A DNA stretch of 64,000 bases from the IMG/VR virus record IMGVR_UViG_3300050120_000121, positions 1 through 64,000 of that record. One strand, 5' to 3'. Below the pieces are notes generated by a model. The model searched no databases, was not told where the DNA came from, and saw nothing but the letters and a program-made list of their open reading frames with translations. This DNA comes from a virus. Both the position numbers and the translations under genes were made by a program. Positions 1 through 64,000 of the stretch are shown here, in pieces; positions within the stretch are counted from its first letter, which is position 1, and each line of letters starts with the position of its first letter.

Positions 1-30
1 CGATCAAATCACATCAGAAGAAACTGGAAT

Positions 31-270
31 TTGCCGATGTTTCTTGAACCAATGGAAAATGATCGCCCTGATATGAGTCCGCATGCCATTACAACCGTGC
101 TGGCGATTCTGTTGTGCCTCGCAATCGTGATGTTCATTTTGACGCGAGAGGAACCGGCAAAGGTCAGCGAACAAGCGGAGCCTTCCGTATCAAAATCGGA
201 TGACGACGAATGGCAGATTGTTCCGAGTCGATTTGAGAAGTCTACCGAGAAAACAATGCAGTCACCCTGA
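31..270 (+). CDS. Small single-TM membrane protein
   Basis: Hydrophobic segment TTVLAILLCLAIVMFIL followed by a charged tail; start uncertain. Confidence 0.5.
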   Translation: MPMFLEPMENDRPDMSPHAITTVLAILLCLAIVMFILTREEPAKVSEQAEPSVSKSDDDEWQIVPSRFEKSTEKTMQSP

Positions 271-443
271 ACGCCAAGGAACGGCGATAGTCCGGGACGA
301 GGACGAAGATGCCTCCCGCGCCAGTCCCGGCTATCTCTCTCGATTCTCGACACAAGAATCTGTTGTTGCTTTTCGCTACGAAGTCCATTATCTATATCGG
401 GCCGGACAAAACCGCTCGAAATGGACTTTGAGAAGGCAACAAC

Positions 444-662
444 ATGCAGATTCCGCCGAATGACTCGGTGTTTTGGATTTTTGCCAGACAGTTCGTGCTG
501 GGCGGATTTCTCGTCGGATTCGCGGCATTCGCGTACAAGAATCATATGTCGACCAGCGACGTGTTGATGATCCTCACGTCAATGGGGGGCGTCTTCGGCG
601 TTGATCTGTTCAAGCATAACGCCGCTCCTCCTGTCGACACAAAACAGCCAGACAAGGAATGA
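444..662 (+). CDS. Putative holin (2 TM segments, charged C-tail)
   Basis: 72 aa with two hydrophobic helices; overlaps the next gene (ATGA). Confidence 0.5.
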   Translation: MQIPPNDSVFWIFARQFVLGGFLVGFAAFAYKNHMSTSDVLMILTSMGGVFGVDLFKHNAAPPVDTKQPDKE

Positions 663-1093
663 CGAAAATGCTCGCCATCCTTGCTCAAGCCATTCAGTCG
701 ACGTCACAAGAGAAGATGCCTGAGAACGCAGGCCAGACGGTGATTTATATCGCCATGACCTGTATCGGGTGTTTGATCGCCATGATCTGGTTTCTTCTGC
801 GTCGGGATACTTCCACAAAGATCGTCACGATTTTTGCTGAGTCTTTAAGGGAAACCCAAAAGACTTTCAAGGAAGAGGCCGATGCCGCACGTATTGCCCA
901 TGCGATCACAATTGACAAGATATTGGCTGAAAATCGAGCGGTACATCAGGAACAAGGTCGGCTTCTGGAAAAGACGGTTAGTGAGCACGGTCGACTCTTG
1001 GAAAAGAGCGTTGATCGAATCACAAGTTCGCTGGATGACATCAAGGCTGCTCCACATCATCAAGTGCGAAAAAGGCCAACTAGCGATGGATGA
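659..1093 (+). CDS. Membrane-anchored coiled-coil protein (lysis-region type)
   Basis: One TM segment followed by an amphipathic helix with a repeated GRLLEK motif. Confidence 0.6.
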   Translation: MTKMLAILAQAIQSTSQEKMPENAGQTVIYIAMTCIGCLIAMIWFLLRRDTSTKIVTIFAESLRETQKTFKEEADAARIAHAITIDKILAENRAVHQEQGRLLEKTVSEHGRLLEKSVDRITSSLDDIKAAPHHQVRKRPTSDG

Positions 1094-1358
1094 CCGTCAA
1101 TTCCGAGAACTGATGAGCGAATTCATCTCCAATCAGTGGAGGATGTTTTGGTGTTATGTGAGCGTGGCGGCAGTTGGGGTCGTGATTCTATCCATTGTCT
1201 TCTATGCGACCACACGGAGCGATTTGCAGACAATCATGCGGGCATTGGATTCAGCCAATCGGCAAACTGCGGCGAGTAATTCCGTGCAAATACTGGCACC
1301 TCGCACTCGCGAGGACACGATTTATGACGTTCTTAAATCTCAAGGAAATGTGAAATGA
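1086..1358 (+). CDS. Single-TM hypothetical protein
   Basis: ATG 1086 overlaps the end of the upstream gene; TM segment VSVAAVGVVILSIVFY. Confidence 0.55.
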   Translation: MDDRQFRELMSEFISNQWRMFWCYVSVAAVGVVILSIVFYATTRSDLQTIMRALDSANRQTAASNSVQILAPRTREDTIYDVLKSQGNVK

Positions 1359-1591
1359 CCTGTGATGAAATCAATTCGGCGATTGCGGCACTGAACGCGG
1401 CCAATACTGTTCTCGACGCTCAGATTCTTGTTGACAACGCAGCATTAACGACAGCGATGGCAGGCTATGCTGCGGCAACGGCAGACTATGGGAATGCCGT
1501 GAACGCACTGAATGCCGATGTCAATCAGAAGGGCACAAATAACGGAATGATTGCGGAATATCAGTCGATGCTGGCAATGCAAGGTTGTTGA
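1355..1591 (+). CDS. Ala/Asn-rich coiled-coil protein
   Basis: ATGA overlap with the upstream gene, AAGGA upstream, heptad pattern. Confidence 0.6.
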   Translation: MTCDEINSAIAALNAANTVLDAQILVDNAALTTAMAGYAAATADYGNAVNALNADVNQKGTNNGMIAEYQSMLAMQGC

Positions 1592-1625
1592 CTTTCGGAT
1601 TGTTTGACGGATGGAATTGTTTTAG

Positions 1626-1658
1626 ACTCGCGATTCTGAATGAATCAGCGAGTTTTTT
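1626..1658 (+). terminator. Probable intrinsic terminator
   Basis: Imperfect stem ctcgcgattc...gaatcagcgag followed by a T-run. Confidence 0.55.
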
Positions 1659-1749
1659 CGTTATGACTCTCAGTCACGAGGCCAGACTGACGGACAGGGC
1701 GGCGGGAGTCAGTTGAAGTGAAAGTTGTGAAAGTTGTGAAGGTGCCGAG

Positions 1750-3045
1750 ATGACGACCAAATACGTGAGAACTGCGGGAGGGCTGAACAACGCGGCGGCG
1801 ACGTATTGCCTCACGTCTGGTGGTACTGAGACGACAACCGTACCAACAGCAAGCGACGATTTGATCCTTGATGCGAATAGCGGAGCGTTCACGGTTCAGA
1901 CGACATTGAGCGTCCGAAGCCTCGACGCGAACGCTTATACGAATTCGCTGACGTTGAATGCCGGTCTCGCCATCGGTACATCGACGAATCAGGCGAGCAA
2001 CATTGCATTAAGGCTTGGTGCGTCGCTGACGGTTGTTGGTCCGGTGTCTTCCGTTATCGACTTCGTCTCAACCAGCGGGACACAAAACACAATCACCACA
2101 AACGGAAATCAGCTGCGCGCGATTCAGTTCAATGGGTCGGGTGGTTCCTGGCAGCTCCAAGATAATGTAACGATCCAAGGAGTCTTTTTGTTTCAGGCAG
2201 GAACGTTGTCGACGAATTCGAAGTCAATTACGATGGCTCAATTCGCAAGTTTCGGCGGCGGGGGTCAGACATATTTCAGCCTAATCATGAACGCCGGCGG
2301 GACCTATACAATCACTGGGGCGAACACATTCGGAACACTCAATCGCACGGGGACGACGAATCCGACAGATGGCCTGAACATCCTCGCGAATCAGACGATC
2401 ACAAGCGGCCTGACGCTGGCCGGGAACTCAGTGACGAACCGACTGCTCGTAGCGAGCAACACGCCGGGGAACGCGTTCACGATCACATCGGCGGCAAACA
2501 CGATCAGTTATTGCGACTTCCGCGACATCACCGGGGCCGGGGCGGGATCATGGGACCTGCACTCGATTACCGGACTATCGGGTGACTGCGGAGGAAACTC
2601 GGGGATCACGTTCACGGCGGCGACAACGCAAACCTGGACAGGTTTGACGACGGGTGGCAATTGGTCGGACGCGTCGAAATGGACGAGCCGCGTTCCGTTG
2701 CCACAAGACCCGTGCATCCTGGGCGTGGCGTTTGTCGGTCAGCAGACGATTGTCTCTGACATGCCGCGGTCTGGTGCGTCGATTGACTGGACGGGAATGA
2801 CATTCACTGTTGGGCAACCGATCTGGTCAAAGTCGAATGCATTCACGGTCTATGGGAACGTCATCATGGCCAGCAATATGTTCAACACGGGGGCAGGAGC
2901 GATGACTGTGGAATGGCGGTCGACGGCTCGCATTGCTCCTCTGGGCGTGGCGCTGTCGAACCCGATCACGTTCACGTTCCCGCTTCAGGTGCTGAGTAAT
3001 ACCGCGATTGGATTGGCGCGAACTCAAGTCGGGAGTATCGCATGA
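1750..3045 (+). CDS. Beta-rich virion fibre/spike-like protein
   Basis: 431 aa, Thr/Gly/Ser-rich beta-helix-like strands, with a GGNWSDASKW...VP motif of adhesin/fibre type. Confidence 0.6.
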   Translation: MTTKYVRTAGGLNNAAATYCLTSGGTETTTVPTASDDLILDANSGAFTVQTTLSVRSLDANAYTNSLTLNAGLAIGTSTNQASNIALRLGASLTVVGPVSSVIDFVSTSGTQNTITTNGNQLRAIQFNGSGGSWQLQDNVTIQGVFLFQAGTLSTNSKSITMAQFASFGGGGQTYFSLIMNAGGTYTITGANTFGTLNRTGTTNPTDGLNILANQTITSGLTLAGNSVTNRLLVASNTPGNAFTITSAANTISYCDFRDITGAGAGSWDLHSITGLSGDCGGNSGITFTAATTQTWTGLTTGGNWSDASKWTSRVPLPQDPCILGVAFVGQQTIVSDMPRSGASIDWTGMTFTVGQPIWSKSNAFTVYGNVIMASNMFNTGAGAMTVEWRSTARIAPLGVALSNPITFTFPLQVLSNTAIGLARTQVGSIA

Positions 3046-6000
3046 GTTATCCACAATCGACGGCATATACCGTGTTGATGAAGCTGTTCCTCGCGGGCAC
3101 GAACACGCCAGCGACGGGAAAAACGGCAGCGGTTACGTTGAGCAAGGCCGGTGCGGCGTTTGGAAATCCGTCTGCCGGTGCGTCGAATGCGACGGAAGTT
3201 GCCAACGGGGTTTATTCCTACGCATTGAGCGTGACTGACACGGGGACCATCGGCGATTTGTGGATTCAATTCACGGCGACCGGGTGTGATGTCGGGGACC
3301 GATGTTTGCCAATCGTCAACGCGAACAATGGCGGGCTGGTGGCATTGCCAAACGCGGCCAGCGGATCGGCTGGCGGCGTGCTTGTTCAGGGCACTGGCAC
3401 GACCGGAGTGGCAGTTACGGCCGGTAAGATCAATGGGGTGTCTCTCGTTGATACACTCACGACATACACAGGCAACACTCCGCAAACAGGTGATTCATTC
3501 GGTTTGATTGGGACCGCGGGCGTCGGCCTAACAAATCTCGGCGACACGAGGATTGCCCATCTCAATGCAGACGTCTCGTCTCGAATGGCCACCTATACAC
3601 AACCGACCGGATTCCTCTCGGCGACATTCCCAACTGGTACGATCGCCAACACCACAAATATCACGTCTGCGAGCGGAATCACAGTATCGACTAACAGCGA
3701 CAAAACTGGGTATTCACTCACGCAGTCATTCCCGGCAAACTTCAGTAGCTTGGCAATCGATAGTTCGGGCCGGACAAACGCGTTCCTGATTGGAATCCTG
3801 ACGAGCGTCTTCACGGAAGGCGTGACGGGCCAGATCGCAGCGGCGTTCAAGCAGTTCTTCAACATTGCCTCGCCAACGTCGACAATGAACACAATTACCA
3901 CAGTGACGACGACGACAACGGCGACGACGGCGACAAATCTTACAAACCTTCCCGCAGTTCCCACGGATTGGCTAACGGCAGCGGGAGTGAAAGCTGACGC
4001 GGTAACGAAGATTCAATCCGGTTTATCCACCTACGCGGGCGCAGATACAGCGGGAACGACAACGCTTCTGACACGATTAACGGCGGCGATTTTGTTCGAC
4101 GGCAACGGGTTCGTGAAATCCGACGTGGAAGACTGGAAGGCAGCAACAGCGCCCGCGATGACAGGCGATTCGTTCGCATTGATCGGGACTGCTGGCGTGG
4201 GCTTGACCAATCTTGGAGATACGAGAATCGCCCATCTGAACGCGGATATCACCAGCCGCATGGCCACCTATACGCAACCGACTGGATTCTTGGCAGCGAC
4301 ATTCCCCAGTGGAACGATCGCGAACACAACAAACGTGACGGCAGGGACGATCACAACCGTGTCCGGCAATGTCAGTGGAAACGTAGTTGGATCGGTCGGC
4401 AGCGTCGTCAGTCCCGTTCAGGTGTCAAACATTGGCGAAAGTTCATCGGCATTAAATGGGATTGCGGCAGCATTCACGCAAACGACCGGCAGCGTGACAA
4501 GCGGCACATACGCGAATACGGCGACTCTCGACGGCGTGTCGCACGTGACGGCGGATTCAGCGGGAACGCTCGATGAATATTACGACTTCTCGATCGGCAC
4601 AACGGGACAGATCGGCACATCATTTCAGTTCGAAGGCTATTTGGTTGGTATCGCCAATACTCTGAAAGTGTTTGCGTACAACTGGGGAGCAACGGCATGG
4701 GATCAGATCGGCAACATTGCCGGAGTGACGACGGTTACGGATCAACTATTTGAGTTTGACGTGGTGAACTCGCACACATCAGGGACGGGCGTTGTGCGGA
4801 TTCGATTTCAGAGCACGGGGCTGACAACTGCGGCGTTGAACGCTGATCGTCTGCTGCTTGGATACACTGTTGTGCAATCGTTCCCAAGCAACTTTGCGAG
4901 CTTGGGTATTACGGCAGCGGGCAAGATCAGCGAAGTCGTGCTAGTTGATACACTGACGACATACACGTCGAACACTCCACAAGGCGGTGATTCGTTTACC
5001 TTGATTGGAACCGCAGGGGTCGGACTAACGAACTTGGGTGATACGCGGATCGCTCATCTCAATGCCGACGTGTCGAGTCGGATGGCGACATACACTCAGC
5101 CAGCAGGATTCCTAGCGGCGACATTTCCAACGACAGTTGCGAGCCCTACAAATATCACGACTGCGAGCGGAATCAGTCTTGCTGCAAGTCAGCATGTCAT
5201 TGTTGATTCTGGGACCATTACGACTCTCACGAATCTTCCAGCCATCACGACAGATTGGATTACATCTGCGGGCGTAAGTGCGGCGGCGGTAACGAAAATT
5301 CAGTCCGGTCTCTCGACATACGCTGGCGGTGCTGTGGCAAGTGTGGCGGGCAATGTTGGAGGGAATGTTGTTGGTTCGGTTGGCTCGATTTCAGGTGTGA
5401 CGTTTCCGACACATTTCAGTTCGATCGCAATCAGTGTCTCCGGTATTGTTTCAGCCGATGCTGCCACATTCGACGGAGGTACATCGTGGGTTCATACTGG
5501 CGGGAAGCCGTGGGTACTGGACGGTAGTGGCAATGCCGTGGCCCCAGCATCGGCGACGACAGCAATTGCCAGTGTTCTTCCGGCAGCGGAATTCAACAAA
5601 GCTGGTGGATTGGCTTCAATGGTGGCGTTCGACGGAACTGCGGCATCGGGTGGCACTAATACAGTCGTGCTTTCGGCAGCGCTAGGAGCAGACAATCTTG
5701 TTGCGAACAATCTGTTTAACATTATTGCCGGGCATGGAACAGGCATTTCCATGCCAATTGCTACTTACGTCGACAGCACTCAGACACTCAGCTTTCTCCA
5801 AGCATTCCCGATTACGCCGAACAATACCAGCCAATTTGTAATCACCTATGACGATACCCCCGGAACTGACGGGTCCGGTTCCGTGAGGATTCAAAATGGT
5901 GTACTGACGGGCCAAATCATCACAAGCGGCGGTCTCGCAAATGTCAATGTGACTGAGGTAAATGGCACAAATCAAACGGCGGGTGACATCTGCGGAAAGC

Positions 6001-6890
6001 TCGGTACTCCTGCCGGTGCCTCAATTGCTGCTGACATTGCCGAAATTGAAGCTGAGACTGACGGTATCGCGACAGTTCAAACCGGAGTGACGTCATTGCT
6101 TGTTGATGTTGGCCTGATTCCGACGGCACCACTCCTCGCATCGTCCTACACTGCTCCGAACAATGCGGGAATTGCAACGATCATTGCGGACATGAATAGC
6201 CTGACATCGACCGGGTCCAACAGCTTGGCAACCGTGCAAAGTCACGGTGACGGAACATGGTCGACCGCAACGGGATTTGCGACTCCGACGAACATTACAG
6301 CCGGGACAATCACGACCGTTACTGGTGTTACCGGATTGACGACATCGACAATTGCAGCCGCCGTGTGGGCATATATCCTCACTGGCTCAACGTCCGCTGG
6401 AGTGATGCTGCTGTCGGTGGGTGGCTGGATTTCGACCGCCGCAGTGAATATCCGAAACGCGGTCGGAATGGGGTCGGCGAACTTAGACACGCAACTAGCC
6501 GCCGTTCCAACAGCCGTTCAGAACCGACAGGAAATGGACAGCAATTCTACACAACTGGGAACGATCATTACTGATCTCGGAACCATCGAAACTCACGCCG
6601 CGAGCGCGGACACGAACGCCACGGCAGGGGCAGCATCCGCAGCAACAGCGGTCACTCAGACGACGGCAGCGGCAATCGGGAATGCGGTGCTCGATCAAGC
6701 GAACGCAATTGAATCGGGAATCACGCTGAGAGGTGCAACGAAAGTTGTCTTCGCTTCGCAAGCGGGTAAGACAAACGGGGCCGCAACTCCGCCCTTCAAC
6801 ATCCGCGACTATCACGATACGAAGAACGTAATTTCAGCGGTGGACGATTCAGACGGAAACAGAACTTCAACGACTGTGGACGTGTCGTAA
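3042..6890 (+). CDS. Large repetitive structural (fibre-like) protein, 1282 aa
   Basis: Three copies of GDSFxLIGTAGVGLTNLGDTRIAHLNADxxSRMATYTQPxGFLxATFP and two of TNLPAxxTDWxTxAGVxAxAVTKIQSGLSTYAG; C-terminal DSDGNRTS motif. Confidence 0.75.
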   Translation: MSYPQSTAYTVLMKLFLAGTNTPATGKTAAVTLSKAGAAFGNPSAGASNATEVANGVYSYALSVTDTGTIGDLWIQFTATGCDVGDRCLPIVNANNGGLVALPNAASGSAGGVLVQGTGTTGVAVTAGKINGVSLVDTLTTYTGNTPQTGDSFGLIGTAGVGLTNLGDTRIAHLNADVSSRMATYTQPTGFLSATFPTGTIANTTNITSASGITVSTNSDKTGYSLTQSFPANFSSLAIDSSGRTNAFLIGILTSVFTEGVTGQIAAAFKQFFNIASPTSTMNTITTVTTTTTATTATNLTNLPAVPTDWLTAAGVKADAVTKIQSGLSTYAGADTAGTTTLLTRLTAAILFDGNGFVKSDVEDWKAATAPAMTGDSFALIGTAGVGLTNLGDTRIAHLNADITSRMATYTQPTGFLAATFPSGTIANTTNVTAGTITTVSGNVSGNVVGSVGSVVSPVQVSNIGESSSALNGIAAAFTQTTGSVTSGTYANTATLDGVSHVTADSAGTLDEYYDFSIGTTGQIGTSFQFEGYLVGIANTLKVFAYNWGATAWDQIGNIAGVTTVTDQLFEFDVVNSHTSGTGVVRIRFQSTGLTTAALNADRLLLGYTVVQSFPSNFASLGITAAGKISEVVLVDTLTTYTSNTPQGGDSFTLIGTAGVGLTNLGDTRIAHLNADVSSRMATYTQPAGFLAATFPTTVASPTNITTASGISLAASQHVIVDSGTITTLTNLPAITTDWITSAGVSAAAVTKIQSGLSTYAGGAVASVAGNVGGNVVGSVGSISGVTFPTHFSSIAISVSGIVSADAATFDGGTSWVHTGGKPWVLDGSGNAVAPASATTAIASVLPAAEFNKAGGLASMVAFDGTAASGGTNTVVLSAALGADNLVANNLFNIIAGHGTGISMPIATYVDSTQTLSFLQAFPITPNNTSQFVITYDDTPGTDGSGSVRIQNGVLTGQIITSGGLANVNVTEVNGTNQTAGDICGKLGTPAGASIAADIAEIEAETDGIATVQTGVTSLLVDVGLIPTAPLLASSYTAPNNAGIATIIADMNSLTSTGSNSLATVQSHGDGTWSTATGFATPTNITAGTITTVTGVTGLTTSTIAAAVWAYILTGSTSAGVMLLSVGGWISTAAVNIRNAVGMGSANLDTQLAAVPTAVQNRQEMDSNSTQLGTIITDLGTIETHAASADTNATAGAASAATAVTQTTAAAIGNAVLDQANAIESGITLRGATKVVFASQAGKTNGAATPPFNIRDYHDTKNVISAVDDSDGNRTSTTVDVS

Positions 6891-7234
6891 TGTGGCCAGC
6901 AAGGTATTGGAATCCGCGATATTGGGCGGCTCGATACTGGGCGAAGATCGGGGAAAATCCACCGATTGGCATGGGTCCGTTTTGCATTTGTGAGATGGAA
7001 GTTCGAGCAGGTTCCGCGATTTGCCAAATAGCATCAGGCAAAACGAATATCCAGATTGCAGCAGGATCGGTAACATCACAAGTATTTGCCGGTTCAGCAG
7101 TTGTCCAAATAGCATCAGGCAAAACGAATATCCAGATTGCAGCAGGATCGGTAACATCACAAGTATTTGCCGGTTCTGCGATCTGTCAGGTTGTCGCCGG
7201 TTCAGCGGTTGTCCAAATAGAATGCGAGTGCTGA
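6890..7234 (+). CDS. Small protein with (RYW)3 N-terminus and 9-aa beta repeats
   Basis: TAATG overlap; begins MWPARYWNPRYWAARYW; QIAAGSVTS-type repeats. Confidence 0.7.
   Translation: MWPARYWNPRYWAARYWAKIGENPPIGMGPFCICEMEVRAGSAICQIASGKTNIQIAAGSVTSQVFAGSAVVQIASGKTNIQIAAGSVTSQVFAGSAICQVVAGSAVVQIECEC
7024..7176. repeat. Tandem duplication, period 81 bp (72 bp identical)
   Basis: 7024-7095 is identical to 7105-7176 (ccaaatagcatcagg...gccggttc). Confidence 0.95.
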
Positions 7235-7588
7235 ATGCCCGCCTTTTTCACTGAAAATGTCGGCACCGATATTGATGTGCTGATGAACGTGACGCTCCTC
7301 AACGGATTGCCGCTGACACAAGCGACAACCGGAAGTGTTATTAGATCATTGACGTTACCGGACGGCACGACATCGACGACGACGCTCGTGACCGCAAGCG
7401 TGGTTTTTAATGCCCCTCAGAACGATAGCGGATGGTCAACGCCGCCAGGATACAACTTCAAGGACACTTTTCGATTGACTCAGGTGGGAAGTTATTTCGC
7501 GTCCTATACGTTCCTTGACACGTCTGGAAAACAAGTCATTGACTATGCGTATGGGACTTCGAATCCACTTCCAACGGTTGGTTGCTGA
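7235..7588 (+). CDS. Small beta-sandwich-like putative structural protein
   Basis: Abuts the upstream stop; alternating beta pattern. Confidence 0.6.
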   Translation: MPAFFTENVGTDIDVLMNVTLLNGLPLTQATTGSVIRSLTLPDGTTSTTTLVTASVVFNAPQNDSGWSTPPGYNFKDTFRLTQVGSYFASYTFLDTSGKQVIDYAYGTSNPLPTVGC

Positions 7589-7694
7589 CGGTGATTTTGA
7601 AGAATCCTCAAAGGCGATTGCTAAACCGAAAATGAACGATTACGATTCGCGGCGTGATCGACCCTCTTGTGTCTCAATGGATTGGGGGTGATTC

Positions 7695-8060
7695 GTGACA
7701 GTTGGAAACGAGTTCACGCAGTGGGCTCAACAGTGGTTTCAATGGATCAAGATTAAGTTTGGCGTTGTTGATGCCGAAGAATTGGACCATGAAACTCGGA
7801 TCAAAACCTTGGAACGAAAGTTTTCTGACATGAGTATCGCCTTTGATGCCTTGAAAACAGCTTGGGAAGCCTATCAAACCGACGTGTCGGCGAAAGTCGC
7901 GACCCTGTCAGCAGCCGTCAAAAGCCTGACCGATCAAGTTGCCGCAGATTCGACCGATGCCGCATCCATTGCGACTCTGACAGCCGAAGTGACCGCCGCT
8001 CAAACCGCATTGGATACTGCCGCCAATCCTCCCGCTCCCATCGTTCCAGCCACTCCCTGA
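7695..8060 (+). CDS. Coiled-coil hypothetical protein
   Basis: Ala/Thr-rich heptads and Pro-rich C-terminus; start could be 7695 (GTG) or 7830. Confidence 0.6.
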   Translation: MTVGNEFTQWAQQWFQWIKIKFGVVDAEELDHETRIKTLERKFSDMSIAFDALKTAWEAYQTDVSAKVATLSAAVKSLTDQVAADSTDAASIATLTAEVTAAQTALDTAANPPAPIVPATP

Positions 8061-8073
8061 ATCCCGCCGAAGT

Positions 8074-8122
8074 CCCGCCAATCAACGTCGTCAATTCTTG
8101 TGATTGGCGGCGTTTCTTTTTT
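8074..8122 (+). terminator. Intrinsic terminator
   Basis: Stem ccgccaatca...tgattggcgg followed by a T-run. Confidence 0.65.
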
Positions 8123-8137
8123 GCACGGAAGCAAACC

Positions 8138-8326
8138 ATGAGCAAAACGAGTGAGAACGAACTACGAGCGGAAAACGAGCACCTGAAAGAGCGAGTGCTG
8201 AACCTCGAACGCCAATTGATCTTTCTGCGGAACAAAATGGAAATTGAAGTCTCGGCGAATAAATCCGGTCCAAAGTGGTGGTTGTCGGAACCGAACGTCA
8301 ATCAAGGAATCGCTGATGAATGCTGA
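8138..8326 (+). CDS. Small coiled-coil hypothetical protein
   Basis: Begins MSKTSENELRAENEHLK; first gene of an overlapping chain. Confidence 0.55.
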   Translation: MSKTSENELRAENEHLKERVLNLERQLIFLRNKMEIEVSANKSGPKWWLSEPNVNQGIADEC

Positions 8327-8885
8327 TGAACGGAGTCGATATTCAGCAGATATTGGTGACTGGAAAAAGCTCGATATGGATGAATTTGCCGATCCAGTTC
8401 TCGGCCAAATCTACTGGCGAACGGTCGGAAACAACATCAAAGTCAGATTGGTTTATGCGGGTACTGAAGGCGATGCCGTCATCGTTGGAGCCGCGACGAT
8501 GGATATTGAGCAGAAGCGGACATCATTTCGCACAAAAGTGAAAGAACTGGTGATCCAATTCAAGCGTGCTGGCGTTTACGGAATCATCCCCGCAGAATCG
8601 CGATACACGGCGTTGACGCTCACGAATCAGCAGCAGTTGAAGCATGAATCGAAAATGCGTGAGAGAGCGAAACGAGACGCAGCAGATCGAGCACGCCGCG
8701 AACAGATTGCAGCCGAAGAGAAAATGAAAGTTGACCAAGAGGAATCTGAACGACGGCAACGCAAATTAAAACGGCTGGCATCAATTGCGGAGAAACAGGA
8801 ATCGAAGTCAATTGGCGGTCCGAAATGGCATGAGAAGCTCTGGGAAACAGGTCCGAAACTGGCGAAAAGTATGATGGGGGAATGA
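8316..8885 (+). CDS. Hypothetical protein with charged C-terminal helix
   Basis: Overlapping start/stop chain. Confidence 0.6.
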   Translation: MNADERSRYSADIGDWKKLDMDEFADPVLGQIYWRTVGNNIKVRLVYAGTEGDAVIVGAATMDIEQKRTSFRTKVKELVIQFKRAGVYGIIPAESRYTALTLTNQQQLKHESKMRERAKRDAADRARREQIAAEEKMKVDQEESERRQRKLKRLASIAEKQESKSIGGPKWHEKLWETGPKLAKSMMGE

Positions 8886-9169
8886 CAGTGGACGGCAATG
8901 GCAGTATGGGACAACTCAGGGCGATCATCGCTCTGACGGTGCTCAAGACGCTTCACGGAAATCCGTCAGATGTGGCGATAGCCGCCGAAATGGCGAATAT
9001 CATCGCCGAAGAACAGGATGAAACCACACGTGAGTCGGCATTCGGAACTCTCGTTGAGGCGTTGTGTCCGGACCCTGGTTCATTCAATCGATTCATGGCA
9101 CGATGCGAGTTCGCGATTGGAAACGTGATGACTGAGGAAGAACTTCGAAAGTTTTGCGAGGAATCATGA
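8882..9169 (+). CDS. Hypothetical protein
   Basis: ATGA overlaps on both sides. Confidence 0.6.
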   Translation: MTVDGNGSMGQLRAIIALTVLKTLHGNPSDVAIAAEMANIIAEEQDETTRESAFGTLVEALCPDPGSFNRFMARCEFAIGNVMTEEELRKFCEES

Positions 9170-9387
9170 GAGCAATTCGACGGCATCATCAAGAGAGATT
9201 GTCGGGAAAGCGTCTCAAGAGATGGCTGCAAACTCATAGAATTGGTGACGATCCGCGAGAAATCGGCAAGTTGGCTCATTCGAACGTGCGGCCGTGGCAC
9301 AAATGCGACTGCGGACACTGCTTGAGCGTTGAGCGGGTAAAATTCCGTGAACTCATCAGCCTTGAACAGATGAAAGACTTCGAATGA
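9166..9387 (+). CDS. Basic hypothetical protein with CxCxxC
   Basis: ATGA overlaps; HKCDCGHC. Confidence 0.55.
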   Translation: MRAIRRHHQERLSGKRLKRWLQTHRIGDDPREIGKLAHSNVRPWHKCDCGHCLSVERVKFRELISLEQMKDFE

Positions 9388-9611
9388 ATCTCACTCAATG
9401 GCTTATCGCATGTGCGTTTGTATCGTGGGTCAGTTTTCGATTCGGTGCGATCTATGGATTGTCAATCGCAAATCGAATGGTGGAAGAGAACAACAAAAAG
9501 CAGTCAAAATACTGGGATGAAATCAACGTCGATTTCGACAAACTCACAGAAATGCGTCGAGAATGCGACCGAATCCGATTCGAGAATCAAACCCGTGCGA
9601 ATGCAAACTGA
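9384..9611 (+). CDS. Single-TM hypothetical protein
   Basis: N-terminal hydrophobic helix. Confidence 0.55.
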   Translation: MNLTQWLIACAFVSWVSFRFGAIYGLSIANRMVEENNKKQSKYWDEINVDFDKLTEMRRECDRIRFENQTRANAN

Positions 9612-9748
9612 ACAAACCCGACTTGACGTAAACAACCAATCAGCGATATCGTCAGCATCCGAACACAGCAATGTATTCAACTCCAATCACAGCAATGTGA
9701 AAGGAATCAGTCTCAACTGAAAACTGAAAAGTGAAAGACAACACTCCA

Positions 9749-10390
9749 ATGGCTAGCAGTGACGCAAGGAAAGCGAGACGAGCCGCAAAGTTCGGGCATC
9801 CCATTCCTGAAACGACAGAACTGAAAAGAACTGGACAAGCGGTCACTGAAGAAAAGCCAGCGGAATCAGGGAAGTCCCCTGAAATCATACCCGTCGCAGA
9901 GAAATCGCAGGGGGAAGGGGTCCGCAAACGTCTCTCAGACTCTGGTGTACGGATTGGATCAGAGCAGCGGATGTTGGCACGAGCGGTCAACTGGCAGCAA
10001 AAGAACCGCTTTCCGCTGGAACTGGCAGTTGTTGACGAAAAGCTCGTTGAGGCGACAGGAGATCAGCCGCAGATCTATGACGAGATTCTTGTTAATGCGG
10101 TGACTCTGATGCGATCTAACAACTTACGGGCAAAGTCAATTGGCGTTCGAGCCGGGGCACAATTGGCGAAGTTGGTTCAATCTGATGACCATGCCAAGTT
10201 GCGGGCGGAATTGCGTCCTACAGCATTGGCTCCGCAAGTCATCATTGACCAAAGCACGCATAACGACAATCGGCGGGTTGTTTTCACGATTCCGAATAAT
10301 GGACGAGATCCGGCGATCCATGTCGCGTTGCCTGTATCAATGCCACAAGCCGCCGATAATCCGGACATCTTGAATGTCGTTTCTGAATAG
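9749..10390 (+). CDS. Probable terminase small subunit
   Basis: Ends 8 bp upstream of the large subunit; helical core; C-terminal VVFTIPNNGRD strand. Confidence 0.5.
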   Translation: MASSDARKARRAAKFGHPIPETTELKRTGQAVTEEKPAESGKSPEIIPVAEKSQGEGVRKRLSDSGVRIGSEQRMLARAVNWQQKNRFPLELAVVDEKLVEATGDQPQIYDEILVNAVTLMRSNNLRAKSIGVRAGAQLAKLVQSDDHAKLRAELRPTALAPQVIIDQSTHNDNRRVVFTIPNNGRDPAIHVALPVSMPQAADNPDILNVVSE

Positions 10391-10398
10391 GTCTATCA

Positions 10399-11949
10399 AT
10401 GCCGCAAACCGCAGACGGCGTGTCCTATGTTACGTTCCAACCGGGTCCGCAAGAGCAAGCTCTTTCCAGTCCCGCAGACGTGGTTGTCATGGGAGGCGCG
10501 AACGGAGGGGGCAAGTCATATTGGCTTTTGCTAGAAGCTGCTCGCCATATTGATGTGCCGGGATATCGTGGTGTCATCTTCCGCCGCGAATCAACCGACA
10601 TTACGGACCCTGGCGGATTATGGGACACGTCAATGGGTGTCTTTCCGCAGATTGGCGGATGGCCACGAACGAACAAACTCGATTGGGTTTTCGAACCAGA
10701 TGCCCGCGTTTCGTTTCGGGGATTGCCACATTTCAAGGACGCAGTCTCGTGGGACGGGAAGGAACTGGCGTTCATTGGCTTCGACGAAGGCCAGTTATTC
10801 ACGGAGATGCAGTTCTGGTATCTCTTCAGTCGACGACGTTCGACATGCGGTGTAAATCCATGTATCAGAATGAGTTGCAATCCTGTTCATGAAGACGATC
10901 CGACCGGAGGTTGGCTAAAAAAGCTGATTGGCTGGTGGTTGGATTGGGACACGGGATACCCGATTAAAGAGCGATCTGGCGTGATTCGATGGTTTTGCCG
11001 AATCAACAACGAAATCATTTGGGGTGATTCGTCGGAAGAACTGATCCAAAAGTACGGCGACCCGAATCTGGCAAAGGATCACGAGGACCAGCCAGTTCAA
11101 CCGATGTCACTGACGTTTGTTCCGTCGAAACTGAAGGATAATCCGCTCCTAATGAAGGCAACTCCCCAGTATCGGGCGAGCCTCATGGCGTTGCCGGATC
11201 ACTTGCGGAAGCAGAAGCTCGATGGCAACTGGAACGCGAAACTCGAAGCCGGAACATTCTTCAAGATCGGCGTGATGAGCCGTCCAAATATGATCGTCGG
11301 TGAATTGCCGAATGATCTAAGATATTGCCGTGCATGGGATTTGGCTCACACGGAAAACGCAGGTGACTGGACGGTGGGAGCGAAGATTGGCAAGGATTCG
11401 GCCGGGAATCTTTACATCGCCGATATCATTCGAGGCCAGTGGGAAGCGTTCAACCGCGATGAGCGGATGAAAATCGCCACATCTGACGACGGCTACGATT
11501 GTCGCGTCCGCATTCCTCAAGATCCATCGGCGGGAGTCTCAGAAGCGGCGAGAATCCAGAAGACGCTTGGCGGATATATCGTCAGGGCAGTTCCCCCGCG
11601 TGGAAAAAAGGAAGATCGGGCGGGAGGTTTCCAGAGTGCGTTCAATGCCGGGAACGTCAAAATGCTTCGAGCACCGTGGAACCGCGGACTTCTGCAACGG
11701 CTTGACTCGTTTCCCACAAAAGGAATACCTGACGACGAAATAGACGCATTGGCAGACGCTTACGACGAACTGTATCCAACAAACAAGCTCGTGATGGGTT
11801 TCGAAAGTCGTGGCGACAGCGACAAGGACGACGACGAAAAGCCAGTCGATCATCCCTTCAAACCGCTGATCGAACCGCCTGCTGAGTCGGAAGGACCGCC
11901 GAAACCAGCGGAACCGCAGAGTCGACGTCTGATAATGGGCTTTAGCTGA
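10399..11949 (+). CDS. terL: Terminase large subunit
   Basis: Q motif PGPQ, Walker A GGANGGGKS, Walker B FIGFDE, motif III SCNP, nuclease motifs RAWDLA and DDEIDALADA. Confidence 0.95.
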   Translation: MPQTADGVSYVTFQPGPQEQALSSPADVVVMGGANGGGKSYWLLLEAARHIDVPGYRGVIFRRESTDITDPGGLWDTSMGVFPQIGGWPRTNKLDWVFEPDARVSFRGLPHFKDAVSWDGKELAFIGFDEGQLFTEMQFWYLFSRRRSTCGVNPCIRMSCNPVHEDDPTGGWLKKLIGWWLDWDTGYPIKERSGVIRWFCRINNEIIWGDSSEELIQKYGDPNLAKDHEDQPVQPMSLTFVPSKLKDNPLLMKATPQYRASLMALPDHLRKQKLDGNWNAKLEAGTFFKIGVMSRPNMIVGELPNDLRYCRAWDLAHTENAGDWTVGAKIGKDSAGNLYIADIIRGQWEAFNRDERMKIATSDDGYDCRVRIPQDPSAGVSEAARIQKTLGGYIVRAVPPRGKKEDRAGGFQSAFNAGNVKMLRAPWNRGLLQRLDSFPTKGIPDDEIDALADAYDELYPTNKLVMGFESRGDSDKDDDEKPVDHPFKPLIEPPAESEGPPKPAEPQSRRLIMGFS

Positions 11950-12047
11950 AATCGCGTTTCGTGCGTGAAAAGACGGTTGATTTCTGCGTAAACGGATGTT
12001 ACACGTATGGTAAGTCCGCACCGTATGAAACTCAGTTTGGCGAAACG

Positions 12048-12341
12048 ATGTCACTTCCGAAGCTCACTCATCTGCAATTTCAGACGCTGAAGGTTGTGTC
12101 GATCAGCGAAATCAGCGGAAGTAAACTTCGCGAATATCTCACAATCCTGAAGATCCGGCAGAAGTCGGCTGCGTTCTACCTGTTAATGCAACGGCTGAAA
12201 CTGGCGAATCTGATTGCCGAGCGGAAGGAATGCCGGATATCTGGCAAAACCACGATCCGCGAGAGTTTCTATTCCATTACCAAACTTGGCCGATCTGAGG
12301 TACAGAAGTCGGTGGAGTTCTATTCGAAGGGCGAGAAGTGA
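12048..12341 (+). CDS. PadR-like winged-helix regulator
   Basis: AAFYLLMQRLKLANLI...YSITKLGR. Confidence 0.65.
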   Translation: MSLPKLTHLQFQTLKVVSISEISGSKLREYLTILKIRQKSAAFYLLMQRLKLANLIAERKECRISGKTTIRESFYSITKLGRSEVQKSVEFYSKGEK

Positions 12342-12703
12342 GTCGCAAAAAGAAACTTCCGATCGAATTGGAGGTTCAGGACACGACATCCGTGACCTCT
12401 ACAGACGGGCGAGGCGTCATCGGATGGATTGTGAAGCGAAACTGGAACAAACATTGGTCGTTTAATTTCAATCATAAGTTCGACTTTGATTTGTCTGCGG
12501 ACGAACTGCGGTTACTGGCGGACGAAGATCGGCGAAAGCAGGCAGAAGCCGCATTGCTTGATCTGTGGCGAGCAATCGGGATGCATGAATGGCGATTCGT
12601 ACTTCCGGGTGATGCGGAACGAAAGCCGGTTCAAAACGAAGTCTTGCAATGCCTCAGTCGGATTCTGATCGGCAAGGAAACGTGCGGGGAAGTCAAATGC
12701 TGA
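12338..12703 (+). CDS. Hypothetical protein
   Basis: GTGA overlap with the upstream gene. Confidence 0.55.
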   Translation: MSRKKKLPIELEVQDTTSVTSTDGRGVIGWIVKRNWNKHWSFNFNHKFDFDLSADELRLLADEDRRKQAEAALLDLWRAIGMHEWRFVLPGDAERKPVQNEVLQCLSRILIGKETCGEVKC

Positions 12704-13185
12704 CATACGTCACTCAGCAGCAGATCGACGATTGTGTCATTCAACCAAACTTCGTCGAGAACTATATCGGCAAGAAATTGTGTCAACGACTTGGAGAACA
12801 GACAATGGCATCTATGCAAAACGTGACGGTCAAGGTGAATCTCGAAAGCGACAGGCCGGCGGCAGATCCCAACGAACGCGACCCAAGCCGCGAACGAAAA
12901 CTGGCAATCGAACGCATTATGAACCGCTGGCGTGCGATGACAATCAGCGTTGATGAAGCCGAAAGCGAATTGGCGACTCTATTCGGTCGCAAGATTGGAG
13001 AAATGGACATTGAGATTGGGCAACTGGAAATCAAGAACAAAGGATTGTCACCGTTCTGCGATGTCATGAAATTGAACGGGGCGGACATCAATCAATCGGT
13101 TCGCAAATTGACGCTCACGATCCAAGCGGGACACAAGCCGATTGTCGTCACAGAGCATTACTGTTTACCCAAGGAAGTCGCATGA
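12697..13185 (+). CDS. Hypothetical protein
   Basis: Part of the overlapping ORF chain. Confidence 0.55.
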   Translation: MLTYVTQQQIDDCVIQPNFVENYIGKKLCQRLGEQTMASMQNVTVKVNLESDRPAADPNERDPSRERKLAIERIMNRWRAMTISVDEAESELATLFGRKIGEMDIEIGQLEIKNKGLSPFCDVMKLNGADINQSVRKLTLTIQAGHKPIVVTEHYCLPKEVA

Positions 13186-13556
13186 ATCTCACCCGTCGCT
13201 CATTCTTCGGTCTATTGGTGATTCTGTGCGGATGCAAGACGGCTCCGAAGAATCCGAAACGATATGCCGAAGTCGAAGCGGATGCGGGCCACGTGACGTA
13301 TATTCACGGCATCGGCAAACGAATTACCCTCACGCGAAATAGTCCATCTTGGGGACGTTTGATTGTTGCGATGTCCCCCGTGGCCGCGGATCAGAAAGAC
13401 GAAGTTCAACCGAAATGGATCGGGCATAATCGCTATCTTGTTCCGGTCGAGTGGATTGAGCGTGCGAACGACGGAATCAGAATTCCGTTCTACGAATTGT
13501 CGTCATCGCGGATGCCAGCCGAGAAAGAGCGATTGAGAAAACGCCGAATCTCTTGA
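13182..13556 (+). CDS. Possible Tat-type lipoprotein
   Basis: LTRRSFF twin-arginine motif and LCGC lipobox-like motif. Confidence 0.45.
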   Translation: MNLTRRSFFGLLVILCGCKTAPKNPKRYAEVEADAGHVTYIHGIGKRITLTRNSPSWGRLIVAMSPVAADQKDEVQPKWIGHNRYLVPVEWIERANDGIRIPFYELSSSRMPAEKERLRKRRIS

Positions 13557-13625
13557 ACCAATCTCATGCCATATGCGTTACTCGGTTCTGAGGCGGAAAC
13601 AAGACTCATCGAAAGGAACCAGCGA

Positions 13626-14597
13626 ATGAGCGACACAGATTTGTTTGACATTGTGCGAGAACTGATGAAACGGGTCGATCACCTGCAAGAGGAATCAGAC
13701 GACAGAAATCGCAGATCGCGTGAGGCCGTGACGGCAATTCATGCAAAATCACTCGCCATGTATCTGGAAGTCCGCAGTTGGCAGAGTGCGAAGGCATGGA
13801 ACGGGAAACTTCCGCAAGCCGTGATTGACGAGTGGAAACGCGAATGGGAAGCGTTTGGCAAGCCAGAACCAACGGAAGAACAAAAGGAAGCCATTCGGGA
13901 CGTGATTCGGAATAAAAGCCCGATGGAAGTCACGCCGCTGGACATTATCAATGCGGCGAAACAATCCGCTCCCATCTTCGAAGTCGGTGATCTGGTGGAA
14001 TGCACATGCGACGTGATTCATAAATCGTTCGGCATTGCGGCAGGAGATCAACATCACGTTCAAAAGACTGGCGAGCGACAGGTGTTTGTCAACGATCACG
14101 GACCGTTCGATGCCTCTCGCTTCAAGCTCATCGAGAAGGCGAAGAAACCAGAGCCGAAGATTGCCGTTGGCGACAGCGTTCAATGCGATGAAGACTGCGT
14201 TGAACAAAATGACGGCGTAATCGTTGTCCATTGTGGGGACGTACGGACGGTCGAATTTGTCGATGGCGGTTTCGTTCAATTGAAACACACATCCGGGAAA
14301 TGGTTGGCGAGTCATTTCACAAAAGTAGATAAACTCGAAAGTTTTGCGGGAAAGACGTCGGACGATTCCGATCTGATCACGGCGAAATGGCTGTTGCGAA
14401 TCGGTTTCGTCCGTTGCGGTGAAAAGGAATTCCGGTCTCCCAATCCAGCAGGCGACAATGCTCTCCCCTTGCGAATCGAAAGTTTTTGGGAAGGGGAATG
14501 GACCATCAAAGGGTTTGAGCTGGATTATCTCCGAACCCGTCGTGACATTCGCCTATTCGCAGAACTGATGAGAATTGAGCTGAAGGAATCAAAATGA
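13626..14597 (+). CDS. Hypothetical protein with two SH3-like repeats
   Basis: FEVGDLVEC...ASRFK and IAVGDSVQC...ASHFT; AAGGA upstream. Confidence 0.6.
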   Translation: MSDTDLFDIVRELMKRVDHLQEESDDRNRRSREAVTAIHAKSLAMYLEVRSWQSAKAWNGKLPQAVIDEWKREWEAFGKPEPTEEQKEAIRDVIRNKSPMEVTPLDIINAAKQSAPIFEVGDLVECTCDVIHKSFGIAAGDQHHVQKTGERQVFVNDHGPFDASRFKLIEKAKKPEPKIAVGDSVQCDEDCVEQNDGVIVVHCGDVRTVEFVDGGFVQLKHTSGKWLASHFTKVDKLESFAGKTSDDSDLITAKWLLRIGFVRCGEKEFRSPNPAGDNALPLRIESFWEGEWTIKGFELDYLRTRRDIRLFAELMRIELKESK

Positions 14598-14854
14598 CAG
14601 ACCACGCCGACATTCCCATTCCAGCAGTGAGCGTCGTGAACGGAACGAAGGATTCAGTGGTGTTCATTAAAATCGACCCCAAATATGCCGAAGTCTCGTC
14701 TGATGAGATGCGAACCGTAAGCGAACGGATTAAGACTCAACTTGTCGGATCGTGCATGGAAGGTGCGAAAGTCATCGTCACTTGCGGAATTGACATCGAA
14801 ATCGCAATGCCAGAAGAGTCTGCGAAACTCCACAACGAAGGATTGAACACATGA
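14594..14854 (+). CDS. Hypothetical protein
   Basis: ATGA overlap and RBS. Confidence 0.55.
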   Translation: MTDHADIPIPAVSVVNGTKDSVVFIKIDPKYAEVSSDEMRTVSERIKTQLVGSCMEGAKVIVTCGIDIEIAMPEESAKLHNEGLNT

Positions 14855-15060
14855 AACCCGGTCAGAAAATGGCGATGTATGGCCATCAAGCAGCGAGAAC
14901 AGCAGCGACGGCGGATCGATTGAAACAGGAGCCGACAGTTGACCGGAAGCCGTCAGCGAAAACTTGCCTTGAATGTGGTAAGACTCATGGCGTTCCTCGC
15001 TCGTTTTGCAGTGCGGAATGTTGTGCGAAGTTCAAGGCGAAAAAGAAAGCAGCGAAATGA
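14851..15060 (+). CDS. Small zinc-finger protein
   Basis: CLECG...FCSAEC. Confidence 0.6.
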   Translation: MKPGQKMAMYGHQAARTAATADRLKQEPTVDRKPSAKTCLECGKTHGVPRSFCSAECCAKFKAKKKAAK

Positions 15061-15281
15061 CCGTAAAAGAACTTCGTGACTTCCTTGCCGACAAACCAGA
15101 TGATTTAATCATCGTCATGTCATGCGACGCGGAAGGGAACGGGTATAGCCCGTTGCGGATTGCCGACTCCACAAATTACGTTCCGGACACGGCCTATTTT
15201 GGCGAGATTTATGACGATCCAATCGAAGCGGAAGGTCAAGGCGAAGTGTGTCCGTGCATCGGGTTGTGGCCGACAAACTGA
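15057..15281 (+). CDS. Hypothetical phage protein
   Basis: MTVKELRDFL...DAEGNGYSP. Confidence 0.6.
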   Translation: MTVKELRDFLADKPDDLIIVMSCDAEGNGYSPLRIADSTNYVPDTAYFGEIYDDPIEAEGQGEVCPCIGLWPTN

Positions 15282-15290
15282 GGAACCCGA

Positions 15291-15509
15291 ATGAGCATCT
15301 ACGAATTTGACTTGTACATATCAGACGTGAAAACACTGACTCCACAAGTTCTGATGCAGATCGCGGAAGAAACCGACTGTGGTCCGATTGTCGGAATGGT
15401 CAACGGCAGATGTATTGCGTCGTTCTGTCGCGAAGCCAAATCACGTCATGACGCTGTCGCACTCGCGATTCATCAAGTGGCCAAAGCGGGGTACATTTCG
15501 TTATCTTGA
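15291..15509 (+). CDS. Small protein resembling the N-terminal domain of HicB-like/HTH antitoxins
   Basis: YEFDL...FCREAKSRHDAVALAIHQVAKAG; GAGGA RBS. Confidence 0.45.
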   Translation: MSIYEFDLYISDVKTLTPQVLMQIAEETDCGPIVGMVNGRCIASFCREAKSRHDAVALAIHQVAKAGYISLS

Positions 15510-15533
15510 AGATGTGAAGCCGGAAAGGGACTA

Positions 15534-15800
15534 ATGAGTGAACCGATTGACGGAACCGGACTGACGAAGATCACCTACGAATTCGACGCAGGGAAAAAGA
15601 TCATATTCCATCACGACCATGGCGAGTTGTGGCACCATTCAGTTGAATGGATCGGAGAGGATTCACAGATCCATCGTGTCGGAATCGGTCAAGCTGCCGG
15701 TGATATTTTCTTCGGTGCCGTCTGGGCGACATATCAGATGTATTTCTCTCACGGCAGATTGCCCGTGTTCGACGATTGTGAAGACGATTCGGAATCATGA
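15534..15800 (+). CDS. Hypothetical protein
   Basis: RBS aaaggga. Confidence 0.55.
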   Translation: MSEPIDGTGLTKITYEFDAGKKIIFHHDHGELWHHSVEWIGEDSQIHRVGIGQAAGDIFFGAVWATYQMYFSHGRLPVFDDCEDDSES

Positions 15801-15812
15801 TCTTGGCGAAGC

Positions 15813-16355
15813 TTGGATTGGATGATTGAAATGAGCCGCTACAAAGAATTGAAAAAGATCGAATGCATTGCGTTTGTTCGTCGGCAGATTCCAGACGCGA
15901 CGGACCGGCAGATTATGGGGATTCTGTACATCGCAGATCGAGCCGCACTCGGAGGACATGGATGTCCAATCACGTTTGACGGCTATTTTGCCGACAATGA
16001 TGGCGTGATTCTTTTCGACATTCAAAGTCTTCTGGTGAATTTGCAAGTCGACCCGTTCATTGAGCATCCCGAAGGATGGAACGCGTCGGAATACGAACAA
16101 GGATTGATGCAACTCGCCTGCAAATCGGCGATCAGAGATGCAAGTTTTGTCGAATCTCAATTGAAATCCTACGGCGAATTGGCGACTGTTCGAAATGTTC
16201 AAGTTTCTGACGGAATCATCAATTTGACGCAGATTTCATACGCTGAGAGCCTGAAAGAACTCGGGTTCTCTGAAAGTGAATCCGCTCACGTAGTTGAAGA
16301 ATTGACGCATCACAAGATGGTCATTGAAATGCATTCGAGTGAGGGGCAACGCTGA
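15813..16355 (+). CDS. Divergent Panacea/SocA-like (DUF4065) antitoxin-domain protein
   Basis: ILYIADRAALGGHGCPITFDGYFA resembles the family pattern KLLYxAD...GxPI...YxA; start uncertain. Confidence 0.5.
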   Translation: MDWMIEMSRYKELKKIECIAFVRRQIPDATDRQIMGILYIADRAALGGHGCPITFDGYFADNDGVILFDIQSLLVNLQVDPFIEHPEGWNASEYEQGLMQLACKSAIRDASFVESQLKSYGELATVRNVQVSDGIINLTQISYAESLKELGFSESESAHVVEELTHHKMVIEMHSSEGQR

Positions 16356-16435
16356 CTCCGATTCCATTGTCAAGCCGATTTCGCTATTTTCGTGTCACGA
16401 CGGAACTTCCGCACACGAACATGGACGTTTGACAC

Positions 16436-19400
16436 ATGGGAATCTTCAATAGCTGGTTCAAAGGCTCGCAAGCCAAGCCGATCATGCCGCTTCCCGCGGA
16501 ACTGCCCGCGATGAAGTCGCTGAACATGGCGTCGGCAATTCGGCCAGCCCTAGCCGGCGCTTTCCCAGGCGCGATGTGGATTTCTGACCACAGAACGGAA
16601 GCCGAGCAGAATACCGGCTGGAACCACATTGCCATCAACGCGATCTGCCAGCAATTGGCATCTGCGACCGTGACGGCATATGAAGACGGTTCGAATCAAG
16701 TTCGCAACCAATCCCGTCGCAAATCTCTGCGGAATCTCTACGGGACGATTTCAAACTACAAAGCCCAATACGGACAGGACGACGATGAAACACGACCGTT
16801 GGACAACGCTCACGCCTTGATGAAGCTGCTGCAAAAGCCGAATCCGTTTGAACCTGGTTCGATGTTTCGCTATCGGCAGGCACAACAGTTGAGACTTACT
16901 GGCACAAACTTAGTGTGGAATGTTCCAAGTCTTTTGAAGACTCCAGAGTCGCCGCAAGGCCTTCCATGTCAAAGGTATGTGGTTCCAATTGCGATGACGA
17001 CAGCGATTCTGCCATCAGAGGAAATGCCGTACGGTGGATATCGCATTATCCCGAACACGTCACGTCAATTCCTACTCGACAAGGACGGGTATCAACCGGG
17101 ATCACCGATCTGGTCATTTCTGATGGGCGTGATTATTGATGCACGGCACATTCAGAAGATTGGCTACCCTCACGGCTGGCGGTTAGATGACTTTTGGTCG
17201 CCAGTATCGGCAGGATCGAAATGGATTGACGGTGCGAACGCCGTTGATTCGTCGCGGTTCGCTCAGATGAAAAACGGTGCCGATCCATCCGTTCAAGTCG
17301 AACTTAGTCCTGGAATTAATCCGACTCAGGACGAAATGGATCGCGTCAGTGCGAAAGCGTCGAAAAAGTACGGTGGACCTGATAACGCGGGCTCGATTTG
17401 GTTCACGGAAAATGGGACTGTGATTCATCCACTTTCAACGTCTCCCAAGGACATGAACTACAAGGAAGGCTTCCAAGACTTCAAGGAAGCGATTCTAGCC
17501 TTGCACAGCACGCCTCCAACGGCTTGCGGAATCATTGACGTGGGCACAACGGCCGGCTGGCTGGCGTCGATGCGAGGCTGGTCACATGCGGCGATTAAAC
17601 CGATGTGCAGACTCTTGGCAGATTCAGACACGCATCACCTCGCCCCACAATTCGGAGAGGGGATTACGGTCGAGATTGAACCGGAAGAAATCAACGATGA
17701 GGTGGAACGGAACGCACGTTGCCAAGTCGCGATTTCAGCGAAGTCGATTTCCAAGAACACGCTGAATGCAACTCTCGGATTCAAGCTCTTGGAAGGATCA
17801 GAAGGCGACAAGTTAGCCGGTCCAGACGCTCCACAACCGGGACAAGGCGGAAATCCGACTGCGAAACCCGAATCAGGCTCATTGACTGATTTGCCAAGCC
17901 CAAGCGATCCGGGCGACGCATACTCAGGGAATGCCCGTGGCGAAACTACAAAATCACTTCAGGCAGTTCGCGACGGCATGCGGGAGGCGGACGACGAATA
18001 TATCGCGGAAGTCGTTGAGCGAGCCGTAGCGGCGAAACTGAAGTCGATGGGCGAACCATCTGCGGCACAAAGGGAAGCGGGAAACTACAAAAAGACACAT
18101 ATCACGATTCAAGGCTTGCGAATCAGCATCGAGAATCCAAAAGGGTCAATCCGCAGCGGAACGAGCCGACAGGGGCAATCATGGTCAATCGAAATGGCCA
18201 ACGACTACGGATACATCAAGGGAACCGAATCGGGGGCGGATGGCGATCATATCGACGTGTTCATTGGCCCCAATCCCGAATCAGAACTGGTGTTTATTGT
18301 CGATCAGGTGAATCCAGACTCAGGTGACTTTGACGAGCACAAGGTGATTCTCGGAAGTGATTCGAAAGCCGAAGCCAAACAAATCTACTTCGCGAACTAT
18401 TCGAAGGGATGGAAGGGATTTGGCGACATCACGCCGATGCACATTGACGACTTTAAGGAATGGCTGAAGGCGGAAGATTCTTCGAAGCCAGTTGGCGATA
18501 TTGAACCGCGAAAATCTGGTGAAAGTCGATTCATCACGTTTGACGATTTGAAACAGTTCGGCAAATCTCTCGGCATGTCCACCAGCAATGGCAGTGACGG
18601 AGGATTCACGGTTCCAGAGGAGTCACAATCGGCAATCAAGGATCGGCAGGAAATCGCAGACGGTCAAGGTTACGGAAAGTGTCCAATGTGCGGTGCGGAA
18701 GCTGTCAGCCGAAATCGCGGTATGGGCACAAACCAAAACGACACTTGCCGAAATGGACACGTCTATTTATCGGACATGACGATTGTGAACCAACCGAAAG
18801 AATCGGCAGAAGTTCCAATTGTGGAACAAAGCGTCGAACCCGCAAAACCAGCGAAGAAATCCGTCAAACGTCGGAAGCCTGTTTTGAAGCATGACGTCTC
18901 AGGCGAAAACCGAGATCACGGCAAGTTTGCGGTCACAGCAGGAAGCGGAAAGAAACCGAACGAAAATCACTTGCGAATTGAAAGCGGACACGTCGTACCG
19001 GAGAATACTCACGTTGATGTCGCGGGAACCACATACCATCCGGGAGAATTCATTCATTCGCATCAAGTGTCGTCTCTGACTCCGGAAGAACGGTCGAAGA
19101 ATACGGAATCACTCGGCGGGAAAAAGATGGAGAGAATCTATCGAAATGCCGATACGGGAGAAGGATTATCTTCAGAACATGAGGCAGAAGTTCGCGGATT
19201 AAAGATCCGACCAGACCTGAAAAACGTTACTCTGATGAAGAACGATCATGGGGAATTGAAGGGATATGGGACAGATTCGAAAGGTCGTCGCCAGCCAATT
19301 TATCCAGCAGCACACACGGAGCGAGCAAAGGCAGCGAAGTTCGAACGTCTCAAGGAATTCCAGTCATCTATCGGGAAGATTCGTGAGCGACTGGCCAGCG

Positions 19401-20080
19401 ATTTGAACAGTCCCGACGAGAAGACGCGAGAAGGGGCGTTACTAGCTCGTCTGATTGAAAAGACGGGTATGCGAGTGGGCTCGGATAAAGACACAGGGGC
19501 TGAGAAGAAGGCAACGGGGGCGACGACATTGGAGCCGCAACATGTCAAGATCGACGGCAATAAAGTGACGATGGAATTCGTTGGTAAAAGCGGACATGAC
19601 AATCATTGGGAATTGAATGATCCAGTGATTGCGAAGGCATTCAAGAATCGCATTGAACAAGGAAAATCGCGGTTGTTTTCCATAAATGACACGCAATTTA
19701 GGGATTACATGCATGATGTGGCTCCAGGATTCAAGGCAGCAAAGGATTTTCGCACGGCAGCGGCGGCGGAGCATGCAATATCTGCGGTCGATGGCATGAA
19801 AGAACCGACGACGGCAACTGAGTATCGAGAAGCGTTAGGAAAAGTCGCGGCACACGTTTCTGGCCAGATCAACAATACGCCAGATGTCGCGTTCAACTCA
19901 TACATTCCTCCCGAGGTGTTTGGACAATGGCAAGCGAACCTGCTGAGCAAGGGGATCGACGTAACGGGGTTGAAGCCCTCGTATCCCAAGGCAACGTCTA
20001 TGGTGGCACAGAGCGAATCGCCGCCGATGAAGGAAAAGATTGGTGGAAAGCAGAAGAAACCGAAGAATACAAACGCATGA
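16436..20080 (+). CDS. Portal protein fused to a pyrophosphatase-like domain, a Zn ribbon and DNA topoisomerase IB
   Basis: N-terminal HK97-type portal motifs (LLQKPNPF, LRLTGTN, KYGGPDNAG, PKDMNY); AGNYKK...IENPKGS...YGYIKGT...DGDHIDVF...FDEHKV; TopIB motifs GTDSKGRRQ, MRVG, FVGKSG, KDFRT, NNTP, SYI. Confidence 0.9.
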   Translation: MGIFNSWFKGSQAKPIMPLPAELPAMKSLNMASAIRPALAGAFPGAMWISDHRTEAEQNTGWNHIAINAICQQLASATVTAYEDGSNQVRNQSRRKSLRNLYGTISNYKAQYGQDDDETRPLDNAHALMKLLQKPNPFEPGSMFRYRQAQQLRLTGTNLVWNVPSLLKTPESPQGLPCQRYVVPIAMTTAILPSEEMPYGGYRIIPNTSRQFLLDKDGYQPGSPIWSFLMGVIIDARHIQKIGYPHGWRLDDFWSPVSAGSKWIDGANAVDSSRFAQMKNGADPSVQVELSPGINPTQDEMDRVSAKASKKYGGPDNAGSIWFTENGTVIHPLSTSPKDMNYKEGFQDFKEAILALHSTPPTACGIIDVGTTAGWLASMRGWSHAAIKPMCRLLADSDTHHLAPQFGEGITVEIEPEEINDEVERNARCQVAISAKSISKNTLNATLGFKLLEGSEGDKLAGPDAPQPGQGGNPTAKPESGSLTDLPSPSDPGDAYSGNARGETTKSLQAVRDGMREADDEYIAEVVERAVAAKLKSMGEPSAAQREAGNYKKTHITIQGLRISIENPKGSIRSGTSRQGQSWSIEMANDYGYIKGTESGADGDHIDVFIGPNPESELVFIVDQVNPDSGDFDEHKVILGSDSKAEAKQIYFANYSKGWKGFGDITPMHIDDFKEWLKAEDSSKPVGDIEPRKSGESRFITFDDLKQFGKSLGMSTSNGSDGGFTVPEESQSAIKDRQEIADGQGYGKCPMCGAEAVSRNRGMGTNQNDTCRNGHVYLSDMTIVNQPKESAEVPIVEQSVEPAKPAKKSVKRRKPVLKHDVSGENRDHGKFAVTAGSGKKPNENHLRIESGHVVPENTHVDVAGTTYHPGEFIHSHQVSSLTPEERSKNTESLGGKKMERIYRNADTGEGLSSEHEAEVRGLKIRPDLKNVTLMKNDHGELKGYGTDSKGRRQPIYPAAHTERAKAAKFERLKEFQSSIGKIRERLASDLNSPDEKTREGALLARLIEKTGMRVGSDKDTGAEKKATGATTLEPQHVKIDGNKVTMEFVGKSGHDNHWELNDPVIAKAFKNRIEQGKSRLFSINDTQFRDYMHDVAPGFKAAKDFRTAAAAEHAISAVDGMKEPTTATEYREALGKVAAHVSGQINNTPDVAFNSYIPPEVFGQWQANLLSKGIDVTGLKPSYPKATSMVAQSESPPMKEKIGGKQKKPKNTNA

Positions 20081-20754
20081 GTCCCGATGAGCAGGACGAG
20101 GCCGATGAATCGGCAGATGCCGAGAGAAATCAGGATTCCGAGAGCGATACAAAATCTCATCCAACATTGAAGTCCGAACGTTGGATAACCATCGGTGGCG
20201 ATAAAGATCCAGATGGCGACGGTGGAGGAACACACGTGAAAATCGACGACGACGGAAAGATTGTTGCGGGACCAGAAGGCTTGGCGGACAAGGGGATTCA
20301 GAAGTTGAGCGATTTCGGGAAGAATGAATCTGGCGAGTCGAAACCAGAAGAAAAACCAAAGCCAATTCCTCATGGGGAAGTTTCGTTTCGTGCGTCCGCC
20401 CCCGGTCACATGGGCGGAAAACAGCATATTGCCGAAATCACAGGTGCGGACGGACAATTTGGAATGGATCGCGATTTTGTCGACAAGAAAACCGGCAAGA
20501 AGCGAGATGAATCGGAACATACAACCAATCGACAAGGATTGTTCGAGGAGTCTGACATCACGTCGGCGGGAAAGAAAGTTCGCCATTTCGTGACACTTCA
20601 TCATCCTGAAACGGGAGTTTTAACTAAGCATCCTGTTGACAAGGAAACCGCACAGGCAATCGCGAACCATATTGGCGGAGACAACATTGAAAACGTCGTG
20701 CATTTGCGTGATGGAAAAATCCACATGACTGACGCTCCATCACGTGATTATTGA
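20077..20754 (+). CDS. Putative head-associated modular protein
   Basis: ATGA overlap with the portal; acidic leader, LKS, then RWITIGG...GTHVKIDDDGKIVAGP and an AEITGADGQFG domain. Confidence 0.65.
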   Translation: MSPDEQDEADESADAERNQDSESDTKSHPTLKSERWITIGGDKDPDGDGGGTHVKIDDDGKIVAGPEGLADKGIQKLSDFGKNESGESKPEEKPKPIPHGEVSFRASAPGHMGGKQHIAEITGADGQFGMDRDFVDKKTGKKRDESEHTTNRQGLFEESDITSAGKKVRHFVTLHHPETGVLTKHPVDKETAQAIANHIGGDNIENVVHLRDGKIHMTDAPSRDY

Positions 20755-20779
20755 TTCTTCTCAAGAATCTTTTCCAAAC

Positions 20780-20881
20780 TGACGAAGATATTATTGACAA
20801 TTAAAGTTAATTGATTACAATATCTTCGTCATGACTGCTGTGCGAAGCAGTCGAACTCAAACTCTTGCGAAGGAATGAATC
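20780..20881 (+). promoter_or_regulatory. Sigma70-type promoter inside a palindromic operator, followed by a leader hairpin
   Basis: TTGACA (20794)-16-TACAAT (20816); inverted repeat tgacgaagatatt/aatatcttcgtca; hairpin gactgct-gtgcga-agcagtc. Confidence 0.75.
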
Positions 20882-21136
20882 ATGTCGAACGCAACCGACC
20901 ACACGGCAATCAGTATCTCGATGGATGGCATATGGGCTGGAAGCGGCAAGTTGAGAGACGGCCAGATCGAAGATTGCGGGGCGCAATTCTGCGACGACAA
21001 CGACGAATCGCTCGAAGTCTATGAGATGATCGAAGACGCCATTGAGAACGGCGAAGACGAAGTTCGCGTCACGCTCGATGGCGAAGATCATACGATTACT
21101 TGGACGATCGTTGAACCGAGCATCGTGTCCGAATAA
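20882..21136 (+). CDS. Very acidic small protein
   Basis: 84 aa, about 22 D/E versus 3 K/R; AAGGA RBS. Confidence 0.75.
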   Translation: MSNATDHTAISISMDGIWAGSGKLRDGQIEDCGAQFCDDNDESLEVYEMIEDAIENGEDEVRVTLDGEDHTITWTIVEPSIVSE

Positions 21137-21150
21137 TCGCGAGGCTCCAA

Positions 21151-21495
21151 ATGTCGAATCATTGTGCAGAATGCTGGTATGAGATCTCCGAAAACTACGG
21201 TCGATGTGAAAAGTGCCATCAGAATGCGAAAGCAGTGATTTCCGAGAGGATGTCTCATGCCAGCGAGATCGGCGAAAAGTCGGAAGATCTCGCGATTCGC
21301 TTCACCTGCGAAATGAACGTCTTTTTCACTCAGATTCCCGAGACGGATGTTATGGTCGCTCGATTGCGTCAAGGCAGTGAGTTGATTCGTCAGATGATTG
21401 CTCGGTCGAAACTGACAAAGCATCAGTCGCAATACGTTTCCGCGATCGACCGAGTTGCGAATCGGGTGGCTCCCATGAATGAAGGAACAAAATGA
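21151..21495 (+). CDS. Zn-ribbon hypothetical protein
   Basis: CAEC...CEKC. Confidence 0.6.
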   Translation: MSNHCAECWYEISENYGRCEKCHQNAKAVISERMSHASEIGEKSEDLAIRFTCEMNVFFTQIPETDVMVARLRQGSELIRQMIARSKLTKHQSQYVSAIDRVANRVAPMNEGTK

Positions 21496-21836
21496 GCGAA
21501 CACGCTTTCACCTGTCCAAAGTGTGGCAGTCATTATTTCGGAACCGAAACGGAGAAGCGTCTAGGTAAAGTCGTCATTCTCGACACCGTCAAATGCCACG
21601 GGAAAGACTTCAGCGGAAAGATGTGCGACTGGCGAGGAGTTCATGGTCGCATTCACAAGGGTCAGACGACTGTTCCGTTCGGCTTGCGAATCAGCGAGGA
21701 ACTGTGCTCAAAGTTGCATGCGTCAACAACAGCCACGGAGCCAACAGCACAAGCTGTCGCGATTAAAATCCTGTCCGCCAGTATTGGCGTTGAATACATG
21801 CATCGAAGCGTTGGCAAACCTGCGAAATCAACTTGA
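21492..21836 (+). CDS. Zn-ribbon plus ribbon-helix-helix-like protein
   Basis: CPKCG N-terminus; Arc/MetJ-like segment VPFGLRISEELCSKL. Confidence 0.5.
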   Translation: MSEHAFTCPKCGSHYFGTETEKRLGKVVILDTVKCHGKDFSGKMCDWRGVHGRIHKGQTTVPFGLRISEELCSKLHASTTATEPTAQAVAIKILSASIGVEYMHRSVGKPAKST

Positions 21837-21943
21837 CGCTGACGATTGGCGGATCTGCCGTTATAGGCTTTGCCTACCAATTGCGTCCCCGTCCGAATCC
21901 GTGGGCAGGATTTTGAATTGGTGGGCAAGCGTCGTAAATCGTC

Positions 21944-22462
21944 CTATTCCGTGACTGGCGATTCGATAGGTTGTGGGCCGCTTGGCATAAATCTTGATTT
22001 AAATAGCGGCAACGTTAACGGAGGAAGCCCCATTTGAGACGTTGTCAAAAACATGAAATGCCGCACATAGGGCCAGAGCGTATTCATGGCGACTGCCGTA
22101 GCCAACTCGCCGTTCTCCGTGGTTGACTCATGGCTTGGAGACTGTCCAGCAGCGTGGATGTAAACCGCTTGGTATTCGCATTGCAACAACACTGCTGGCT
22201 CATCGTCTGAATCTTCATACGTAGTCGTAGCCTGACATGACACATTGATCTTGATCGTGTTTTCCTCAGGTGACAGGCCGATATTCGAGCCGACGTTAAG
22301 TTTTGTCTTTCCGGGAAACGCTCCTCCGCGAAGATTCAATTTGGAGGCTGAAGATGTCAACCTCACAATTTGCAATTCAAGATTGGCGAACGAGAACGGC
22401 ACCGCTTGGACGGTGGCAAGTTTTTTCGATCGCGATTTCGACTTTCGTGCAGCTTTCTTCAT
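21944..22462 (-). CDS. SecB-like chaperone of a TAC system
   Basis: SecB signature LWPYVRHFMFLTTSQMGLPPLTLP; ATG 22462 overlaps the antitoxin stop. Confidence 0.85.
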   Translation of the reverse strand: MKKAARKSKSRSKKLATVQAVPFSFANLELQIVRLTSSASKLNLRGGAFPGKTKLNVGSNIGLSPEENTIKINVSCQATTTYEDSDDEPAVLLQCEYQAVYIHAAGQSPSHESTTENGELATAVAMNTLWPYVRHFMFLTTSQMGLPPLTLPLFKSRFMPSGPQPIESPVTE

Positions 22463-22884
22463 GGTTGCATCGTAATAGGATTGAATTTCTTGAAACCGCA
22501 GGTGCTGGAAGTTGACGGGACATTGCTGGCATCCCAAGAGAGAGACCATGCGACATCGGACCCATCATTTCCTGTTGGAATGGGATCAAATGCTGGCTTG
22601 TCATACAACTCAACTCGCAGCCGTTTTCCAAGGGCGGCGGCTATCTTTTTGAGTACGCGCATGGAGTGACTGCCATAGTCGGCATCCTCGATTCTCGCGA
22701 TTACGCTTTGATACGTGCCAGCCAGATCGGCCAATTGTTTTTGTGTTAACCGAGCCGCGTTTCTGGCGCGATAGATCTCTCTGGCGGTATGTGCATCTAC
22801 GGCTGCATCTTCAACCATCGCTGCCAATTCTGGATTGTCAGCGAGTTTTTTCCGTATGACGGTGCCAAAGTCAGTTGTTTTCAT
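22459..22884 (-). CDS. higA: XRE-HTH antitoxin (HigA-like) with C-terminal chaperone-addiction-like extension
   Basis: LTQKQLADLAGTYQSVIARIE...LKKIAAALGKRL followed by a tail of about 45 aa containing DVAWSLSWD. Confidence 0.85.
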   Translation of the reverse strand: MKTTDFGTVIRKKLADNPELAAMVEDAAVDAHTAREIYRARNAARLTQKQLADLAGTYQSVIARIEDADYGSHSMRVLKKIAAALGKRLRVELYDKPAFDPIPTGNDGSDVAWSLSWDASNVPSTSSTCGFKKFNPITMQP

Positions 22885-23287
22885 CGTCTTCAACATTTCC
22901 GTTTACGAGTGTCCAGTCCGCGAGGTATGTAGATGGATCATGTTCGACCAATTTCATCCTCGCAACAGCTTTCGCGATGTCCTTCGGTGGAACTCTGTCT
23001 GTCTGCTTGATGATCCCGTGTGAAAGGCAAATGACATTCCGGCCTTGAAAAAAATACAAAACGCGGTAATGGATTTTTCGTTCTTTTGCTCGAACCTCGT
23101 AAATTCCTTGCTCAAGAGTACCGGACTGTGGACGCTCTGCTTCGTATCCGAGTTGTTCTACATATTGAATCGCGGCGAGCATTTTCGCATATGCCAACGG
23201 GACTTTGCGCTCAAGCACTTCGAGCCATATTTCTACGGGGATTTCACCGTTCTTTTCTCGAAATACTTTGAGCGTCGCTTTAGGCAT
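22871..23287 (-). CDS. higB: RelE/HigB-family toxin (Gp49/DUF891-like)
   Basis: PVEIWL...GIYEVR...YRVLYFF...LSHGIIKQT..VP..DI. Confidence 0.88.
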   Translation of the reverse strand: MPKATLKVFREKNGEIPVEIWLEVLERKVPLAYAKMLAAIQYVEQLGYEAERPQSGTLEQGIYEVRAKERKIHYRVLYFFQGRNVICLSHGIIKQTDRVPPKDIAKAVARMKLVEHDPSTYLADWTLVNGNVEDDENN

Positions 23288-23416
23288 TCTAGGTCCGCAA
23301 TCGCATTTTTGCTATGTCCTTCTCGGATTTCAAGAAGACGCATAAAAATGATGGTGGTTTGTAACGATACAATCGTCAGGAGTGGAATACCACGATTGAC
23401 GTGGCATTCGCGATAC

Positions 23417-23457
23417 AAAAAAACACGGGAATCGCCACCAAAAGACCGTTCCCGTGT
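23417..23457 (-). terminator. Terminator between transposase remnant and TAC operon
   Basis: Stem acacggga...tcccgtgt with an A-run on the left (U-run on the minus strand). Confidence 0.55.
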
Positions 23458-23484
23458 CCTCTGAATTGCAGTCGTACATTGGCT

Positions 23485-23733
23485 TTAAGACAACGTGAGC
23501 AGATTCGGCTCGATCCCCAGTTCGTACATGGCGGAAATTAGGCAGCAGATGTTATGACACAGCATTTTGCAGAGAACCTCATTCTTCATCGCCACAGGCG
23601 ATTTCGATCGAACCGCATCCCCGAACTTCCGCTTAATCATCGAGAACGCCGATTCGACGTTGGATCGCTTGTGGTAGGACGAAAGGAACTCTTCCGTGTA
23701 CAGGCTGAAAAAGTGAAACGCCTTTTGAAACAT
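23485..23733 (-). pseudogene. C-terminal fragment of a DDE transposase
   Basis: YHKRSNVESAFSMIKRKFG...EVLCKMLCHNI; only about 150 bp separate it from the TIR, so the N-terminus is deleted. Confidence 0.85.
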
Positions 23734-23985
23734 GCCACCGATGCTCCCCGTACCTGCTCATCAGCAAGCCGCGAGTTGCGAAGCCGGTTGCAGTTGCCGA
23801 GAATTGATTCCTGTGAGCAAACCCGAATTGGTGGGCAAGTTTTTGATTCCGTGGGCAAATCAGAATTGGTAGGCAAAGCCGCCGTTATAGTCCATGTCAG
23901 CAACCTTGATCCGAAGTCAGTCCAATTGCGTTCCTGATTTCGTGTTCGCTCAGTTGTGGCAGATCCAAGCGGGGAGGAATTGACG

Positions 23986-24189
23986 ATGGGTTCTACCGAT
24001 TTGAAAACCGAGAACATTCAACGGATGTTCGCGTCATTCTTCAGTAAGACGCCCAAAACAATTTCACTGGCGGAATGGCTTGGCAGGGAACCGACCGAAG
24101 CCGAAAAGATCGAAGTCGCGGCACTCAATCAGAATTCGAGCGATAACGAATACTTCTCGAAACTGATGAAGATGAAGGCGGGGATATGA
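23986..24189 (+). CDS. Hypothetical protein
   Basis: GGAGGA RBS. Confidence 0.55.
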   Translation: MGSTDLKTENIQRMFASFFSKTPKTISLAEWLGREPTEAEKIEVAALNQNSSDNEYFSKLMKMKAGI

Positions 24190-24425
24190 CGGTGGATGCA
24201 AAATACAAATCATTCGGCGATTGGTGGAAAGTTGAGGGGAAGGCGTTCCTTCATCTGCCAAACGATCAAGGATTCCCGATAAATTGGGAGTCAGTGATAA
24301 TGCTCTGCGTTGAGAATGGCGTGACGAACGCAGAGGATATTCACAACATCATCGAAGACATTCCCGAGAAGACAACCGCACCGGAAATCATGGCATTGAT
24401 CCGATCTAAAGCGAAAGGGAAGTGA
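24186..24425 (+). CDS. Hypothetical protein
   Basis: ATGA overlap. Confidence 0.55.
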   Translation: MTVDAKYKSFGDWWKVEGKAFLHLPNDQGFPINWESVIMLCVENGVTNAEDIHNIIEDIPEKTTAPEIMALIRSKAKGK

Positions 24426-24643
24426 TGCGTCTCGATCCTAGCGACCGAGATATCTTCGATTGGATCGCATCCATCCCGAGAAGATGGCGGTTTTCAGCAC
24501 GGCGGAATCATCGTGAGAACATCAGGCGAAAATACCCGCCGGGAAGTCGCTTATTCAAGTCGAGAGATTCAGGATGGTATCGGATTGAATTCCCGAATCA
24601 CGAACGCCAATTCCTGCCAAGTCAGGCTCCACCAAAGGGATAA
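24422..24643 (+). CDS. Basic hypothetical protein
   Basis: Part of the overlapping chain. Confidence 0.45.
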   Translation: MMRLDPSDRDIFDWIASIPRRWRFSARRNHRENIRRKYPPGSRLFKSRDSGWYRIEFPNHERQFLPSQAPPKG

Positions 24644-24647
24644 ACGA

Positions 24648-24968
24648 ATGTCTGACGAACCCAACATCGAAACCAAGCGATTCGAACTGGAAGTCGAGAA
24701 ACATCAACTCGAAAAACTTGCAAAGCAGATTGAGATCACCAAGTCGCACAACGAGTCGATCGACAAAGTGCTGTCGGTCGTCAAGTATCTGAATGAAGTT
24801 CAGGACGAGACGGTTTCAGTCACTGACGAAGGTTTCTCGAAAACCGTATGGACGAAAAAGGCGAGAGTGTGGAGCCCGATGGAAGAAGATTTAGCGAATG
24901 TTTCTCTGAAGTCGTTCAAGATGCTGGTGTCGTCGATTGTGCCTGACATTGAAACGAAAGGGAAGTGA
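24648..24968 (+). CDS. Hypothetical protein
   Basis: RBS aaaggga. Confidence 0.55.
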   Translation: MSDEPNIETKRFELEVEKHQLEKLAKQIEITKSHNESIDKVLSVVKYLNEVQDETVSVTDEGFSKTVWTKKARVWSPMEEDLANVSLKSFKMLVSSIVPDIETKGK

Positions 24969-25466
24969 ATGAACAGACGAACGTTTATCGCGGTATTCAT
25001 TGCCGCAACAGTCGCGGTATCGCGTGTTAAACTCACATGCGAACGCGATGAGTTGATCGTGAAGACTTCCGGCCCGCATGATCTTTACATTCTTAAAGGG
25101 TCATTGGCAGCGAAACGAGCATTCATTCGCGAGTATCTGTTGTTTCAGGAGCATTTTGGCGGCTCAGTCGACGACATCGTTGACAGAGAAATGAAAATCT
25201 TGACACCGGACTATCGTTGGGCTGATCCAGGGGCATCCGAATGGGCATTGAGAAACTGCGGATATTCCGTGACGATGATCCAGTCAAGCGTCGAAGAAAT
25301 TCGGAAAACCAATGAACGATGTTACGGTCGAATGAGCCACGATTACGTTCTGGTCGACACTCCGCAGGCGGGAATCGAGGCATGGCGTCCACGCGATGAA
25401 ACTGCCAGATATTGGCCGATGCGGTTCTCGGAACGGTATCCAGTTCGAAAGAATGCACATGCTTAA
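24969..25466 (+). CDS. Hypothetical protein with Tat-like N-terminus
   Basis: MNRRTFIAVFIAATVAV. Confidence 0.5.
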   Translation: MNRRTFIAVFIAATVAVSRVKLTCERDELIVKTSGPHDLYILKGSLAAKRAFIREYLLFQEHFGGSVDDIVDREMKILTPDYRWADPGASEWALRNCGYSVTMIQSSVEEIRKTNERCYGRMSHDYVLVDTPQAGIEAWRPRDETARYWPMRFSERYPVRKNAHA

Positions 25467-25644
25467 TGGTCCGCCGGGAGGATTGCCAAAAGCGTCACCG
25501 ATTGAACGGACATTCGGAATTCTGTTGATGATCGTTCTAATCGTCCTATTTTCTCTCGGCATGGGCATCGCGTATAAACGGGATGTCCTCGATCAGAATC
25601 CAGACAAACCTTGGACGGTGAATCCCGATGTCAGAACTCCCTAA
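25459..25644 (+). CDS. Single-TM small protein
   Basis: FGILLMIVLIVLFSLGMGIAY. Confidence 0.5.
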   Translation: MLNGPPGGLPKASPIERTFGILLMIVLIVLFSLGMGIAYKRDVLDQNPDKPWTVNPDVRTP

Positions 25645-28219
25645 TCGTGAAGATTTGGAATCTCAATTCGCCAAGAGATTCGGCAAGCTCGCAAGACGAC
25701 ATTTAAGGGAGTTTCGCAGACTTCTCGGAGATCCTCCAGACTTGAGTAATGTCCCTCCTGAGTTTTGGGACAAAATGCAGAGGGAAACCGACGCAGAACT
25801 GTACGCGATCCTACTGCTGATCTTCGATGAATCCGCGATCTATCACGGATGGGACACTGCCGAGTCAGGATTAGCGGCATACGGCTGGGCGAAACAACGG
25901 GCTGAAGATTTCTCCAAGTATTGGGTTGAGTCGACACAGACGCGATTGGCGAACGGATTTGACAAGCTCACGACACCAGAACCAGTTCGCGAAACGACCG
26001 TAGCCGAAGCACGAGCAGCGGCGGGCATGGGCGGAACTGGAAGTCGCAATCGAACAACTGGTGGCGATGAGGATGAACCGTTCGAACCCGTCAACCGAAT
26101 CCTGCCAGGACAACAGCCAGTCAAGATCCCATCGAAGCAAGAGATTGACGAACTACTGAAGGATACGTTTGGCGAGAATCGAATAGAAACCAACGTGATT
26201 GACGAAACCACGAGGGCACGTCACGCAGGCGGCGAAGCGGCCATTGAAGAGACGGTTGGCATCTCGCAGGATGATCGCTGGCGAAACAATCCGCAGGACA
26301 GCAAATCAGGTCCGTGCCCGATCTGCACAAAACTGAATGGATTGAGAAGAGCCGATTGGCCGTGGCGATATCGTGAAGGACCGCCGTCACCTCACCCGAG
26401 ATGTTGCTGTACCGTCGATCATGCGCTGGTCCCGCTCTCCGACGCCATCGGTCGCATGTTGGACGATCCAGACTACAAAAGCCTGAAAGCGTTCAACGAG
26501 GCGGAATCGAGAGACGAAGGCGGAAAATGGACGAGCGGCGGTTCAACTGCTTCGGGGAAAGTAAATCTCGAAAAGATTCATGATCCGAGAGTTGTCAATC
26601 GCGTTCATCAAACATTGTCCGATCTTCACGACCGATTCGGATTGAAACTCGACAGCGTTGAAGCAAAGCATCTTGACGAGAATATATTCGGCAACGCCGA
26701 GTCGGCACACATGCTCACGCTTCAATCGGGGCGAGAAAAGAACGGAAAGCGGGTATGGGAAAACTCTCACCATTTAACGCTGAATTCGGATCATTGGCAG
26801 GACGGTGAATCGTTCAACAAAAAGCGTCACGAATTGCCAGATGGATACCTCGCGGATTCATCGGCAACCGGCATGATTCGACACGAGTACGCTCACGCAT
26901 TGGAAAAAGAGCATCCTGAAGACGCAGCGAAGATCCAAGAGATTTATCGACAGTACAAGCCGACTGGCGGAACCGTCAGCGGATATTCGATTCACAGTTC
27001 AAAAGAGATGGTCGCAGAAGGATTTGCTCATTGGATGCAGCAGGGATCGCTAGCAGGAACCGGATTAGACGCATTGGAACCGATTTTCAGAAGTTGGGAG
27101 AAAAATGAGCACACTGCAAAAGGAATTGGAAGTTATTCAAGTCGAACACAGATTGCGGACCGAATCGCGACTGGAGATAGAGCTTCTAAGGATTCTGCTG
27201 AGGCAGGCGACGGCATGTCGAATTACGCATCGCGACAAATGGAGAATGCAAGAGATATTTCAAGAGGTTCCTCGATTGGCGAATCAATATGGAATCGAGA
27301 TGGTGAACGCGAAGGAACTGGCCTGACTCCGCGATTCAACCTCAAGTCATGGTATCGTGTCATCCCAAACGCAGCGGAATGGCGAGCGTATTGCCGAGAG
27401 AACGAACTGGATGTGAATAACCGACTGGCATTTAAAAGTTGGTCCATGAAATCGCATGATGTCTCAGGCGAATCACGAGACGATCGCGGCAGATGGACCG
27501 TCAGCGGAAGTCGTGTCATCACCCCAAATGGCGAAAAGCATTCGTTTCACAATAGCCCAGAAGACGCTCAACAAATCGCGGACTACGAAAACAACCGAAT
27601 CGACAGCAAGCCGCTCATCGCGGAATCCAATCGGTTGCTTCGCGAACTAGGGCACCCTCCCGTCGCATCCTTCGACAAGCACGGAAATCCGACAATCCAT
27701 CCTGATGAGATCAGAGACGCGATTCATCAAGCGAATGAGGCCAACGAACTTCTGAAAGATCATCCGAATGTTCCAAAAGCGAAGGTCTCTGTAGTAGATG
27801 ACATGCCATCGAGCAGTCATGATCCAGCACAAATCAAGGAATCGCTGGAAGAGTTAAAGAAAATCAACAGCATCCTCGCAAAACATGGCCAACAGAAAAT
27901 CGGATTGTCACACGACGCTGATTTCGGCGGTGTGTTTCCAGATGTGACAGACGGCAACACGGCAGAGGATGTGACGGAACTAGATCGCGAATCCGCGAAA
28001 TTGAATAAGCGACTTGAAAGCTACGGGCTGAATCCAAAGGTTCACATCAAATTGACGAAAAGCGACGGGAGCCACGAAATCGGATTGTCACATGATCCTG
28101 ACGAATTGAGCGAGGCTCTTGATATGCTTCGAGACTTCAAGAACAAGAAAAGCTTATTGCCGGAATGGATCGTCAAGGAATTGGAGCCGTTTGGGTTCCG
28201 ATCACACTCCATTAGCTGA
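25628..28219 (+). CDS. MuF/SPP1-gp7-like head morphogenesis protein fused to an HExxH metallopeptidase and an unknown C-terminal domain
   Basis: MuF motifs ETTRA, CPICTKLNG, PPSPHPRCCC; zincin motifs IRHEYAHALE...SGYS...EMVAEGF. Confidence 0.85.
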   Translation: MSELPNREDLESQFAKRFGKLARRHLREFRRLLGDPPDLSNVPPEFWDKMQRETDAELYAILLLIFDESAIYHGWDTAESGLAAYGWAKQRAEDFSKYWVESTQTRLANGFDKLTTPEPVRETTVAEARAAAGMGGTGSRNRTTGGDEDEPFEPVNRILPGQQPVKIPSKQEIDELLKDTFGENRIETNVIDETTRARHAGGEAAIEETVGISQDDRWRNNPQDSKSGPCPICTKLNGLRRADWPWRYREGPPSPHPRCCCTVDHALVPLSDAIGRMLDDPDYKSLKAFNEAESRDEGGKWTSGGSTASGKVNLEKIHDPRVVNRVHQTLSDLHDRFGLKLDSVEAKHLDENIFGNAESAHMLTLQSGREKNGKRVWENSHHLTLNSDHWQDGESFNKKRHELPDGYLADSSATGMIRHEYAHALEKEHPEDAAKIQEIYRQYKPTGGTVSGYSIHSSKEMVAEGFAHWMQQGSLAGTGLDALEPIFRSWEKNEHTAKGIGSYSSRTQIADRIATGDRASKDSAEAGDGMSNYASRQMENARDISRGSSIGESIWNRDGEREGTGLTPRFNLKSWYRVIPNAAEWRAYCRENELDVNNRLAFKSWSMKSHDVSGESRDDRGRWTVSGSRVITPNGEKHSFHNSPEDAQQIADYENNRIDSKPLIAESNRLLRELGHPPVASFDKHGNPTIHPDEIRDAIHQANEANELLKDHPNVPKAKVSVVDDMPSSSHDPAQIKESLEELKKINSILAKHGQQKIGLSHDADFGGVFPDVTDGNTAEDVTELDRESAKLNKRLESYGLNPKVHIKLTKSDGSHEIGLSHDPDELSEALDMLRDFKNKKSLLPEWIVKELEPFGFRSHSIS

Positions 28220-28255
28220 TTCTCAGAAATCTTTTCAGAATCTTGCCGAATAGTA

Positions 28256-28338
28256 TTGACGTAGAATAAATCAGTCGATACTATCCTGCTGTCGCGTGCG
28301 AACGACAGTAACTCTGAACTCTTGCGGAAAGAACAATC
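28256..28338 (+). promoter_or_regulatory. Sigma70-type promoter and leader hairpin related to 20780-20881
   Basis: TTGACG (28256)-17-TACTAT (28279); hairpin ctgtcg-cgtgcgaa-cgacag; aactcttgcg. Confidence 0.75.
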
Positions 28339-28512
28339 ATGAACGATGCAACTCTCAACGCATTCCGTCAAATCGCGGAAGCCATGCAAACCAAGCCAAC
28401 AGACTGGCAGTGGATCGGCGAATTCATGTCACAACGCATGTTCGGAATCACGGAAGAACGAGCGAAATCGTACGCGGCGAAACATGGCGGCGTTGCCAAG
28501 AAAATGGAGTAA
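28339..28512 (+). CDS. 57-aa hypothetical protein (below the ORF-track cutoff)
   Basis: MNDATLNAFRQIAEAMQ...GGVAKKME directly after the leader. Confidence 0.6.
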   Translation: MNDATLNAFRQIAEAMQTKPTDWQWIGEFMSQRMFGITEERAKSYAAKHGGVAKKME

Positions 28513-28518
28513 TCGGCC

Positions 28519-28659
28519 ATGTCCAAATCAATCGAAAGCTGGATCACCGCTCTGGCAAAATCAACTGGCAAAACGGTTGAAGAGGCACAGCGGGAACTTT
28601 GGGAATCTGGTCTGTTCTACGGGCTCAAATCTGGTGAGACGTTCCGCAAATCAAACTGA
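28519..28659 (+). CDS. 46-aa hypothetical protein
   Basis: MSKSIESWITALAKSTGKT...; fills the operon gap. Confidence 0.5.
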   Translation: MSKSIESWITALAKSTGKTVEEAQRELWESGLFYGLKSGETFRKSN

Positions 28660-28671
28660 AGGGGAAGTGAA

Positions 28672-29091
28672 ATGCCAGTTTACGAACGAACGAAGATGTG
28701 TGCCGAATGTCCGTTTCGAGCGAAGGCAATCAAGGGTTGGCTTGGCCCACTGACAATCGACGATCTGGAGCAATCCGTCCACGGCGTGAAAATAGGAGGC
28801 GCATTCGTCGGTGATCTGGGCGAGATAGTCTGCCATATGGAAATTGACCGAATGCAGGACGAGATGAACGAACAGGGCGAGCCGATCGACGATGATCGGA
28901 TCGCAGAAGAGGGCCAGCAGTGCGTCGGCATGATTCGATATGCGAATTCACTCTGTAAACGATCGAGGGTTCGCGAAGTGCGCGACTTTCAGGCGACAGT
29001 CAAAGCAACTCCCGATGAGCCGACGATTCCTCCGTTCAAGCTGCGGGAACATCACACGCTTCCAGCGAAGAAAACAACGCGTAATCCGTGA
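28672..29091 (+). CDS. Cys-rich phage protein
   Basis: CAECPFR...CH...CVG. Confidence 0.6.
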   Translation: MPVYERTKMCAECPFRAKAIKGWLGPLTIDDLEQSVHGVKIGGAFVGDLGEIVCHMEIDRMQDEMNEQGEPIDDDRIAEEGQQCVGMIRYANSLCKRSRVREVRDFQATVKATPDEPTIPPFKLREHHTLPAKKTTRNP

Positions 29092-29158
29092 TCCAAAACA
29101 CTCCTCGCTCCGTTGAATCCCTCATCGGACAGAAACTCAAACCAAAGGAAGCAATTCA

Positions 29159-29914
29159 ATGCTGACATTTCATGGCGACGCAAAACTGAAGGCCGATTTG
29201 CTCGCCGAAATCCAACGACATCGTAAACAGGATCAAATCATCCAAGGATCGTACGGCGAAGGCGACGACGCGGAGTGGAAAGGTTGCGCGGTGGGATGCT
29301 CGATTCATTCTCTGAACAAGATCCGCAACAAGACGAAAGACGTTTCGACCCATTCTGTTTATGAAACAGAATTCGGAATCCCTGCGATCTTAGCCTATTT
29401 GGAGGATGGAATTTTCGAAGGTTTGCCACAAAAAGAAGCGGTCGAGTTTCCTGCTGCATTCATTCAGGCAGTCCCAGTCGGAGTTGATCTGTCGAAAGTT
29501 GTTCATCGTTTTCTCGCTTGGATGTTGGACGATCCCGAACAGGGCGTGATTCGGTTTGCGGATGATGCCGGAAAAATCTCAATCCATGCAGTTGCTGAAC
29601 TTCATCGACAGGAAGCGATATCGACCGTGACGAAGGCAGCATGGTCGGCAGCCCGGTCGGCAGCAGAGTCGGCAGCCCGGTCGGCAGCATGGTCGGCAGC
29701 CCGGTCGGCAGCCCAGTCGGCAGCAGAGTCGGCAGCATGGTCGGCAGCAGAGTCGGCAGCAGAGTCGGCAGCCCGGTCGGCAGCAGAGTCGGCAGCATGG
29801 TCGGCAGCCCGGTCGGCAGCAGAGTCGGCAGCATGGTCGGCAGCATGGTCGGCAGCCCGGTCGGCTCAATCCAATAAGTTGCTGCACCTGCTATCTGAAT
29901 GCACCGAGAAGTAA
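29159..29914 (+). CDS. Phage protein with C-terminal (AAxS)n repeat
   Basis: N-domain GCAVGC...EGL; repeat is in frame; AAGGA RBS. Confidence 0.75.
29636..29863. repeat. 19 x 12-bp coding tandem repeat
   Basis: gcagc(a/c)-(tgg/cgg/gag/cag)-tcg. Confidence 0.95.
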
Positions 29915-29917
29915 ATC

Positions 29918-30136
29918 ATGCGAATCCTCCCCTGTGCCGCAGACTTCGATTTCTATCTTGGCGGGAAGTTGGCTCCGTGGAATAACGCGGCCAGCATCGC
30001 GTTTCGATGGCAAGCCGCGAATCTTGCTAGAACAGGAAAGTCTCTCGACGATGCGGCCAAGGACATCACGCAGATTATTCGTCAAGAGATGGGAAACGAC
30101 AGCGTCACAATCATGGTTAGGAAACAAGAGCCATGA
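29918..30136 (+). CDS. Hypothetical protein
   Basis: Part of the operon chain. Confidence 0.5.
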   Translation: MRILPCAADFDFYLGGKLAPWNNAASIAFRWQAANLARTGKSLDDAAKDITQIIRQEMGNDSVTIMVRKQEP

Positions 30137-30441
30137 GCTTTCACCAATGCAAATACTGCGGAACCCGATTCGAGTACAACGACGAAGTCGGATACGACAG
30201 GGAAATCTGCGGCGTCAAATGCGACTTCCTTCACGCGGGGAAGCAATCCGAACGCGACAGGCTTGCGGCAATGAACGTCGACGGTCTGCATCTGCCAGAA
30301 TGGATCAACTACTGGGCGGAAGGCAACCTGCAATCTCTTCAAGATGGGTTCAGCAGCAATGAGGCATTGAGAAGGGAACTCGTGTTTATTTCCAATGTTC
30401 TCGAAGTGTTCCTGTCACCAGAAAAGGATGCAAAACCATGA
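30133..30441 (+). CDS. Zn-finger hypothetical protein
   Basis: CKYCG...CGVKC. Confidence 0.55.
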   Translation: MSFHQCKYCGTRFEYNDEVGYDREICGVKCDFLHAGKQSERDRLAAMNVDGLHLPEWINYWAEGNLQSLQDGFSSNEALRRELVFISNVLEVFLSPEKDAKP

Positions 30442-30740
30442 AACACAAGATCAACGAATACTATGTCAGCACGTCAGAAGGTGCGAAGGATCTGATTAAC
30501 TTCACATCCTCGATGAAACACTCATGCGGAACTTATGACTTCGACGAGAAGGATCAAATCAAAGTCGCCATTCGTATCGCAGAAATCGAAGACAGTGAAT
30601 CTCGGACGCTTGCATTGGAAGTCATGCAAGCCGCGATGAGGCTTTATGGAAAGTTGATAGTCGCGAGATCGGCATTTGAGGCAATCGACAAGGTTCTGAA
30701 AGGTATCGCGGCGGAAGAAACCGAAGAGAAAGCGAACTAA
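30438..30740 (+). CDS. Hypothetical protein
   Basis: ATGA overlap and RBS. Confidence 0.55.
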   Translation: MKHKINEYYVSTSEGAKDLINFTSSMKHSCGTYDFDEKDQIKVAIRIAEIEDSESRTLALEVMQAAMRLYGKLIVARSAFEAIDKVLKGIAAEETEEKAN

Positions 30741-30913
30741 TGACTGAAGCACAAATTGAAACCCGTCTGACAATGCTTGAAGGCATGATCGCACGTGAGC
30801 GGAACACATCGACGCTCAAAGCCTTAACCGTGACCTATCAAAAGTTGATGGATCGGCTGGTTGAGATGGATCTGGCGAAACAAGCGAAAGGAAACACCAA
30901 TGGCGATGAATAA
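30740..30913 (+). CDS. 57-aa helical protein
   Basis: TAATG overlap; MTEAQIETRLTMLEGM... Confidence 0.5.
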   Translation: MTEAQIETRLTMLEGMIARERNTSTLKALTVTYQKLMDRLVEMDLAKQAKGNTNGDE

Positions 30914-31271
30914 AAAAGAACAAACCGAGATGGAAGTGCTCAGAAGCGAGTTGGCAAAAGCAAAGGCGTTCCGATTCACGGAAAGGATAAAGCCAGACAT
31001 CCCAATTGCGAGCGGATATACAGATCTGAGGAAAGGTTTTCTATTCAACGAGCATTCGTCATACGAACAGGTCAAGCCAGCATGCTCTACGAGCAGTAAC
31101 CATTGTTTCGGAAGCGACCAGAAGACGACGACGCAGGGCGGAAGGTCGCTTTTCAGCACAGAAGTTCTGGCATGGCGTGCTCTCCGAAATGCATTGGAGG
31201 ACAGTTTTGCGGAACGGCTGGCGAAAATAGACGAGAGGATTCATGATCTTTATGAGAAAGGGAGCAAATGA
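30900..31271 (+). CDS. Hypothetical phage protein
   Basis: RBS aaagga; QGGRSLFST...ALR. Confidence 0.6.
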   Translation: MAMNKKEQTEMEVLRSELAKAKAFRFTERIKPDIPIASGYTDLRKGFLFNEHSSYEQVKPACSTSSNHCFGSDQKTTTQGGRSLFSTEVLAWRALRNALEDSFAERLAKIDERIHDLYEKGSK

Positions 31272-31549
31272 GCGATCTGAGCAGCAGAAACGAACGAGCA
31301 TTCCGCGAGCATGACAAATGGTTGATGAGCGGTCCTCCCGAATGGGAATTGCCAGATCCCCCGAAGTTCGACGACAGCGACAGCGTTCAATTGCCAGACG
31401 GTCGCATAGGCTCGATTATCGAAATCGGCGGAAGCGATCTTGTCGGATATACGTATCACATCGAAGTCGAGGACATGATCGGCGAACCACCGAACCACGA
31501 ATTGCAATGGTTCTTGGAACCCGAATTGAAGAAACCGGAAATCTCGTGA
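31268..31549 (+). CDS. SH3-like hypothetical protein
   Basis: VQLPDGRIGSIIEI...YHIEV. Confidence 0.55.
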   Translation: MSDLSSRNERAFREHDKWLMSGPPEWELPDPPKFDDSDSVQLPDGRIGSIIEIGGSDLVGYTYHIEVEDMIGEPPNHELQWFLEPELKKPEIS

Positions 31550-31608
31550 TCCGAATCATCTCGGGACACGTTCAGAAGTGCGTGACGTATTTTCTTTAAC
31601 TTGGAGGA

Positions 31609-31953
31609 ATGATTTTGGACATCAACAGTTTGACAGTCGGACAACTGAAGGAAATCAACAGGCTGATATCGGGTGGAGTATCGGACTCACATCAGCCCTA
31701 CGAAATCGGTGCGAACTACCTGATTCGCACAGTCACATTTGCCTATACGGGAAAGATCGTATCGGTCGGAAACTCGGAGATCGTTCTTGTCGATGCCGCG
31801 TGGATTGCTGATACGGGGCGATTCGCGGATGCCGTGACGAAAGGATCGTTCAACGAAGTCGAACCGTTTCCAGACGGAGAGAACGTCATCATTGGACGAA
31901 GCACGGTGATTGACGCGGTTAAAATCAAGACATTGCCAAGGAGCCAAAAATGA
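31609..31953 (+). CDS. Sm/SH3-like beta-barrel phage protein
   Basis: YEIGANYLIRTVTFAYTGKIV...LVDAAWIADTGRF; GGAGG RBS. Confidence 0.75.
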   Translation: MILDINSLTVGQLKEINRLISGGVSDSHQPYEIGANYLIRTVTFAYTGKIVSVGNSEIVLVDAAWIADTGRFADAVTKGSFNEVEPFPDGENVIIGRSTVIDAVKIKTLPRSQK

Positions 31954-32189
31954 TCTGCGTCTCGCGACGGGGACTCGACGTTGGATATTACGGGTCAGGG
32001 TCAGGGTCACGGTCAGGGTCATGGTCAGGGTCACGGTCATGGTCAGGGTCAGGGTCATGGTCAGGGTCACGGTCATGGTCAGGGTCAGGGTCATGGTCAG
32101 GGTCACGGTCATGGTCAGGGTCAGGGTCAGGGTCACGGTCAGGGTCATGGTCAGGGTCAGGGTCACGGTCATGGTCAGGGTCACGGTGA
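31950..32189 (+). CDS. Ser-Gly/Arg/Trp repeat peptide
   Basis: ATGA overlap and AGGAG RBS; stop directly after the repeat. Confidence 0.65.
31992..32183. repeat. 32 x 6-bp repeat NGGTCA
   Basis: N is only G, C or T. Confidence 0.95.
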
Positions 32190-32248
32190 AGAGAAACATG
32201 CCAAACGCCGCGGTTCGCGGCATTTGGCATTCAATACGAAAGGAAATC

Positions 32249-33169
32249 ATGTCACAGAAATTCATTGCAGCGAAACGCGGGGCATTCAATGGCTGGTTTG
32301 GCGTGATCTACGAATACGACGCATCCGGCAACACGGAAGTGCGAATCTGGTCATCGCCGACGAATCGCGACAAGAAAGAACAGGCGATCGACGACGCGAC
32401 CGAGAAAGCACGTAAGATTCTTCTAGATGCCATCGGCGGAATCCATCACGTAGTTTCAATCACGATGCAACCGAACTTCCTCAAAGTCGCGACCGACGAG
32501 GCGTTTGAGAGTTTCCTCGCCGGATGTGATCTAACCAATCGACAGGCAGAACAACTGGAAAAAGCACGCACGGAAAAGGAAGCTGCCGACAAGATCGAGG
32601 CGAAACGATTAGCCGATGAAAAGACCGCTCAAGACTTGAAGGACGCAGAAGCCCGCGAAACACAACGCAAGGCCGACGACGAACAAAGGGCCGCGTTGAA
32701 AAAGCAGGCCGACGAACTCGCCACGAAACAGGCGGAACTCGACAAACAAGCTGCGGACCAGAAAGCAGAAGCCGCCAAAATCGCCGCCGATCAAAAGTCA
32801 GCACAAGACAAGATCGACTCAGCCAACAAAAAGATTGCCGACGATCTAGCCGCAGTCGAGCAAAAGAAACTCGACGACATTGAAACTGCAAAACGAGAAA
32901 CCTACGACGGGAATCCACGGTTCGCATGGCGATTTGAAAAGCCTACGAAACCGGCAGCAGATAGCCCCTTCAAATCACTGGCACCGTTCGCGACATACTC
33001 GTTTACTCACAAAACATCGGAAGGCAAGTTCGACTTCTCGTTCAAGAAGGAAACAGGCGATACCGTCAACTTCCAGATGGATCGCGAAGAAACCGTCCGC
33101 CTTCACGAATGCCTGACGCGGATTCTGGCATCAGACGCGGCGAATTCTATGAGCGGGGATCAATCGTGA
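32249..33169 (+). CDS. Protein with a long Ala/Lys/Glu coiled coil
   Basis: AAAGGA RBS before MSQKF. Confidence 0.65.
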
Positions 33170-33459
33170 AACACGTTCCGACATTGACGAAAGTTCCCGA
33201 AGTTCTCATGTCGCTGCCGTGGCAGAAGATCAGCGAATATGCTCACGAGCACTACACGCAGATCAGTGACGGTGATCGACTGCTGGTTGCTGTCCCGTTC
33301 TACGAAAGCGTCGACGGGAAATTCACTGACGAATGGCGATACGATATCGCAACAATCAAAATCAGTTTCGGCGACTGCAGAATCAGCAGCGTCGTCATCG
33401 GCAATGAATATGACTTTGACTGCGAATTCTCCGACTGCGATTGGTTTGTAAAACTCTGA
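33166..33459 (+). CDS. Hypothetical protein
   Basis: GTGA overlap. Confidence 0.5.
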   Translation: MKHVPTLTKVPEVLMSLPWQKISEYAHEHYTQISDGDRLLVAVPFYESVDGKFTDEWRYDIATIKISFGDCRISSVVIGNEYDFDCEFSDCDWFVKL

Positions 33460-33488
33460 AAGGACAACAATGCCTGAAAGGGTCAGCG

Positions 33489-33728
33489 ATGATTGAACGA
33501 GAGTTATTGCAGGACATTGGCTTTCAACGTGGAGCCGGGGATTGGCCATGTGAAGTGTGGGTCTACGAAGGAATGTTTTGGGTCTGGTTCGGTGACATCC
33601 CCGATTCGGCAAGATTTGATTTGACAACAATTGATGGCAGATCTGTGACACGGGAAGAATTCTTTAATGTCTTCATCGAAGCGGTCAAGGATGAGCAGCG
33701 TGATTTGTGCAGTCCTGGATCATGGTAG
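33489..33728 (+). CDS. Hypothetical protein
   Basis: Part of the operon chain. Confidence 0.5.
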   Translation: MIERELLQDIGFQRGAGDWPCEVWVYEGMFWVWFGDIPDSARFDLTTIDGRSVTREEFFNVFIEAVKDEQRDLCSPGSW

Positions 33729-33748
33729 TCAGCCTGAAAGGAACCCGA

Positions 33749-34138
33749 ATGATTGTTCGAATCTTCTGTTGTGGCTGTCAGGTAGATGTGTTACCGGCGC
33801 TAACTGACGGCAGAGAAATCTATCCGCATCGTTCGGATTTGCACGATCTACCGTTTTGGAAATGAGATGCCTGCGGAAACTACGTTGGCTGTCATCACAA
33901 GACGAACACGCCGACAAAACCGCTTGGCAACATCCCGACACCGGAAATCAGAACGTTGCGAATGCGAATCCATGCGATCATCGACCCGGAGTGGAAATCA
34001 GGTAAATTGACGCGCGGACAGGTCTATCGAAGGCTGGCGAAAGCGTTACATCTGAAATCATTCCACACGAGCGACATCAGTACTGCGGAACAGGCGTTTT
34101 GCGTGCTCAAGACGGCGAATGAGATTTTCGTGATCTAA
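33749..34138 (+). pseudogene. DUF3268-like zinc-finger gene with an in-frame TGA at 33863
   Basis: MIVRIFCCGC...IYPHRSDL...FWK*DACGNYVGCH...PLG...H..IDPEWK; the stop sits at a CxxC cysteine position. Confidence 0.75.
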
Positions 34139-34197
34139 CCAAGTTGATTCCGCGTTGTTGCGGATGTGTCGAGTGAACCTTTTTTGGAGATTTTCGA

Positions 34198-34500
34198 ATG
34201 TCAGGACAGATCGAATTGGGCGACGAAGTGGAAGATGTTGTCACCGGATTCCGTGGTATCACAACCTGTAAGACGGACTACCTGAATGGATGTGCGAAAT
34301 TCGGAGTACAGCCGAAGCAAGGAAAAGACGGCAAGATGCCTGAGACATGGCATATTGACGAACCACAATTAAAAGTCGTCAAAAAGTCGAGCGTGAAGCC
34401 GGGAATCACGATTCCTCCAGCGACTCCGAAGAATCCCAATCCACAACCAGTTCGCACGGGAGGACCATCAATTCGCGGATCGAGCCTGAATCAGCGATAG
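34198..34500 (+). CDS. SH3-like phage protein
   Basis: IELGDEVEDVVTGFRGI...YLNGC...VQP. Confidence 0.7.
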   Translation: MSGQIELGDEVEDVVTGFRGITTCKTDYLNGCAKFGVQPKQGKDGKMPETWHIDEPQLKVVKKSSVKPGITIPPATPKNPNPQPVRTGGPSIRGSSLNQR

Positions 34501-34558
34501 ACAACTTTGGAACCGCTGCCCGCGTCACAAACCAGTGACCGACACGAAAACCAAGTTT

Positions 34559-34590
34559 GCCCTGTGCATTGATTTGCACGGGGCTTTCTC
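34559..34590 (+). terminator. Probable intrinsic terminator
   Basis: Stem gccctgtgca...tgcacgggc followed by T-rich tail. Confidence 0.5.
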
Positions 34591-34686
34591 ATTTATGGTT
34601 GCAAATCATGCGTTTCACATTTCCAGTTGCCAAGTTACGGCAAGTTTGCGATAACAAAACGCATCTGACAGATTAAACCTGCAAGG

Positions 34687-34908
34687 ATGCGGAAAATGCT
34701 CGTGAAAGATTCACCACAAGGGAAGCCGAAGCGACGTTGGATTCCGTACTACAAGCTGAACGTCGATTGCAACTGCCCTGACTGCCACGTTCCATGTATT
34801 GTCGGGAAAGTGCTTACCGGGACAGACGGAAAGCCAGTGCAGCATCGTTACTGCCCGAATTGCACGTTCAGTTTGAAGGTTCCTCTTCCCGCGTCTGAAG
34901 CCAAATAG
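34687..34908 (+). CDS. Zn-ribbon protein upstream of the head operon (possible regulator)
   Basis: CPDC...RYCPNC. Confidence 0.55.
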   Translation: MRKMLVKDSPQGKPKRRWIPYYKLNVDCNCPDCHVPCIVGKVLTGTDGKPVQHRYCPNCTFSLKVPLPASEAK

Positions 34909-34990
34909 ACCGCCGAATCGTATTAACGTTTGTACGTTTTCGCTCTGTTGGCATTCCGCGTATCTTGCCGTGTCCGTCTAATCGTCCCGC

Positions 34991-36430
34991 ATGGACGCAT
35001 CTGTCAATCAAGTCGACGCTTCGGATCGGTATCGCGAGAATCGCGGAATCGGTTGGCAGTATCGCTTGAAAGACCTGAATGGGGCGTTGCTCGGCGGCGG
35101 GTTGGCATACGACACCGTTTCTGGCAATCCCAATGTCGACCGCACTCGAATGTCAGCAACGGCAACAATCAGTGATGCCACCATTGACAGAGTTGGCGAC
35201 GTTTTGCTTCCGCAAGGATGTGTTCTGGATGATTATCGACGAAATCCGGTATGTCTGTGGAACCACGGCCTAGACCACTCGGTTCCGTTCGCCATCGGAA
35301 AAGCAGAAGACGAAAACGGAAATCTCGCAATTCAGATCACCGAAACGGAAGTCATCGGGACAACCTATTTCGCAAAAAGTAATCCGATCGCGGTTCAAAT
35401 TTTCCAGTTGATTGACGAAGGGGTTATTAAAGCCGTCTCAGTCCGCGAAACACCGCTTGAGCAGAAGCAAATCTTTCGCAACGGTCAGAACGTAACTCTT
35501 GTTCCACGGTGGACATTGGAAGAATTCAGTTGGACGAATGTAGGAGTGAATCCTTCTGCTGTTCGAAAAACTCTCTCTCGAAATCGACTCGACGGCAAAC
35601 CGATCCTTGAACCGATTTACAAATCACTGACCGCAACACTTCCTCAGAAACCAGCAACATCCCACGGCGGATTTGTGGAGCAACCAGCAATGGCCAGCAA
35701 ACTGAAGTCTGAAGATTCTGAGATGGATGACGATGACACCACGAAAACCGCAGCGGAAACGCCTGCCGATGAAAAGCCGAACGACGGCGAAAAGCCAGCG
35801 GAAGCATCGGAAGACAAGCCAAAAGAAAATCCCGACGACGTGATGAAAGACGACGAACCCAAAGTGGGCGATCCAAATGAGGACGCAAAATTGGGACGGC
35901 AAGCAATTGGCTATGTCGATGATGGTTGCAAGTCGCTTCGCGGGACGATTCGCTCTTGCTGCAAGTCGATGGAAGAACCCGATGTAAAAGCCCATCTCGA
36001 AGCACTTCATGACACTCTCGGCGAGCATAGCACGGCACTTCAAGGTCTACGTCAAGAAAAATACCCGATGTCCAGCGTCTTGAAAGATGAGGACATGGGC
36101 GGTGGGGACGAGTCTGGTGGCGAAGACGAGGGCGGTGGCGACTCCGATTCAGCGATGAAGTCGATGTTGGCAACGTTCAGTATAAAGCGACATGGATTCG
36201 GTGGTTGCGTTGAACATGTCAAGGATGTTCTGAGGACTTGCAAGAGTCTGTCCGCCGACGAAAAACGAAAGTTGAATATTGCCATCGACGGCTTTACGAA
36301 GATCAAGTCGCAGGCCAAGTCACTCTACGAAGAATCATTGAAACGCGACACAAAAACCGAAAAGAAACCCGCGATTACCTCCGCTCAACAGGCCGAAATT
36401 GACGCCGCGTTTGCTCTGCTGAAGTCTTAA
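34991..36430 (+). CDS. HK97-family prohead protease with long C-terminal scaffold-like extension
   Basis: DRVGDVL, NPVCLWNH, IG, AVSV, LEEFSW..VGVNPSA. Confidence 0.9.
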   Translation: MDASVNQVDASDRYRENRGIGWQYRLKDLNGALLGGGLAYDTVSGNPNVDRTRMSATATISDATIDRVGDVLLPQGCVLDDYRRNPVCLWNHGLDHSVPFAIGKAEDENGNLAIQITETEVIGTTYFAKSNPIAVQIFQLIDEGVIKAVSVRETPLEQKQIFRNGQNVTLVPRWTLEEFSWTNVGVNPSAVRKTLSRNRLDGKPILEPIYKSLTATLPQKPATSHGGFVEQPAMASKLKSEDSEMDDDDTTKTAAETPADEKPNDGEKPAEASEDKPKENPDDVMKDDEPKVGDPNEDAKLGRQAIGYVDDGCKSLRGTIRSCCKSMEEPDVKAHLEALHDTLGEHSTALQGLRQEKYPMSSVLKDEDMGGGDESGGEDEGGGDSDSAMKSMLATFSIKRHGFGGCVEHVKDVLRTCKSLSADEKRKLNIAIDGFTKIKSQAKSLYEESLKRDTKTEKKPAITSAQQAEIDAAFALLKS

Positions 36431-36488
36431 ATTCGTGGCCGAATGGCCAGATGTCCGGTCCACGATCTCTGTTCAAGGATTGAATGAA

Positions 36489-37832
36489 ATGCCAACTGTT
36501 GAAGAACTCGTTGCCGAAACGAAAAAGACTGTTGCCGAACGCGATTCCGTCAAGGCTGAATTGAAATCGCTGAAGGACAAACTCAGTTCGACGGTCGATC
36601 CATCCTTGATCCATCGCGATGCAAGCGGTGCGTCGGCTGGCGGATGGGAAGAATCCGATGACGAACTGACGGCGGTTGTCGGTCGCGATGACTTGCGGGG
36701 AGTTCCGAAGCTCGAACGCCGATCGAGTGCGAAGTCAGTTATCAAGTCGCTCGTCAAGCAGGGCTACAAGCCGTATGGCGAGTTCAAGAGCTTTGGCGAA
36801 TTCATCAAGTTCGGCGTTGAAAACCGCGACTACAAAAACAAGATCGAAACTCGCGTTGGCGACCATTTCAAATCGGTCAGCAAGGCGATTCAGGGGATGA
36901 CGACCACTGACGGTTCCGATGGCGGATTCGCGGTCATGCCGGAATTCAGCAAGAACATCCTGGAGCGTTCATTCGACAACAATCTGTGGAATGAAACCGA
37001 CTCCTACACCGTCAGCGGAAACTCGATGACGTTTTTGGCCTCGGCTGAAATAAGCCGGGCTAACGGAAGTCGTCACGGCGGTCTGCAAGGCTTCTGGCAG
37101 GGTGAAGGTGGGGCTGGAACCAAGAGCAAGCCAACCATTCGCGAAGTCAATTTGAAGCTGGGCAAAATCATCATAATCGTCTACTTGACGAATGAACTGC
37201 TGGCGGACAACGCCTACGCTCTCGAACAGTACGTGACTCGCAAGGCAGGGGACGAAATCAAGTTCTTGCAAGGCGACTCGCTCATCAACGGCATCAGTTC
37301 TGGCGGTCAGCCGATGGGTTGGATCAATTCGCCGAATCTGGTCTCGGTGGCGAAGGAAGTCGGTCAGGACGCGAAAACGATTCAGACGATCAACGTCGAA
37401 AATATGTACTCGCGGTTCTTCGCTCCGATGCTTCCGAAAGCCAAGTGGTATCACCATCAGGACATTCAGCCACAACTCGACACGATGACTTTGGGTCTCG
37501 GTTTGGGACAGGTGCCGGTCTACCTGCCGCCCGGTGGGATGTCGGAAGCTCCATACGGGATGCTGAAGGGCCGGGCAATGCAGCCGACGGAATTCAATGC
37601 AACGTTGGGAACGCAGGGTGACTTGATGCTGGCGGACATGAGCCAAATGCTGTCCATCAGCAAGGGCGGAATTCAGCAGGCCGTTTCGATGCACGTTGAA
37701 TTCTTGACCGACCAACTGGCCATGCGGTTCACTCTGCGATGCGGTGCTCGTCCTTGGGAAAACACTCCGCTGACGCCATACAAGGGCACAAATAGTCAGT
37801 CGAGTTGTATCGCTTTGGACTCGCGAGCCTGA
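36489..37832 (+). CDS. Major capsid protein (HK97 fold) with N-terminal delta domain
   Basis: GSDGGFAVMPEFS, WQGEG, LTNELLAD, LING...PMG, GDLMLAD, FLTDQLAMRF. Confidence 0.95.
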   Translation: MPTVEELVAETKKTVAERDSVKAELKSLKDKLSSTVDPSLIHRDASGASAGGWEESDDELTAVVGRDDLRGVPKLERRSSAKSVIKSLVKQGYKPYGEFKSFGEFIKFGVENRDYKNKIETRVGDHFKSVSKAIQGMTTTDGSDGGFAVMPEFSKNILERSFDNNLWNETDSYTVSGNSMTFLASAEISRANGSRHGGLQGFWQGEGGAGTKSKPTIREVNLKLGKIIIIVYLTNELLADNAYALEQYVTRKAGDEIKFLQGDSLINGISSGGQPMGWINSPNLVSVAKEVGQDAKTIQTINVENMYSRFFAPMLPKAKWYHHQDIQPQLDTMTLGLGLGQVPVYLPPGGMSEAPYGMLKGRAMQPTEFNATLGTQGDLMLADMSQMLSISKGGIQQAVSMHVEFLTDQLAMRFTLRCGARPWENTPLTPYKGTNSQSSCIALDSRA

Positions 37833-38452
37833 AGCATTTTTTGATAGCTGTTCCATCGGCAGAGTTTACATGATCTCTGTCCGGTGGATTGACGGACGTA
37901 TGTATTGTCTGCTGTGAATTCATGACCATGAATGCAATGCGTTTTTTCTTGATTGTAATGACGTTCACGTTTTCGGACGTACGGTCTCTTCGTTCGGTTT
38001 TTTCTCCATACGGCGATGCAAATCGAACAAAGCCTAGTTCCTCTGGTATCAAACACAGTTGTCTCTTCGGTGAATTTATGCCCATTCTTGCAATGGGTTC
38101 TCTTTCTCAAATGATGGTTGTCCCCACGAGGTTGATTTTGCGGTCGAACTTGGGACGAAATTCGACCCTTCGCGGCCGCGTCTCGCATGTTGTCGGTTTG
38201 AGTTCCCAAGAACAAATGGGACGGATTGACACAAGAGCGATTGTCGAATTCATGCAAGACCATCAAGCTATCGGGGATTGGCCCAATGTAAAGTTCCCAA
38301 GAAACGCGATGAGCGGTAGTTCTGACTCCGGTTCTACTGATCGTCGATTGACCATATCCAGCCTTTGTTTTCGATCCAATCCAGTTCCAGCAACAGCCGA
38401 AATCAGCATCGGCTACATGAGTCAAGAACGAAGCAATTTTGTCTCTCTTCAT
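37796..38452 (-). CDS. Free-standing HNH homing endonuclease with two C-terminal Zn-ribbon repeats
   Basis: CWNWIG...GYG...AHRVSW...VLHEFDNRSCVNPSHL..GT..DN; THCKNGH and THCIHGH repeats; GGAG RBS. Confidence 0.9.
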   Translation of the reverse strand: MKRDKIASFLTHVADADFGCCWNWIGSKTKAGYGQSTISRTGVRTTAHRVSWELYIGPIPDSLMVLHEFDNRSCVNPSHLFLGTQTDNMRDAAAKGRISSQVRPQNQPRGDNHHLRKRTHCKNGHKFTEETTVFDTRGTRLCSICIAVWRKNRTKRPYVRKRERHYNQEKTHCIHGHEFTADNTYVRQSTGQRSCKLCRWNSYQKMLQARESKAIQLD

Positions 38453-38527
38453 GGCGAGTCTCCGGTTAATGTGTAATCGGGATTGTGACTTGCGGATTCT
38501 AGATACGACTTAACGAGGATACAAGCC

Positions 38528-39091
38528 ATGCAAGGCAACCGGACGTTTCTTGAGGGGTTGGATATCCACCCGCTGTTCTGGGAACAGGACGCGAACACGG
38601 ACATCACGGGCGATTGGCTTGGAATCGCCAATTATGGGCGAGCGTACATTCTGTTGGATAAGGCGGGGTCCGAACAGGTCGACGATCTTGGTTTGCAGAT
38701 CTTGCAGGCCAAGGACAACGCCGGAACCGGTGCCAAAGGCATGTTGGTCAGCCGGGCATGGTATAAAGCCGGGACCATGACCGCTCAAGGGTTATGGACG
38801 GCGGTTGCTCTCGGACCATCCGACTTTCTCGCATTCGGAACCAATACGTCATCTGGCGGTGTGAGCTATGCCACAACCGTCGATACGCGGGTGATTCCCG
38901 ACGCGACAACTCTGCCGTTTTCGATGCTGGTCGAGATTCGGAACGTCGAGTTCGACCAAGCGAACGGCTTCAAATACTTCACCGCGTTCATCGAAGGTGA
39001 CAACGTGAACAACACGTGCCTAATTACGGCACAAGGGATTCTGATGGACTGCGGCATCGCCGGGGCCATTCCTCCCAATCCGACGACCTGA
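38528..39091 (+). CDS. Putative head decoration/structural protein
   Basis: Position after the capsid gene; beta-rich. Confidence 0.55.
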   Translation: MQGNRTFLEGLDIHPLFWEQDANTDITGDWLGIANYGRAYILLDKAGSEQVDDLGLQILQAKDNAGTGAKGMLVSRAWYKAGTMTAQGLWTAVALGPSDFLAFGTNTSSGGVSYATTVDTRVIPDATTLPFSMLVEIRNVEFDQANGFKYFTAFIEGDNVNNTCLITAQGILMDCGIAGAIPPNPTT

Positions 39092-39160
39092 CATTTCTGC
39101 CAATGAGCCGCTCAGCTTCGTCTGAGCGGCTTGTTCTGATTCTCCTACACAGAGAGGGCC

Positions 39161-39646
39161 ATGATGGCCAACGAACAATCCCAAAAGCCAGACAAGTCAC
39201 GACACGAACGGCTGGAGACAATCGCTCTTCAGATTTTCGCATCGGCCATGTCGGTTGGTGTGCCTCCAATGCTTATCAATCAAGCGGCCAGACGAGCGTT
39301 CCAAGGGGCGAATGCCTTCATGGAACAATCGGACAAGTATGCTAGCGGAACGCCGATTCAACCGTTCATTCCGACCGGAATCCAGATGGCGAACTGCTCT
39401 GCTCCGAATCTGTCGAAAACGCATCCAATCAATCTGGTGGCCGTCAAGCATCAGCGACGTGACCACAGTTGGGCGGGTGGAGATTTGGAATTGGTCGCGA
39501 AGATTTGGGAACGCATCAAGGGAATTGACGTTGCCGATCCGGACATTGACCGACGACTGGAAGATTCTGACCTCGGAATCAACTGGACTCGTGATGAGAT
39601 TGTCACTGCCAAACATCTGTTCCCCGCGTACGTGGGCAAGAACTGA
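39161..39646 (+). CDS. Hypothetical protein
   Basis: RBS gagggg-like; lies within the structural operon. Confidence 0.6.
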   Translation: MMANEQSQKPDKSRHERLETIALQIFASAMSVGVPPMLINQAARRAFQGANAFMEQSDKYASGTPIQPFIPTGIQMANCSAPNLSKTHPINLVAVKHQRRDHSWAGGDLELVAKIWERIKGIDVADPDIDRRLEDSDLGINWTRDEIVTAKHLFPAYVGKN

Positions 39647-39690
39647 TTTCATACCTGTGCCTCGAAGTCGCTTTATTGCGGAGTTAGAAC

Positions 39691-40578
39691 ATGCCAGTCA
39701 CGAATAGTGCGAACTTCAAGCAAATTCGAGCCAGCGAACGGTTCACCGTGCATCCCTCGACTGGAAACGTATTCTTCGTTGACTCGGTGACGGGTTCGGC
39801 GACTGGCGGATATCACCCCGATGGTCCGGCCGCAACTCTCACGCAAGCACTGGCACTCTGTACCGCGAACAATAACGACACGATCTTCGTGTTTCCGACT
39901 CATGCGGAAGCGGTTGTCGGTGCGGCTGGAATTGCGTTCAACAAAGCTGGCGTCACTGTTGTGGGGATGGGAAGCGGTCGCGGACGACCAACGATTACCC
40001 TGTCGACATCAACCGCGGCACAAATCACGATCACGGCCGCGAACACGACGATTCAGAATTGCGTGTTTGACCTGACGGGAATTGACGCCATCGTCGCGGG
40101 AATCGCCATTACTGCCGCTGATGTCGCAATTCGCGGATGTGAATTCATCATGCAAGCCGCTGCTGCATCTCCAGCATTGGGGATTCTGACAGCCGCGACA
40201 GCCGCGAGGCTCGTGATTGATTCGAATCGGTTCTTGGGACTCGCGACCACGACAGGCGGAACTCTCGCCGCATGCGTTCAGCACGAAGTGGGCGTCGACT
40301 TCCAAATCACAAACAACTATTTCCGTGGCAAGATGACGCAAGCGGTCCTCAACGCCACAACGATTCTTGGCGGATTGATCGCGAATAACAAATTCCACAT
40401 CTATACCGGAACTAAGGGAATCTCTCTTGCGGCCGGTACGACTGGTTCGGGATTTGATAATCGACTCTCGGTTCCATCTGGAACAACGCCTGTCGTCGGT
40501 GCCGGATTCACATGGGCGTCGAATAATTATTCAACGGAAGCTCTGGCTGTTGGAACCCCAACCGCTGCGGCATTCTGA
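39691..40578 (+). CDS. Right-handed beta-helix structural protein (head fibre-like)
   Basis: GNVFFVDS..G...P.ATLTQAL...NDTIFV; beta-helix strands IQNCVF, IRGCEF, IDSNRF, ITNNYF. Confidence 0.7.
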   Translation: MPVTNSANFKQIRASERFTVHPSTGNVFFVDSVTGSATGGYHPDGPAATLTQALALCTANNNDTIFVFPTHAEAVVGAAGIAFNKAGVTVVGMGSGRGRPTITLSTSTAAQITITAANTTIQNCVFDLTGIDAIVAGIAITAADVAIRGCEFIMQAAAASPALGILTAATAARLVIDSNRFLGLATTTGGTLAACVQHEVGVDFQITNNYFRGKMTQAVLNATTILGGLIANNKFHIYTGTKGISLAAGTTGSGFDNRLSVPSGTTPVVGAGFTWASNNYSTEALAVGTPTAAAF

Positions 40579-40666
40579 TCGTCGACACGAATCGAAAAAC
40601 AAAAGCCAGTGGAACGCATCGTCGGTTCACTGGCTCTTTCGCAAGGCGGTAGAGAAAGGCGAACGG

Positions 40667-41326
40667 ATGGCACTTTCAACCGTTCCATCTTGTATGGCGC
40701 AAGCCGGAATGGTGTCCGTCACCGACGCACAGTCGGCACAGATGCAAGCGTTCATCAATGGAATTTCGGATCTCGTTTATCATCAGCTTCATCGCAATTT
40801 TGACGTCCGAACCTATACCGAATTTTACAGCGGCGATGGTTCGCCATTCATTCTGTTGCGACAGTATCCGGTGATTTCAGTTACGTCGATTTGCGAAGAT
40901 CCTGAAGGTAACTTTGGGCAGACAGCCGGTGGATTTGATTCATCGTTGAATCTTGTTCAAGGGGTCGACTGGGTTCTGATGGCTGGTCAGAACGGAATCG
41001 GTTCATCTGGAATGATTCGGCGGATCAAAGGTGCGTGGTGGGCACGTCACACGCGAGAACTTGGCATCGTTTCGAATTTGCCACCATTGCCGAGCGGAAA
41101 CATCAAGATTGTTTATACGGCCGGATACTCTCCGATTCCGTACGCGATTCAAATGGCCGTCAACTCTGCGGTGATGCGAGCAATGGCGACAGCAGCGGCC
41201 GGCGGTGCGGCTCAGTCGATGAGCTATGAAGATGCGACGATGACGTATGTGTCACCAGCGGATTTGGCGATGATCTTCGGCACGATTGAAAGCACATTGG
41301 GCAGTTATAAGGCGATTGTGATCTGA
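40667..41326 (+). CDS. Head-tail adaptor (gp6/gp15-like)
   Basis: LLRQYPVISVTSI...NIKIVYTAGY.PIP.AIQMA. Confidence 0.8.
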   Translation: MALSTVPSCMAQAGMVSVTDAQSAQMQAFINGISDLVYHQLHRNFDVRTYTEFYSGDGSPFILLRQYPVISVTSICEDPEGNFGQTAGGFDSSLNLVQGVDWVLMAGQNGIGSSGMIRRIKGAWWARHTRELGIVSNLPPLPSGNIKIVYTAGYSPIPYAIQMAVNSAVMRAMATAAAGGAAQSMSYEDATMTYVSPADLAMIFGTIESTLGSYKAIVI

Positions 41327-41952
41327 TGATGACCAGGGCCATCGCAGCGGGAATCATGGGGGCTTTAATCCCTGAACGCGGTCCGGCTGTTGTCACGCTG
41401 AACTATGGTAAATCAGCTTGTCCGCAGTATGGTACGATTTCTGGCAGTGGATCGACGATTACCGGGGTCGGGACCAAGTTCGTCACTGGCAATCCGCAGA
41501 TTCAAGTCGGAACTAAGATCGTCGTCAACAACTCAGCCGGAAGTCTGAACTATCTCGACGGCGGCGGGGTGAATTCGGTCGTCAGCGGCACACTGCTGAA
41601 CGTGACGGCGATTGCATCGGATACATCCCTAACGGTTTCACAGACGGGATTGGCGTTTGCTATGAAATCGTTCTTCACGGATTTGCGGACTGTGGTGAAC
41701 ATCAACGGAGCATGGAAAAAGCCAGTCTCGGGCAAACTTCAGCGATATGGCATGATGAATCTGCAAGGGGACGAGACGCTGCTGCACATACCCGACAACG
41801 AACTGAACGCGGCGGGAAACGGTTACGAAATCAAGACGGACGACACGATTGTGTTCGCAGGCGACACGTTCCAAGTCACATCGTCAGGCACAACATTGAA
41901 AACAGTTTTGACCGATTGGGTTTGTGTGTGCCGAAAGGTGTTGGCGAATTGA
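41326..41952 (+). CDS. Head-closure-like protein with an inserted fibre-type beta domain
   Basis: Position; C-terminal IKTDDTIVFAGDTFQV; internal TITGVGTKF...IASDTSLTV. Confidence 0.55.
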   Translation: MMTRAIAAGIMGALIPERGPAVVTLNYGKSACPQYGTISGSGSTITGVGTKFVTGNPQIQVGTKIVVNNSAGSLNYLDGGGVNSVVSGTLLNVTAIASDTSLTVSQTGLAFAMKSFFTDLRTVVNINGAWKKPVSGKLQRYGMMNLQGDETLLHIPDNELNAAGNGYEIKTDDTIVFAGDTFQVTSSGTTLKTVLTDWVCVCRKVLAN

Positions 41953-41963
41953 AAGGCTGAAGA

Positions 41964-42440
41964 TTGCCAGGAATTTCGAATCATTTCGATACGATGACCT
42001 ATCTCAAGGCCGTTATTGACAAATTGGCTTTGACGGGACTGACGGGCGGATGCGTCATTCAGGAAGTTGCTCAGTTTCAAGATGGCCAGATCGGAATTCC
42101 CTTTATTTCCGTCTCGCCATATGGACCTGAGCAGGCTGGCGAAGAATTGAATGATGTCGATGGCCATTATTATGGAACGGCCGTCATCATCATGGCCAAA
42201 AACGACACCAGTCTTTTAGAACAGCGATTGGCATGGCGGCAAACTCTCTGGCGAAACTTCAACAATGTCTCGCTTGATACCCTGAATTCGAAGTTCACGC
42301 TCGGATTGCCGTCGATTGGGATGAATTACACGCTGAAAGTGGAGCCGGGCAATTCGTTGGAACCGCAAACCGCATTTGATCGCAAGGGATTTATCAGCGG
42401 AATGATTGTTCGGGCACGATTTCAGGAACCGCGCTCGTGA
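41964..42440 (+). CDS. Putative tail terminator
   Basis: Position; PFISV motif. Confidence 0.55.
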   Translation: MPGISNHFDTMTYLKAVIDKLALTGLTGGCVIQEVAQFQDGQIGIPFISVSPYGPEQAGEELNDVDGHYYGTAVIIMAKNDTSLLEQRLAWRQTLWRNFNNVSLDTLNSKFTLGLPSIGMNYTLKVEPGNSLEPQTAFDRKGFISGMIVRARFQEPRS

Positions 42441-42892
42441 GTCATCTGCTGAACGGAATGAGTGCATTGGACTCGCTTTTCGCCGATATGGAAACTCGCG
42501 TTCAGGACGCAGACTATACGCCGGTTCTCGATCCGTTTCAGCAAACACTCGCGGAGCAACACGCAGGGCAATTCGCTGGCGAGTTTGATTCGAATCTGGA
42601 CTCATGGGCACCGTTGAAACCATCGACGATTAAGCGAAAGGGACACGATCGAATCTTGTATGAAACAGGGGCATTGCGGGCGAGTCTTGTGACGGTCGGA
42701 GGGCCGGGAAACATTCATGAGGTTACACCGTCAACTCTCCTATTCGGCACAAGTGACCAGAAAGCGTTGTATCATCAAGAGGGAACACGTAAGATGCCCG
42801 CACGACCACCAGTCGGAGTCAGTGAGGAGAATATTGACAAACTGGTAGATCAGATCGCGGATTCGACAGTCGAAATCTTGATGAGAGGCTGA
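42437..42892 (+). CDS. Virion morphogenesis/neck protein (Mu gpG-like)
   Basis: WAPLKPSTI...ILYETGALRAS...YHQEGT.KMPARP. Confidence 0.85.
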   Translation: MSHLLNGMSALDSLFADMETRVQDADYTPVLDPFQQTLAEQHAGQFAGEFDSNLDSWAPLKPSTIKRKGHDRILYETGALRASLVTVGGPGNIHEVTPSTLLFGTSDQKALYHQEGTRKMPARPPVGVSEENIDKLVDQIADSTVEILMRG

Positions 42893-42893
42893 T

Positions 42894-43229
42894 ATGGATA
42901 TCAACGGCTGTCAAATTGTTTCTGTCCTGAACGCGGATGCGGTGGATGGATTCACGCCTACGGTTTCGCGATACACGGGATGCCGTGAGTTTCCGAGGGA
43001 CGATCAGATCCCGAAAGGCTCCGTAAAGGTCTCGCGAGGACCATTCGCTACTATTCGCGATGCGATTATTTACGCACACTCATGGAGCGATGCGGATACG
43101 CCGCCTCCAATGCCCATTACTCCTGTCGCCGAAGTTCCAGTGACGATCGAAACCGCATCGGAAACCGTCGCGATTCAAATTGAACCAGCTTCCGCAAACC
43201 CGCCAATTGTGAGCGATGAAGTCAAATAG
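42894..43229 (+). CDS. Hypothetical protein
   Basis: Abuts the upstream stop. Confidence 0.5.
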   Translation: MDINGCQIVSVLNADAVDGFTPTVSRYTGCREFPRDDQIPKGSVKVSRGPFATIRDAIIYAHSWSDADTPPPMPITPVAEVPVTIETASETVAIQIEPASANPPIVSDEVK

Positions 43230-43337
43230 ATCCGGTGATGGCACCGAGAAGCAATTGCCTCCGCCGACGAATGGCAAAATGGAACGACTTGGAAAAGTCG
43301 TTAAAAACTCCAGTAAAAAAGAACAAGGGGTGATGTT

Positions 43338-44207
43338 GTGACAGAGGCAATGGCGTATCGTGGGCGTGTCACTCTTGGCGGAAACTATGCCGAATTCGTA
43401 TCCGATACGATCAAGCAAGAAATCGAAGTTGTCCAAGACGAAGGGATTCGCGGGACTCGCAGCCGAGTCATGGAACGCTTGGTGCTCGGTAATGTGAAGG
43501 TCGGCGGGAATATGGTGTTTAATCCGACTCCCGTTGAAATGGCGTTCTTGCTGCCATTGGTTACTGGAAGTTCGACAACCGCCACAGTGTTGACGGACGC
43601 ATTAGCCGATGTGACTGTTATTAAAGATTCTGGGACGGTCACTGACACGTTTATTGGCCGGATGAGCAAATACACATTCGAATTTGAGCCGGGCGAAAAG
43701 GTCAAATTGACGGCCGATTTCGTTGGGAAAAGTCGCTCTGTCGGGGCTGGTGGATCGCTGTCGACGGCACCGGATATTACGGTTGCTCCGTACTTTACGG
43801 CACAAATGGGGAGCGGAATCACGATTGGTGGTACCGTCTATCAAATTGCCAAGGCGACGTTGTCCATCGACAATAAGATCAGTCCGACGTATATGGCACA
43901 ATCGACGACGGCAACCGATTTGGAGCCGACAGACAGAATCGTAATGCTGGAATTGGAAACGAAATATAACGCAGCAGAAAACGCTTTGCTGATTCTGAAT
44001 GAAGCTGGTCCCATTATCGGATCGGCTTTGACCGCATCGCTCGCCCTGACGAATGGGGCGAACAGCATGACGTTTACGTTTGGTGCGTTGGTGGCTCCTC
44101 CCGAGACGATCACGATTCCGAATCGAGCCGCAAAATTACGTCTGCCGCTCAGATTCCAATGCTACAAGGTTGGAACCACGCTGGAAGTTGTGCCAGTTCT
44201 GGTCTAA
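43338..44207 (+). CDS. Major tail tube protein
   Basis: Position before chaperones and tape measure; GIRGTRS, LSIDN motifs. Confidence 0.8.
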   Translation: MTEAMAYRGRVTLGGNYAEFVSDTIKQEIEVVQDEGIRGTRSRVMERLVLGNVKVGGNMVFNPTPVEMAFLLPLVTGSSTTATVLTDALADVTVIKDSGTVTDTFIGRMSKYTFEFEPGEKVKLTADFVGKSRSVGAGGSLSTAPDITVAPYFTAQMGSGITIGGTVYQIAKATLSIDNKISPTYMAQSTTATDLEPTDRIVMLELETKYNAAENALLILNEAGPIIGSALTASLALTNGANSMTFTFGALVAPPETITIPNRAAKLRLPLRFQCYKVGTTLEVVPVLV

Positions 44208-44447
44208 TCAGGATCGTTTCGGAACCGTACCCGATCGAAATCCAGATTCTTCGACGACGACGGTTGCGGTTCCCAGATCCAATGCCTTGGCGAGTTTATT
44301 GTGTGCTTCGCCAACTTGGATGAGCAGATCGGCGAGCCATTTCTCGCGGATGGTGGATTCGGAATCATCGCGAATCAGGATGGCGTTGCGGAAGAACTCA
44401 GCGGGAAGTCCTTCTGCGGGCACTTCGATGTTGTATTTGATAGTCAT
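44208..44447 (-). CDS. Small antisense hypothetical protein
   Basis: AAAGGA RBS; fits in the gap between tail tube and chaperone. Confidence 0.5.
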   Translation of the reverse strand: MTIKYNIEVPAEGLPAEFFRNAILIRDDSESTIREKWLADLLIQVGEAHNKLAKALDLGTATVVVEESGFRSGTVPKRS

Positions 44448-44516
44448 GCGGATTCCTTTCGAGTTGTTCGGCAGGAATCATCTTAACACGGACTTTGTGC
44501 GAGGGAAGCAAGATTT

Positions 44517-44936
44517 ATGGCGGGAGCATATATTGACGACGGCTGCGACATTCCGGGCTATATCAAATCTGGTGAGGAACAGCCCAACGGCGAACGGCTT
44601 TACGGCGATTTGAACTTTGTCTATCGGAGGGCAATTCGACGGGAAACTTTGACACTCGACGGTGAAGTCAAAGTCGCGATGGCCGACGAACTGACCGATC
44701 CGACATGCAAGTTGAAGGCAGAGGATCTGGCCTGCAAGTTCATTGTCAAAAAGGTTTCATCGTGGGATCTGAAGAACGGGAAGGGCGAACCCGTCAAAGT
44801 CTCGTTGGATGCGTTGTATCACCTGCATCCGATCATGTTCGGCAGATTGTACAACATCATTCGCGGATGGAGCACAAGCGATCCTAAGCCAGATACGGCA
44901 CCAGAAATGAGCGATGAGGAACAGGAAAAAAACTGA
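44517..44936 (+). CDS. Tail assembly chaperone (gpG-like)
   Basis: SWDLKNGKGEPV; ends in the slippery site A AAA AAC. Confidence 0.8.
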   Translation: MAGAYIDDGCDIPGYIKSGEEQPNGERLYGDLNFVYRRAIRRETLTLDGEVKVAMADELTDPTCKLKAEDLACKFIVKKVSSWDLKNGKGEPVKVSLDALYHLHPIMFGRLYNIIRGWSTSDPKPDTAPEMSDEEQEKN

Positions 44937-45379
44937 GAGAGGGTCTCTGGCTTCTGCTGGACGACCCGCAATTAGCGAATCGAAGTTGTGCAATCTGCCT
45001 GAAATACAAGTTTGACGAAAAGACGGGATTGCTTCAGTTTGGAACAGATCAGAATCCGGAAGAACGTCTCATCGGATGCGGAGACATCTTCCTTGCACCA
45101 TGCAGAGACATGAGTTTAGATATTCGCGGTCGTAGAAACAGGACTTGCCGAAAAGGAAGTCCTGAGCATCCGAGAACTCTGTCGGAAGCGAATCAGAGAT
45201 GTTATGAACACTACCGCGAATGTAGGGCCGTAGGGCGATTTCCAGATGATCCGATCGTGAGACGAAATGCAGCAATTATTCGAGAAATTGAGGACGAAAT
45301 TGCTTCTAAGCGGGAACGCAAGTTTTGCGAGAAGGTAGACGAATTGGTTCAGGTCGCAGAATTCGCCTTGTTGAAATGA
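44927..45379 (+). CDS. Tail chaperone -1 frameshift extension (gpGT-like)
   Basis: The -1 frame is open from 44930 (KLREGLWLLLDDP...) to the stop at 45379. Confidence 0.75.
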   Translation, partial: KKLREGLWLLLDDPQLANRSCAICLKYKFDEKTGLLQFGTDQNPEERLIGCGDIFLAPCRDMSLDIRGRRNRTCRKGSPEHPRTLSEANQRCYEHYRECRAVGRFPDDPIVRRNAAIIREIEDEIASKRERKFCEKVDELVQVAEFALLK

Positions 45380-45386
45380 GTTGCCG

Positions 45387-47369
45387 ATGTCATCCCAAAC
45401 AATTCGCGATGTTCTAATCCGCGTGGCCATTGAGCAGGGCAACGTCACGCTGAACGTCGACACTGACGAAGCGATGAAAAAAGTCGAAGCGTTGCATTCG
45501 GCGATCACATCGGTCAAAGGTGTCAGCGGTTCAGGATCGTCCCCATTGTCGGGCAATCTTGGCGACATTTTCGGCATTGATCTGCAATCGTCAGGATCTG
45601 GGCTGTCGTCACAGGAAACCGATTGGCTAGCGAAGATCGCACAACAGCCGAACAATCCGAAGCGATCGGGCGGTGGATCTTCGAAACCTCCCAAGAATGA
45701 ATGGTTGGAAGCGGCTGAAAAAGCCGAACAGGAACGTGATGCGTCCCACAAGAAATTCTTGTCACAACAGGTCGCCGACGAAAAAGCCGCACAAGACGAA
45801 TATGACAAGATCGCTCGCGAAGGATTGGCGTCGTATTCCAAGATCATGGAAGAGCGACGAAAAGCCGCCGAACAAGAAAAGGCGATGCGTCGTGAGCAGA
45901 TTGAAGGCACGAAGCAAGTCGCACAAGGATTCCTCTATCTGGCAGCAGCAAGCCAGGCGAATTCCGAGCAAATGGTTCGCGGAATTGTGCAGATTCAAGG
46001 GGCGATGAAAACGCTGGAAGGCGGATTCGCGGCGGGCGGTCCCGTTGGTGTCGCAATCACAGCGATGATCGGCGGAATTCTGGCGTATGACACGATTATC
46101 GAGCATTCGAAATCGTTGAACAAATCGTACTGGGAAGAGATGGCGGCGGATTCCAAACGGGCCGCAAACTTTGTTTCTCAGTCGGCGGTCTTGGGCGGTC
46201 AACAGGCTCAAGAGAGAGTTGCGAATCGAATTGATACTTCAAGTACAGAACATATTGCTGGTCAATCTGTTTGGCAGAGAGCAGTTGAGAAAACAATTCG
46301 CGGCGTCGAAGCCAATCCGGATGAGTATTCTCCTGGAATGATGGGGTTTATTCGTCGAAGAGAAACGAGAAGGCGAGAATCAGACGACAAAACACAAAAC
46401 CTGAGGGGACGAGAAGAATTCCTTGGCGAAGGCATTGGAGGTCTCGACGAAGCTCGCGATGCACTCGAAGAGAGACGGGCAACCGCCCAGCAAGCTCACG
46501 ACAGTGCGATTGATAATCAAGAAACGGCGGAGAAACATGCTCGCGAGAATGCCGGATTCACTTGGATGGAGAGACTGAAGGAAAGTGCGATCTATCAAAC
46601 TGTTACGGGGGGCGGAGAAGTCTACGAAGGCGGTGAAGCTCCCAACAAAGGATCGCAAGATACTGCGGCTGAACAGGCTCGACTTGCCACGATAGAAGCG
46701 ATTAAAAACGCCAAGGAAAAAATCGCCAGTATTAATGCCGAAGACAATTCCATCATTCAGCAGAAAGCACGTCTGGAACAGGAGTTGATCGCAACTCAAA
46801 CCGAGCGATTGAATGTCACAAAGGAACAGAAGCAAGCCGCCTATGAGGAAATGAAAAGCACTCGTGATGCCGCACGAGCAGACGCAATCAATTTCGGTTC
46901 CCAAGACTTCGGTCAGCAAAACAAAGGATTGAGACTCCAAGCCAAACACGAACTGATCGAAAAGCAGAAGGAAGAAAACATTGCGGCCGGTCGTGACGAG
47001 TGGGAGGGGGTCGCGGAATATACGCAGGATGAATTGCGATTCGGATTGAGCAGTGGCGGAATCGAAGGCAAATCGGCTCGTGCTCAAGCGGCCCGTCAAG
47101 CGAAAACAAAAGGTCGGAAGTTCGAAAGCGATGAAGTTGCCGAAGCCGCAAAAACCGAACACGACAGGCTCGATGTTCCGTTAGAGGCGGAAATCAAGAA
47201 AACGGAAGCGTCTATCAAAGATGGTTCCGAATCATTGAAAAACACGGCGAAAAGTGCGGCCAGTATGACGGTATCCGTTCAAGAAATGATAAAAGACACG
47301 AAAGAGATGGAGAATAAAATCAAGGAACTGGAACAACTCTTCAAGTCTCGCCAACAGTTGCGGTGGTAA
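45387..47369 (+). CDS. Tape measure protein
   Basis: About 660 aa, helical, Ala/Glu/Lys-rich, with a hydrophobic GGPVGVAITAMIGG segment; follows the chaperones. Confidence 0.8.
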   Translation: MSSQTIRDVLIRVAIEQGNVTLNVDTDEAMKKVEALHSAITSVKGVSGSGSSPLSGNLGDIFGIDLQSSGSGLSSQETDWLAKIAQQPNNPKRSGGGSSKPPKNEWLEAAEKAEQERDASHKKFLSQQVADEKAAQDEYDKIAREGLASYSKIMEERRKAAEQEKAMRREQIEGTKQVAQGFLYLAAASQANSEQMVRGIVQIQGAMKTLEGGFAAGGPVGVAITAMIGGILAYDTIIEHSKSLNKSYWEEMAADSKRAANFVSQSAVLGGQQAQERVANRIDTSSTEHIAGQSVWQRAVEKTIRGVEANPDEYSPGMMGFIRRRETRRRESDDKTQNLRGREEFLGEGIGGLDEARDALEERRATAQQAHDSAIDNQETAEKHARENAGFTWMERLKESAIYQTVTGGGEVYEGGEAPNKGSQDTAAEQARLATIEAIKNAKEKIASINAEDNSIIQQKARLEQELIATQTERLNVTKEQKQAAYEEMKSTRDAARADAINFGSQDFGQQNKGLRLQAKHELIEKQKEENIAAGRDEWEGVAEYTQDELRFGLSSGGIEGKSARAQAARQAKTKGRKFESDEVAEAAKTEHDRLDVPLEAEIKKTEASIKDGSESLKNTAKSAASMTVSVQEMIKDTKEMENKIKELEQLFKSRQQLRW

Positions 47370-47372
47370 TCC

Positions 47373-48104
47373 ATGCAGTTTCAATACGGGACATATTTTC
47401 ATACGCCGAATTCGGTGTTTTTCAAGGGAATTCAACGCGAATTCGTCCGGGGGAAAACGCAGCGAATCCATCTGGCACGCACACATTGGAATCTAGAAGG
47501 GAAACTGCTCGGAACGTCGATGACCGACATCATGAATCAACTGGAGAATTTGCAGGCGGCATATGCAGTTGATGGCGAAGATGCGGTCATGCTGGACAAC
47601 TTCGGGGCTCCCACTAATTTCATCGTCGATACGAATCAAACGGTAGGCGGTGTTCGAGTCACAAATCCAGTCAGCCACGAGGTTTTAAGCGGTGCTCATG
47701 GCGTAACCTATCTGCGATATTCGGTCGGATTGACATGGGATATCCTTTGGTCTGCGAATACGGATGTTTTGGAGTTTTCGGAAACGCTGGCATTCACGGA
47801 CAATCAAGGCTTGCCATTGCAGATCGAGCGAATCCCGGCAAACGGACTGCCGATCATCCAGAACATCACGCAATCGAGTTTCTTCTATGCCACGCAATCC
47901 GGCAGTATGAAACAGTCGGGACCGAATCCGAATCCGCCGGGTCCAACATTTCCCGGATTGTTTCGGGGAACGCCCGATTCGCATTATGTCTCGCCAACGG
48001 CGATTCAGGCGATACGCGGAGTTCCGTACGAATACGGTATCAACTGGAAATACGAATTCATTTCAATCAGTCCGTTCATAGGCGGCAGCCCCAATTTTAG
48101 ATAG
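47373..48104 (+). CDS. Putative distal tail protein
   Basis: Position after the tape measure gene. Confidence 0.6.
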   Translation: MQFQYGTYFHTPNSVFFKGIQREFVRGKTQRIHLARTHWNLEGKLLGTSMTDIMNQLENLQAAYAVDGEDAVMLDNFGAPTNFIVDTNQTVGGVRVTNPVSHEVLSGAHGVTYLRYSVGLTWDILWSANTDVLEFSETLAFTDNQGLPLQIERIPANGLPIIQNITQSSFFYATQSGSMKQSGPNPNPPGPTFPGLFRGTPDSHYVSPTAIQAIRGVPYEYGINWKYEFISISPFIGGSPNFR

Positions 48105-48112
48105 GACGCATC

Positions 48113-49366
48113 TTGAGTACTAAGCGATGGTTGGGAAACGCCGCAAGCGTCAAGGATCTATGGACAATCGCATTGTCCGGCACAGTAACTTCGCAGACGT
48201 TTTCATTCGTCATGAATGGGAAGACAATCGCATATACGACGACGACTGAAACGATTGCACAGGCTCTGGCAGCTTTTGTGACATTGTGGAATCAGTCAAG
48301 CAATCCCCCTGAATTTGCCGAGTTGACGGCCGTTGGATTGCCGGTTGGTGGACCATTCACGTCCATGACAATTACGCAAGATGTGTCCGGCAGACCGTCT
48401 GCGATGACCGTTGCGACGAGCGGGGGAGCGACGTTCACGGTGACGAATACCGCTCCGGCTACGGGGCCAAATTTCTTCGACAACGCTCAGAATTGGTCTG
48501 GTGGCGTGGCACCGGCGAATTCGGACGTTTTGGTGTTCGATAACGGGGCGGTTCCATTGAAGTACAATCTGTCGACATCACTGACAGGCATCACTCTGCA
48601 AGTGAATCCCGGTTACGGTGGTCAAATCGGATTGCCGCTCATCAATGCCGATGCGACGACGACGTACAACGAATATCGAGCCACAAGCCTGACAACGGTT
48701 GGTGGAACGGTCACAATCAACGCTCCGAATCTGACGCGATGCAATCTGGCGTTTGGAGCGAATACGGCAACAGTTCGTATTCTCGCGACCAGTCAGCAAC
48801 GACCAGATCAGTACACGCCAATTGTGTTGATTACCGGAGGAGACAGTTCGAGCGAATTGGATATGACGTTCGGAGATTGCGGAACGGCCTATTATCAGGG
48901 AACAACCGCCACGTTTACCGCCATTAAAACGGGATATGCGACAAATGCTTTGACTGATGTGAATCTGATTTGCGGTCCTGGATCGACGCTGACGACCGTG
49001 ACGAAAAACGGCGGAAATCTGAACAGCCGAGCCTCTATCACAACGCTGACACAACGTCTCTCAGGTGGAAGTGTAACACTGTCTGATGCGGCGGCGGTAA
49101 CGACGTTGAATGTCCAAGCGGGGACTTGCTTTTTGAATACGACTGGAACCGTGGCAACAGTCAACTTGTATGGACAGGCAATCCTTAACGCTGATGCCGA
49201 TCCGAGAGCGAAAACCATCACGAATTCGATCAACGCTTACTCATCTGGCGTGACCGTCATTGATAATCAGCAGAGCATTAACAGCGGAACATTGTCAATC
49301 GCCTTGAACGGAAACGCCAATTGCATTGTGCAACATGGCAGCGGTTCAACGCTCGTCATGACATGA
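48113..49366 (+). CDS. Beta-helix-like tail structural protein
   Basis: Thr/Gly-rich; NAQNWSGGVAP motif. Confidence 0.6.
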   Translation: MSTKRWLGNAASVKDLWTIALSGTVTSQTFSFVMNGKTIAYTTTTETIAQALAAFVTLWNQSSNPPEFAELTAVGLPVGGPFTSMTITQDVSGRPSAMTVATSGGATFTVTNTAPATGPNFFDNAQNWSGGVAPANSDVLVFDNGAVPLKYNLSTSLTGITLQVNPGYGGQIGLPLINADATTTYNEYRATSLTTVGGTVTINAPNLTRCNLAFGANTATVRILATSQQRPDQYTPIVLITGGDSSSELDMTFGDCGTAYYQGTTATFTAIKTGYATNALTDVNLICGPGSTLTTVTKNGGNLNSRASITTLTQRLSGGSVTLSDAAAVTTLNVQAGTCFLNTTGTVATVNLYGQAILNADADPRAKTITNSINAYSSGVTVIDNQQSINSGTLSIALNGNANCIVQHGSGSTLVMT

Positions 49367-49403
49367 CGCAAATCGTCTTCAATCATCGCAGGGAACGCGG
49401 AAA

Positions 49404-51170
49404 ATGCCGTTGCAGGGACTCGTCACATATCCGGGGATTCAGCAATTTGAGGATTTCACGATCACGGACATCAGCGGGATTTCGCCTTCAATTGGAGTGA
49501 TGACGATATACCCTCAGTACGGATACCCTTCGCTCTATGGCGATCTGACGCTGACATACGACACGAACACGATTGTATTCCCAAATTGTGTGATTGACTC
49601 TGCTAGTTACGAACGGAATTCGGGGGGTCAGATTGTTCGCGTCCGATTCTTCGATGAGCGATGGAAGTGGGAGCGGGCGACAATCACGGGCCGATACAAT
49701 ATCCGAGCCCCTGACAATTTCATTTTGCCAGCACAACAGAAAACTCCACAGCAATTGGCAACACTCTGCTTTCAGGCAATGGGTGTCACGAACTTCGATG
49801 TGTCGGCATTGCCGAACGATGCTCGCCCCGAAGTCGACTGGAATCCAGCCAGACCGGCCGAAGAATTGGCAAAAATCTGCGACGATCTCGGGTGCCGAAT
49901 TGTTCCTCAGCGGTCAACAGGGAAATGGTTCGTCCGCGTAGTTGGCGATGGAGCCAGTCTTCCCGATGGACTTCCGTATCAGGATGCGGGCAACGGAATT
50001 GATCCAAAAGAATTTCCGGACTACATCAAGATCACGACGGCACCGACAAAGTATCAAGTTGCATTGAAATTGGAGCCGGTTGCCAAGGACTTGGATCAAT
50101 CGTGGAAAACGCTTGATGTTGTGAGTTATTCACCGAACTCAGATCCGACGCAAGCCTATGGATTCGGACAAGAACCGAAGGAAATGGCATTGTGTAGCCG
50201 GACAAGAGAATTGCAGCCGGACGGATCGCGGATTAGTCCCCAAGAATTGGCAATTCAAACCGTGTTCCGATGTTGGCGGGTTTATGATACGTCGACCGCA
50301 TCAACCCCAACGCTTCAGATTCCGGGATACACGAAGGGCAACGTCAATCGAAAGCAACTGATTCTGTCCGATGAACTCGTGCAAACATGGGTCGATTATC
50401 TAGGGGCCGAACACGCACGTCCGGCATTGATTTTCGGGTCATTCTTCGATGATTTGACAGATGGATCGGATGGCAATAAACCGCCTGGAACGCGAATTGA
50501 TTATCAAGCAACAGCCTATCGCGATTTGCAAGAGGAACGATCTTCGTTCAGTTTGTCGCTCGATCCGATTGATAATGATCGAACAATTGTGACGACCTCG
50601 CGGCAGATGGTTTTCCAGCAAACGCCGAATTCAACCGGGCAGATCTTTTTCAAGGACGCGACGTTATTTCTGGCGTGTTCTGTTCTTGTCCGAGACGCGA
50701 CGACGTGGCAACCTGTCCGCGTGTCCTACTTGAAACAAATCGGAGCAGGAACGAATCAGAACTTTGTGGCAGAATATGTGAAAGATGAGATTCAGCCGTG
50801 GAGCATCGCTGACTACGATGTCAATGGAAACGCGGTTTCGACATCCAACAATAACGACGAAGTCAAAACACAGTGCCAGTATTATGCGGATGCCATCGCG
50901 AAAACATTCGAAACGGTTCTCAGTTCGACAAGAACGTACATTGGATTGTTTGGAATCGACATGGACGGAGCGATTGAGCAAGTGACCTATCGCATCGGCA
51001 AGCAAGGGGCGGATACAATCGCATCACGCGGGACCGAGCACAATTTTGACATCCCTCCCTATTTGGAACGCAGGCAGCGTGAAGGACGTAAAGACGCTTT
51101 GGAAACGCAACGATTGAAGGATGAGATTCTGCGTCGGCAAATCAAACTACGCGGAAAGTTCAATACATGA
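49404..51170 (+). CDS. Putative tail tip/hub protein
   Basis: Position; hub-like pattern DERWKW...ELAKICDDLGCRIV. Confidence 0.6.
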   Translation: MPLQGLVTYPGIQQFEDFTITDISGISPSIGVMTIYPQYGYPSLYGDLTLTYDTNTIVFPNCVIDSASYERNSGGQIVRVRFFDERWKWERATITGRYNIRAPDNFILPAQQKTPQQLATLCFQAMGVTNFDVSALPNDARPEVDWNPARPAEELAKICDDLGCRIVPQRSTGKWFVRVVGDGASLPDGLPYQDAGNGIDPKEFPDYIKITTAPTKYQVALKLEPVAKDLDQSWKTLDVVSYSPNSDPTQAYGFGQEPKEMALCSRTRELQPDGSRISPQELAIQTVFRCWRVYDTSTASTPTLQIPGYTKGNVNRKQLILSDELVQTWVDYLGAEHARPALIFGSFFDDLTDGSDGNKPPGTRIDYQATAYRDLQEERSSFSLSLDPIDNDRTIVTTSRQMVFQQTPNSTGQIFFKDATLFLACSVLVRDATTWQPVRVSYLKQIGAGTNQNFVAEYVKDEIQPWSIADYDVNGNAVSTSNNNDEVKTQCQYYADAIAKTFETVLSSTRTYIGLFGIDMDGAIEQVTYRIGKQGADTIASRGTEHNFDIPPYLERRQREGRKDALETQRLKDEILRRQIKLRGKFNT

Positions 51171-51832
51171 CAGCTCTCGTACCGCAGATTTCAGTATTCG
51201 TGCAAAACGATAGCGGCATGGATATTCCACCGCGATCAGTTGTAGTTGTGACGTCTGTTGAGATTTCGCCGACAGGACCGGGGCAGGAGTCTCGGGCGAT
51301 TCATCATGTGACGAAATATACAGGACAAGTCGGAAATGTATGTGTCACAGGGAATGTGACGATCGCGGCCGGGAATCAGGGTCGAGCCTACTCCGATTCG
51401 TTTTTATATGTATCAATTGATCCGTCTGTGGCAACTCCAAAAGTCATGGAGCAATGGGGTCCAGTTCCGAATAAGTGGACAATTGGACGCGGCGGAATGG
51501 GGTTTTTCTGTCAAGGATATGCGAGCACCGGAGATACAATCGTCCGAGCGATATTTCTTCGGAAGGATGGGTATTATCTCGGTAAACTGACGGGGTCGCT
51601 CAATGCGGGAACAATGGCAACGCCGACGTCTGGAACATTCAATGTCTGGCATCCAAACCCATCCTCAAGTCCTCCTGGCCAAGGGCTGATCGTCAGCCCG
51701 AATTCCGCGTTGCTCGGATTAACGGCCTACAACTATTCCGCCAGCAATTCCGGATCGACTGGATATGACTGCATCGTGCAGATGTTGCCGACTGGACTGA
51801 CATTCGTCTCTGTGGGATGCGCTGTATCATGA
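51167..51832 (+). CDS. Tail tip-associated protein
   Basis: ATGA overlap; NDSGMDIPP motif. Confidence 0.55.
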   Translation: MTALVPQISVFVQNDSGMDIPPRSVVVVTSVEISPTGPGQESRAIHHVTKYTGQVGNVCVTGNVTIAAGNQGRAYSDSFLYVSIDPSVATPKVMEQWGPVPNKWTIGRGGMGFFCQGYASTGDTIVRAIFLRKDGYYLGKLTGSLNAGTMATPTSGTFNVWHPNPSSSPPGQGLIVSPNSALLGLTAYNYSASNSGSTGYDCIVQMLPTGLTFVSVGCAVS

Positions 51833-53421
51833 TGGCAAGGACAAAAGCTTCATGCTGCCCAACTGGCTATACAACTCGATCGTACGACACGTCTGGAAAC
51901 AAGATTTGGAGCGCGAACTATTTCGGTGGTTCTTCGGCCGGCGCAGTAACCTGTCAAGCCGTAGATGCATCACGAGTCTATGTCGGAGGCTCCAGAATAA
52001 CCGCCAGTGGCACTTCATGGTCGGTCGTCTGCTTCGATATTGTGACTGGGCAATTTCTTTGGAGCCATGATCTCCTGAACGATCTCACTCCAACCGATCC
52101 GTCGCTCGGAATCCCGATTCAGATGCAGATCGACACATCAGGAAATCTTTCTTGCATGCTGTGGCCTGGAGCCTACAACTCGACAACCGCACAAAAACAG
52201 AACTTCGTTGTTCTCGACACGACGGGGGCCACGGTAGCGACCTATCAGTACACTCAACCAACCATCTCCGGGAAACCGATCTATTCCGTGGATTTCACGA
52301 TCAATGGACTCGGCGACTATCATATTGCTGGATCAGCTATCGGACTGACGGATTCCAACGGATTCGTAAACGATTTTCACATGCTGGACTGGGCCAGCGG
52401 GTTTGGCTCATCGCCGACAGACCATCACATCACAGACCTGTCAGGGAGCAACGCGACGGCATCCGGAATCATTGCCGCCTGCATGTTTCGACAAAGTTCA
52501 CACGACTATATCAGCGGGAAGCCACGCCTGGTGCCAGGATCATTCACCAATGGGTCCGCATCTCCACTCTTGTGGTCCGCTCCGTCAATGTGGGGTGGAC
52601 CATCCGGTAATGCAATCGCGACATCATTTTCCAGTTTCTCGCAAAACATTTTTCAGCGAACACTGACCTTGCCAGGCACGGCGATAACCGCGACAGGAAC
52701 GACACAGGGAACGGCCGCAGCACTGACTGCGAATACCGCATACAACATCACGCGATCAACCGGAAATCTTGGTGTCATCCTGCCGTCCGCAAGTGCCGGA
52801 GACCGTGTGTGTACAGCGGTCATGAGTCCGAATTCGTTCGGCACACCAGCGCAGAGAAACATTTACCCGCCGTCTGGCGGCTACCTGATCGCCTCGAACT
52901 TCACGCAGTTGGCTGTGAATACGCCGATCACATACAACGATGGAGACTATTTCGTCTGCATTGGCGGTCTCAACTGGATCCAAATGTTCGATGACGGCGG
53001 CATCATATCGGATCGGATTTCCGTGGACACGTCGGGTAACGTGTTTTCGATCACGCTGACTGACGGAGTCATCGGGAAGTACATTCCGTCTGGCGCGCTC
53101 ATGTGGCGAAAGGGCAAGTTCGCTGCCAACACGATTCAGGATGCTTCAGGCAATACGTATTCCATCGGCAAGCGCTCAGGGCCAACAGGTGCATCTGTGT
53201 GCGCTCGCGATTCCAACGGAGCGTGGCTATGGGGTCATTGGAACATGGGGTCGTGGCTTCTCCACGGAAGCGGTTCGACTGCCGATATGCCACGATCCTG
53301 TGTCGCAATCGAGCCAAGCGGATCAAACATTATCATCAGCGGTTGCGCCGATGAAACCGGATCAGGTGGCCCATGCAATTCGGTAAACGACCTGAACTTC
53401 GTGTCCGATCCGTGGCCGTGA
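51829..53421 (+). CDS. Putative receptor-binding protein with beta-propeller blades
   Basis: Repeated DTSGN/DASGN blades with ..G..LW; internal ATGTTQGTA domain; last tail gene. Confidence 0.6.
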   Translation: MMARTKASCCPTGYTTRSYDTSGNKIWSANYFGGSSAGAVTCQAVDASRVYVGGSRITASGTSWSVVCFDIVTGQFLWSHDLLNDLTPTDPSLGIPIQMQIDTSGNLSCMLWPGAYNSTTAQKQNFVVLDTTGATVATYQYTQPTISGKPIYSVDFTINGLGDYHIAGSAIGLTDSNGFVNDFHMLDWASGFGSSPTDHHITDLSGSNATASGIIAACMFRQSSHDYISGKPRLVPGSFTNGSASPLLWSAPSMWGGPSGNAIATSFSSFSQNIFQRTLTLPGTAITATGTTQGTAAALTANTAYNITRSTGNLGVILPSASAGDRVCTAVMSPNSFGTPAQRNIYPPSGGYLIASNFTQLAVNTPITYNDGDYFVCIGGLNWIQMFDDGGIISDRISVDTSGNVFSITLTDGVIGKYIPSGALMWRKGKFAANTIQDASGNTYSIGKRSGPTGASVCARDSNGAWLWGHWNMGSWLLHGSGSTADMPRSCVAIEPSGSNIIISGCADETGSGGPCNSVNDLNFVSDPWP

Positions 53422-53435
53422 GATCGTCGAAAAAA

Positions 53436-54686
53436 TCACTTACCGGCGACCTCTCCTGTCTCGGCGTACTTGAATGGATCTTGGTACGTCACGCCGCCCC
53501 TGATCGAGTCAGGGTTCACCGAATGCGTCGAGACGGCACCGGTTCGCGTAAATAGCGCGAGGATGGCCTTGTCCCCGCGTTCGTATCCATTCGCAGACGG
53601 ATCGCTCCAAACTCCGTATTCGGGACATGACGACGTAGGGTAACTCGACGGATTCGACCAATACTGCCGATCGCGATCCGCGTCTTTCTGATCTGCAATG
53701 TAAAACTCGATCAATCCCTTCTGCGCCGCTGGTCCCATGATGGCGCCTGATGGCGAAAACAGAATGTCCATCTGCGTGGAGTAATCAAATCCGCTCGGGT
53801 CTGTTGAGAGTGGCGAAAAGATTTTCCACGATGACGGCAGTTTTGATCCGCGATTGCTAGCGAGCGTCGCTGCATTGACCTGTTCGATTGTGTTGACGTA
53901 GGAGGCTGTTCCGGGGCTTCCGATGACTCCCGACGAACGGTCCAAATGAATGACAGAACCCTTTGGGAGTTGAATCATATCGGAACCCGGCAAAACACTG
54001 TTCGGCAGAATGAGTTGATATGTCATCGGTCCGCCGTTCATGAATGCGTTGATTTCTTGCGGATTGTTGTTCGTGGGCGGATTTGGATAGGCTGTCGTCA
54101 GTCGCAATCGCGGAGGATACGTTGGAGTCACGCCAGCAGCGGTTGCATTGGCCAGAAGATCAACAGTCACCGTATACCACAGTCCTGTCGGATCGTTCGG
54201 AATCTTGATCTTTGCTCCGTTGGTCAACAATCCTTCATTCATGAGGTCGACCCATGCGGTAGGGATTGCATCAGGATTCGCAGGATCACCGTCAAAACCT
54301 CGCACGATCCATGCCAGTGGATTTGCCACTCCACCGACCCATTCATCAGATATCCCATTGTTGTCAACATCAATCCGCTCCAGCCGAATCTGACCTTGTG
54401 TCCATGCCGGCGTCTGCTGAATATAAATCATGCTTGACACAGTTCGGCTTGTCTGACCGACAGTTGACGAATCCAGCAAGAATCGCAAACCTCGCGGGGC
54501 TCTGGCGTAAATCGCGCGATCACGCGCACCAGCAAGAGCCGACTGAAGCTGACGAGCCGCCCCGCGAACCTTGTCGTTATTGACCGACAGCTTCACGGCC
54601 GACATCGTGAGTGTCGCCAGGATGAGCATAATAACGACGACGATCAGCAGTTCGACCAGAGTGAATCCAACACGAGTTTTCCGCAC
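53436..54686 (-). CDS. Type IV prepilin-like (GspH/FimT-type) protein
   Basis: GAGGAG RBS and GTG start; class III signal MRKTRVG|FTLVELLIVVVIMLILATL; AARQLQSALAGARDRA. Confidence 0.9.
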   Translation of the reverse strand: MRKTRVGFTLVELLIVVVIMLILATLTMSAVKLSVNNDKVRGAARQLQSALAGARDRAIYARAPRGLRFLLDSSTVGQTSRTVSSMIYIQQTPAWTQGQIRLERIDVDNNGISDEWVGGVANPLAWIVRGFDGDPANPDAIPTAWVDLMNEGLLTNGAKIKIPNDPTGLWYTVTVDLLANATAAGVTPTYPPRLRLTTAYPNPPTNNNPQEINAFMNGGPMTYQLILPNSVLPGSDMIQLPKGSVIHLDRSSGVIGSPGTASYVNTIEQVNAATLASNRGSKLPSSWKIFSPLSTDPSGFDYSTQMDILFSPSGAIMGPAAQKGLIEFYIADQKDADRDRQYWSNPSSYPTSSCPEYGVWSDPSANGYERGDKAILALFTRTGAVSTHSVNPDSIRGGVTYQDPFKYAETGEVAGK

Positions 54687-54773
54687 GATTTGTCTCCTCG
54701 AAAGTGAATGTTTGAACACGAAACATTCTACACAACGGAAAACAGCGGCAACCGGATCAAATTTGCTCCAAAA

Positions 54774-55022
54774 TCACGTCAGATCGACGTTGTACGCTTC
54801 GGACATCAGTTTGACTGACTCGGCAGTCCAGTCGTCATTCGCGTCAATTTGCAGATCGACAGGCTGAACTTTGCATCGTTTCGAATAGCGAGCCTTGCGG
54901 ACAAACGGAATCCAGCTTCGAGCGGCGTTCAACTGTCGCCAAACTCGACCAACGCGAATCCATTGACCGTTCTCAAATGAGAGGATCAGGTAGACGGTGA
55001 TTGTGCGAATCACTGGTAACAT
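54774..55022 (-). CDS. Hypothetical protein
   Basis: Part of the minus-strand overlapping chain. Confidence 0.45.
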   Translation of the reverse strand: MLPVIRTITVYLILSFENGQWIRVGRVWRQLNAARSWIPFVRKARYSKRCKVQPVDLQIDANDDWTAESVKLMSEAYNVDLT

Positions 55023-55246
55023 TTCCAGAATCGGCCGAGGTGAAACGAACCATTCAATATCGACACGGGATTACTCGTCGAGTATTCCGCGATTCGGATC
55101 AACGTTTGGTCGACGATTTCCACGACGAGATATGGATATCCGGGTGATAGAAGATGACCCATGTCGATGTCACATTCATGGAAGTTGAAGCAAACGATCT
55201 CATCGCCGATCGAAATTCCGGTTTCGTCGATCAATTCAAGCATCAT
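55010..55246 (-). CDS. SH3-like hypothetical protein
   Basis: ISIGDEIVC; ATGA overlap. Confidence 0.5.
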   Translation of the reverse strand: MMLELIDETGISIGDEIVCFNFHECDIDMGHLLSPGYPYLVVEIVDQTLIRIAEYSTSNPVSILNGSFHLGRFWKCYQ

Positions 55247-55560
55247 TTCGGCTCCAATGTTTTCGGCGGAACTGCGTCGGGGATTCGCTGCCAGAGACAA
55301 TCCATCTGATCAACTCGTTTCTGGTAGAAGTCGCTCAATTTTTCGGACAGTCGCCCCCCATCGAACGGATTGAATTCCAGCCGAACAATCGTCGTTGTGC
55401 CCAAATGAAGCCGATACCACCACCCCGAACCGTCCGGCCGATCCAACCACGGCGCAGGCTGCTGGATGTCGGCATAGCGGACCCATTCGCCGTGCTCCCG
55501 TTCAACCAAGTCCTGCCAGCCGATGCTCACGACTTCAAGATCGTATTTCTGAATCGTCAT
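55243..55560 (-). CDS. Hypothetical phage protein
   Basis: GEWVRYAD, RPDGSGWW. Confidence 0.6.
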   Translation of the reverse strand: MTIQKYDLEVVSIGWQDLVEREHGEWVRYADIQQPAPWLDRPDGSGWWYRLHLGTTTIVRLEFNPFDGGRLSEKLSDFYQKRVDQMDCLWQRIPDAVPPKTLEPK

Positions 55561-55569
55561 TGTGTTTCC

Positions 55570-55842
55570 CTATTCAATATGCCCACAGTGCGGACAGGTC
55601 ACGCCTGCGTTACCGGCACAATCTCGGTTAGCCTCATCGTCCCACGGTTCTCGTTCGGAAAGCTGCTTCTCCAGCTCCGCAATCCGCTCGCGTAGTGGAG
55701 CTGTCGAGAATTCAACAACAACACTGGCCGCGTCTTCATAGGCTTTCTGAACGGAACGCTTCAGTCCGTGCCAACCGATCTTCGGCAGCCCGCTGTACCC
55801 TTCATAAAGAATTTGACCCGCTGACTTCTCTTCGCTGCTCAT
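55570..55842 (-). CDS. Hypothetical phage protein
   Basis: ERIAELE, CPHCG. Confidence 0.6.
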   Translation of the reverse strand: MSSEEKSAGQILYEGYSGLPKIGWHGLKRSVQKAYEDAASVVVEFSTAPLRERIAELEKQLSEREPWDDEANRDCAGNAGVTCPHCGHIE

Positions 55843-56027
55843 TGGCTGGACTTTCCAAAGTTGATGGCATCGACATACATCTTATTGTCACGCACCTTGT
55901 AGAACGCTTCGAGACGAATTGCCGCCATTTGCCAGTTCAGGATTTTCGGAGTCCAGTTACCATCAGGATCTTCGCCTCTCAGTTCGCACAGCTTTCGTGC
56001 GGCAACTTCAATCTGCTGGTCGGTCAT
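55839..56027 (-). CDS. Hypothetical phage protein
   Basis: IEVAARKLC; ATGA overlap. Confidence 0.55.
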   Translation of the reverse strand: MTDQQIEVAARKLCELRGEDPDGNWTPKILNWQMAAIRLEAFYKVRDNKMYVDAINFGKSSQ

Positions 56028-56191
56028 TCTGAATCCCTGCAAAACGGCTTAATCGCAATCAATCCGAGAAAGAACACGCCATAGAGGATTGGATTTGATG
56101 TCGGCACAATTGAGTATTTCGCGGCGATCCGATCCATCAGGAACATCAGCAATCCGATCGCAGCAAGATAGGAGCAAATCCAGTCTCTCAT
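56024..56191 (-). CDS. 55-aa two-TM membrane protein
   Basis: MRDWICSYLAAIGLLMFL...LYGVFFLGLIAI; ATGA overlaps on both sides. Confidence 0.55.
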   Translation of the reverse strand: MRDWICSYLAAIGLLMFLMDRIAAKYSIVPTSNPILYGVFFLGLIAIKPFCRDSE

Positions 56192-56454
56192 TTCACTTTC
56201 TCCAGATATTGCGACAGGGTTTGATTCCAGTGGGACTGACAGGCGGCTTTGGCAGAGTCTGCATTGTCGTGAGTTCTCCCATCAACAACGATATCTGACT
56301 CCTGATTGTCCGCATGAATTGCTTGGCATGTGATGCCAGTTGTTGTTCGGTTAATATCGACACGATACACGCCGTTGATGACTTCACAACGCCAATATTC
56401 AGGATACGGCAGTTCCCATTGCAGCGGAGCAATGCGATAGAGCGATTCGGTCAT
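56188..56454 (-). CDS. Hypothetical phage protein
   Basis: PLQW...AKAACQSHW. Confidence 0.6.
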   Translation of the reverse strand: MTESLYRIAPLQWELPYPEYWRCEVINGVYRVDINRTTTGITCQAIHADNQESDIVVDGRTHDNADSAKAACQSHWNQTLSQYLEKVK

Positions 56455-56660
56455 TCGACAATCTCCAAGTCAAATTCGCACATCATAACAGTCGAGCCAT
56501 CGACCAATTTAACTTCGACATAGAATTTGCCGAACAGAGACTGAGAGTATGAAAGCACAACGTCACCAATGGTTCCCTCGCGAATGAGAAAATTGTCGGT
56601 CCCGATGCGACTGTCTCGAATCACGCGAACCATCGAATGTTTTGGAATTCGGCTCATCAA
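56451..56660 (-). CDS. SH3-like small protein
   Basis: GTIGDVV...YVEV. Confidence 0.55.
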   Translation of the reverse strand: MMSRIPKHSMVRVIRDSRIGTDNFLIREGTIGDVVLSYSQSLFGKFYVEVKLVDGSTVMMCEFDLEIVE

Positions 56661-56675
56661 AGCGTCCTTTCGATC

Positions 56676-56894
56676 TTATGGCGAATCAGGGGTTTGGGGA
56701 TCGTCAAGATCGACCGTTTCAGTTCGATTGACGAGTCTTTCAACGGCCGGATTTGACAAAAGAAACTTCTCGCCGGACTTGAGCGTCAGCCATGAATCAA
56801 CGATCGACAAAATGGCATCAGGATGAAAATAGATCGGCCTGCAACCGGAATGTCGAGTGCGGAACAAGATCGACTTTGAAGGCGGTTTCATCAA
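56676..56894 (-). CDS. Hypothetical protein
   Basis: Part of the overlap chain. Confidence 0.45.
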   Translation of the reverse strand: MMKPPSKSILFRTRHSGCRPIYFHPDAILSIVDSWLTLKSGEKFLLSNPAVERLVNRTETVDLDDPQTPDSP

Positions 56895-57115
56895 GATTCC
56901 TTTCGAACTGGTGGCGAAACAAGCAAGTGAGGCATCTTTTCGACAATGTCATCGACTCGCAAAAATCCTTCCAGTCCATCAACCTGAAACAGCCCGAAAT
57001 AGGCATCGAGCCATGTGCATTTCTTGGGACCGGATGGAAATATCGCCGTGAACGTCGAAAAATCAAATCCTTCAGTCTTCGCCAATTGTTGGCAGTCATA
57101 AAGAGAAATCATCAA
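56891..57115 (-). CDS. Hypothetical protein
   Basis: GGGAG RBS. Confidence 0.55.
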   Translation of the reverse strand: MMISLYDCQQLAKTEGFDFSTFTAIFPSGPKKCTWLDAYFGLFQVDGLEGFLRVDDIVEKMPHLLVSPPVRKES

Positions 57116-57157
57116 AGCATCTCCCGAAAATCAGAATCAATCTCGCACACATCCACA

Positions 57158-57556
57158 TCAAATGCCGTCAGGTCCATCTGGAAGCGGTTGCCATAGTGTC
57201 GGCAAATCGCCTGTCAGATCGTCGCCAGTATTATCGAACCAGTGTCCGTCAGTTCCGCAATCACCGTCTTCATCAGCATCGAAGATCCATTGTGCTGTGA
57301 AAACTCCAGCATCCGCTCGCCAAACAATGATTTGCGTGCCATCTCTCGGGGCTGAATCAAACGACCGCCAACGGTGAACTTCCCACGGAGAAACGCGATT
57401 GAAACATCCCATGAGATCGTCTGTGGCAACTCCACAATCAGGACAACCCCAAACGTCATGCTCTTTCGGCGAAACTCGTGCAGGAGTGTTGCAGCGTTTG
57501 CAGAAGTAAAGCGGAATCACTTCCCATGAATCAATGAAGGCACATTTGGTAGGCAT
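57158..57556 (-). CDS. DUF551-like protein with N-terminal Zn ribbon
   Basis: WRSFDSAPRDGTQI...PTLWQPLPDGP; start uncertain. Confidence 0.7.
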   Translation of the reverse strand: MPTKCAFIDSWEVIPLYFCKRCNTPARVSPKEHDVWGCPDCGVATDDLMGCFNRVSPWEVHRWRSFDSAPRDGTQIIVWRADAGVFTAQWIFDADEDGDCGTDGHWFDNTGDDLTGDLPTLWQPLPDGPDGI

Positions 57557-57611
57557 TTTTCGGTTTGCTTTGAATCGACTCCGCGTCAAACGTCAATCAG
57601 CTAGTTTCGGT

Positions 57612-57851
57612 TCACGAGTTTTCTGGAATAACGAAGAATGGAAACTCAATTCGCGACTGTACGGTTTCGTTTGTTGGATCGACGATCCGAACTTCCTTTT
57701 TCTCTCCCTGAGTCGTGCAATAGATTCTCAGAAGCGTAACGGCATATCGAAACACGTCGCAGGTTTTCAGTCCGGTGATGGATTTGAGGCGTTCCAGTTC
57801 AGCGGCAGATTGTTCGTTTAGGTCGATTGTCACTCGCTTGGATGGCATCAA
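57612..57851 (-). CDS. Ribbon-helix-helix (CopG-like) regulator
   Basis: KRVTIDLNEQSAAELERLK...DVFRYAV. Confidence 0.7.
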   Translation of the reverse strand: MMPSKRVTIDLNEQSAAELERLKSITGLKTCDVFRYAVTLLRIYCTTQGEKKEVRIVDPTNETVQSRIEFPFFVIPENS

Positions 57852-57868
57852 TGATATTCCTTGTTTCG

Positions 57869-58488
57869 TCAGAATTTTCGGCCGTGCTCTTCCTCATGGC
57901 AAGACTTGCACATAATCTCCAAGTCGGTTTTTACGTTCTCTTTTCCGAGTCGTTCATACGTCAGGTGATGGCATTGCAGTTTCTTGAATCCGCCGCATCT
58001 GTTGCATTGTTTTCCGTGAATCCCAAACGCTTCGAGTCGCTTAATCTTCCATCTATCGGATCTCATGTATGCAATGTAAAACGGAGAAAAATTCGGTGTC
58101 GGTTGACTCGTTTTTCCGCCAGCACGTTGCTTCGAGCCGTTGCATTGTCGGTCCCGCTTCGCTTGCCTCCGCTGAAAACGATCTTGGATTTTGCATCCCC
58201 ACAGCAGCAATTTCTCTCCCGAAAGACCCTTCGGCGGTTTGTATTTCTGTCCGTCAATTACGACAAAATCAGGAGTTCCAATTTCTGGTATGCATAGGCG
58301 AGACTTTCGAAATGCGAGCTTGTCCTGTTGTTTCTGAATCTTCCTTTGCTGTTTTCGAGAGACAAAGGCTGGCTCTGGAGGCAGGAGTATCGGGGATTGC
58401 TCCGCTCGTTTAAATCGAGCATTATTCGCGGCAATCTTTTCCGCTGAGAAGTGCTTGACGATGGAGTATGGTTCCAATCGCCTTGAAC
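57869..58488 (-). pseudogene. HNH endonuclease gene, 5' end probably interrupted by the IS4 element
   Basis: YMRSDRW...CNRCG...LQCHHLTYERLG.E...LEIMCKSCH; the apparent N-terminus reads through the presumed IS end (PSAIR). Confidence 0.65.
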
Positions 58489-58673
58489 GAATGGCACTAG
58501 GATAAGGAAATTCCTCCCCCCTCGCCAATCCCGCGGCCGACATTCCTGCCCGCGGATCGACCCCCTACTCTTCAGCCTCACTCCCAATTGGTGGCGAACG
58601 TGAAATCCGCGGGATACGATCAAATGGAACGTCTCAAACGATGAGCCACCATTCTCGTTCCATCGGATGCCTG

Positions 58674-60389
58674 ATGCCCACCCATCTCGTCAACCTCGAT
58701 GCGCTCGTGCAACGCCAGGATTTTCGACACGGTTCGGACGAACCACCGCAACGCAACCGATTGAGCAGCGAAATCAAAATCGGGGAACTGGAAAGCAATT
58801 TCTTCCATCTTCTCAAAAAGCCGGATTTCCAACGAACGACGAACAACTGGTCATCCAATCGGATCATGGAATTCGTCAAGAGTTTCGTTGATGGAGATTT
58901 GATCCCATCCATCATCATGTGGTGGTCGCAAGACACAGGAACTGCATTCGTCATCGACGGGGCGCACCGGATGAGTGCTCTCGCGGCATGGGTTCATGAT
59001 GATTACGGAGACGGGGCCATTTCGCGAGCGTTCTGGAAATCGAACATTCCCGCGGCTCAGAAGAAACTCGCCGAAGCAACGAAGTTGCTGATTGATCGGG
59101 AGATCGGGCAGTATCAGAAGCTGAAGCGTCTTGTTCAGGATAATCCCGCGGGAAGCGACCCTGTCATGCTGGCACGGGCTAAGAATATGGCGACATTCAA
59201 GATCGACCTGCAATGGGTCGAAGGGAGCGCGGAAACCGCGGAGCGATCTTTCTTCCGAATCAATTGCAGTGCCAGCATCATCGACCGCACCGAACTGGAA
59301 ATCATCAAGTCACGTCGGAAGCCAAATGCGATTGCGACCCGAGCATTAATGAATGCAGGCACGGGACACCGCTATTGGTCAGGATTCTCCGATGAAGTTG
59401 GCGACGAGATTGAAAAACTGTCGAAGGAAATCGCGGTCAGCCTGTTCCAGCCGATCTTGGAAACGCCCGTAAAGACAATGGATTTGCCCATCGCGGGACA
59501 AGGGTATTCATCGAGTGCGTTCCAAGTCGTTTTCGATCTGGTGAATCAAGTCAATGGGGTCGCATCGTCGAAGCGAGCCCCGCGGATGCCGAAGGAAAGG
59601 AAAGTCGATCATTCAGTCGTTGCAGAGGATTCGGAGGAAGACGAAGTTCCCGCGGATGAGATCGCCGCGGACAATAGTCTTCCCGACGACAAGGACGGCA
59701 AGCAAACAATCGCCTATCTGAATGCCGTCAAGCGTGCCGCCCTATTGGTGTCGGGAAGCAAGGGTGGATCTCTCGGGCTTCATCCGGTGGTATATTACTA
59801 CGGAAAGACTGGGCGATTCCAATCATCCGCATTGCTGTCGACGATCAAGTTTGTGGAGGAACTGAAAAAGGAAAACCGCCTCGCTGAATTTACGCAGCAT
59901 CGCAATGATTTCGAGGAATACCTCGTTCATCACCGCCATTTCGTGAACAGTCTCGTTCACACGTATGGAAGCCGATACCGGTCGGTCGACGCATTGGTGA
60001 CGATGTACCGAATCATTCTCGCCCAAGTGATGGAAGGAAACGTGGATCACGACAAGATCACGCAAAAGCTGATCGGCGATTCGGCGCTGAGTTCATTAAG
60101 AGCGGCCATCGTTCCGAAGAAATCCCGCGGGAACAAGGAAAGTTCAAAACTCTCCGCCGCGGATCGGAGTGCCGCATTTCTCGCGACGGCAATCAATGGT
60201 GCCCCGCGGTGTTCAATTTGCAAAGCACGACTGCATTTGAGGGGTGTCAGCATCGACCACGAAAAGCGCAGGCAAGACGGCGGCACGAACGATGTCAGCA
60301 ATTTGAATCCGACGCATGCCTACTGCAATTCTGGATTCAAGGAAAAGAAACACCGCGAAACGAAGAAAAAAGCCGCGGACAAGTCGTAA
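58674..60389 (+). CDS. DUF262 (ParB/GmrS-like) plus C-terminal HNH nuclease, GmrSD-like
   Basis: KPDFQR...W...IPSII...VIDGAHRMSAL...FFRIN; CSIC...IDHEKRRQDGGTNDVSNLNPTHAYCN. Confidence 0.85.
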   Translation: MPTHLVNLDALVQRQDFRHGSDEPPQRNRLSSEIKIGELESNFFHLLKKPDFQRTTNNWSSNRIMEFVKSFVDGDLIPSIIMWWSQDTGTAFVIDGAHRMSALAAWVHDDYGDGAISRAFWKSNIPAAQKKLAEATKLLIDREIGQYQKLKRLVQDNPAGSDPVMLARAKNMATFKIDLQWVEGSAETAERSFFRINCSASIIDRTELEIIKSRRKPNAIATRALMNAGTGHRYWSGFSDEVGDEIEKLSKEIAVSLFQPILETPVKTMDLPIAGQGYSSSAFQVVFDLVNQVNGVASSKRAPRMPKERKVDHSVVAEDSEEDEVPADEIAADNSLPDDKDGKQTIAYLNAVKRAALLVSGSKGGSLGLHPVVYYYGKTGRFQSSALLSTIKFVEELKKENRLAEFTQHRNDFEEYLVHHRHFVNSLVHTYGSRYRSVDALVTMYRIILAQVMEGNVDHDKITQKLIGDSALSSLRAAIVPKKSRGNKESSKLSAADRSAAFLATAINGAPRCSICKARLHLRGVSIDHEKRRQDGGTNDVSNLNPTHAYCNSGFKEKKHRETKKKAADKS

Positions 60390-60415
60390 TGGCTTTATCT
60401 ATAAACAGTACCCGT

Positions 60416-60889
60416 TCAACACGTCCTGCGGCAATTCTGTTTCGGCATCCCATCAGTCTCCAATTTACAAACAGGCTTTCCAGCAGACGGCGGAGCATCC
60501 TTCGCCATCTTGAGTATCTTTTCGACTTCCTTCCGCTCTATGTCGCTCAGATCATTGACAAGGAATCTCGGTGCGGGATGCGTGTAGAATCGTTTGGCGA
60601 GAACTGGAGCCAAATGTCGGAAGTCCTGTCCCTCAGAGTCCCAAAGAATAAAGCGATCGAACATCACGACAGGGCCACAAATTCCGACATTCTTTACGTG
60701 TGGACCGATTCCAATCCAAGTCAATTTGTTTGCAATTCCCGTCAGAACCGGTTCTCGACTATCTCCTCCGATTCCAATTACTGCTTCAAAAAGAATGCTG
60801 CGCACTTGTCCCATGCAATCACGCAGACCGAAGCGCCCCTGTTTGTCTGGGTCGCCGGTGTGTGTTCGCTTATAGATGAGCGTTCGCAT
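60416..60889 (-). CDS. Conserved-looking hypothetical protein
   Basis: MRTLIYKRTHTGDPD..GRFG..DCMG.VR...AVIGIGG. Confidence 0.65.
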   Translation of the reverse strand: MRTLIYKRTHTGDPDKQGRFGLRDCMGQVRSILFEAVIGIGGDSREPVLTGIANKLTWIGIGPHVKNVGICGPVVMFDRFILWDSEGQDFRHLAPVLAKRFYTHPAPRFLVNDLSDIERKEVEKILKMAKDAPPSAGKPVCKLETDGMPKQNCRRTC

Positions 60890-61487
60890 TCGTTCCGCCT
60901 TTATTCGCCGACAATTTAACACGGCGAAACGCGCCACGTTTCGCGGCATGCGGATTCTACCAGAAGCCGACCATCGTTCGCGATGCGTCGGCTTTTTTCG
61001 TTTGCGGATCATTCACACAGATATTTGAGTGCTCATCAATTCGTCCATAATTCCTGAATATCCACGTCTCTAATTGACCAAGAGACCGTTTTTTCGCATG
61101 CAATTGCGATAACCATCGCTCATTGAAATTATTTCGCTCCTCTTCCGAGGTTCGTACACTCTCCACATCACTGGTGAAATACCGTCAACATCCTTGTGCG
61201 GTGATCGTCCGCCAATTCGCATCGGATAATTATTTTTCGCTCGCTGGATGCTTCTCTGTACTCTGATGGAATGCGGCCATCATCTGGTCGCGGCGTTTTT
61301 CGTTTATTTCGATCACCTTTCATGTTGTCGGAAGAGGACCAATGTCAGAAAATTTTTGCAGTCGCAGCGATTCTTCCGAAAATTCCGCTTCCCTCGCGAA
61401 ACTTGCAGTGGTAAAAGATGAGTCGCAAGAACGTGAAATGTATTTCACGTCAGGCATAATGTGACAGGATTGAACGGAGGGAAACCA

Positions 61488-61886
61488 ATGGCCGACGACG
61501 ACATGATGGCCAAAATCATCGACAAGCGTGCGAAACTGGTGGAACATATCGAGAAGATGCAGCTCAGATTATCCGTCTATGACGAACTGCTGGCGGAAAG
61601 CGGGGAAGATCTGAATTCAGGCGGAAATCCGGCCGCCAGCACGGAAAAGAAAATCGGCCCTACAGAACACGTCCTGAAACTGTTGGGCGAACACCCAGAT
61701 GGAATGACTCTAACAGAGATCATCGACGCGCCAGCGACTCGTGTTGAGAGCGAGTCCAAAGATCCGAAGGCCAATATCCGCAGCACGGTGACATACATGC
61801 TCCGAGCCGAGAGGCTGCAAAAGAACACGACAACCGACAAAATCACGATCAAGCCAAAAACCGTGAAACCGCCCAGTGAAGCGTGA
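61488..61886 (+). CDS. Coiled-coil plus winged-helix protein
   Basis: GGAGG RBS; VLKLLGEHPDGMTLTEI. Confidence 0.65.
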   Translation: MADDDMMAKIIDKRAKLVEHIEKMQLRLSVYDELLAESGEDLNSGGNPAASTEKKIGPTEHVLKLLGEHPDGMTLTEIIDAPATRVESESKDPKANIRSTVTYMLRAERLQKNTTTDKITIKPKTVKPPSEA

Positions 61887-62199
61887 TGATCCGAATCTTG
61901 ACACGAACATGAACGCGAGGTGCATGATGGACAAAAAATAAAACCCCAAGTCGCAAGGTGCGATCAAGGGGCTCCGATCGAAAGTCCCATTTTGATTCCA
62001 CTCGGACCAACATGCTTTTGGGAAAGGGCAGGTCTGAGCGGGTCTAGCTAGGCACCCACGATGTCTGCGGTAATTCGCGGCTTTGCACCGTCGTTTTGGT
62101 TTTTCCTCAGTCGAAGGCAATATCGGTCTCAGACCGGTCAAGGATGCACGCAATTGTGATGTATCGTAGCTTTTCACTGGACCGAAATCCAGAACGTTT

Positions 62200-62412
62200 T
62201 TAGTCAGGGATGGCTTTGGTCGCTGATGCCTTTTTCTTTTCTTTCTTCGCGGCTTGCTTTAGGCGGTCGCGAATCCATTTGGAAAGATCGAGCCCAGCGA
62301 TCTTGGCCGCATCCTCAAATTCCTGACGCTCTGACGTATCGACCCGAACTATGACATGGGCGTCTTTACGCTCGTCATCGTCTTTCGCCGGTCTTCCACG
62401 TGATTTCGCCAT
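62200..62412 (-). CDS. Ribbon-helix-helix protein divergent from the transposase
   Basis: RGRP...IVRVDTSERQEFEDAA...LSKWIRDRL. Confidence 0.75.
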   Translation of the reverse strand: MAKSRGRPAKDDDERKDAHVIVRVDTSERQEFEDAAKIAGLDLSKWIRDRLKQAAKKEKKKASATKAIPD

Positions 62413-62636
62413 GCTCGCATTGTAATCCGAAAAATCATTTCGTCAACAGATGTTTCCGATTGACTTCGGTGATTAAACGGATTACAATTAATCCCGTTGG
62501 AACGCCAATTCCGACATAAGAAAAACCCCGCTTCGACGCCAATCGAAACGGGGTTCCAGATCAAACCGGCGAACCGGAATGCCCTGTAAGCAATCGCATT
62601 CTATGGATTCGCCCAAGTCAAGAAAAGGACGAATCC

Positions 62637-64000
62637 ATGCCGCGAAAAGACTTCAAGGCTGTGCGTGACACTTTTGCGAACGATAGCGGACTTCCGTTCG
62701 GCCGCATTCTCACCCGCGATCATGTCGTGGGCGTGCTCGAATCCGAAGGACACAAATACCGTCAGCGAGTGTTCTGCCCGTTGGTCACGCTTTGGGCGTG
62801 GCTAAGCCAATCTCTCAGTCAGGACAAATCATTGAATGAGGCGGTCAGTCGCATTCTGGCACATCGCGTTGCAACCGGATTGCCAGCATGCTCAGCCTCG
62901 TCGTCAAGTTACACTGACGCCCGCATTCGATTTCCGCTGCCAGTGTTGATTCGACTTGCAAAAGAGATCGGGCGAAAGGTTCACAACTCTGCCGACGAGG
63001 CATGGCATTGGCGCGGACGAGAAGTGTTCCTTGCCGATGGCACCACTCTTTCGATGCCTGACACTGAGAAAAACCAGTTGAAGTACCCTCAAGTCAAAAC
63101 TGTCGCCGCGGGACTTGGGTTTCCGATTATGCGGTCGGTTGCATTAATCTCCTTGTCGACGGGTGCTGTCATGGATTTTTCATGTGGTCCATTCGAAGGG
63201 AAAGGCACGGGTGAGGGTGCTCTGTTGCGACAGACGCTCGATACGATGAATCGCGGTGATATTCTTGTCGCAGATCGGTATTACCCAAGCTATCGCACGT
63301 TGTCCGCCTTACTGCCCCGCGGAATCGACCTCGTGTCGATCAGTAACGCGTCACGAATCGTCGACTTCACGGAAGGATTTCAACTGGGCGACAACGATCA
63401 CATCGTAACGTGGTATAAGCCGACGCGACCCGCGGGGATCGGCGACGAAGAATTCGCGGCGTTTCCAGACACGATCTGCGTCCGGGAGTTTCTTATAGAT
63501 GTCGAGTCTCGCGACGGAGGGACCGAACAGGCAATCGTTGTCAGTACGTTGACCGATCCAACAATTCCGCAGGAAGAGATTTCGAATCTGTACTGGAAAC
63601 GATGGAATTGTGAACTGGACTTGAGGTCAATCAAATCCAGCATGCATATGGATATTCTCCGCGGGAAAACGCCAGAAATGGTGCAAAAGGAAATCTATGC
63701 CCACTTGTTGGCTTACAATCTGATCCGCGGGACGATGACGGAATCGGCCAAGAGAACGGGACTCATTCCGCGGCAACTGAGTGTAAAGGGCTGCATGCAA
63801 GCCGTCGAATCATTCACTCCTGCAATGATGGCGACATCCGCGGGAGATGTTCTGTATGATGCCCTGCTGACGACCGTTTCGGCTCATCGCGTGGGAAATC
63901 GGCCGGGACGATTGGAACCGCGGGTTAAGAAACGTCGTGATCCGTGGGCGAAATCGAAGATGAAAAAACCCCGAAACGAGTACCGGAGACGTTTGGCGAA
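62637..64000 (+). CDS. IS4-family DDE transposase (3' end runs off the window)
   Basis: VFLADGTTLSMPDT, LVADRYY, YREK motif LYWKRWNCELDLRSIK, C-terminal RPGRLEPRVKKRR; AAGGA RBS. Confidence 0.93.
   Translation, partial: MPRKDFKAVRDTFANDSGLPFGRILTRDHVVGVLESEGHKYRQRVFCPLVTLWAWLSQSLSQDKSLNEAVSRILAHRVATGLPACSASSSSYTDARIRFPLPVLIRLAKEIGRKVHNSADEAWHWRGREVFLADGTTLSMPDTEKNQLKYPQVKTVAAGLGFPIMRSVALISLSTGAVMDFSCGPFEGKGTGEGALLRQTLDTMNRGDILVADRYYPSYRTLSALLPRGIDLVSISNASRIVDFTEGFQLGDNDHIVTWYKPTRPAGIGDEEFAAFPDTICVREFLIDVESRDGGTEQAIVVSTLTDPTIPQEEISNLYWKRWNCELDLRSIKSSMHMDILRGKTPEMVQKEIYAHLLAYNLIRGTMTESAKRTGLIPRQLSVKGCMQAVESFTPAMMATSAGDVLYDALLTTVSAHRVGNRPGRLEPRVKKRRDPWAKSKMKKPRNEYRRRLA

Follow-up and report, generated by a model that had tools for sequence, protein, structure and literature searches.

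The window analysed here, a stretch of 64,000 nucleotides (positions 1 to 64,000 of the IMG/VR record IMGVR_UViG_3300050120_000121), comes from an uncultured tailed phage with a genome of about 100 kb (the record is 99.9 kb long), and raises the question of what a DNA topoisomerase is doing at the end of a portal protein. Type IB topoisomerases (TopIB) are familiar from eukaryotes, poxviruses and some bacteria; we know of no tailed phage carrying one in its virion. The ORF spanning nt 16436-20080 (+ strand) runs from ATG to TGA free of stops, and encodes a single polypeptide of 1214 aa with four components, in order portal (PF04860), InPase (PF18823), a CCCH zinc ribbon and a two-domain TopIB. 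Portal, pyrophosphatase-like domain, zinc ribbon and TopIB had all been called in this ORF by the sequence-only reading, and are upheld; in Pfam, Phage_portal, InPase PF18823 and Topoisom_I PF01028 each score above gathering.

Organization of the portal gene and its surroundings

The features relevant to the analysis are the following.

10399..11949, + strand: large terminase subunit, upstream of the portal (phrog_979, 1e-130; Pfam Terminase_6N/6C)
16436..17815, + strand: portal core of the HK97/PF04860 type, aa 1 to ~460 (Pfam, PHROG portal families)
17816..18055, + strand: Pro/Gly/Ser low-complexity linker and helix exiting the portal, aa ~461-540 (sequence; alignment to the Pa193 portal)
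18065..18469, + strand: InPase PF18823, family I pyrophosphatase-like OB fold, aa 544-678 (Pfam, AF2 model)
18563..18619, + strand: copy of the capsid maturation junction, K710-S711 and then GMSTSNGSDGGFTV (aa 713-726; match to capsid aa 154-167)
18671..18781, + strand: CCCH zinc ribbon, C749, C752, C771, H775 (ligand conservation, AF2 strands)
18911..18928, + strand: RD-x-G-K-F "tag", R826-F831, after a Lys/Arg-rich linker, start of the TopIB module (motif in relatives)
18971..19105, + strand: small beta domain (aa ~846-890) that precedes TopIB (AF2 model)
19148..19945, + strand: TopIB N-terminal and catalytic domains, aa ~905-1170 (Pfam, phmmer, AF2, Foldseek)
19946..20080, + strand: tail after TopIB (aa 1171-1214), closed by the TGA (sequence; AF2 confidence to about aa 1180, low from about aa 1187)
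19927..20754, + strand: next gene downstream, whose 5' end overlaps the portal-TopIB gene; reading frame open from 19927, ATG at 20077 (sequence)
34991..36430, + strand: candidate prohead protease, extended at the C-terminus by a long acidic stretch; the capsid gene follows directly (weak PHROG matches)
36435..37832, + strand: major capsid protein of the HK97 fold, delta domain ~150 aa, with the junction motif of which the portal has a copy (Pfam, PHROG)

The portal core matches Phage_portal PF04860 at aa 111-436 (2e-21, 76.8 bits; cut-off 39.1), is matched also by PHROG portal families, and is collinear with the portals of relatives P0002-P0012 (39-57% identity). Head genes are in the canonical order TerL, portal, protease, capsid, and no second portal was found when the 99.9-kb record was searched with the sequence of this one. 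The analysis shows that the gene is the real portal of the phage, extended by a flexible tail. Phage_capsid was identified at aa 163-449 of the capsid protein (2e-21), which is hit as well by phrog_10, major head protein. The protease candidate has two weak PHROG matches, to phrog_80, head maturation protease (7e-6, aa 65-190), and to phrog_11321 (3e-15), and none in a Pfam search. The MuF domain PF04233 had no Pfam match in the portal-TopIB protein (P0001), which is not classed with MuF polymorphic toxins.

In the tail, InPase is followed by the capsid junction copy, the zinc ribbon, a basic linker with the RD-x-GKF tag, the small beta domain and TopIB. The InPase match is strong (aa 544-678, 8e-56, 188 bits), and the AF2 model of the domain (pLDDT > 90) has its best PDB matches all among family I inorganic pyrophosphatases (4z70, E 6e-4). 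In the 35 relatives compared, D602, with which the motif DGDHIDV begins, never varies, nor do D607 and H635, and D604, D633, E634 and K636 are nearly invariant. The CPMC...C..GH motif supplies the zinc ribbon ligands C749, C752, C771 and H775, all invariant in P0001, P0002, P0003, P0004 and P0007. The region is modelled by AF2 as three short strands; the ribbon matches no Pfam family, and an ESM Atlas search with the surrounding aa 695-850 gave no usable match. A motif RD..G(K/R)(F/W) precedes the TopIB module of P0005, is present in P0006, P0007 and P0121, and is found upstream of TopIB in the consensus of 54 fused proteins. The small beta domain (AF2 strands at model residues 7-35, pLDDT ~88) is common to P0005, P0124 and P0121, which host the nearest TopIB modules.

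The TopIB domain and its relatives

Topoisom_I PF01028 covers aa 964-1149 (2e-25, 89.7 bits against a cut-off of 23.7), and phmmer matches the region to the TopIB of Deinococcus radiodurans (2f4q) with an E of 2e-19. The Pfam family Top1B_N_bact was not reported for the portal-TopIB protein; the alignment to 2f4q nonetheless starts at chain residue 38. Residues R1013, K1051, R1106, N1147 and Y1156 are aligned one by one to R137, K174, R239, N280 and Y289 of the D. radiodurans enzyme, which we take to be its catalytic residues, an assignment reportedly made by Patel et al. 2006. The pentad counted earlier from the sequence is thus borne out, spacings (38/55/41/9) included. Across two alignments, of 54 and 45 relatives (A1 and A3), R, K, R and Y never vary, and N is invariant or almost so.

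The AF2 model of the domain (pLDDT 88, pTM 0.79) exhibits the two-domain clamp fold, a small N-terminal beta domain and a tyrosine-recombinase-like catalytic domain; confidence decays in the tail, where pLDDT is ~75 at model residues 341-350 (aa 1180-1189) and drops under 50 starting with model residue 348 (aa 1187). The best matches in Foldseek, with E between 1e-13 and 1e-9, are TopIB structures without exception, among them 2f4q/3m4a at 1e-13 and the variola enzyme with DNA (2h7f; rmsd 3.6 A over 291 columns), while tyrosine recombinases appear only from E 3e-4. By alignment and modelling, the domain appears to be a complete type IB topoisomerase of the bacterial/poxvirus type, with catalytic residues intact, and apparently active.

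Portal fusions account for 27 of 162 close TopIB relatives and involve three Pfam portal families; 11 more are fused to MuF, and other relatives are polyvalent proteins with ART-PolyVal, 2H, GNAT, LPD1 or NUDIX domains. The closest metagenomic relatives are mostly long proteins on head-interior carriers. As 20 label changes are needed on the TopIB tree for the 27 portal-fused rows, fusions appear to have arisen many times, independently across portal families. The distribution in relatives shows the TopIB module behaving as a mobile cassette, found on three kinds of portals, on MuF and on polyvalent effector proteins. The modules nearest to that of the window lack a portal fusion: one, 66% identical, is in the free InPase-TopIB protein P0005, whose cluster is found on at least 21 contigs, and another, 68% identical, is encoded by a separate gene directly after a Mu-type portal (L021). 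Portal relatives, in turn, are collinear up to ~aa 800 and carry different cargo beyond, such as GNAT, 2H or a region with a weak, sub-threshold match to ATLF (anthrax lethal factor domain).

The sequence-only reading knew of no described portal-TopIB fusion, and literature searches turned up none; among 50,697 GenBank phage records, the TopIB part matched two, both weakly. The protein is not the singular oddity that this might have implied, given the 27 fusions counted above, and it can be said of the architecture that it is common in metagenomes, but not that it has been catalogued as such in papers. The window protein joins to a portal two shuffling effector domains, InPase and TopIB, and so belongs with the phage-type polyvalent or portal-fused effector proteins, in which a virion-associated carrier bears two or more such domains. 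Because TopIB of the same clade is found on portals, MuF and polyvalent proteins, and because portal relatives swap cargo, TopIB represents a cargo type that is new to the known portal-, MuF- and polyvalent-protein design of virion effectors (Iyer 2017).

Fate of the TopIB tail

The portal ring is presumably dodecameric, with the C-terminus directed toward the head interior. That the extension faces inward, as proposed earlier, is likely: the portal gp19 of Pa193, a Pbunavirus (PDB 9b41), also ends in InPase, and has no cryo-EM density beyond the barrel for the tail spanning aa 529-765 (PMC11456595), which is read as a flexible tail. Since TopIB sits on the inward-facing tail of the portal, the enzyme is probably loaded into the virus head.

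What happens to it there may be hinted at by the junction copy. This is identical at 10 of 14 residues to capsid aa 154-167, a score reached by none of 60 shuffles, and as Phage_capsid starts at capsid aa 163, the motif lies at the boundary between delta domain and mature capsid. The copy, which lies upstream of the zinc ribbon, is kept in the portal relatives P0002, P0003, P0004, P0007 and P0012, and a matched pair of portal and capsid motifs is found also in two related phages. These similarities suggest that the prohead protease may release a zinc ribbon-TopIB fragment. Prohead proteases work inside the procapsid, as established for HK97-type heads.

In the reading that we prefer, and whose chances of being right or wrong we regard as evenly balanced, the portal is the carrier and TopIB a capsid cargo, released by the protease, leaving with the DNA and relaxing supercoils. 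With the C-terminus of the portal directed into the head, assembly of the dodecamer would place up to 12 TopIB copies inside every procapsid. The prohead protease would then cut the capsid-like junction, at about K710|S711, and free a fragment of ~56 kDa comprising zinc ribbon and TopIB. Exiting together with the DNA, the fragment would relax supercoils of the incoming genome, independently of ATP, during entry and early transcription, as the phage equivalent of the topoisomerase carried in poxvirus particles. In the weakest step of the scheme, the acidic start of the downstream gene product may keep the enzyme from binding DNA in the cell that makes the phage.

Some observations do not sit easily with cargo release. 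A folded protein of 56 kDa would need to unfold in order to pass through the tail. In P0002, junction copy and zinc ribbon are placed after the GNAT cargo, which cleavage would leave unfreed, and the motif may therefore have another role; co-variation of portal and capsid motifs is partial (2/3 phages), and the PHROG basis for the protease is weak.

The ATG of the downstream gene, at 20077, overlaps the TGA of the portal-TopIB gene as ATGA. The product has an acidic N-terminus (net charge -8 over the first 40 aa from this start), followed by a RWITIGG...HVKIDDDGKIVAGP module. The WIT module is found in frame inside a portal or TopIB polyprotein in P0007 and, more diverged, in P0004 and L021. 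At 19 of 50 loci the ORF directly after TopIB has a strongly acidic start, compared with 2.8% among background ORFs; a LGFDP motif is common to 13 of these starts. Profile comparison detected no homology of the window's downstream protein to the acidic partners at other loci (about 0-3 bits against the partner-ORF profiles), a result that tells against the acidic-partner step.

The same acidic starts could be taken as immunity proteins, TopIB being then a toxin-like effector that relaxes or nicks the host chromosome and stops transcription and replication. Small immunity ORFs follow MuF toxins in 89% of cases (PMC5576092), and TopIB co-occurs with ADP-ribosyltransferases and Zeta-toxin-like domains. 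We consider a host-directed toxin unlikely: some 12 molecules would be weak against a chromosome that gyrase keeps re-supercoiling, the downstream protein of the window is not recognisable as belonging to the partner family, and TopIB is absent both from the listed MuF toxin domains (PMC5576092) and from the main text on polyvalent proteins (PMC5512222).

TopIB might alternatively never be released, 12 domains tethered at the portal crown forming a built-in swivel that relieves twist in cis during packaging or ejection, the option named first by the sequence-only reading. TopIB activity is not known to require ATP or Mg, and the enzyme could therefore work inside the capsid. Three unrelated Pfam portal families have recruited TopIB independently, and MuF, the second commonest carrier, binds the portal in SPP1 (Jamet 2017, PMC5576092); the frequency of portal and portal-bound MuF carriers would be expected of a function local to the portal as well, and this counts against the cargo reading. 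If a swivel were at work, this protein and the other fusions in three portal families would be the first portals to act enzymatically on DNA topology. The possibility is rather slim, as ~450 residues of linkers and other domains, including a conserved motif resembling a protease site, separate portal core and TopIB, relatives of this portal do without TopIB, having GNAT or 2H instead, and an enzyme that nicks DNA while clamped on the packaged genome could become trapped in covalent adducts. The same clade is moreover found in polyvalent proteins beside host-directed ART, 2H/Acb1-like, GNAT and NUDIX domains. Because it occurs also on MuF, on polyvalent effectors and in free-standing tagged proteins, co-delivery as cargo, the other mechanism offered by the sequence-only reading, agrees better with the comparative data than a swivel does.

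The protease-site-like motif ahead of the module, and the existence of free-standing modules, would suit also a polyprotein whose tail is cut in the cytoplasm before or during assembly, with TopIB serving replication or recombination and the fusion merely coupling late expression. We hold this to be improbable: late expression, as of structural genes, does not suit an enzyme of replication, the carriers are throughout proteins of the head interior (portal, MuF) and not arbitrary late proteins, and prohead proteases act inside the procapsid. Finally, a chimeric assembly, a missed frameshift or a decayed, inactive TopIB is hardly credible, for although, of the portal relatives found, this phage alone has the junction to TopIB (~aa 800-846), the identical 1214-aa sequence occurs on 3 JGI contigs, independent phages have the same architecture (e.g. 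portal_3-InPase-TopIB in L006), a portal-TopIB is encoded also by L005, whose 95-kb genome is complete and has direct terminal repeats, and catalytic residues are all, and family-invariant residues nearly all, retained.

Comparison with known systems

Portal-InPase fusions, and portal- or MuF-PBECR and -2H fusions, have been described as packaged, injected effectors by Iyer, Burroughs, Anand, de Souza and Aravind (2017), who defined the InPase domain and cited the portal-InPase fusion BcepF1.124 (PMC5512222). The window protein is alike in having a head-interior portal carrier followed by swappable enzymatic domains, and relatives exchange GNAT and 2H as their model expects. It differs in that TopIB is not among the domains of their main text, where "topoisomerase" occurs only in a reference title (PMC5512222), and in that an MPTase processing domain is missing, the capsid maturation junction copy being found instead. 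In this phage the copy inside the portal tail provides a testable release mechanism.

The Pa193 portal gp19 similarly ends in a C-terminal InPase, to which aa 461-687 of the window protein align (E 7e-30), the linker from chain residue 533 onward, that is, in the part without cryo-EM density. In contrast, gp19 stops after InPase, at 765 aa, and has neither zinc ribbon nor TopIB. MuF polymorphic toxins (Jamet et al. 2017, PMC5576092) share the head-interior carrier, the variable C-terminal enzyme and the small downstream ORF; the window protein lacks a MuF domain, and TopIB is not a reported MuF toxin domain.

The D. radiodurans TopIB (2f4q/3m4a) has the same two-domain fold and R-K-R-N-Y pentad, but is a free cellular protein of ~340 aa, whereas in the phage it forms the C-terminal part of a structural protein and comes after the tag and the beta domain. 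The closest functional analogy is with the poxvirus enzymes (vaccinia and variola; 2h7f, 3igc), similar in fold, which differ for the His at the fourth pentad position and are only ~17% identical. Poxvirus TopIB is packaged as a free core protein, and is not known to be fused to a structural protein. The encapsidated vaccinia enzyme acts mainly in early transcription (PMC12188299). If the cargo reading is true, a DNA-relaxing enzyme would be pre-loaded into phage heads in parallel to the poxvirus core enzyme, a phenomenon unstudied and plausibly widespread, because the closest relatives are mostly on head-interior carriers and fusions seem to have arisen many times. A "not yet discovered" group of viral TopIB has been proposed by Forterre and Gadelle as the source of bacterial TopIB (PMC2647321), and the TopIBs of phage heads would be a concrete candidate for it.

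The portal-TopIB protein and its domains

The portal-TopIB gene lies in a region encoding head proteins, the relevant features of which are listed below.

Features of the portal-TopIB protein and of its surroundings. Domains are Pfam matches above the curated thresholds.
10399-11949, large terminase gene, upstream of the portal-TopIB gene
16436-20080 (+), portal-TopIB gene, 1214 codons in one frame without interruption
aa 111-436, Phage_portal domain
aa 544-678, InPase domain (PF18823)
aa 964-1149, Topoisom_I domain (PF01028)
34991-36430 (+), prohead-protease candidate (weak PHROG matches), downstream
36435-37832, HK97-fold capsid gene, downstream

The open frame and the three domains bear out the association of portal, pyrophosphatase-like domain and TopIB in a single ORF proposed by the sequence-only reading. 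The source IMG/VR record, from a peat metagenome, is linear, 99.9 kb long, with an estimated completeness of 83%, and the window is its first 64 kb. Because of the terminase, protease and capsid neighbourhood, and because a search of the record with the portal's own sequence, confined to this portal family, matched no second copy, the 1214-aa protein is taken as the real portal of the phage. The protease candidate features a very acidic C-terminal extension of about 280 aa, ending in LLKS. PDB relatives of this protein and of the capsid protein are not detectable by sequence. Two large ORFs of the structural region, 3042-6890 (+), 1282 aa, and 25628-28219 (+), 863 aa, have no credible match in Pfam and PHROG.

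Residues 915-1165 were aligned by phmmer to the D. radiodurans TopIB 2f4q (E 2e-19). In the alignment R1013, K1051, R1106, N1147 and Y1156 fall opposite R137, K174, R239, N280 and Y289, which we take to be the catalytic pentad of that enzyme (Patel et al. 2006). This bears out the pentad residues and spacings originally assigned to the window protein. Across alignments of 54 fused relatives and of 45 mostly short ones, each of the five positions shows no variation or almost none. The AlphaFold2 model of aa 840-1214 has a pLDDT of 88 and a pTM of 0.79, and its top PDB matches are TopIB enzymes without exception. It is matched by 2f4q and 3m4a at E 1e-13, and by variola TopIB on DNA (2h7f) with an rmsd of 3.6 A over 291 columns. 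The predicted fold is that of TopIB, the module is complete, and the enzyme looks active. Tyrosine recombinase and protelomerase were discarded as alternative identities of the domain, as these folds match from E 3e-4 only, against 1e-13 for TopIB.

Ahead of TopIB lie an RD-x-GKF motif (aa 826-831, 18911-18928) and a small beta domain (aa ~846-890), both common to the closest TopIB modules. A consensus of 54 fused proteins shows the motif, in the form RD-x(1-2)-G-(K/R)-(F/W), upstream of TopIB; it may serve as a tag for loading or processing. It is found, often after HP or E, at the start of cargo modules of head-associated proteins in the window, P0005, P0006, P0007, P0121, L007 and L034.

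By fold, the model of the InPase domain (pLDDT >90) matches family I pyrophosphatases only (4z70, E 6e-4), and together with the Pfam assignment this supports its pyrophosphatase-like nature; by sequence, no match to solved pyrophosphatases was obtained. Within the DGD..D motif, D602 and D607 are invariant in 35 relatives, and D604 is nearly so. A solved portal ending in InPase, gp19 of phage Pa193 (9b41), aligns to aa 461-687 (E 7e-30). In the Pa193 virion gp19 residues 529-765 have no density (PMC11456595), as would be expected of a flexible tail inside the head. The CPMC...C..GH motif (C749, C752, C771, H775) does not vary among five portal relatives, and its region is modelled as three short strands, so the presumed zinc ribbon holds as a predicted CCCH ribbon. 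It matched no Pfam family, and comparison of the region to the ESM Atlas gave nothing useful.

Carriers and phylogeny of the TopIB module

Searched exhaustively by phmmer with aa 840-1214, a set of 1.84 billion representatives yielded 5159 relatives, of which 700 have an E value of 1e-30 or lower; related loci were searched with a 7-sequence alignment. Among the closest proteins measured (the best 150 of the 5159, plus five from earlier searches), 84 of 155 are at least 600 aa long. Fusion partners were sought by Pfam in 63 of the long (>=600 aa) proteins and in seven TopIB-carrying ORFs from IMG/VR contigs. Portals of three families, Phage_portal (PF04860), Portal_Mu (PF06074) and Phage_portal_3 (PF06381), were found, as well as MuF, prohead protease, ART-PolyVal, ADP-ribosyl exotoxin, 2H/Acb1-like, GNAT, LPD1 and NUDIX domains. 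By local profiles, 27 of 162 TopIB proteins were labelled as fused to a portal (9, 7 and 11 by family) and 11 as fused to MuF.

No portal carries the modules closest to that of the window. In P0005 (66% identical) InPase and TopIB form a free protein, and one member of the P0005 cluster occurs on 21 contigs. P0124 (63%) and P0121 (50%) match Topoisom_I only, portal and InPase matches being absent. At the locus L021, the tagged TopIB closest to that of the window (68% identical) is encoded by a separate gene located directly after a Mu-type portal gene. The two genes (1762-3558 and 3492-5003) slightly overlap, and TopIB occupies the usual place of MuF. The order portal-InPase-TopIB recurs at L006 with a different portal family. 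L005, a complete phage (IMG/VR contig, 95,123 bp, direct terminal repeats), encodes an 870-aa fusion of a PF04860 portal and TopIB. After the fusion come a MuF-like protein, whose intein and kinase-like matches are weak and below threshold, a 1015-aa protein matching ADP-ribosyltransferase and, weakly, GNAT, and an S78 protease; the head module of this phage looks rich in cargo. In the metagenome protein P0019 (1024 aa), InPase, sigma-70 regions 2 and 4 and TopIB follow one another in a single chain; a sigma factor packaged beside TopIB would be in keeping with an early-transcription role.

In a FastTree phylogeny of the TopIB domain, a quick tree in which the class 'other' includes unrecognised carriers and some 'solo' and 'other' proteins may be truncated, the 27 portal-fused rows correspond to 20 changes of label. 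Counting well-supported branches alone, at least 5, 3 and 5 changes are left for the three portal types. The window TopIB falls in a clade of 100% support with three non-portal proteins.

The portal tail and its capsid-like motif

The portal relatives P0002-P0012 are 39-57% identical to the window portal. Their sequences follow it collinearly up to about aa 800; from there on the cargo differs (GNAT, 2H phosphoesterase, an ATLF-like region or long tails without assignment), so that the tail is a cargo slot. None of the relatives found carries TopIB. One of them, P0006 (976 aa), has InPase and lacks TopIB. It is annotated at NCBI as a phage portal protein on a 7.16-Mb contig of Schlesneria sp. 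T3-172, an assignment which hints that the portal lineage infects Planctomycetota.

A segment of the tail, aa 713-726 (GMSTSNGSDGGFTV), is identical at 10 of 14 positions to aa 154-167 of the capsid protein (GMTTTDGSDGGFAV), a score reached by none of 60 shuffles. In six frames of the window, G.DGG is found in these two copies only. As the Pfam capsid profile begins at aa 163, the motif is the predicted boundary between a delta domain of about 150 aa and the mature capsid protein. A Lys-Ser pair precedes portal and capsid copies alike; HK97 gp5 is cleaved between K103 and S104. The portal motif is kept in five portal relatives, with KSLG ahead each time, and the portal and capsid pair is found again in two related phages, where co-variation is partial. 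We infer that the prohead protease would cut the portal tail at the capsid-like motif. Such a cleavage would resemble that of T4 internal proteins, which carry the cleavage consensus of the capsid protein. In P0002 the motif is located after the GNAT cargo, so that cleavage there would not free GNAT, a weakness of the release model.

Function of the fusion and relation to known systems

In the reading that accounts best for the data, given about an even chance of being right, TopIB would ride on the portal as capsid cargo, the prohead protease would probably free the TopIB-bearing tail, and the freed enzyme would be delivered with the phage DNA.

The gene following portal-TopIB (19927-20754, +) is in a different frame, open from 19927, and shares up to 154 nt with it; the ATG at 20077 and the portal-TopIB TGA share bases as ATGA. 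Its product has a strongly acidic start followed by a RWITIGG...HVKIDDDGKIVAGP module. Since this module is found in frame within portal or TopIB polyproteins in P0007 and, more diverged, in P0004 and L021, the stop codon of the window gene may mark a recent split or frameshift. Strongly acidic ORF starts directly follow TopIB at 19 of 50 other loci, against 2.8% of 613 background ORFs, and 13 of the acidic ORFs share the motif LGFDP. One family, listed first below, consists of small acidic ORFs, or of longer proteins with an acidic N-terminus, whose starts lie at most about 35 nt from the TopIB stop.

Acidic ORFs following TopIB.
Pattern (L)PD(V/I)(H/Y)FG...DW...DDEE...VV.MLGFDP: L006, L007, L029, L031, L033, L034, L040, L047, L048, L049, L051
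Variant DDFLET..F/Y...W...DPDDEE: L022, L024, L026, L028, L035, L054, L003

Homology of the downstream protein to these ORFs, suggested by eye by a MASEP start and an acidic run, was dropped, as HMMER gives no support; the likeness is in position and charge only. That the fusion is delivered as a toxin-like effector against the host, with a partner conferring immunity, is a minor possibility. A swivel fixed at the portal is rather unlikely. Release of the enzyme in the cytoplasm without packaging is improbable. A free TopIB might also come from an internal start at M901, an idea set aside: the sequence upstream, GGCGGGAAAAAG, is a weak ribosome-binding site at best, the portal's own start similarly lacking a clear one, and the methionine is not kept in P0005. 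An artefact is hardly to be entertained, and identical copies of the 1214-aa protein are found on the record from 3 JGI contigs.

Among 50,697 records of GenBank phages, TopIB matches are two only, weak and non-structural. With a 20-kb part of the window as query, megablast gave zero matches among GenBank phages, and a tblastn of the full protein yielded InPase matches, one weak portal match and nothing else. Full-text literature searches turned up no publication on TopIB linked to a phage portal, to MuF or to the virion. The earlier remark that no portal-TopIB fusion has been described thus stands for the literature searched; the fusion is not singular, 27 of 162 TopIB relatives being portal-fused, and is recurrent in uncultured phages. 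Effectors fused to portal or MuF, and polyvalent proteins, packaged and injected, were described by Iyer et al. 2017 (PMC5512222), who cite a portal-InPase fusion; TopIB is absent from their main-text discussion, and the MuF toxins of Jamet et al. 2017 (PMC5576092) are listed without it. The general design is the same, and TopIB is a new cargo. Poxvirus TopIB is encapsidated and serves early transcription (PMC12188299); a portal-borne TopIB acting as cargo would be its phage analogue.

Follow-up and report, generated by a model that had tools for sequence, protein, structure and literature searches.

An uncultured phage of about 100 kb encodes, in its head module, a portal and a MuF-like protein that are 'polyvalent' enzyme fusions and are probably cleaved into separate intracapsid enzymes by the head protease of the same module. 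Three things come together in this one phage family: a site type consisting of K followed by S, A or T, a protease of known (modelled) fold with such sites in its own substrates, and a widespread junction peptide, here called the header, that we did not find in the literature. The module lies in IMG/VR record IMGVR_UViG_3300050120_000121 (99.9 kb), of which positions 1 to 64,000 were analysed (the window). Its architecture, the fold of the protease, and the conservation of sites and header with the accompanying statistics are direct observations. An earlier sequence-only reading had noted a shared K-S pattern and header; all of the strings it quoted were found again in place, and its observation holds with two corrections, namely the position of the capsid site and the confinement of the KS excess to protease and capsid. 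Among cultured phages, the protease and capsid have no close relative by DNA, and the portal matches through its InPase only. A tblastn search with P0057 gave no match.

Architecture of the portal and MuF-like polyproteins

The features of the two polyproteins and of the ORF adjacent to the portal are given below; an arrow marks a bond considered as a cleavage site.

16436..20080, + strand: portal polyprotein, 1214 aa, with portal, InPase, Zn ribbon and Topo IB (Pfam)
16508..16525, + strand: candidate N-terminal portal site AMK↓SLN (K27↓S28); K↓S or K↓T in 5/7 portals covering the column
18035..18061, + strand: portal-to-InPase junction KLK↓SMGEPS (K536↓S537); KLK↓SL in relative L018, RLK↓A plus header in relative L027
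18065..18469, + strand: InPase (polyvalent-protein pyrophosphatase); PF18823, E 8e-56
18560..18622, + strand: GK↓SLGMS..GSDGGFTVPEE (K710↓S711), copy of the capsid maturation site and start of the N-arm, from alignment to the capsid
18680..18760, + strand: zinc ribbon CPMC...C..GH, conserved in L018
18884..18928, + strand: header 1, LK↓HDVSGENRDHGKF (K818↓H819), before Topo IB; matches to pattern and profile
19325..19882, + strand: topoisomerase IB catalytic core; PF01028, E 2e-25
20077..20754, + strand: 225-aa ORF with LK↓SERWITIGG at nt 20167-20199 and a conserved core; homologue in L027
25628..28219, + strand: MuF-like polyprotein, 863 aa; matched over aa 1-268 by homologous proteins (211-482 aa) in six relatives
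26483..26533, + strand: header 2, LK↓AFNEAESRDEGGKWT (K287↓A288), after the MuF domain; SLK↓AFN..GKWT in L018
26882..26896, + strand: HEYAH motif, read directly, of a putative zincin module (about aa 305-500)
27341..27433, + strand: element LK↓SWYR...AEWRAYC...RLAF (K573↓S574); in L018 the MuF protein has it at its very C-terminal end as LK↓AWYR
27446..27499, + strand: header 3, MK↓SHDVSGESRDDRGRWT (K608↓S609), before the C-terminal module at 27500-28216

The portal polyprotein (134 kDa at full length) joins Phage_portal (aa 111-436), InPase PF18823 (aa 544-678; 188 bits against a cut-off of 26.8) and Topoisom_I (aa 964-1149) in one ORF. The MuF-like polyprotein (96 kDa) joins a MuF-like domain, the HEYAH module and a further module in another. 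Both therefore have the composition by which polyvalent proteins are recognised, and InPase PF18823 is itself a domain family defined from such proteins. Unfused portals of relatives terminate near the K536↓S537 column. The region around K710↓S711 aligns locally with capsid aa 76-178 (E 0.001); this capsid-site copy, GK↓SLGMS..DGGF, is kept in L018, and KKK↓S plus a header stands at the same place in L027. At the place of header 1, which is itself preceded by K↓H rather than K↓S/A, L018 has a header variant and then a zincin instead of Topo IB. Other C-terminal portal extensions carry QK↓SM (L020), AK↓TM (L041) and AK↓SH (L029), the first two standing before 2H-like domains. Conserved K-[SA] pairs (RRK↓S, YK↓A) are also found within the portal N-terminal region, which means that some of these pairs cannot be sites. 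The homologue of the 225-aa ORF adjoins the portal in L027, with 59% identity over the core and K↓S and K↓A just upstream.

The MuF-like protein scores 15.4 bits with Pfam Phage_Mu_F (PF04233), below the cut-off of 29.6, and matches the C-terminal part of phrog_2662 with E 5e-6, while its relatives match phrog_115 and phrog_8089 (minor head / head morphogenesis). The putative zincin module had no Pfam match at E<=1; its Atlas neighbours include peptidase clusters (TM 0.3-0.56), which is a lead only. The module after header 2 in L018 is a GNAT and not a zincin. The C-terminal module of the MuF-like protein (aa 625-863) had no family match in Pfam or PHROG.

The protease, the capsid and their K-S/A/T sites

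The protease gene lies directly upstream of the capsid gene, with the following features.

34991..36430, + strand: prohead protease; domain aa 45-205, with a 270-aa scaffold-like extension containing nine KS
35615..35635, + strand: IYK↓SLTA, predicted as the likely self-cleavage site; K211-S212-L213 invariant, at the end of the protease domain
36435..37832, + strand: major capsid protein; aa 1-150 form the delta domain and aa 151-465 the mature part, PF05065 from aa 163
36879..36947, + strand: predicted maturation site K150↓A151 and N-arm, SK↓AIQGM..GSDGGFAVMPEF; K↓A/S/T in 24/25 homologues

As modelled, the protease domain has the prohead-protease fold (HK97 gp4/T4 gp21/herpes assemblin). The AF2 model of aa 45-220 (pLDDT ~90) has T4 gp21 (5jbl_A) as its top structural match in VIA-align, with Z 9.9 and an rmsd of 3.2 Å over 128 aa (model residues 46-184). 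The same entry is at the top in Foldseek (E 0.08), where nothing in pdb was found at E<=0.001, and a PDB sequence search with the protease profile returned nothing. By sequence the protease matches phrog_80 'head maturation protease' (E 7e-6), with no Pfam match at E<=0.01, the S78/U35 families included. H92 and S150, invariant in 26 homologues at a spacing of 58, are candidates for the catalytic His and Ser. K211-S212(-L213) is present in 26/26 homologues, and further along the extension K390-[SA] is kept in 25/26 and K443-[SA] in 17/26, surrounded by variable sequence.

KS dipeptides are in excess in both the protease and the capsid. The protease has ten, nine of them from aa 211 onward and with LLKS as its C-terminus, where shuffled sequences give 2.8 (0/500 shuffles reached 10); the capsid has six, five before aa 150 and one after, against 2.8 expected (p=0.04). 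These recounts agree with the nine KS and LLKS end of the protease extension, and the five against one in capsid delta domain and mature capsid, given in the sequence-only reading. The enrichment relative to tail proteins that it proposed as a check appeared in the protease and capsid, and the tail genes had no KS excess; the portal (10 against 7.1 expected, p=0.15) and MuF-like protein (7 against 4.4, p=0.14) taken alone were not significant. Since the shuffle tests are significant in the protease and capsid alone, the enrichment is real only there. Portal linkers have 6 KS in 375 aa and portal domains 4 in 839 aa, so that the linkers are about threefold richer, but for K[SAT] as a class the linkers are no denser than the domains.

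The same pattern holds across the family. The protease C-terminal extensions contain 166 KS where 61 would be expected, and the capsid delta domains 79 where the expectation is 29; in both regions KS is the most over-represented of all 400 dipeptides. It is depleted in the mature capsid (8 against 21 expected), as is KT (9 against 23), and this scarcity fits site avoidance in a protein that would be retained. Shuffle p is below 0.05 in 21/26 protease homologues and 23/26 have at least 1.9x the expected KS, although the homologues are related to one another and these counts are not independent. The codons used are diverse (AAR plus TCN or AGY), which rules out KS as the by-product of a repeated DNA word and places the signal at the protein level.

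In the capsid, PF05065 (Phage_capsid) matches from aa 163 with 76.8 bits, and the N-terminal 150 aa ahead of it are coiled-coil-like. The sequence-only reading had placed maturation at K146-S147. The conserved position before the N-arm is instead K150↓A151 (nt 36882-36887), where the column in 25 homologues reads K↓A in 17, K↓S in 5 and K↓T in 2, and this is the likely maturation site judging from its conservation. Conservation in the homologues thus supports K followed by S, A or T as a selected site in both of the canonical substrates, capsid and protease.

The junction header

The header reads HDVSGE.RD..G(R/K)W or K-[SA]-F-N-P..-RD..GRW. The pattern RD.{1,2}G[KR][WF] occurs three times in the six frames of the window, precisely at the three headers pointed out from the sequence alone, and a profile search of the whole 99.9-kb record returned the same three. 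In public genomes and metagenomes the profile has matches in 1,229 protein clusters, where a protein carries 2-11 copies at a median spacing of 242 aa. The header is a 15-residue motif in which R and G are invariant and W is near-invariant. No Pfam or PHROG model covers it. A literature search with the motif strings gave irrelevant matches only and no description of the junction peptide, and neither PMC5512222 nor PMC5576092 mentions the motif.

The domains that follow the header include Topo IB, zincins, GNAT and ART, besides others without assignment, which bears out the expectation of the sequence-only reading that in homologues it would precede different domains at domain borders. Relatives keep the K↓S or K↓A junctions while the module behind them varies (Topo IB/zincin, zincin/GNAT, InPase/ART; ART-PolyVal is present in L027). 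That reading had also remarked that the headers at 18890-18907 and 27455-27472 share 17/18 nt, which is exact, and had suggested that this DNA homology could allow module swapping. Relatives do have different modules after the header, but the match is too short and statistically weak to support this role. It is likewise a weak sign of recent exchange, as the identity covers six identical residues, has P ~0.03 given codon usage and extends no further.

Within this protease family all headers (8/8) directly follow Lys. Counted per protein, Lys stands before every header in 61, before none in 29 and is mixed in 8, where random mixing would give about 20, 2 and 76, although repeats in one protein share ancestry and this could inflate the all-or-none pattern. 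Proteins without Lys use a consistent residue of their own before the header (A, L/M, E or G), as would be expected if it were the P1 residue that the protease of the given phage recognises. In an unbiased sample of 120 headers, Lys is at position -1 or -2 in only 43%. A header lies within the first 60 residues, after a short amphipathic leader, in 80 of 150 header proteins, and stand-alone proteins start with M-[SA]-F-N-P, as does Mycobacterium phage Predator gp14; QSL67859 of Nocardia phage P3.1 likewise opens with the header. Met removal from such a start would leave the same N-terminus as a cut after K. A capsid HMM run on 96 header loci found only 3 capsids in the short flanks.

Predicted processing of the head cargo

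We favour, with confidence a little above even, a mechanism in which polyvalent head cargo is cut at K↓S/A/T junctions by a prohead protease of the HK97/T4 fold. The prohead serine protease (34991-36430) would cut after Lys and before Ser, Ala or Thr, usually with a hydrophobic residue next. It would take off the capsid delta domain at K150↓A151, cut itself at K211↓S212 and at more sites in its scaffold-like tail, and trim the portal N-terminus at K27↓S28. Portals are processed in T5 and Mu too, a parallel on which this prediction does not rest. The C-terminal load of the portal would be freed at K536↓S537, K710↓S711 and K818↓H819 as InPase, a Zn-ribbon piece and Topo IB, each in 12 copies per head, and cuts in the MuF-like protein at K287↓A288, K573↓S574 and K608↓S609 would give the putative zincin and a module of no assigned family. 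After each cut the new N-terminus would begin with the header (in one case with the capsid N-arm copy), which would make the header a 'cut here, then N-terminal tag' element. It could act either in P'-side recognition by the protease or as a signal for holding or ejecting cargo, the role given to it in the sequence-only reading. We infer all of these cleavages, as well as the transfer of the released pieces into the host. The sequence-only reading had likewise seen the portal and MuF-like protein as carriers of releasable cargo; the conserved K↓S/A/T sites, the junctions and the position of the header at domain borders in relatives argue for this, and the KS counts in the portal and MuF-like protein alone do not.

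Cutting could instead fall to embedded zincin-like metallopeptidases (HEYAH in the MuF-like protein, HEIGH in the L018 portal), acting on or close to the header, whether ahead of injection or afterwards, and leaving the K↓S signature as a separate matter. Zincin processing of polyvalent proteins has already been proposed (PMC5512222). The MuF-like protein has a putative zincin module (from its motif and the Atlas lead), the L018 portal has a zincin (ATLF/Peptidase_Mx), and HExxH is found in 69/150 top header proteins, far above chance. However, the other 81/150 have no HExxH, and the visible head module of L027, on an incomplete contig, has two headers but no HExxH in a real ORF. Zincin cutting also predicts neither that the residue before the header should be the P1 residue of the capsid and protease nor its all-or-none use per protein, and we regard it as unlikely. 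It is similarly improbable that the portal and MuF fusions stay uncut, with only capsid and protease processed and with the header and its flanks serving as flexible joints kept by descent or recombination. N4 vRNAP, ArdC and TraC1 are packaged or transferred uncut (PMC5512222), the lack of significant KS excess in either polyprotein alone is consistent with such a fate, and homology between the window and L018 breaks just past the header, like a recombination joint. Yet a simple joint would not require a 15-residue motif to be conserved across 1,229 clusters or Lys to stay in fixed register, all or none per protein. In addition, the portal contains a copy of the capsid maturation site, and DNA would probably be hard to package past twelve loads of 680 aa on the portal crown.

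The position of the header behind an amphipathic leader in 80/150 proteins, its place at the start of stand-alone proteins and its replacement of the capsid N-arm copy in L027 are also what would be seen if it were mainly a docking peptide for loading or ejection, binding the capsid interior, scaffold, portal or DNA in the manner of an encapsulin cargo-loading peptide or the T4 capsid-targeting sequence, with the Lys incidental or concerned with leader trimming. The fixed register to P1 and the P1 residue particular to each phage point rather to a link with cleavage, and because the portal and MuF domains reach the prohead unaided, internal headers would be redundant as loading tags; a mainly docking role therefore seems doubtful to us. 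A wider form of the protease-cleavage mechanism is possible but tentative. In it, tailed phages in general would tag the N-termini of their cargo with the header, which either Met removal or a prohead-protease cut would expose; the residue before it would co-evolve with the protease, and the tag would mark processing and delivery with the DNA. As such it would amount to a portable 'package, cut and inject' signal behind which modules can be exchanged. If the cleavages predicted for this module are real, the borders of modules could be read by rule in thousands of giant phage proteins, and there might be a means of loading proteins of choice into capsids. The predicted virion would contain a pyrophosphatase and a type IB topoisomerase, both at 12 copies. 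Anti-defence and takeover enzymes are believed to enter the host as parts of polyvalent phage proteins.

The module resembles HK97 gp4/gp5 in that the protease gene directly precedes the gene for an HK97-fold capsid with an N-terminal delta domain, and in having Lys at P1 and a small residue at P1', here predicted from conservation. The HK97 capsid is cut at K103/S104 (PMC10275583), as the sequence-only reading had stated. Unlike that of HK97, the protease here has a 270-aa, site-rich scaffold-like tail and lacks a Pfam sequence match, and the same site type recurs in the cargo fusions of portal and MuF-like protein. Polyvalent proteins, described from both phages and conjugative elements (Iyer, Burroughs, Anand, de Souza and Aravind, 2017; PMC5512222), likewise join unrelated enzyme domains (here InPase PF18823 and a putative zincin, and in relatives also ART and GNAT) to portal or MuF within the head module, as cargo predicted to be packaged and delivered. 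Their proteolytic processing was proposed mainly by embedded zincins, with assemblin-like peptidases mentioned only where fused. Neither a cut-site signature nor a shared junction peptide, both of which are seen here, was described for them, and we found no mention of Topo IB as portal cargo in that paper.

Cargo that, as predicted here, is loaded into the prohead, trimmed by the prohead protease and then injected is a likeness to T4 (internal proteins, Alt and gp21) and to the head proteins of phiKZ and SPN3US, and the protease fold is in common with T4 gp21. T4, however, cuts after Glu in L/I-x-E and discards an N-terminal targeting peptide, whereas here the predicted P1 is Lys, the conserved peptide would be on the retained side and the cargo is strung as polyproteins on the portal and MuF-like protein. 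With sites of the type K↓S/A/T and the conserved peptide downstream, the header system is not a member of the T4 capsid-targeting-sequence system, although it may work similarly. MuF polymorphic toxins (Jamet et al., 2017; PMC5576092) resemble the MuF-like protein in having a MuF-type N-terminal domain and variable C-terminal modules in phages. The class is marked by a C-terminal toxin domain next to an immunity gene; the C-terminal MuF module here is without a family match. That paper reports neither a junction motif nor cleavage. The cargo-loading peptides of encapsulins have no sequence likeness to the header and no link to proteolysis, but they too are short conserved peptides on diverse enzymes bound for the interior of an HK97-fold shell, a destination that for the header is predicted.

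Lysine sites in the protease and capsid families

The best-supported reading of the head genes is that the prohead protease would cut the capsid protein, itself and the portal and MuF polyproteins after lysine, at K/S, K/A or K/T (the slash marks the candidate cut point). The record in full has 99,904 bases (completeness estimate 83%); the window covers its first 64 kb, and the genes discussed here are as follows:

10399-11949, + strand, terminase
16436-20080, + strand, portal ORF, 1214 aa
20077-20754, + strand, 225-aa ORF overlapping the portal stop codon
25628-28219, + strand, MuF-like ORF, 863 aa
34991-36430, + strand, protease-scaffold ORF, 479 aa
36435-37832, + strand, major capsid gene

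The strings and counts quoted in the sequence-only reading are all present in the window, and its claim of KS enrichment was upheld for two of the four head proteins. In shuffle tests the protease contained 10 KS dipeptides against 2.8 expected, a count that none of 500 shuffles attained, and the capsid 6 against 2.8 (p=0.04), while the portal (10 against 7.1, p=0.15) and MuF (7 against 4.4, p=0.14) were not significant singly; the enrichment therefore stands for protease and capsid only. The same test found no KS excess in the tail genes. Per residue, portal linkers have about three times as many KS (6 in 375 aa) as portal domains (4 in 839 aa), and for the K[SAT] class the portal linkers are not denser than the domains. 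The signal lies at the protein level, because KS is encoded by diverse codons.

For the protease-scaffold protein, 47 relatives with 30-50% identity were found. Across an alignment of the window protein with 25 of these, K211-S212-L213, where the protease domain ends, never varies, K390 precedes Ser or Ala in 25/26 sequences and K443 in 17/26, and KS is enriched at shuffle p <0.05 in 21/26 and at least 1.9 times over expectation in 23/26. An alignment of the window capsid with 24 homologues drawn from 57 related viral loci has K/A (17/25), K/S (5/25) or K/T (2/25) in the column directly ahead of the conserved N-arm (QGMS..G.DGG). This places the conserved capsid site at K150/A151, four residues downstream of the K146-S147 site first proposed; the Pfam Phage_capsid domain begins at aa 163. 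In counts that are not independent, since the protease and capsid homologues share kinship, KS has the top rank among the 400 dipeptides in the protease extension (166 against 61 expected) and again in the capsid delta domain, the N-terminal part before the mature part (79 against 29), while the mature part has 8 KS against 21 expected and 9 KT against 23. A protease site would be expected to leave such a pattern: more KS where sequence is discarded, less where it is retained, and positions that stay invariant amid variable sequence.

The 26-sequence alignment gave an AlphaFold2 model of the protease with pLDDT near 90 at aa 45-220, beyond which come an acidic disordered stretch and helical hairpins. 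Of 48,161 chains compared, gp21 of T4, a prohead protease (5jbl_A; Z 9.9, rmsd 3.2 Å over 128 residues, aligned to model residues 46-184), is structurally the closest to the model, and Foldseek again puts it first (E 0.08). H92 and S150 are invariant in the alignment. A Lys-specific protease of the prohead fold has precedent in HK97, where cutting of the capsid protein at K103/S104, stated in the sequence-only reading, is confirmed (PMC10275583). The protease N-terminus, aa 6-41 (35006-35113; ..RENRGIGWQYRLKD..), resembles aa 379-416 (46515-46628; ..RENAGFTWMERLKE..) of a 662-aa ORF at 45381-47369 (E 0.018, all-against-all search). The pattern N-R-G-x-x-W-x-Y..K recurs at the N-terminus of the protease homologue of L018, a related viral locus, with R..G..Y..K retained in the family consensus, and it may represent another shared motif, for docking or processing.

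Portal and MuF junctions

The single unbroken portal ORF holds Phage_portal (aa 111-436), the pyrophosphatase domain InPase (PF18823, aa 544-678), a family defined from 'polyvalent proteins' (PMC5512222), and Topoisom_I (aa 964-1149), all by Pfam. At the end of the portal domain, KLK/SM in the window aligns with KLK/SL in L018, and the unfused portals of other relatives stop near this column. At the same junction another related locus, L027, has RLK/A followed at once by the header (FDPSQPRDDDGKWT), a short conserved peptide of module junctions (HDVSGE.RD..G[RK]W or K-[SA]-F-N-P..-RD..GRW). After InPase the window portal has GK/SLGMS..GSDGGFTVPEE, which repeats the capsid site and N-arm (E 0.001 by local alignment) and is kept in L018; L027 has KKK/S and a header instead. 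At the third junction the window header precedes Topo IB, and the L018 header variant precedes a zincin (ATLF/Peptidase_Mx), while the order in the L027 portal is header, ART-PolyVal, header, unknown module. C-terminal portal extensions of further related loci contain QK/SM (L020) and AK/TM (L041), both upstream of 2H-like domains, and AK/SH (L029). Near the portal N-terminus, the column of K27/S28 holds K/S or K/T in 5/7 portals spanning it.

Behind the MuF domain, SLK/AFN..GKWT is found in window and L018 alike, followed in the window by a zincin-like module with HEYAH and in L018 by GNAT. A header unlinked to domain borders in homologues would have refuted the sequence-only reading; these portal and MuF comparisons with L018 and L027 tie the header to domain borders, with differing modules behind it. 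Lys directly precedes 8/8 headers in the window's protease family.

The two MuF-like proteins also have in common an element of ~31 aa, LK[SA]WYR..P.AAEWRAYC.... (27341-27433), which follows different enzyme modules, lies near the C-terminus in L018 (end of L018:4103-5548) and may be an anchor piece. The core of the post-portal ORF at 20077-20754, ERWITI...GGGTHVKI..DGKIVAGP.GLA..GI..LSDFGK, is 59% identical to the post-portal ORF of L027 (L027:2588-3685) and is preceded by K/S or K/A in both. This ORF has no Pfam family match and a single weak PHROG match (phrog_26647, E 0.004); the RW.T..GG portion of its core resembles the tail of the header.

The header, its preceding residue and alternatives to the proposed cleavage

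A six-frame search of the window finds the header pattern three times, each where the sequence-only reading had placed it, and a profile search of the complete 99.9-kb record returns the same three copies only. The 17/18-nt identity between two of them is exact, covers six identical residues and stops abruptly on each side (probability ~0.03 under codon usage). A DNA pattern for DV[ST]GE.RD..G[KR]W occurs in 16 viral contigs, against ~0.2 by chance, and sits there before GNAT and ART domains and after MuF. The header profile (31 columns from 24 copies), searched against 1.84 billion representative proteins, matched 1,229 (E<=0.001), of which 199 reached E<=1e-10. The best 150 of the 1,229 have a median length of ~1,290 aa and 2-11 copies each, at a median spacing of 242 aa that points to one module per header; in 80 of these 150 a header lies within the N-terminal 60 residues, after a short leader. 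The header most commonly reads K-[YF]-[DNS]-P-x-[QE]-P-R-D-x-x-G-R-W-T. It is covered by no Pfam or PHROG model, and it was not found in PMC5512222 or PMC5576092, nor by literature search on motif strings.

In the profile sample 48% of copies have Lys right ahead of the aromatic residue and 20% have it one residue earlier (background 5.5%), figures biased upward because the profile itself held some K. In a second sample of 120 non-identical copies, collected by a DNA pattern without any upstream residues, Lys is at -1 in 26% and at -2 in 17%. Among 98 proteins with at least three classified headers, Lys precedes every header in 61, none in 29 and some in 8, against ~20, ~2 and ~76 under random mixing. 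Proteins without Lys each have their own consistent preceding residue (e.g. A, L/M, E or G). This per-protein agreement is consistent with a P1 residue adapted to the protease of each phage; common ancestry of the repeats could add to the all-or-none pattern. On removal of the initiator Met, stand-alone proteins with M-[SA]-F-N-P starts would have an N-terminus equal to the product of a cut after Lys.

In cultured phages, the header forms the N-terminus of Mycobacterium phage Predator gp14 (MSFNPRQPRDRLGRW; L078:3998-4759) and of Nocardia phage P3.1 QSL67859 (MARRKFNPRQPRDLRGRW; L079:3495-4205). Each carries the annotation head or capsid maturation protease, is very basic and ~240-250 aa long, and adjoins a metallopeptidase gene, gp14 also adjoining MuF; the annotation may need checking. 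A further profile match of 760 aa (P0092) has several header copies and Peptidase_S78_2 (XkdF-type prohead protease, aa 536-659), so header and head protease can occupy one polypeptide.

In the mechanism that we propose, the prohead protease would trim the capsid and itself and would also cleave the portal and MuF polyproteins at K/S, K/A or K/T junctions. Cleavage would free InPase, a Zn-ribbon piece, Topo IB, the zincin-like module and an unknown module within the head. The new N-terminus of every piece would be the header or, in its place, the N-arm copy. Left uncut, a 680-aa load present twelve times on the portal crown would probably hinder DNA packaging, which makes release of the load plausible. 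The header could act in P'-side recognition of the cut, or as a loading or ejection signal. The general idea of protease processing has precedent, since Iyer et al. suggested such a role for peptidases of the assemblin type that are fused to certain polyvalent proteins (PMC5512222); for the K-S/A/T site signature and the header no precedent was found.

The main rival is the published proposal that embedded zincins process the polyproteins (PMC5512222). A zincin-like module does occur in the window and a zincin in L018, and HExxH is present in 69 of the best 150 of the 1,229 header proteins, but in the visible head module of L027, an incomplete contig, headers are present and HExxH was not found. 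Processing by zincins also gives no reason for the match between the residue preceding the header and the capsid and protease sites. Possibly, too, the header is a mere joint and the fusions are not cleaved, or it is a docking peptide.

Head-gene arrangement and relatives

Protease and capsid DNA had no match among cultured phages; the portal matched phage records through InPase only, and no close cultured phage was found. Portal, MuF, protease and capsid genes span ~8-12 kb in relatives against 21 kb in the window, where many small ORFs without family match separate them (20755-25627 and 28220-34990); the header is absent from all of these small ORFs. Within phrog_2662 ('portal protein', 717 positions), the first 493 positions match the window portal (16436-17990) and positions 602-709 match the N-terminal part of the MuF-like protein (25628-26497), so portal and MuF are fused in its members and split in the window. 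One relative of the protease-scaffold protein (P0048) comes from a 7.16-Mb contig of a Schlesneria sp. (Planctomycetes) genome, a hint as to the hosts of this phage group.

Follow-up and report, generated by a model that had tools for sequence, protein, structure and literature searches.

A toxin-antitoxin-chaperone operon in a peat phage lies in a non-autonomous cassette apparently derived from a SWIM+DDE, IS903-like cargo transposon

Analyzing a 64,000-nucleotide stretch of virus DNA (hereafter the window), we found that positions 21866-23880 form a 2,015-bp transposon-derived cassette, one unit between terminal repeats, in the genome of a ~100-kb tailed phage from peat (a 99.9-kb record, phage contig) whose likely host is a planctomycete. 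Its sole intact cargo is an operon of three overlapping minus-strand genes in the order toxin-antitoxin-chaperone (TAC), and the transposase of its family is present only as a stub. Very probably, the cassette is a transposase-less mobile insertion cassette that arose by internal deletion from a SWIM+DDE, IS903-like cargo transposon. To our knowledge, the route by which TAC systems reach prophages has not been documented, and in this phage the delivery vehicle of a TAC module is still visible.

The terminal inverted repeats, which start GGCTTTGCC, are complementary at 17 of 17 positions, and a perfect 9-bp target duplication, GCCGTTATA, adjoins them on both flanks (Table 1), as a preliminary description of this locus had reported for both features. 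By a simple analytic estimate, chance alone would give ~0.02 inverted pairs of 17 bp, perfect and no more than 5 kb apart, per 64 kb, and ~7e-8 if the pair must also abut a 9-bp direct repeat. Both junctions are bridged by contigs of other peat metagenome runs, with X4 contigs covering 20411-22372 and 23150-24097 and X6 covering 21738-21917. The perfect inverted repeats, the duplication, and junctions bridged in independent runs together show that the cassette was inserted as one unit. If the repeats were instead a product of chance or assembly, and the TAC genes ordinary resident accessory genes of the phage, one would expect the GC content of the element to equal that of the phage and no empty site to turn up among peat-run contigs, as is the case. 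However, this is extremely improbable given the chance expectation and the bridged junctions. Moreover, the cassette ends and subterminal repeats match those of intact-transposase transposons from other metagenomes, the stub lies exactly at the usual transposase position of the family, and the cassette genes oppose a phage gene set that is otherwise almost uniformly on the plus strand.

Table 1. Features of the cassette and its borders, in window positions.
Feature	Position	Strand	Basis or remark
Left target-duplication copy GCCGTTATA	21857..21865	.	identical to 23881-23889, abuts terminal repeat
Transposase-distal end	21866..21928	+	terminal repeat 21866-21882 plus two subterminal motif copies
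SecB-like TAC chaperone, 172 aa	21944..22462	-	profile match Rv1957; fold match 5mtw
HigA-like HTH antitoxin, 145 aa	22459..22896	-	Pfam HTH_3 1.1e-7; PDB HigA matches
HigB/Gp49-like toxin (RelE/ParE superfamily), 138 aa	22871..23287	-	first gene of operon
Promoter-like site TTGAAA-17-AAAAAT	23305..23333	-	18 bp upstream of toxin start; consensus scan only
Transposase stub	23485..23754	-	equals residues 316-401 of a 402-aa SWIM+DDE transposase; tblastn, Pfam
85-bp unmatched stretch	23740..23824	.	between conserved end and stub; no blastn match, word size 7
Transposase-proximal end	23825..23880	-	terminal repeat 23864-23880 plus two subterminal repeats
Right target-duplication copy GCCGTTATA	23881..23889	.	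identical to 21857-21865, abuts terminal repeat

The insertion site is intergenic, with a portal gene on one side and a MuF gene on the other. Among the peat-run contigs no empty-site allele was found, that is, no joint skipping the element, and X5 and X6 gave fragments only, which carry no weight as to absence. Scans of viral contigs with the 17-mer of the terminal repeat, the left-flank protein, the portal, and chaperone relatives returned nothing or a chance match (L003) and no related phage. A second copy of the exact cassette at another site was found neither in the phage record nor by the metagenome 17-mer scan; searching the record with the 17-mer, as the preliminary description had proposed, returned the terminal pair only, even with two mismatches allowed. 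That description had also called the insertion recent, with which the perfect repeats agree but which an empty-site allele, searched for and not found, does not corroborate. GC content (49.2% in the element versus 50.7% in the flanks) was tried as a marker of foreign origin for the cassette and dropped.

What is left of the transposase aligns with residues 316-401 of P0001, a 402-aa relative, at 94% identity over 86 aa (tblastn, window 23754-23497), and reaches only positions 150-200 of the 200 in Pfam DDE_Tnp_1. P0001 is the closest full-length transposase (~94-95% identical). Neither a stop nor a frameshift interrupts the 86 codons, and the open reading frame, 82 aa at 23733-23485, begins at the conserved Met323 with stops upstream, in agreement with the remnant of about 80 codons first described. 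By the motif positions in P0001, the stub retains the YREK/E349 block only and lacks the SWIM finger (C46-H60) as well as the catalytic residues D214 and D289. Since two of the three catalytic residues and the DNA-binding/zinc-finger part are lost, the element should be unable to move by itself, which supports the earlier reading of the cassette as non-autonomous. Between the stub and the conserved end, 85 bp match neither L054 nor L078+L024, two autonomous relatives (blastn, word size 7), and may be either the site of the deletion junction or a leftover of the parent's leader.

Truncated transposase inhibitors occur in other transposons, and by analogy the 82-aa frame could be a putative dominant-negative regulator damping the transposition of related elements. 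It is uninterrupted, keeps its 94% identity to P0001, and has GGAG ~9 nt upstream of its conserved start codon, and a Pyrinomonadaceae genome likewise has transposase C-terminal stubs beside a family end (residues 328-400 in L137 and 298-398 in L136). However, any recent deletion would be expected to leave 82 codons intact, the cases do not share a breakpoint, and the database "transposases" of 146-178 aa start near residue 245, away from the breakpoint of the stub. We consider such a regulator very unlikely. Recurrent deletion at one breakpoint was likewise dropped as an idea, the starts lying at about residue 245 in the short database proteins and at 298 and 328 in L136 and L137.

Full-length relatives of the stub are transposases of ~402 aa that combine SWIM and DDE_Tnp_1 domains. 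All 13 delimited insertions of this large family, 2,955-7,388 bp long, carry cargo, which in some includes defense or toxin-antitoxin genes, and no plain 1-kb form was seen among them. In 11 of the 13, GGCTTTG ends occur with a perfect 9-bp duplication, which for L008 requires placing the ends one base farther outward. The exceptions are L009 and L010, with a 10-bp repeat and ends of the GACTTTG/GGCTTTG type. The latter two are 3.97-kb copies, 99.9% identical, in one Gemmataceae chromosome, indicating that whole units move. Literature searches turned up no account of such SWIM+DDE, IS903-like cargo transposons.

The cassette keeps the GGCTTTGC-type ends, repeated subterminal motifs, 9-bp duplication, and passenger genes of this family. 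In a motif scan all six conserved subterminal repeats are retained, among them two TTGCCCAC-type copies in opposite orientation at the distal end (21896-21908 and 21916-21928) and two direct repeats at the proximal end (23846-23858 and 23826-23838). Three repeats per end are conserved in L054 and L078+L024, to whose matching ends the distal end is 86-89% identical, and the proximal end is 81-88% identical to those of L054 and L078. The identical 17-mer occurs at both ends of L078+L024 and at one end of L054, and 109 of the 112 matches in the metagenome scan for it were due to chance. These two elements have only the ends and the transposase in common with the cassette; in the ~1.5 kb that follow the transposase stop, up to the distal end, the three show no relation to one another. 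Hence the equivalent slot is filled with altogether different cargo in backbones that share 79-86% transposase identity with P0001, a relative common to them.

In addition to the cassette, the same phage carries a second, autonomous family member of 3.8 kb with an intact transposase, so that one phage genome can host at least two members. Its transposase, the only full-length one of the family in this phage, is 57% identical to P0001 and 71% to the stub, and the ends of this member depart from those of the cassette beyond the ninth base, which makes it an unlikely helper. Related members also have transposase-less miniature elements of ~100 bp with duplications of their own (L054 138..5430; L140 4155-4252). 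The family yields non-autonomous cargo cassettes as well as 100-bp miniatures, and a non-autonomous cargo-bearing form and a TAC cargo are both new for it.

The cargo itself appears to be a genuine TAC system, a reading supported by its dedicated SecB-like chaperone, the type II pair upstream, and a C-terminal extension of the antitoxin. The toxin covers the profile of Pfam PF05973 (Gp49) end to end (1.7e-18), and its top PDB match is HigB (6af3_A), followed by weaker matches to M. tuberculosis HigB1. Its gene overlaps the start of the antitoxin gene, for which comparison with relatives suggests 22884 as the probable true start. PDB matches of the antitoxin include HigA2 (7ewc, 1.4e-5) and HigA (6af3_B). 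Beyond the HTH domain it has an extension of ~45 aa, rich in aromatic residues with conserved Trp and Phe, that is common to P0274, P0275, and P0276, and the source contigs of P0274 and P0276 have the same lengths, 29,948 and 101,007 bp, as those of the chaperone relatives P0122 and P0123. The closest other relatives, of ~100 aa, stop right after the HTH domain without the extension. We regard this segment as a candidate chaperone-addiction region.

The chaperone gene, whose start overlaps the antitoxin stop in ATGA, is not recognized by Pfam alone, and 18 of its 80 relatives match Pfam SecB. A family profile built from these 80 sequences identified M. tuberculosis Rv1957 in the PDB (5mtw, E 4e-14). 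Consistent with this, the AlphaFold2 model (pLDDT 86.8, four strands plus helices) has 5mtw as its first Foldseek match (E 1.9e-8, TM 0.76), followed by the housekeeping SecB of E. coli and H. influenzae, with 18-20% identity to Rv1957 in the fold alignment. These profile and fold matches identify the third gene as SecB-like and bear out the three-gene TAC operon first proposed for the 2,015 bp. A predicted complex of the chaperone tetramer with antitoxin residues 96-145 scored 0.29 against a mark of 0.32 and was counted neither for nor against. PADLOC gave weak matches only (chaperone versus PD-T4-9_C, 4e-4), and the promoter-like site is a single match in the region, not above chance in the consensus scan. 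A three-gene operon in L012 looked alike but was rejected as a TAC relative, not being homologous.

In the TAC model developed for M. tuberculosis and E. coli, a HigB-type toxin cleaves mRNA in a ribosome-dependent manner, and an unstable C-terminal tail makes the HigA-type antitoxin dependent on the chaperone. In E. coli HigBAC the SecB-like chaperone is also a sensor, a competing foreign phage protein leading to toxin release. By this model, the toxin of the cassette would be active and its antitoxin would depend on the chaperone, and the module would most likely serve the phage in the exclusion of competing phages, in addiction, or in both.

We propose that a family transposase joined both ends, with a 9-bp stagger, to the intergenic phage site, giving the GCCGTTATA duplication, and that an internal deletion stripped the DNA-binding and zinc-finger part together with two of the three catalytic residues. 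The cargo slot, from the transposase stop to the distal end, holds one self-contained TAC operon. The subterminal repeats are putative transposase-binding sites, and since both terminal and all six subterminal repeats are kept, the cassette should be movable by a matching transposase acting in trans. Such mobilization is plausible, backed indirectly by the identical termini of L078+L024 and by the miniatures with their own duplications. Of the two histories offered in the preliminary description, we assign roughly even chances to the one in which the deletion came first and the cassette was then mobilized in trans.

In the opposite order, which we judge quite possible but somewhat short of even, a full-length autonomous TAC element was inserted and lost its transposase later inside the phage, leaving the cassette as an immobilized fossil. 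A stub uninterrupted over 86 codons and so close to a living transposase fits a young deletion, and phage packaging limits favor the shedding of dispensable DNA. Moreover, a chaperone relative (P0122, 71%), an antitoxin relative (P0274, 85%), and a 409-aa family transposase (P0035) are each found on a single contig of 29,948 bp, which suggests, short of proof, that a full-length TAC-bearing element exists. However, the phage accommodates a second, 3.8-kb member that retains its whole transposase, the two ends and all subterminal repeats of the cassette are intact, and miniature derivatives of the family clearly move in trans.

Extending mobilization in trans to the family as a whole, we tentatively suggest that it may act as a modular shuttle, in which conserved ends (~55-80 bp) and a transposase have ~1.5-kb defense or addiction modules swapped in their cargo slots, and which also yields transposase-less cassettes moved in trans by autonomous siblings between host chromosomes and phages. 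The TAC cassette would then be an active vehicle arming phages and not a fossil. If it is movable in trans, it would provide a small natural system for the spread of defense modules between bacteria and viruses.

Among known elements, IS903, which with IS903B belongs to the IS903 group of the IS5 family, has ends that begin GGCTTTG, terminal repeats of ~18 bp, and 9-bp target duplications. The label IS903-like in the preliminary description holds for the ends of the cassette, which are of the GGCTTTG type, and for its duplication, but not for the transposase, which belongs to a distinct clade. Although the DDE_Tnp_1 domain of the relatives shares the Y-x2-R-x3-E-x6-K block with IS903, and the top NCBIfam model for full-length relatives is the IS5-family NF033579, P0001 (121.5 bits) and P0003 (113 bits) both score below its cut-off of 140 bits, and identity to plasmid-borne IS5-family transposases is 23-29% in the catalytic half. 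IS903 is compact (~1.05 kb), with a transposase of ~307 aa and no passenger genes, whereas the family transposase reaches ~402 aa and bears a SWIM zinc finger at its N terminus, all 13 delimited insertions carry cargo, and each end has three repeated motifs. By these sequence comparisons the parent appears to be a distinct ~400-aa SWIM+DDE clade, not IS903 itself. Matches on Klebsiella plasmids were rejected for the IS903 comparison, since they fall outside any annotated IS903, in unannotated DNA with ISCR1 on one side and armA on the other, and show no GGCTTTG ends.

Mobile insertion cassettes (MIC231; the qnrD and qnrS2 "mic") are likewise built of IS-family ends around non-transposase cargo, with a target duplication and without a working transposase, and the IS231A transposase moves MIC231 in trans (PMC3913671). 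MIC231 of Bacillus cereus derives from IS231 (IS4/IS231), in contrast to the SWIM-DDE, IS903-like family of the TAC cassette, which further differs from these elements in its remaining transposase stub, its TAC cargo, and a phage as its replicon. Tn7-like transposons carry defense cargo. Tn3-family transposons are described as carrying toxin-antitoxin pairs (bioRxiv 10.1101/848275). The likeness to both lies in toxin-antitoxin or defense genes as transposon passengers, but their machinery is unrelated, the family having a single IS5-like DDE protein without resolvase or TnsABC. Its elements are also far smaller, and in the cassette the transposase is deleted.

The cargo resembles HigBA-SecB TAC systems in its Gp49/HigB-type toxin and in an HTH antitoxin with a disordered aromatic C-terminal extension, and M. 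tuberculosis HigB1-HigA1-Rv1957 in gene order and overlapping genes, Rv1957 being nearest to the chaperone in both sequence profile and fold. Prophage-borne HigBAC defends against phages (bioRxiv 10.1101/2024.02.24.581848). Like the HigBAC of E. coli NT1F31, which is borne by a prophage, the TAC of the cassette is borne by a phage, but its antitoxin extension, at ~45 aa, comes closer in length to that of M. tuberculosis than to the one in E. coli HigA (96 aa), and the sequences of known HigBA-SecB systems are distant from it. Finally, it rides in a transposon cassette rather than in a phage defense hot spot.

The cassette in this peat phage is a non-autonomous, cargo-bearing form of a family of SWIM-finger and DDE_Tnp_1 transposons, and both this form and its toxin-antitoxin-chaperone (TAC) cargo are new here. 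By sequence comparison, its terminal inverted repeats are complementary at 17/17 positions and each is adjoined by the direct repeat GCCGTTATA, so that the perfect 17-bp repeats, 9-bp duplication and 2,015-bp span of the preliminary description all hold. Chance would yield ~0.02 perfect 17-bp inverted pairs within 5 kb per 64 kb, and ~7e-8 once the adjoining 9-bp direct repeat is added. The window makes up the initial 64 kb of an IMG/VR virus record of 99.9 kb; a search of the whole record, as proposed earlier, placed the cassette 17-mer at its two ends only. Both junctions are bridged by contigs of other peat runs, with X4 spanning 20411-22372 and 23150-24097 and an X6 contig covering the left junction (21738-21917); none of the peat-run contigs compared skips the cassette, and the empty site that had been looked for was not found. 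The X4 flank pieces are identical to the window, and a G>A difference of X4 at 22664, inside the antitoxin gene, is minor population variation within the cassette. The cassette resides in a tailed phage, whose terminase, portal and major head proteins are recognised, and the four cassette reading frames are all on the minus strand of an almost uniformly plus-stranded genome. The insertion breaks no phage gene, as it falls between a 114-aa ORF, which ends at 21836, and the following one at ~23956.

Features of the cassette in window coordinates
Feature	Coordinates	Strand	Length	Remark
Direct repeats	21857-21865, 23881-23889		9 bp	
Terminal inverted repeats	21866-21882, 23864-23880		17 bp	
Third gene (chaperone)	22462-21944	-	172 aa	start overlaps antitoxin stop
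Antitoxin	22896-22459	-	145 aa	likely start 22884
Toxin	23287-22871	-	138 aa	
Transposase stub	23754-23497	-		P0001 residues 316-401

The toxin matches Pfam Gp49/HigB (1.7e-18) and has a HigB toxin as its best solved relative, and the antitoxin carries an HTH_3 domain, with HigA2 and HigA as best solved relatives. As a single sequence, the third gene reaches SecB in Pfam and NCBIfam at E ~0.05 only. An exhaustive search returned 238 relatives of 130-230 aa, and a profile built from 80 of them matches the M. tuberculosis TAC chaperone Rv1957 (5mtw) over nearly its full length (E 4e-14); 18 of these 80 reach Pfam SecB. The AlphaFold2 model (pLDDT 86.8), four strands followed by helices, retrieves 5mtw first in Foldseek (E 1.9e-8, TM 0.76), with E. 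coli and H. influenzae SecB next. The antitoxin ends in a tail of ~45 residues with abundant Trp and Phe, which three close relatives conserve and the closest ~100-aa relatives lack; it fits the pattern described for chaperone-addiction regions (bioRxiv 10.1101/2024.02.24.581848). Two of the three tail-bearing relatives lie on contigs equal in bp to those of chaperone relatives. Given the toxin, antitoxin, tail and SecB-like chaperone matches, the cargo is a HigBA-SecB TAC, bearing out the three-gene operon first proposed.

The transposase stub has over 3,000 known relatives; full-length ones have ~400-420 aa and DDE_Tnp_1, and Pfam also sees a SWIM finger in many. Among curated models an IS5-family one fits them best, but below its cut-off (121.5 bits for P0001 versus 140), and plasmid-borne IS5-family transposases share 23-29% identity across the catalytic half. 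Thirteen family insertions were delimited: L008, L009, L010, L012, L018 and L019 in species genomes; L139, L140, L141 and L143 in one Pyrinomonadaceae genome; L054 and L078+L024 in metagenomes; and a second element of the same phage. GGCTTTG ends together with a perfect 9-bp duplication occur in eleven of them, in L008 only with its ends read one base further out; the other two, L009 and L010, combine GACTTTG/GGCTTTG ends with a 10-bp repeat. The 13 insertions are 2,955-7,388 bp long and every one carries passenger genes, among them a type IIG restriction-methylase together with a PD-(D/E)XK protein, GmrSD, Fic plus an HTH protein, a Panacea-domain antitoxin and the ORF beside it, a ClpP-like SDH protease, and GIY-YIG, CAP and P63C proteins. 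One Gemmataceae chromosome has L009 and L010 at two sites, as 3.97-kb copies of 99.9% identity with separate duplications, indicating that whole units move. The target repeats of L009 (2321-6284) and L010, GGGAGACCCG and CGGGTCTCCT, are near reverse complements and may belong to a repeated palindromic genome element. Our literature search found no published description of the family. The label "IS903-like" stands for the GGCTTTG ends and 9-bp duplications, whereas protein, size and content differ from IS903; as a refinement, the parent is not IS903 proper but a separate family of SWIM+DDE cargo transposons.

An exact 17-mer metagenome scan gave three true matches among 112. Full-length transposases with other cargo, which the preliminary description had suggested seeking, occur in L054 (5,185 bp, duplication TTCCAGACA), the closest delimited autonomous relative, and L078+L024 (3,614 bp, duplication GGTCTGACC), at 86% and 79% identity, respectively, to P0001, the 402-aa full-length transposase closest to the stub; their cargo is unrelated to TAC. 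These two elements and the cassette share only the proximal end (~55 bp), transposase and distal end (~65-78 bp), with three repeated motifs per end within the common ends, while no two of the three are related over the ~1.5-kb stretch from transposase stop to distal end; thus, the backbone is conserved and TAC fills a defined slot for cargo within it. In L054 (4293-5341), a Panacea-domain antitoxin (PF13274, 2.5e-22) overlaps a 174-aa ORF without family, a candidate PanA-type pair with a new toxin.

The stub is 94% identical to P0001, confirming a transposase cut to its last ~80 codons; the reading frame is interrupted by stops further upstream and is open from conserved Met323 on. P0001 has a SWIM finger at ~46-60 and catalytic residues D214, D289 and E349, of which the stub retains E349 only, so the cassette cannot transpose by itself. 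P0001 has no significant match in the phage at 58478-64000 and beyond. The second phage element, at G000:C1:76935-80782 (L144 2936-6783; 3,848 bp), outside the window, has ends GGCTTTGCC(C/T)CATAAGTC (17/18 matching), duplication CACCAAGCG, a P63C-domain passenger of 374 aa and an intact SWIM+DDE transposase of 406 aa. This transposase and the stub share only 71% identity, and the ends of the element diverge past the ninth base, which makes it unlikely to act as a helper. L078+L024 has the cassette 17-mer at both ends, and matching transposases therefore exist in nature. The intact cassette ends, such autonomous elements with identical termini, and ~100-bp family elements that have their own duplications and lack transposase all point toward movement in trans after deletion of the transposase, to which we give an even chance. 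Deletion after arrival in the phage, to which we give somewhat less than an even chance, would fit the undecayed stub, and it is also favoured by a hint, from chaperone, antitoxin and transposase relatives each on a single 29,948-bp contig, of a full-length TAC-bearing element.

Miniatures of ~100 bp with their own 9-bp duplications lie at L054 138-218 and 5404-5430, L024 621-748 and L140 4155-4252. Two full elements sit 18-27 bp inside the end of a miniature-type relative, so that subterminal DNA of the family may be a preferred target. In L140 (4155-7226), CACATTGCG occurs three times, around a miniature, a 2,955-bp element and the start of a third, as tandem insertions separated by the same 9 bp. 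Contig C43 (L012 6832/L143 844) has two elements 10 bp apart with overlapping targets CCCTAAGGT and CCTAAGGTG, and this target also flanks one end in L137. The Pyrinomonadaceae genome (eight transposase matches) has C-terminal stubs at L137 2530-2853 (residues 328-400), 105 bp from a family end in an arrangement resembling that of the cassette, and L136 4908-6419 (298-398); opposite ends were not found for either. L004, a 122,834-bp IMG/VR contig, has a family transposase and three family ends (2580, 5281 and 7938) with no matching 9-bp duplications, suggestive of nested or rearranged elements.

Overall, the initial observation is confirmed and its reading supported, with the parent family refined. 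Prophage-borne HigBAC of E. coli defends against other phages, its chaperone sensing a tail protein (bioRxiv 10.1101/2024.02.24.581848), and by analogy the cassette TAC most likely serves in exclusion of competing phages or in addiction. Its gene order is the same as that of the M. tuberculosis TAC.
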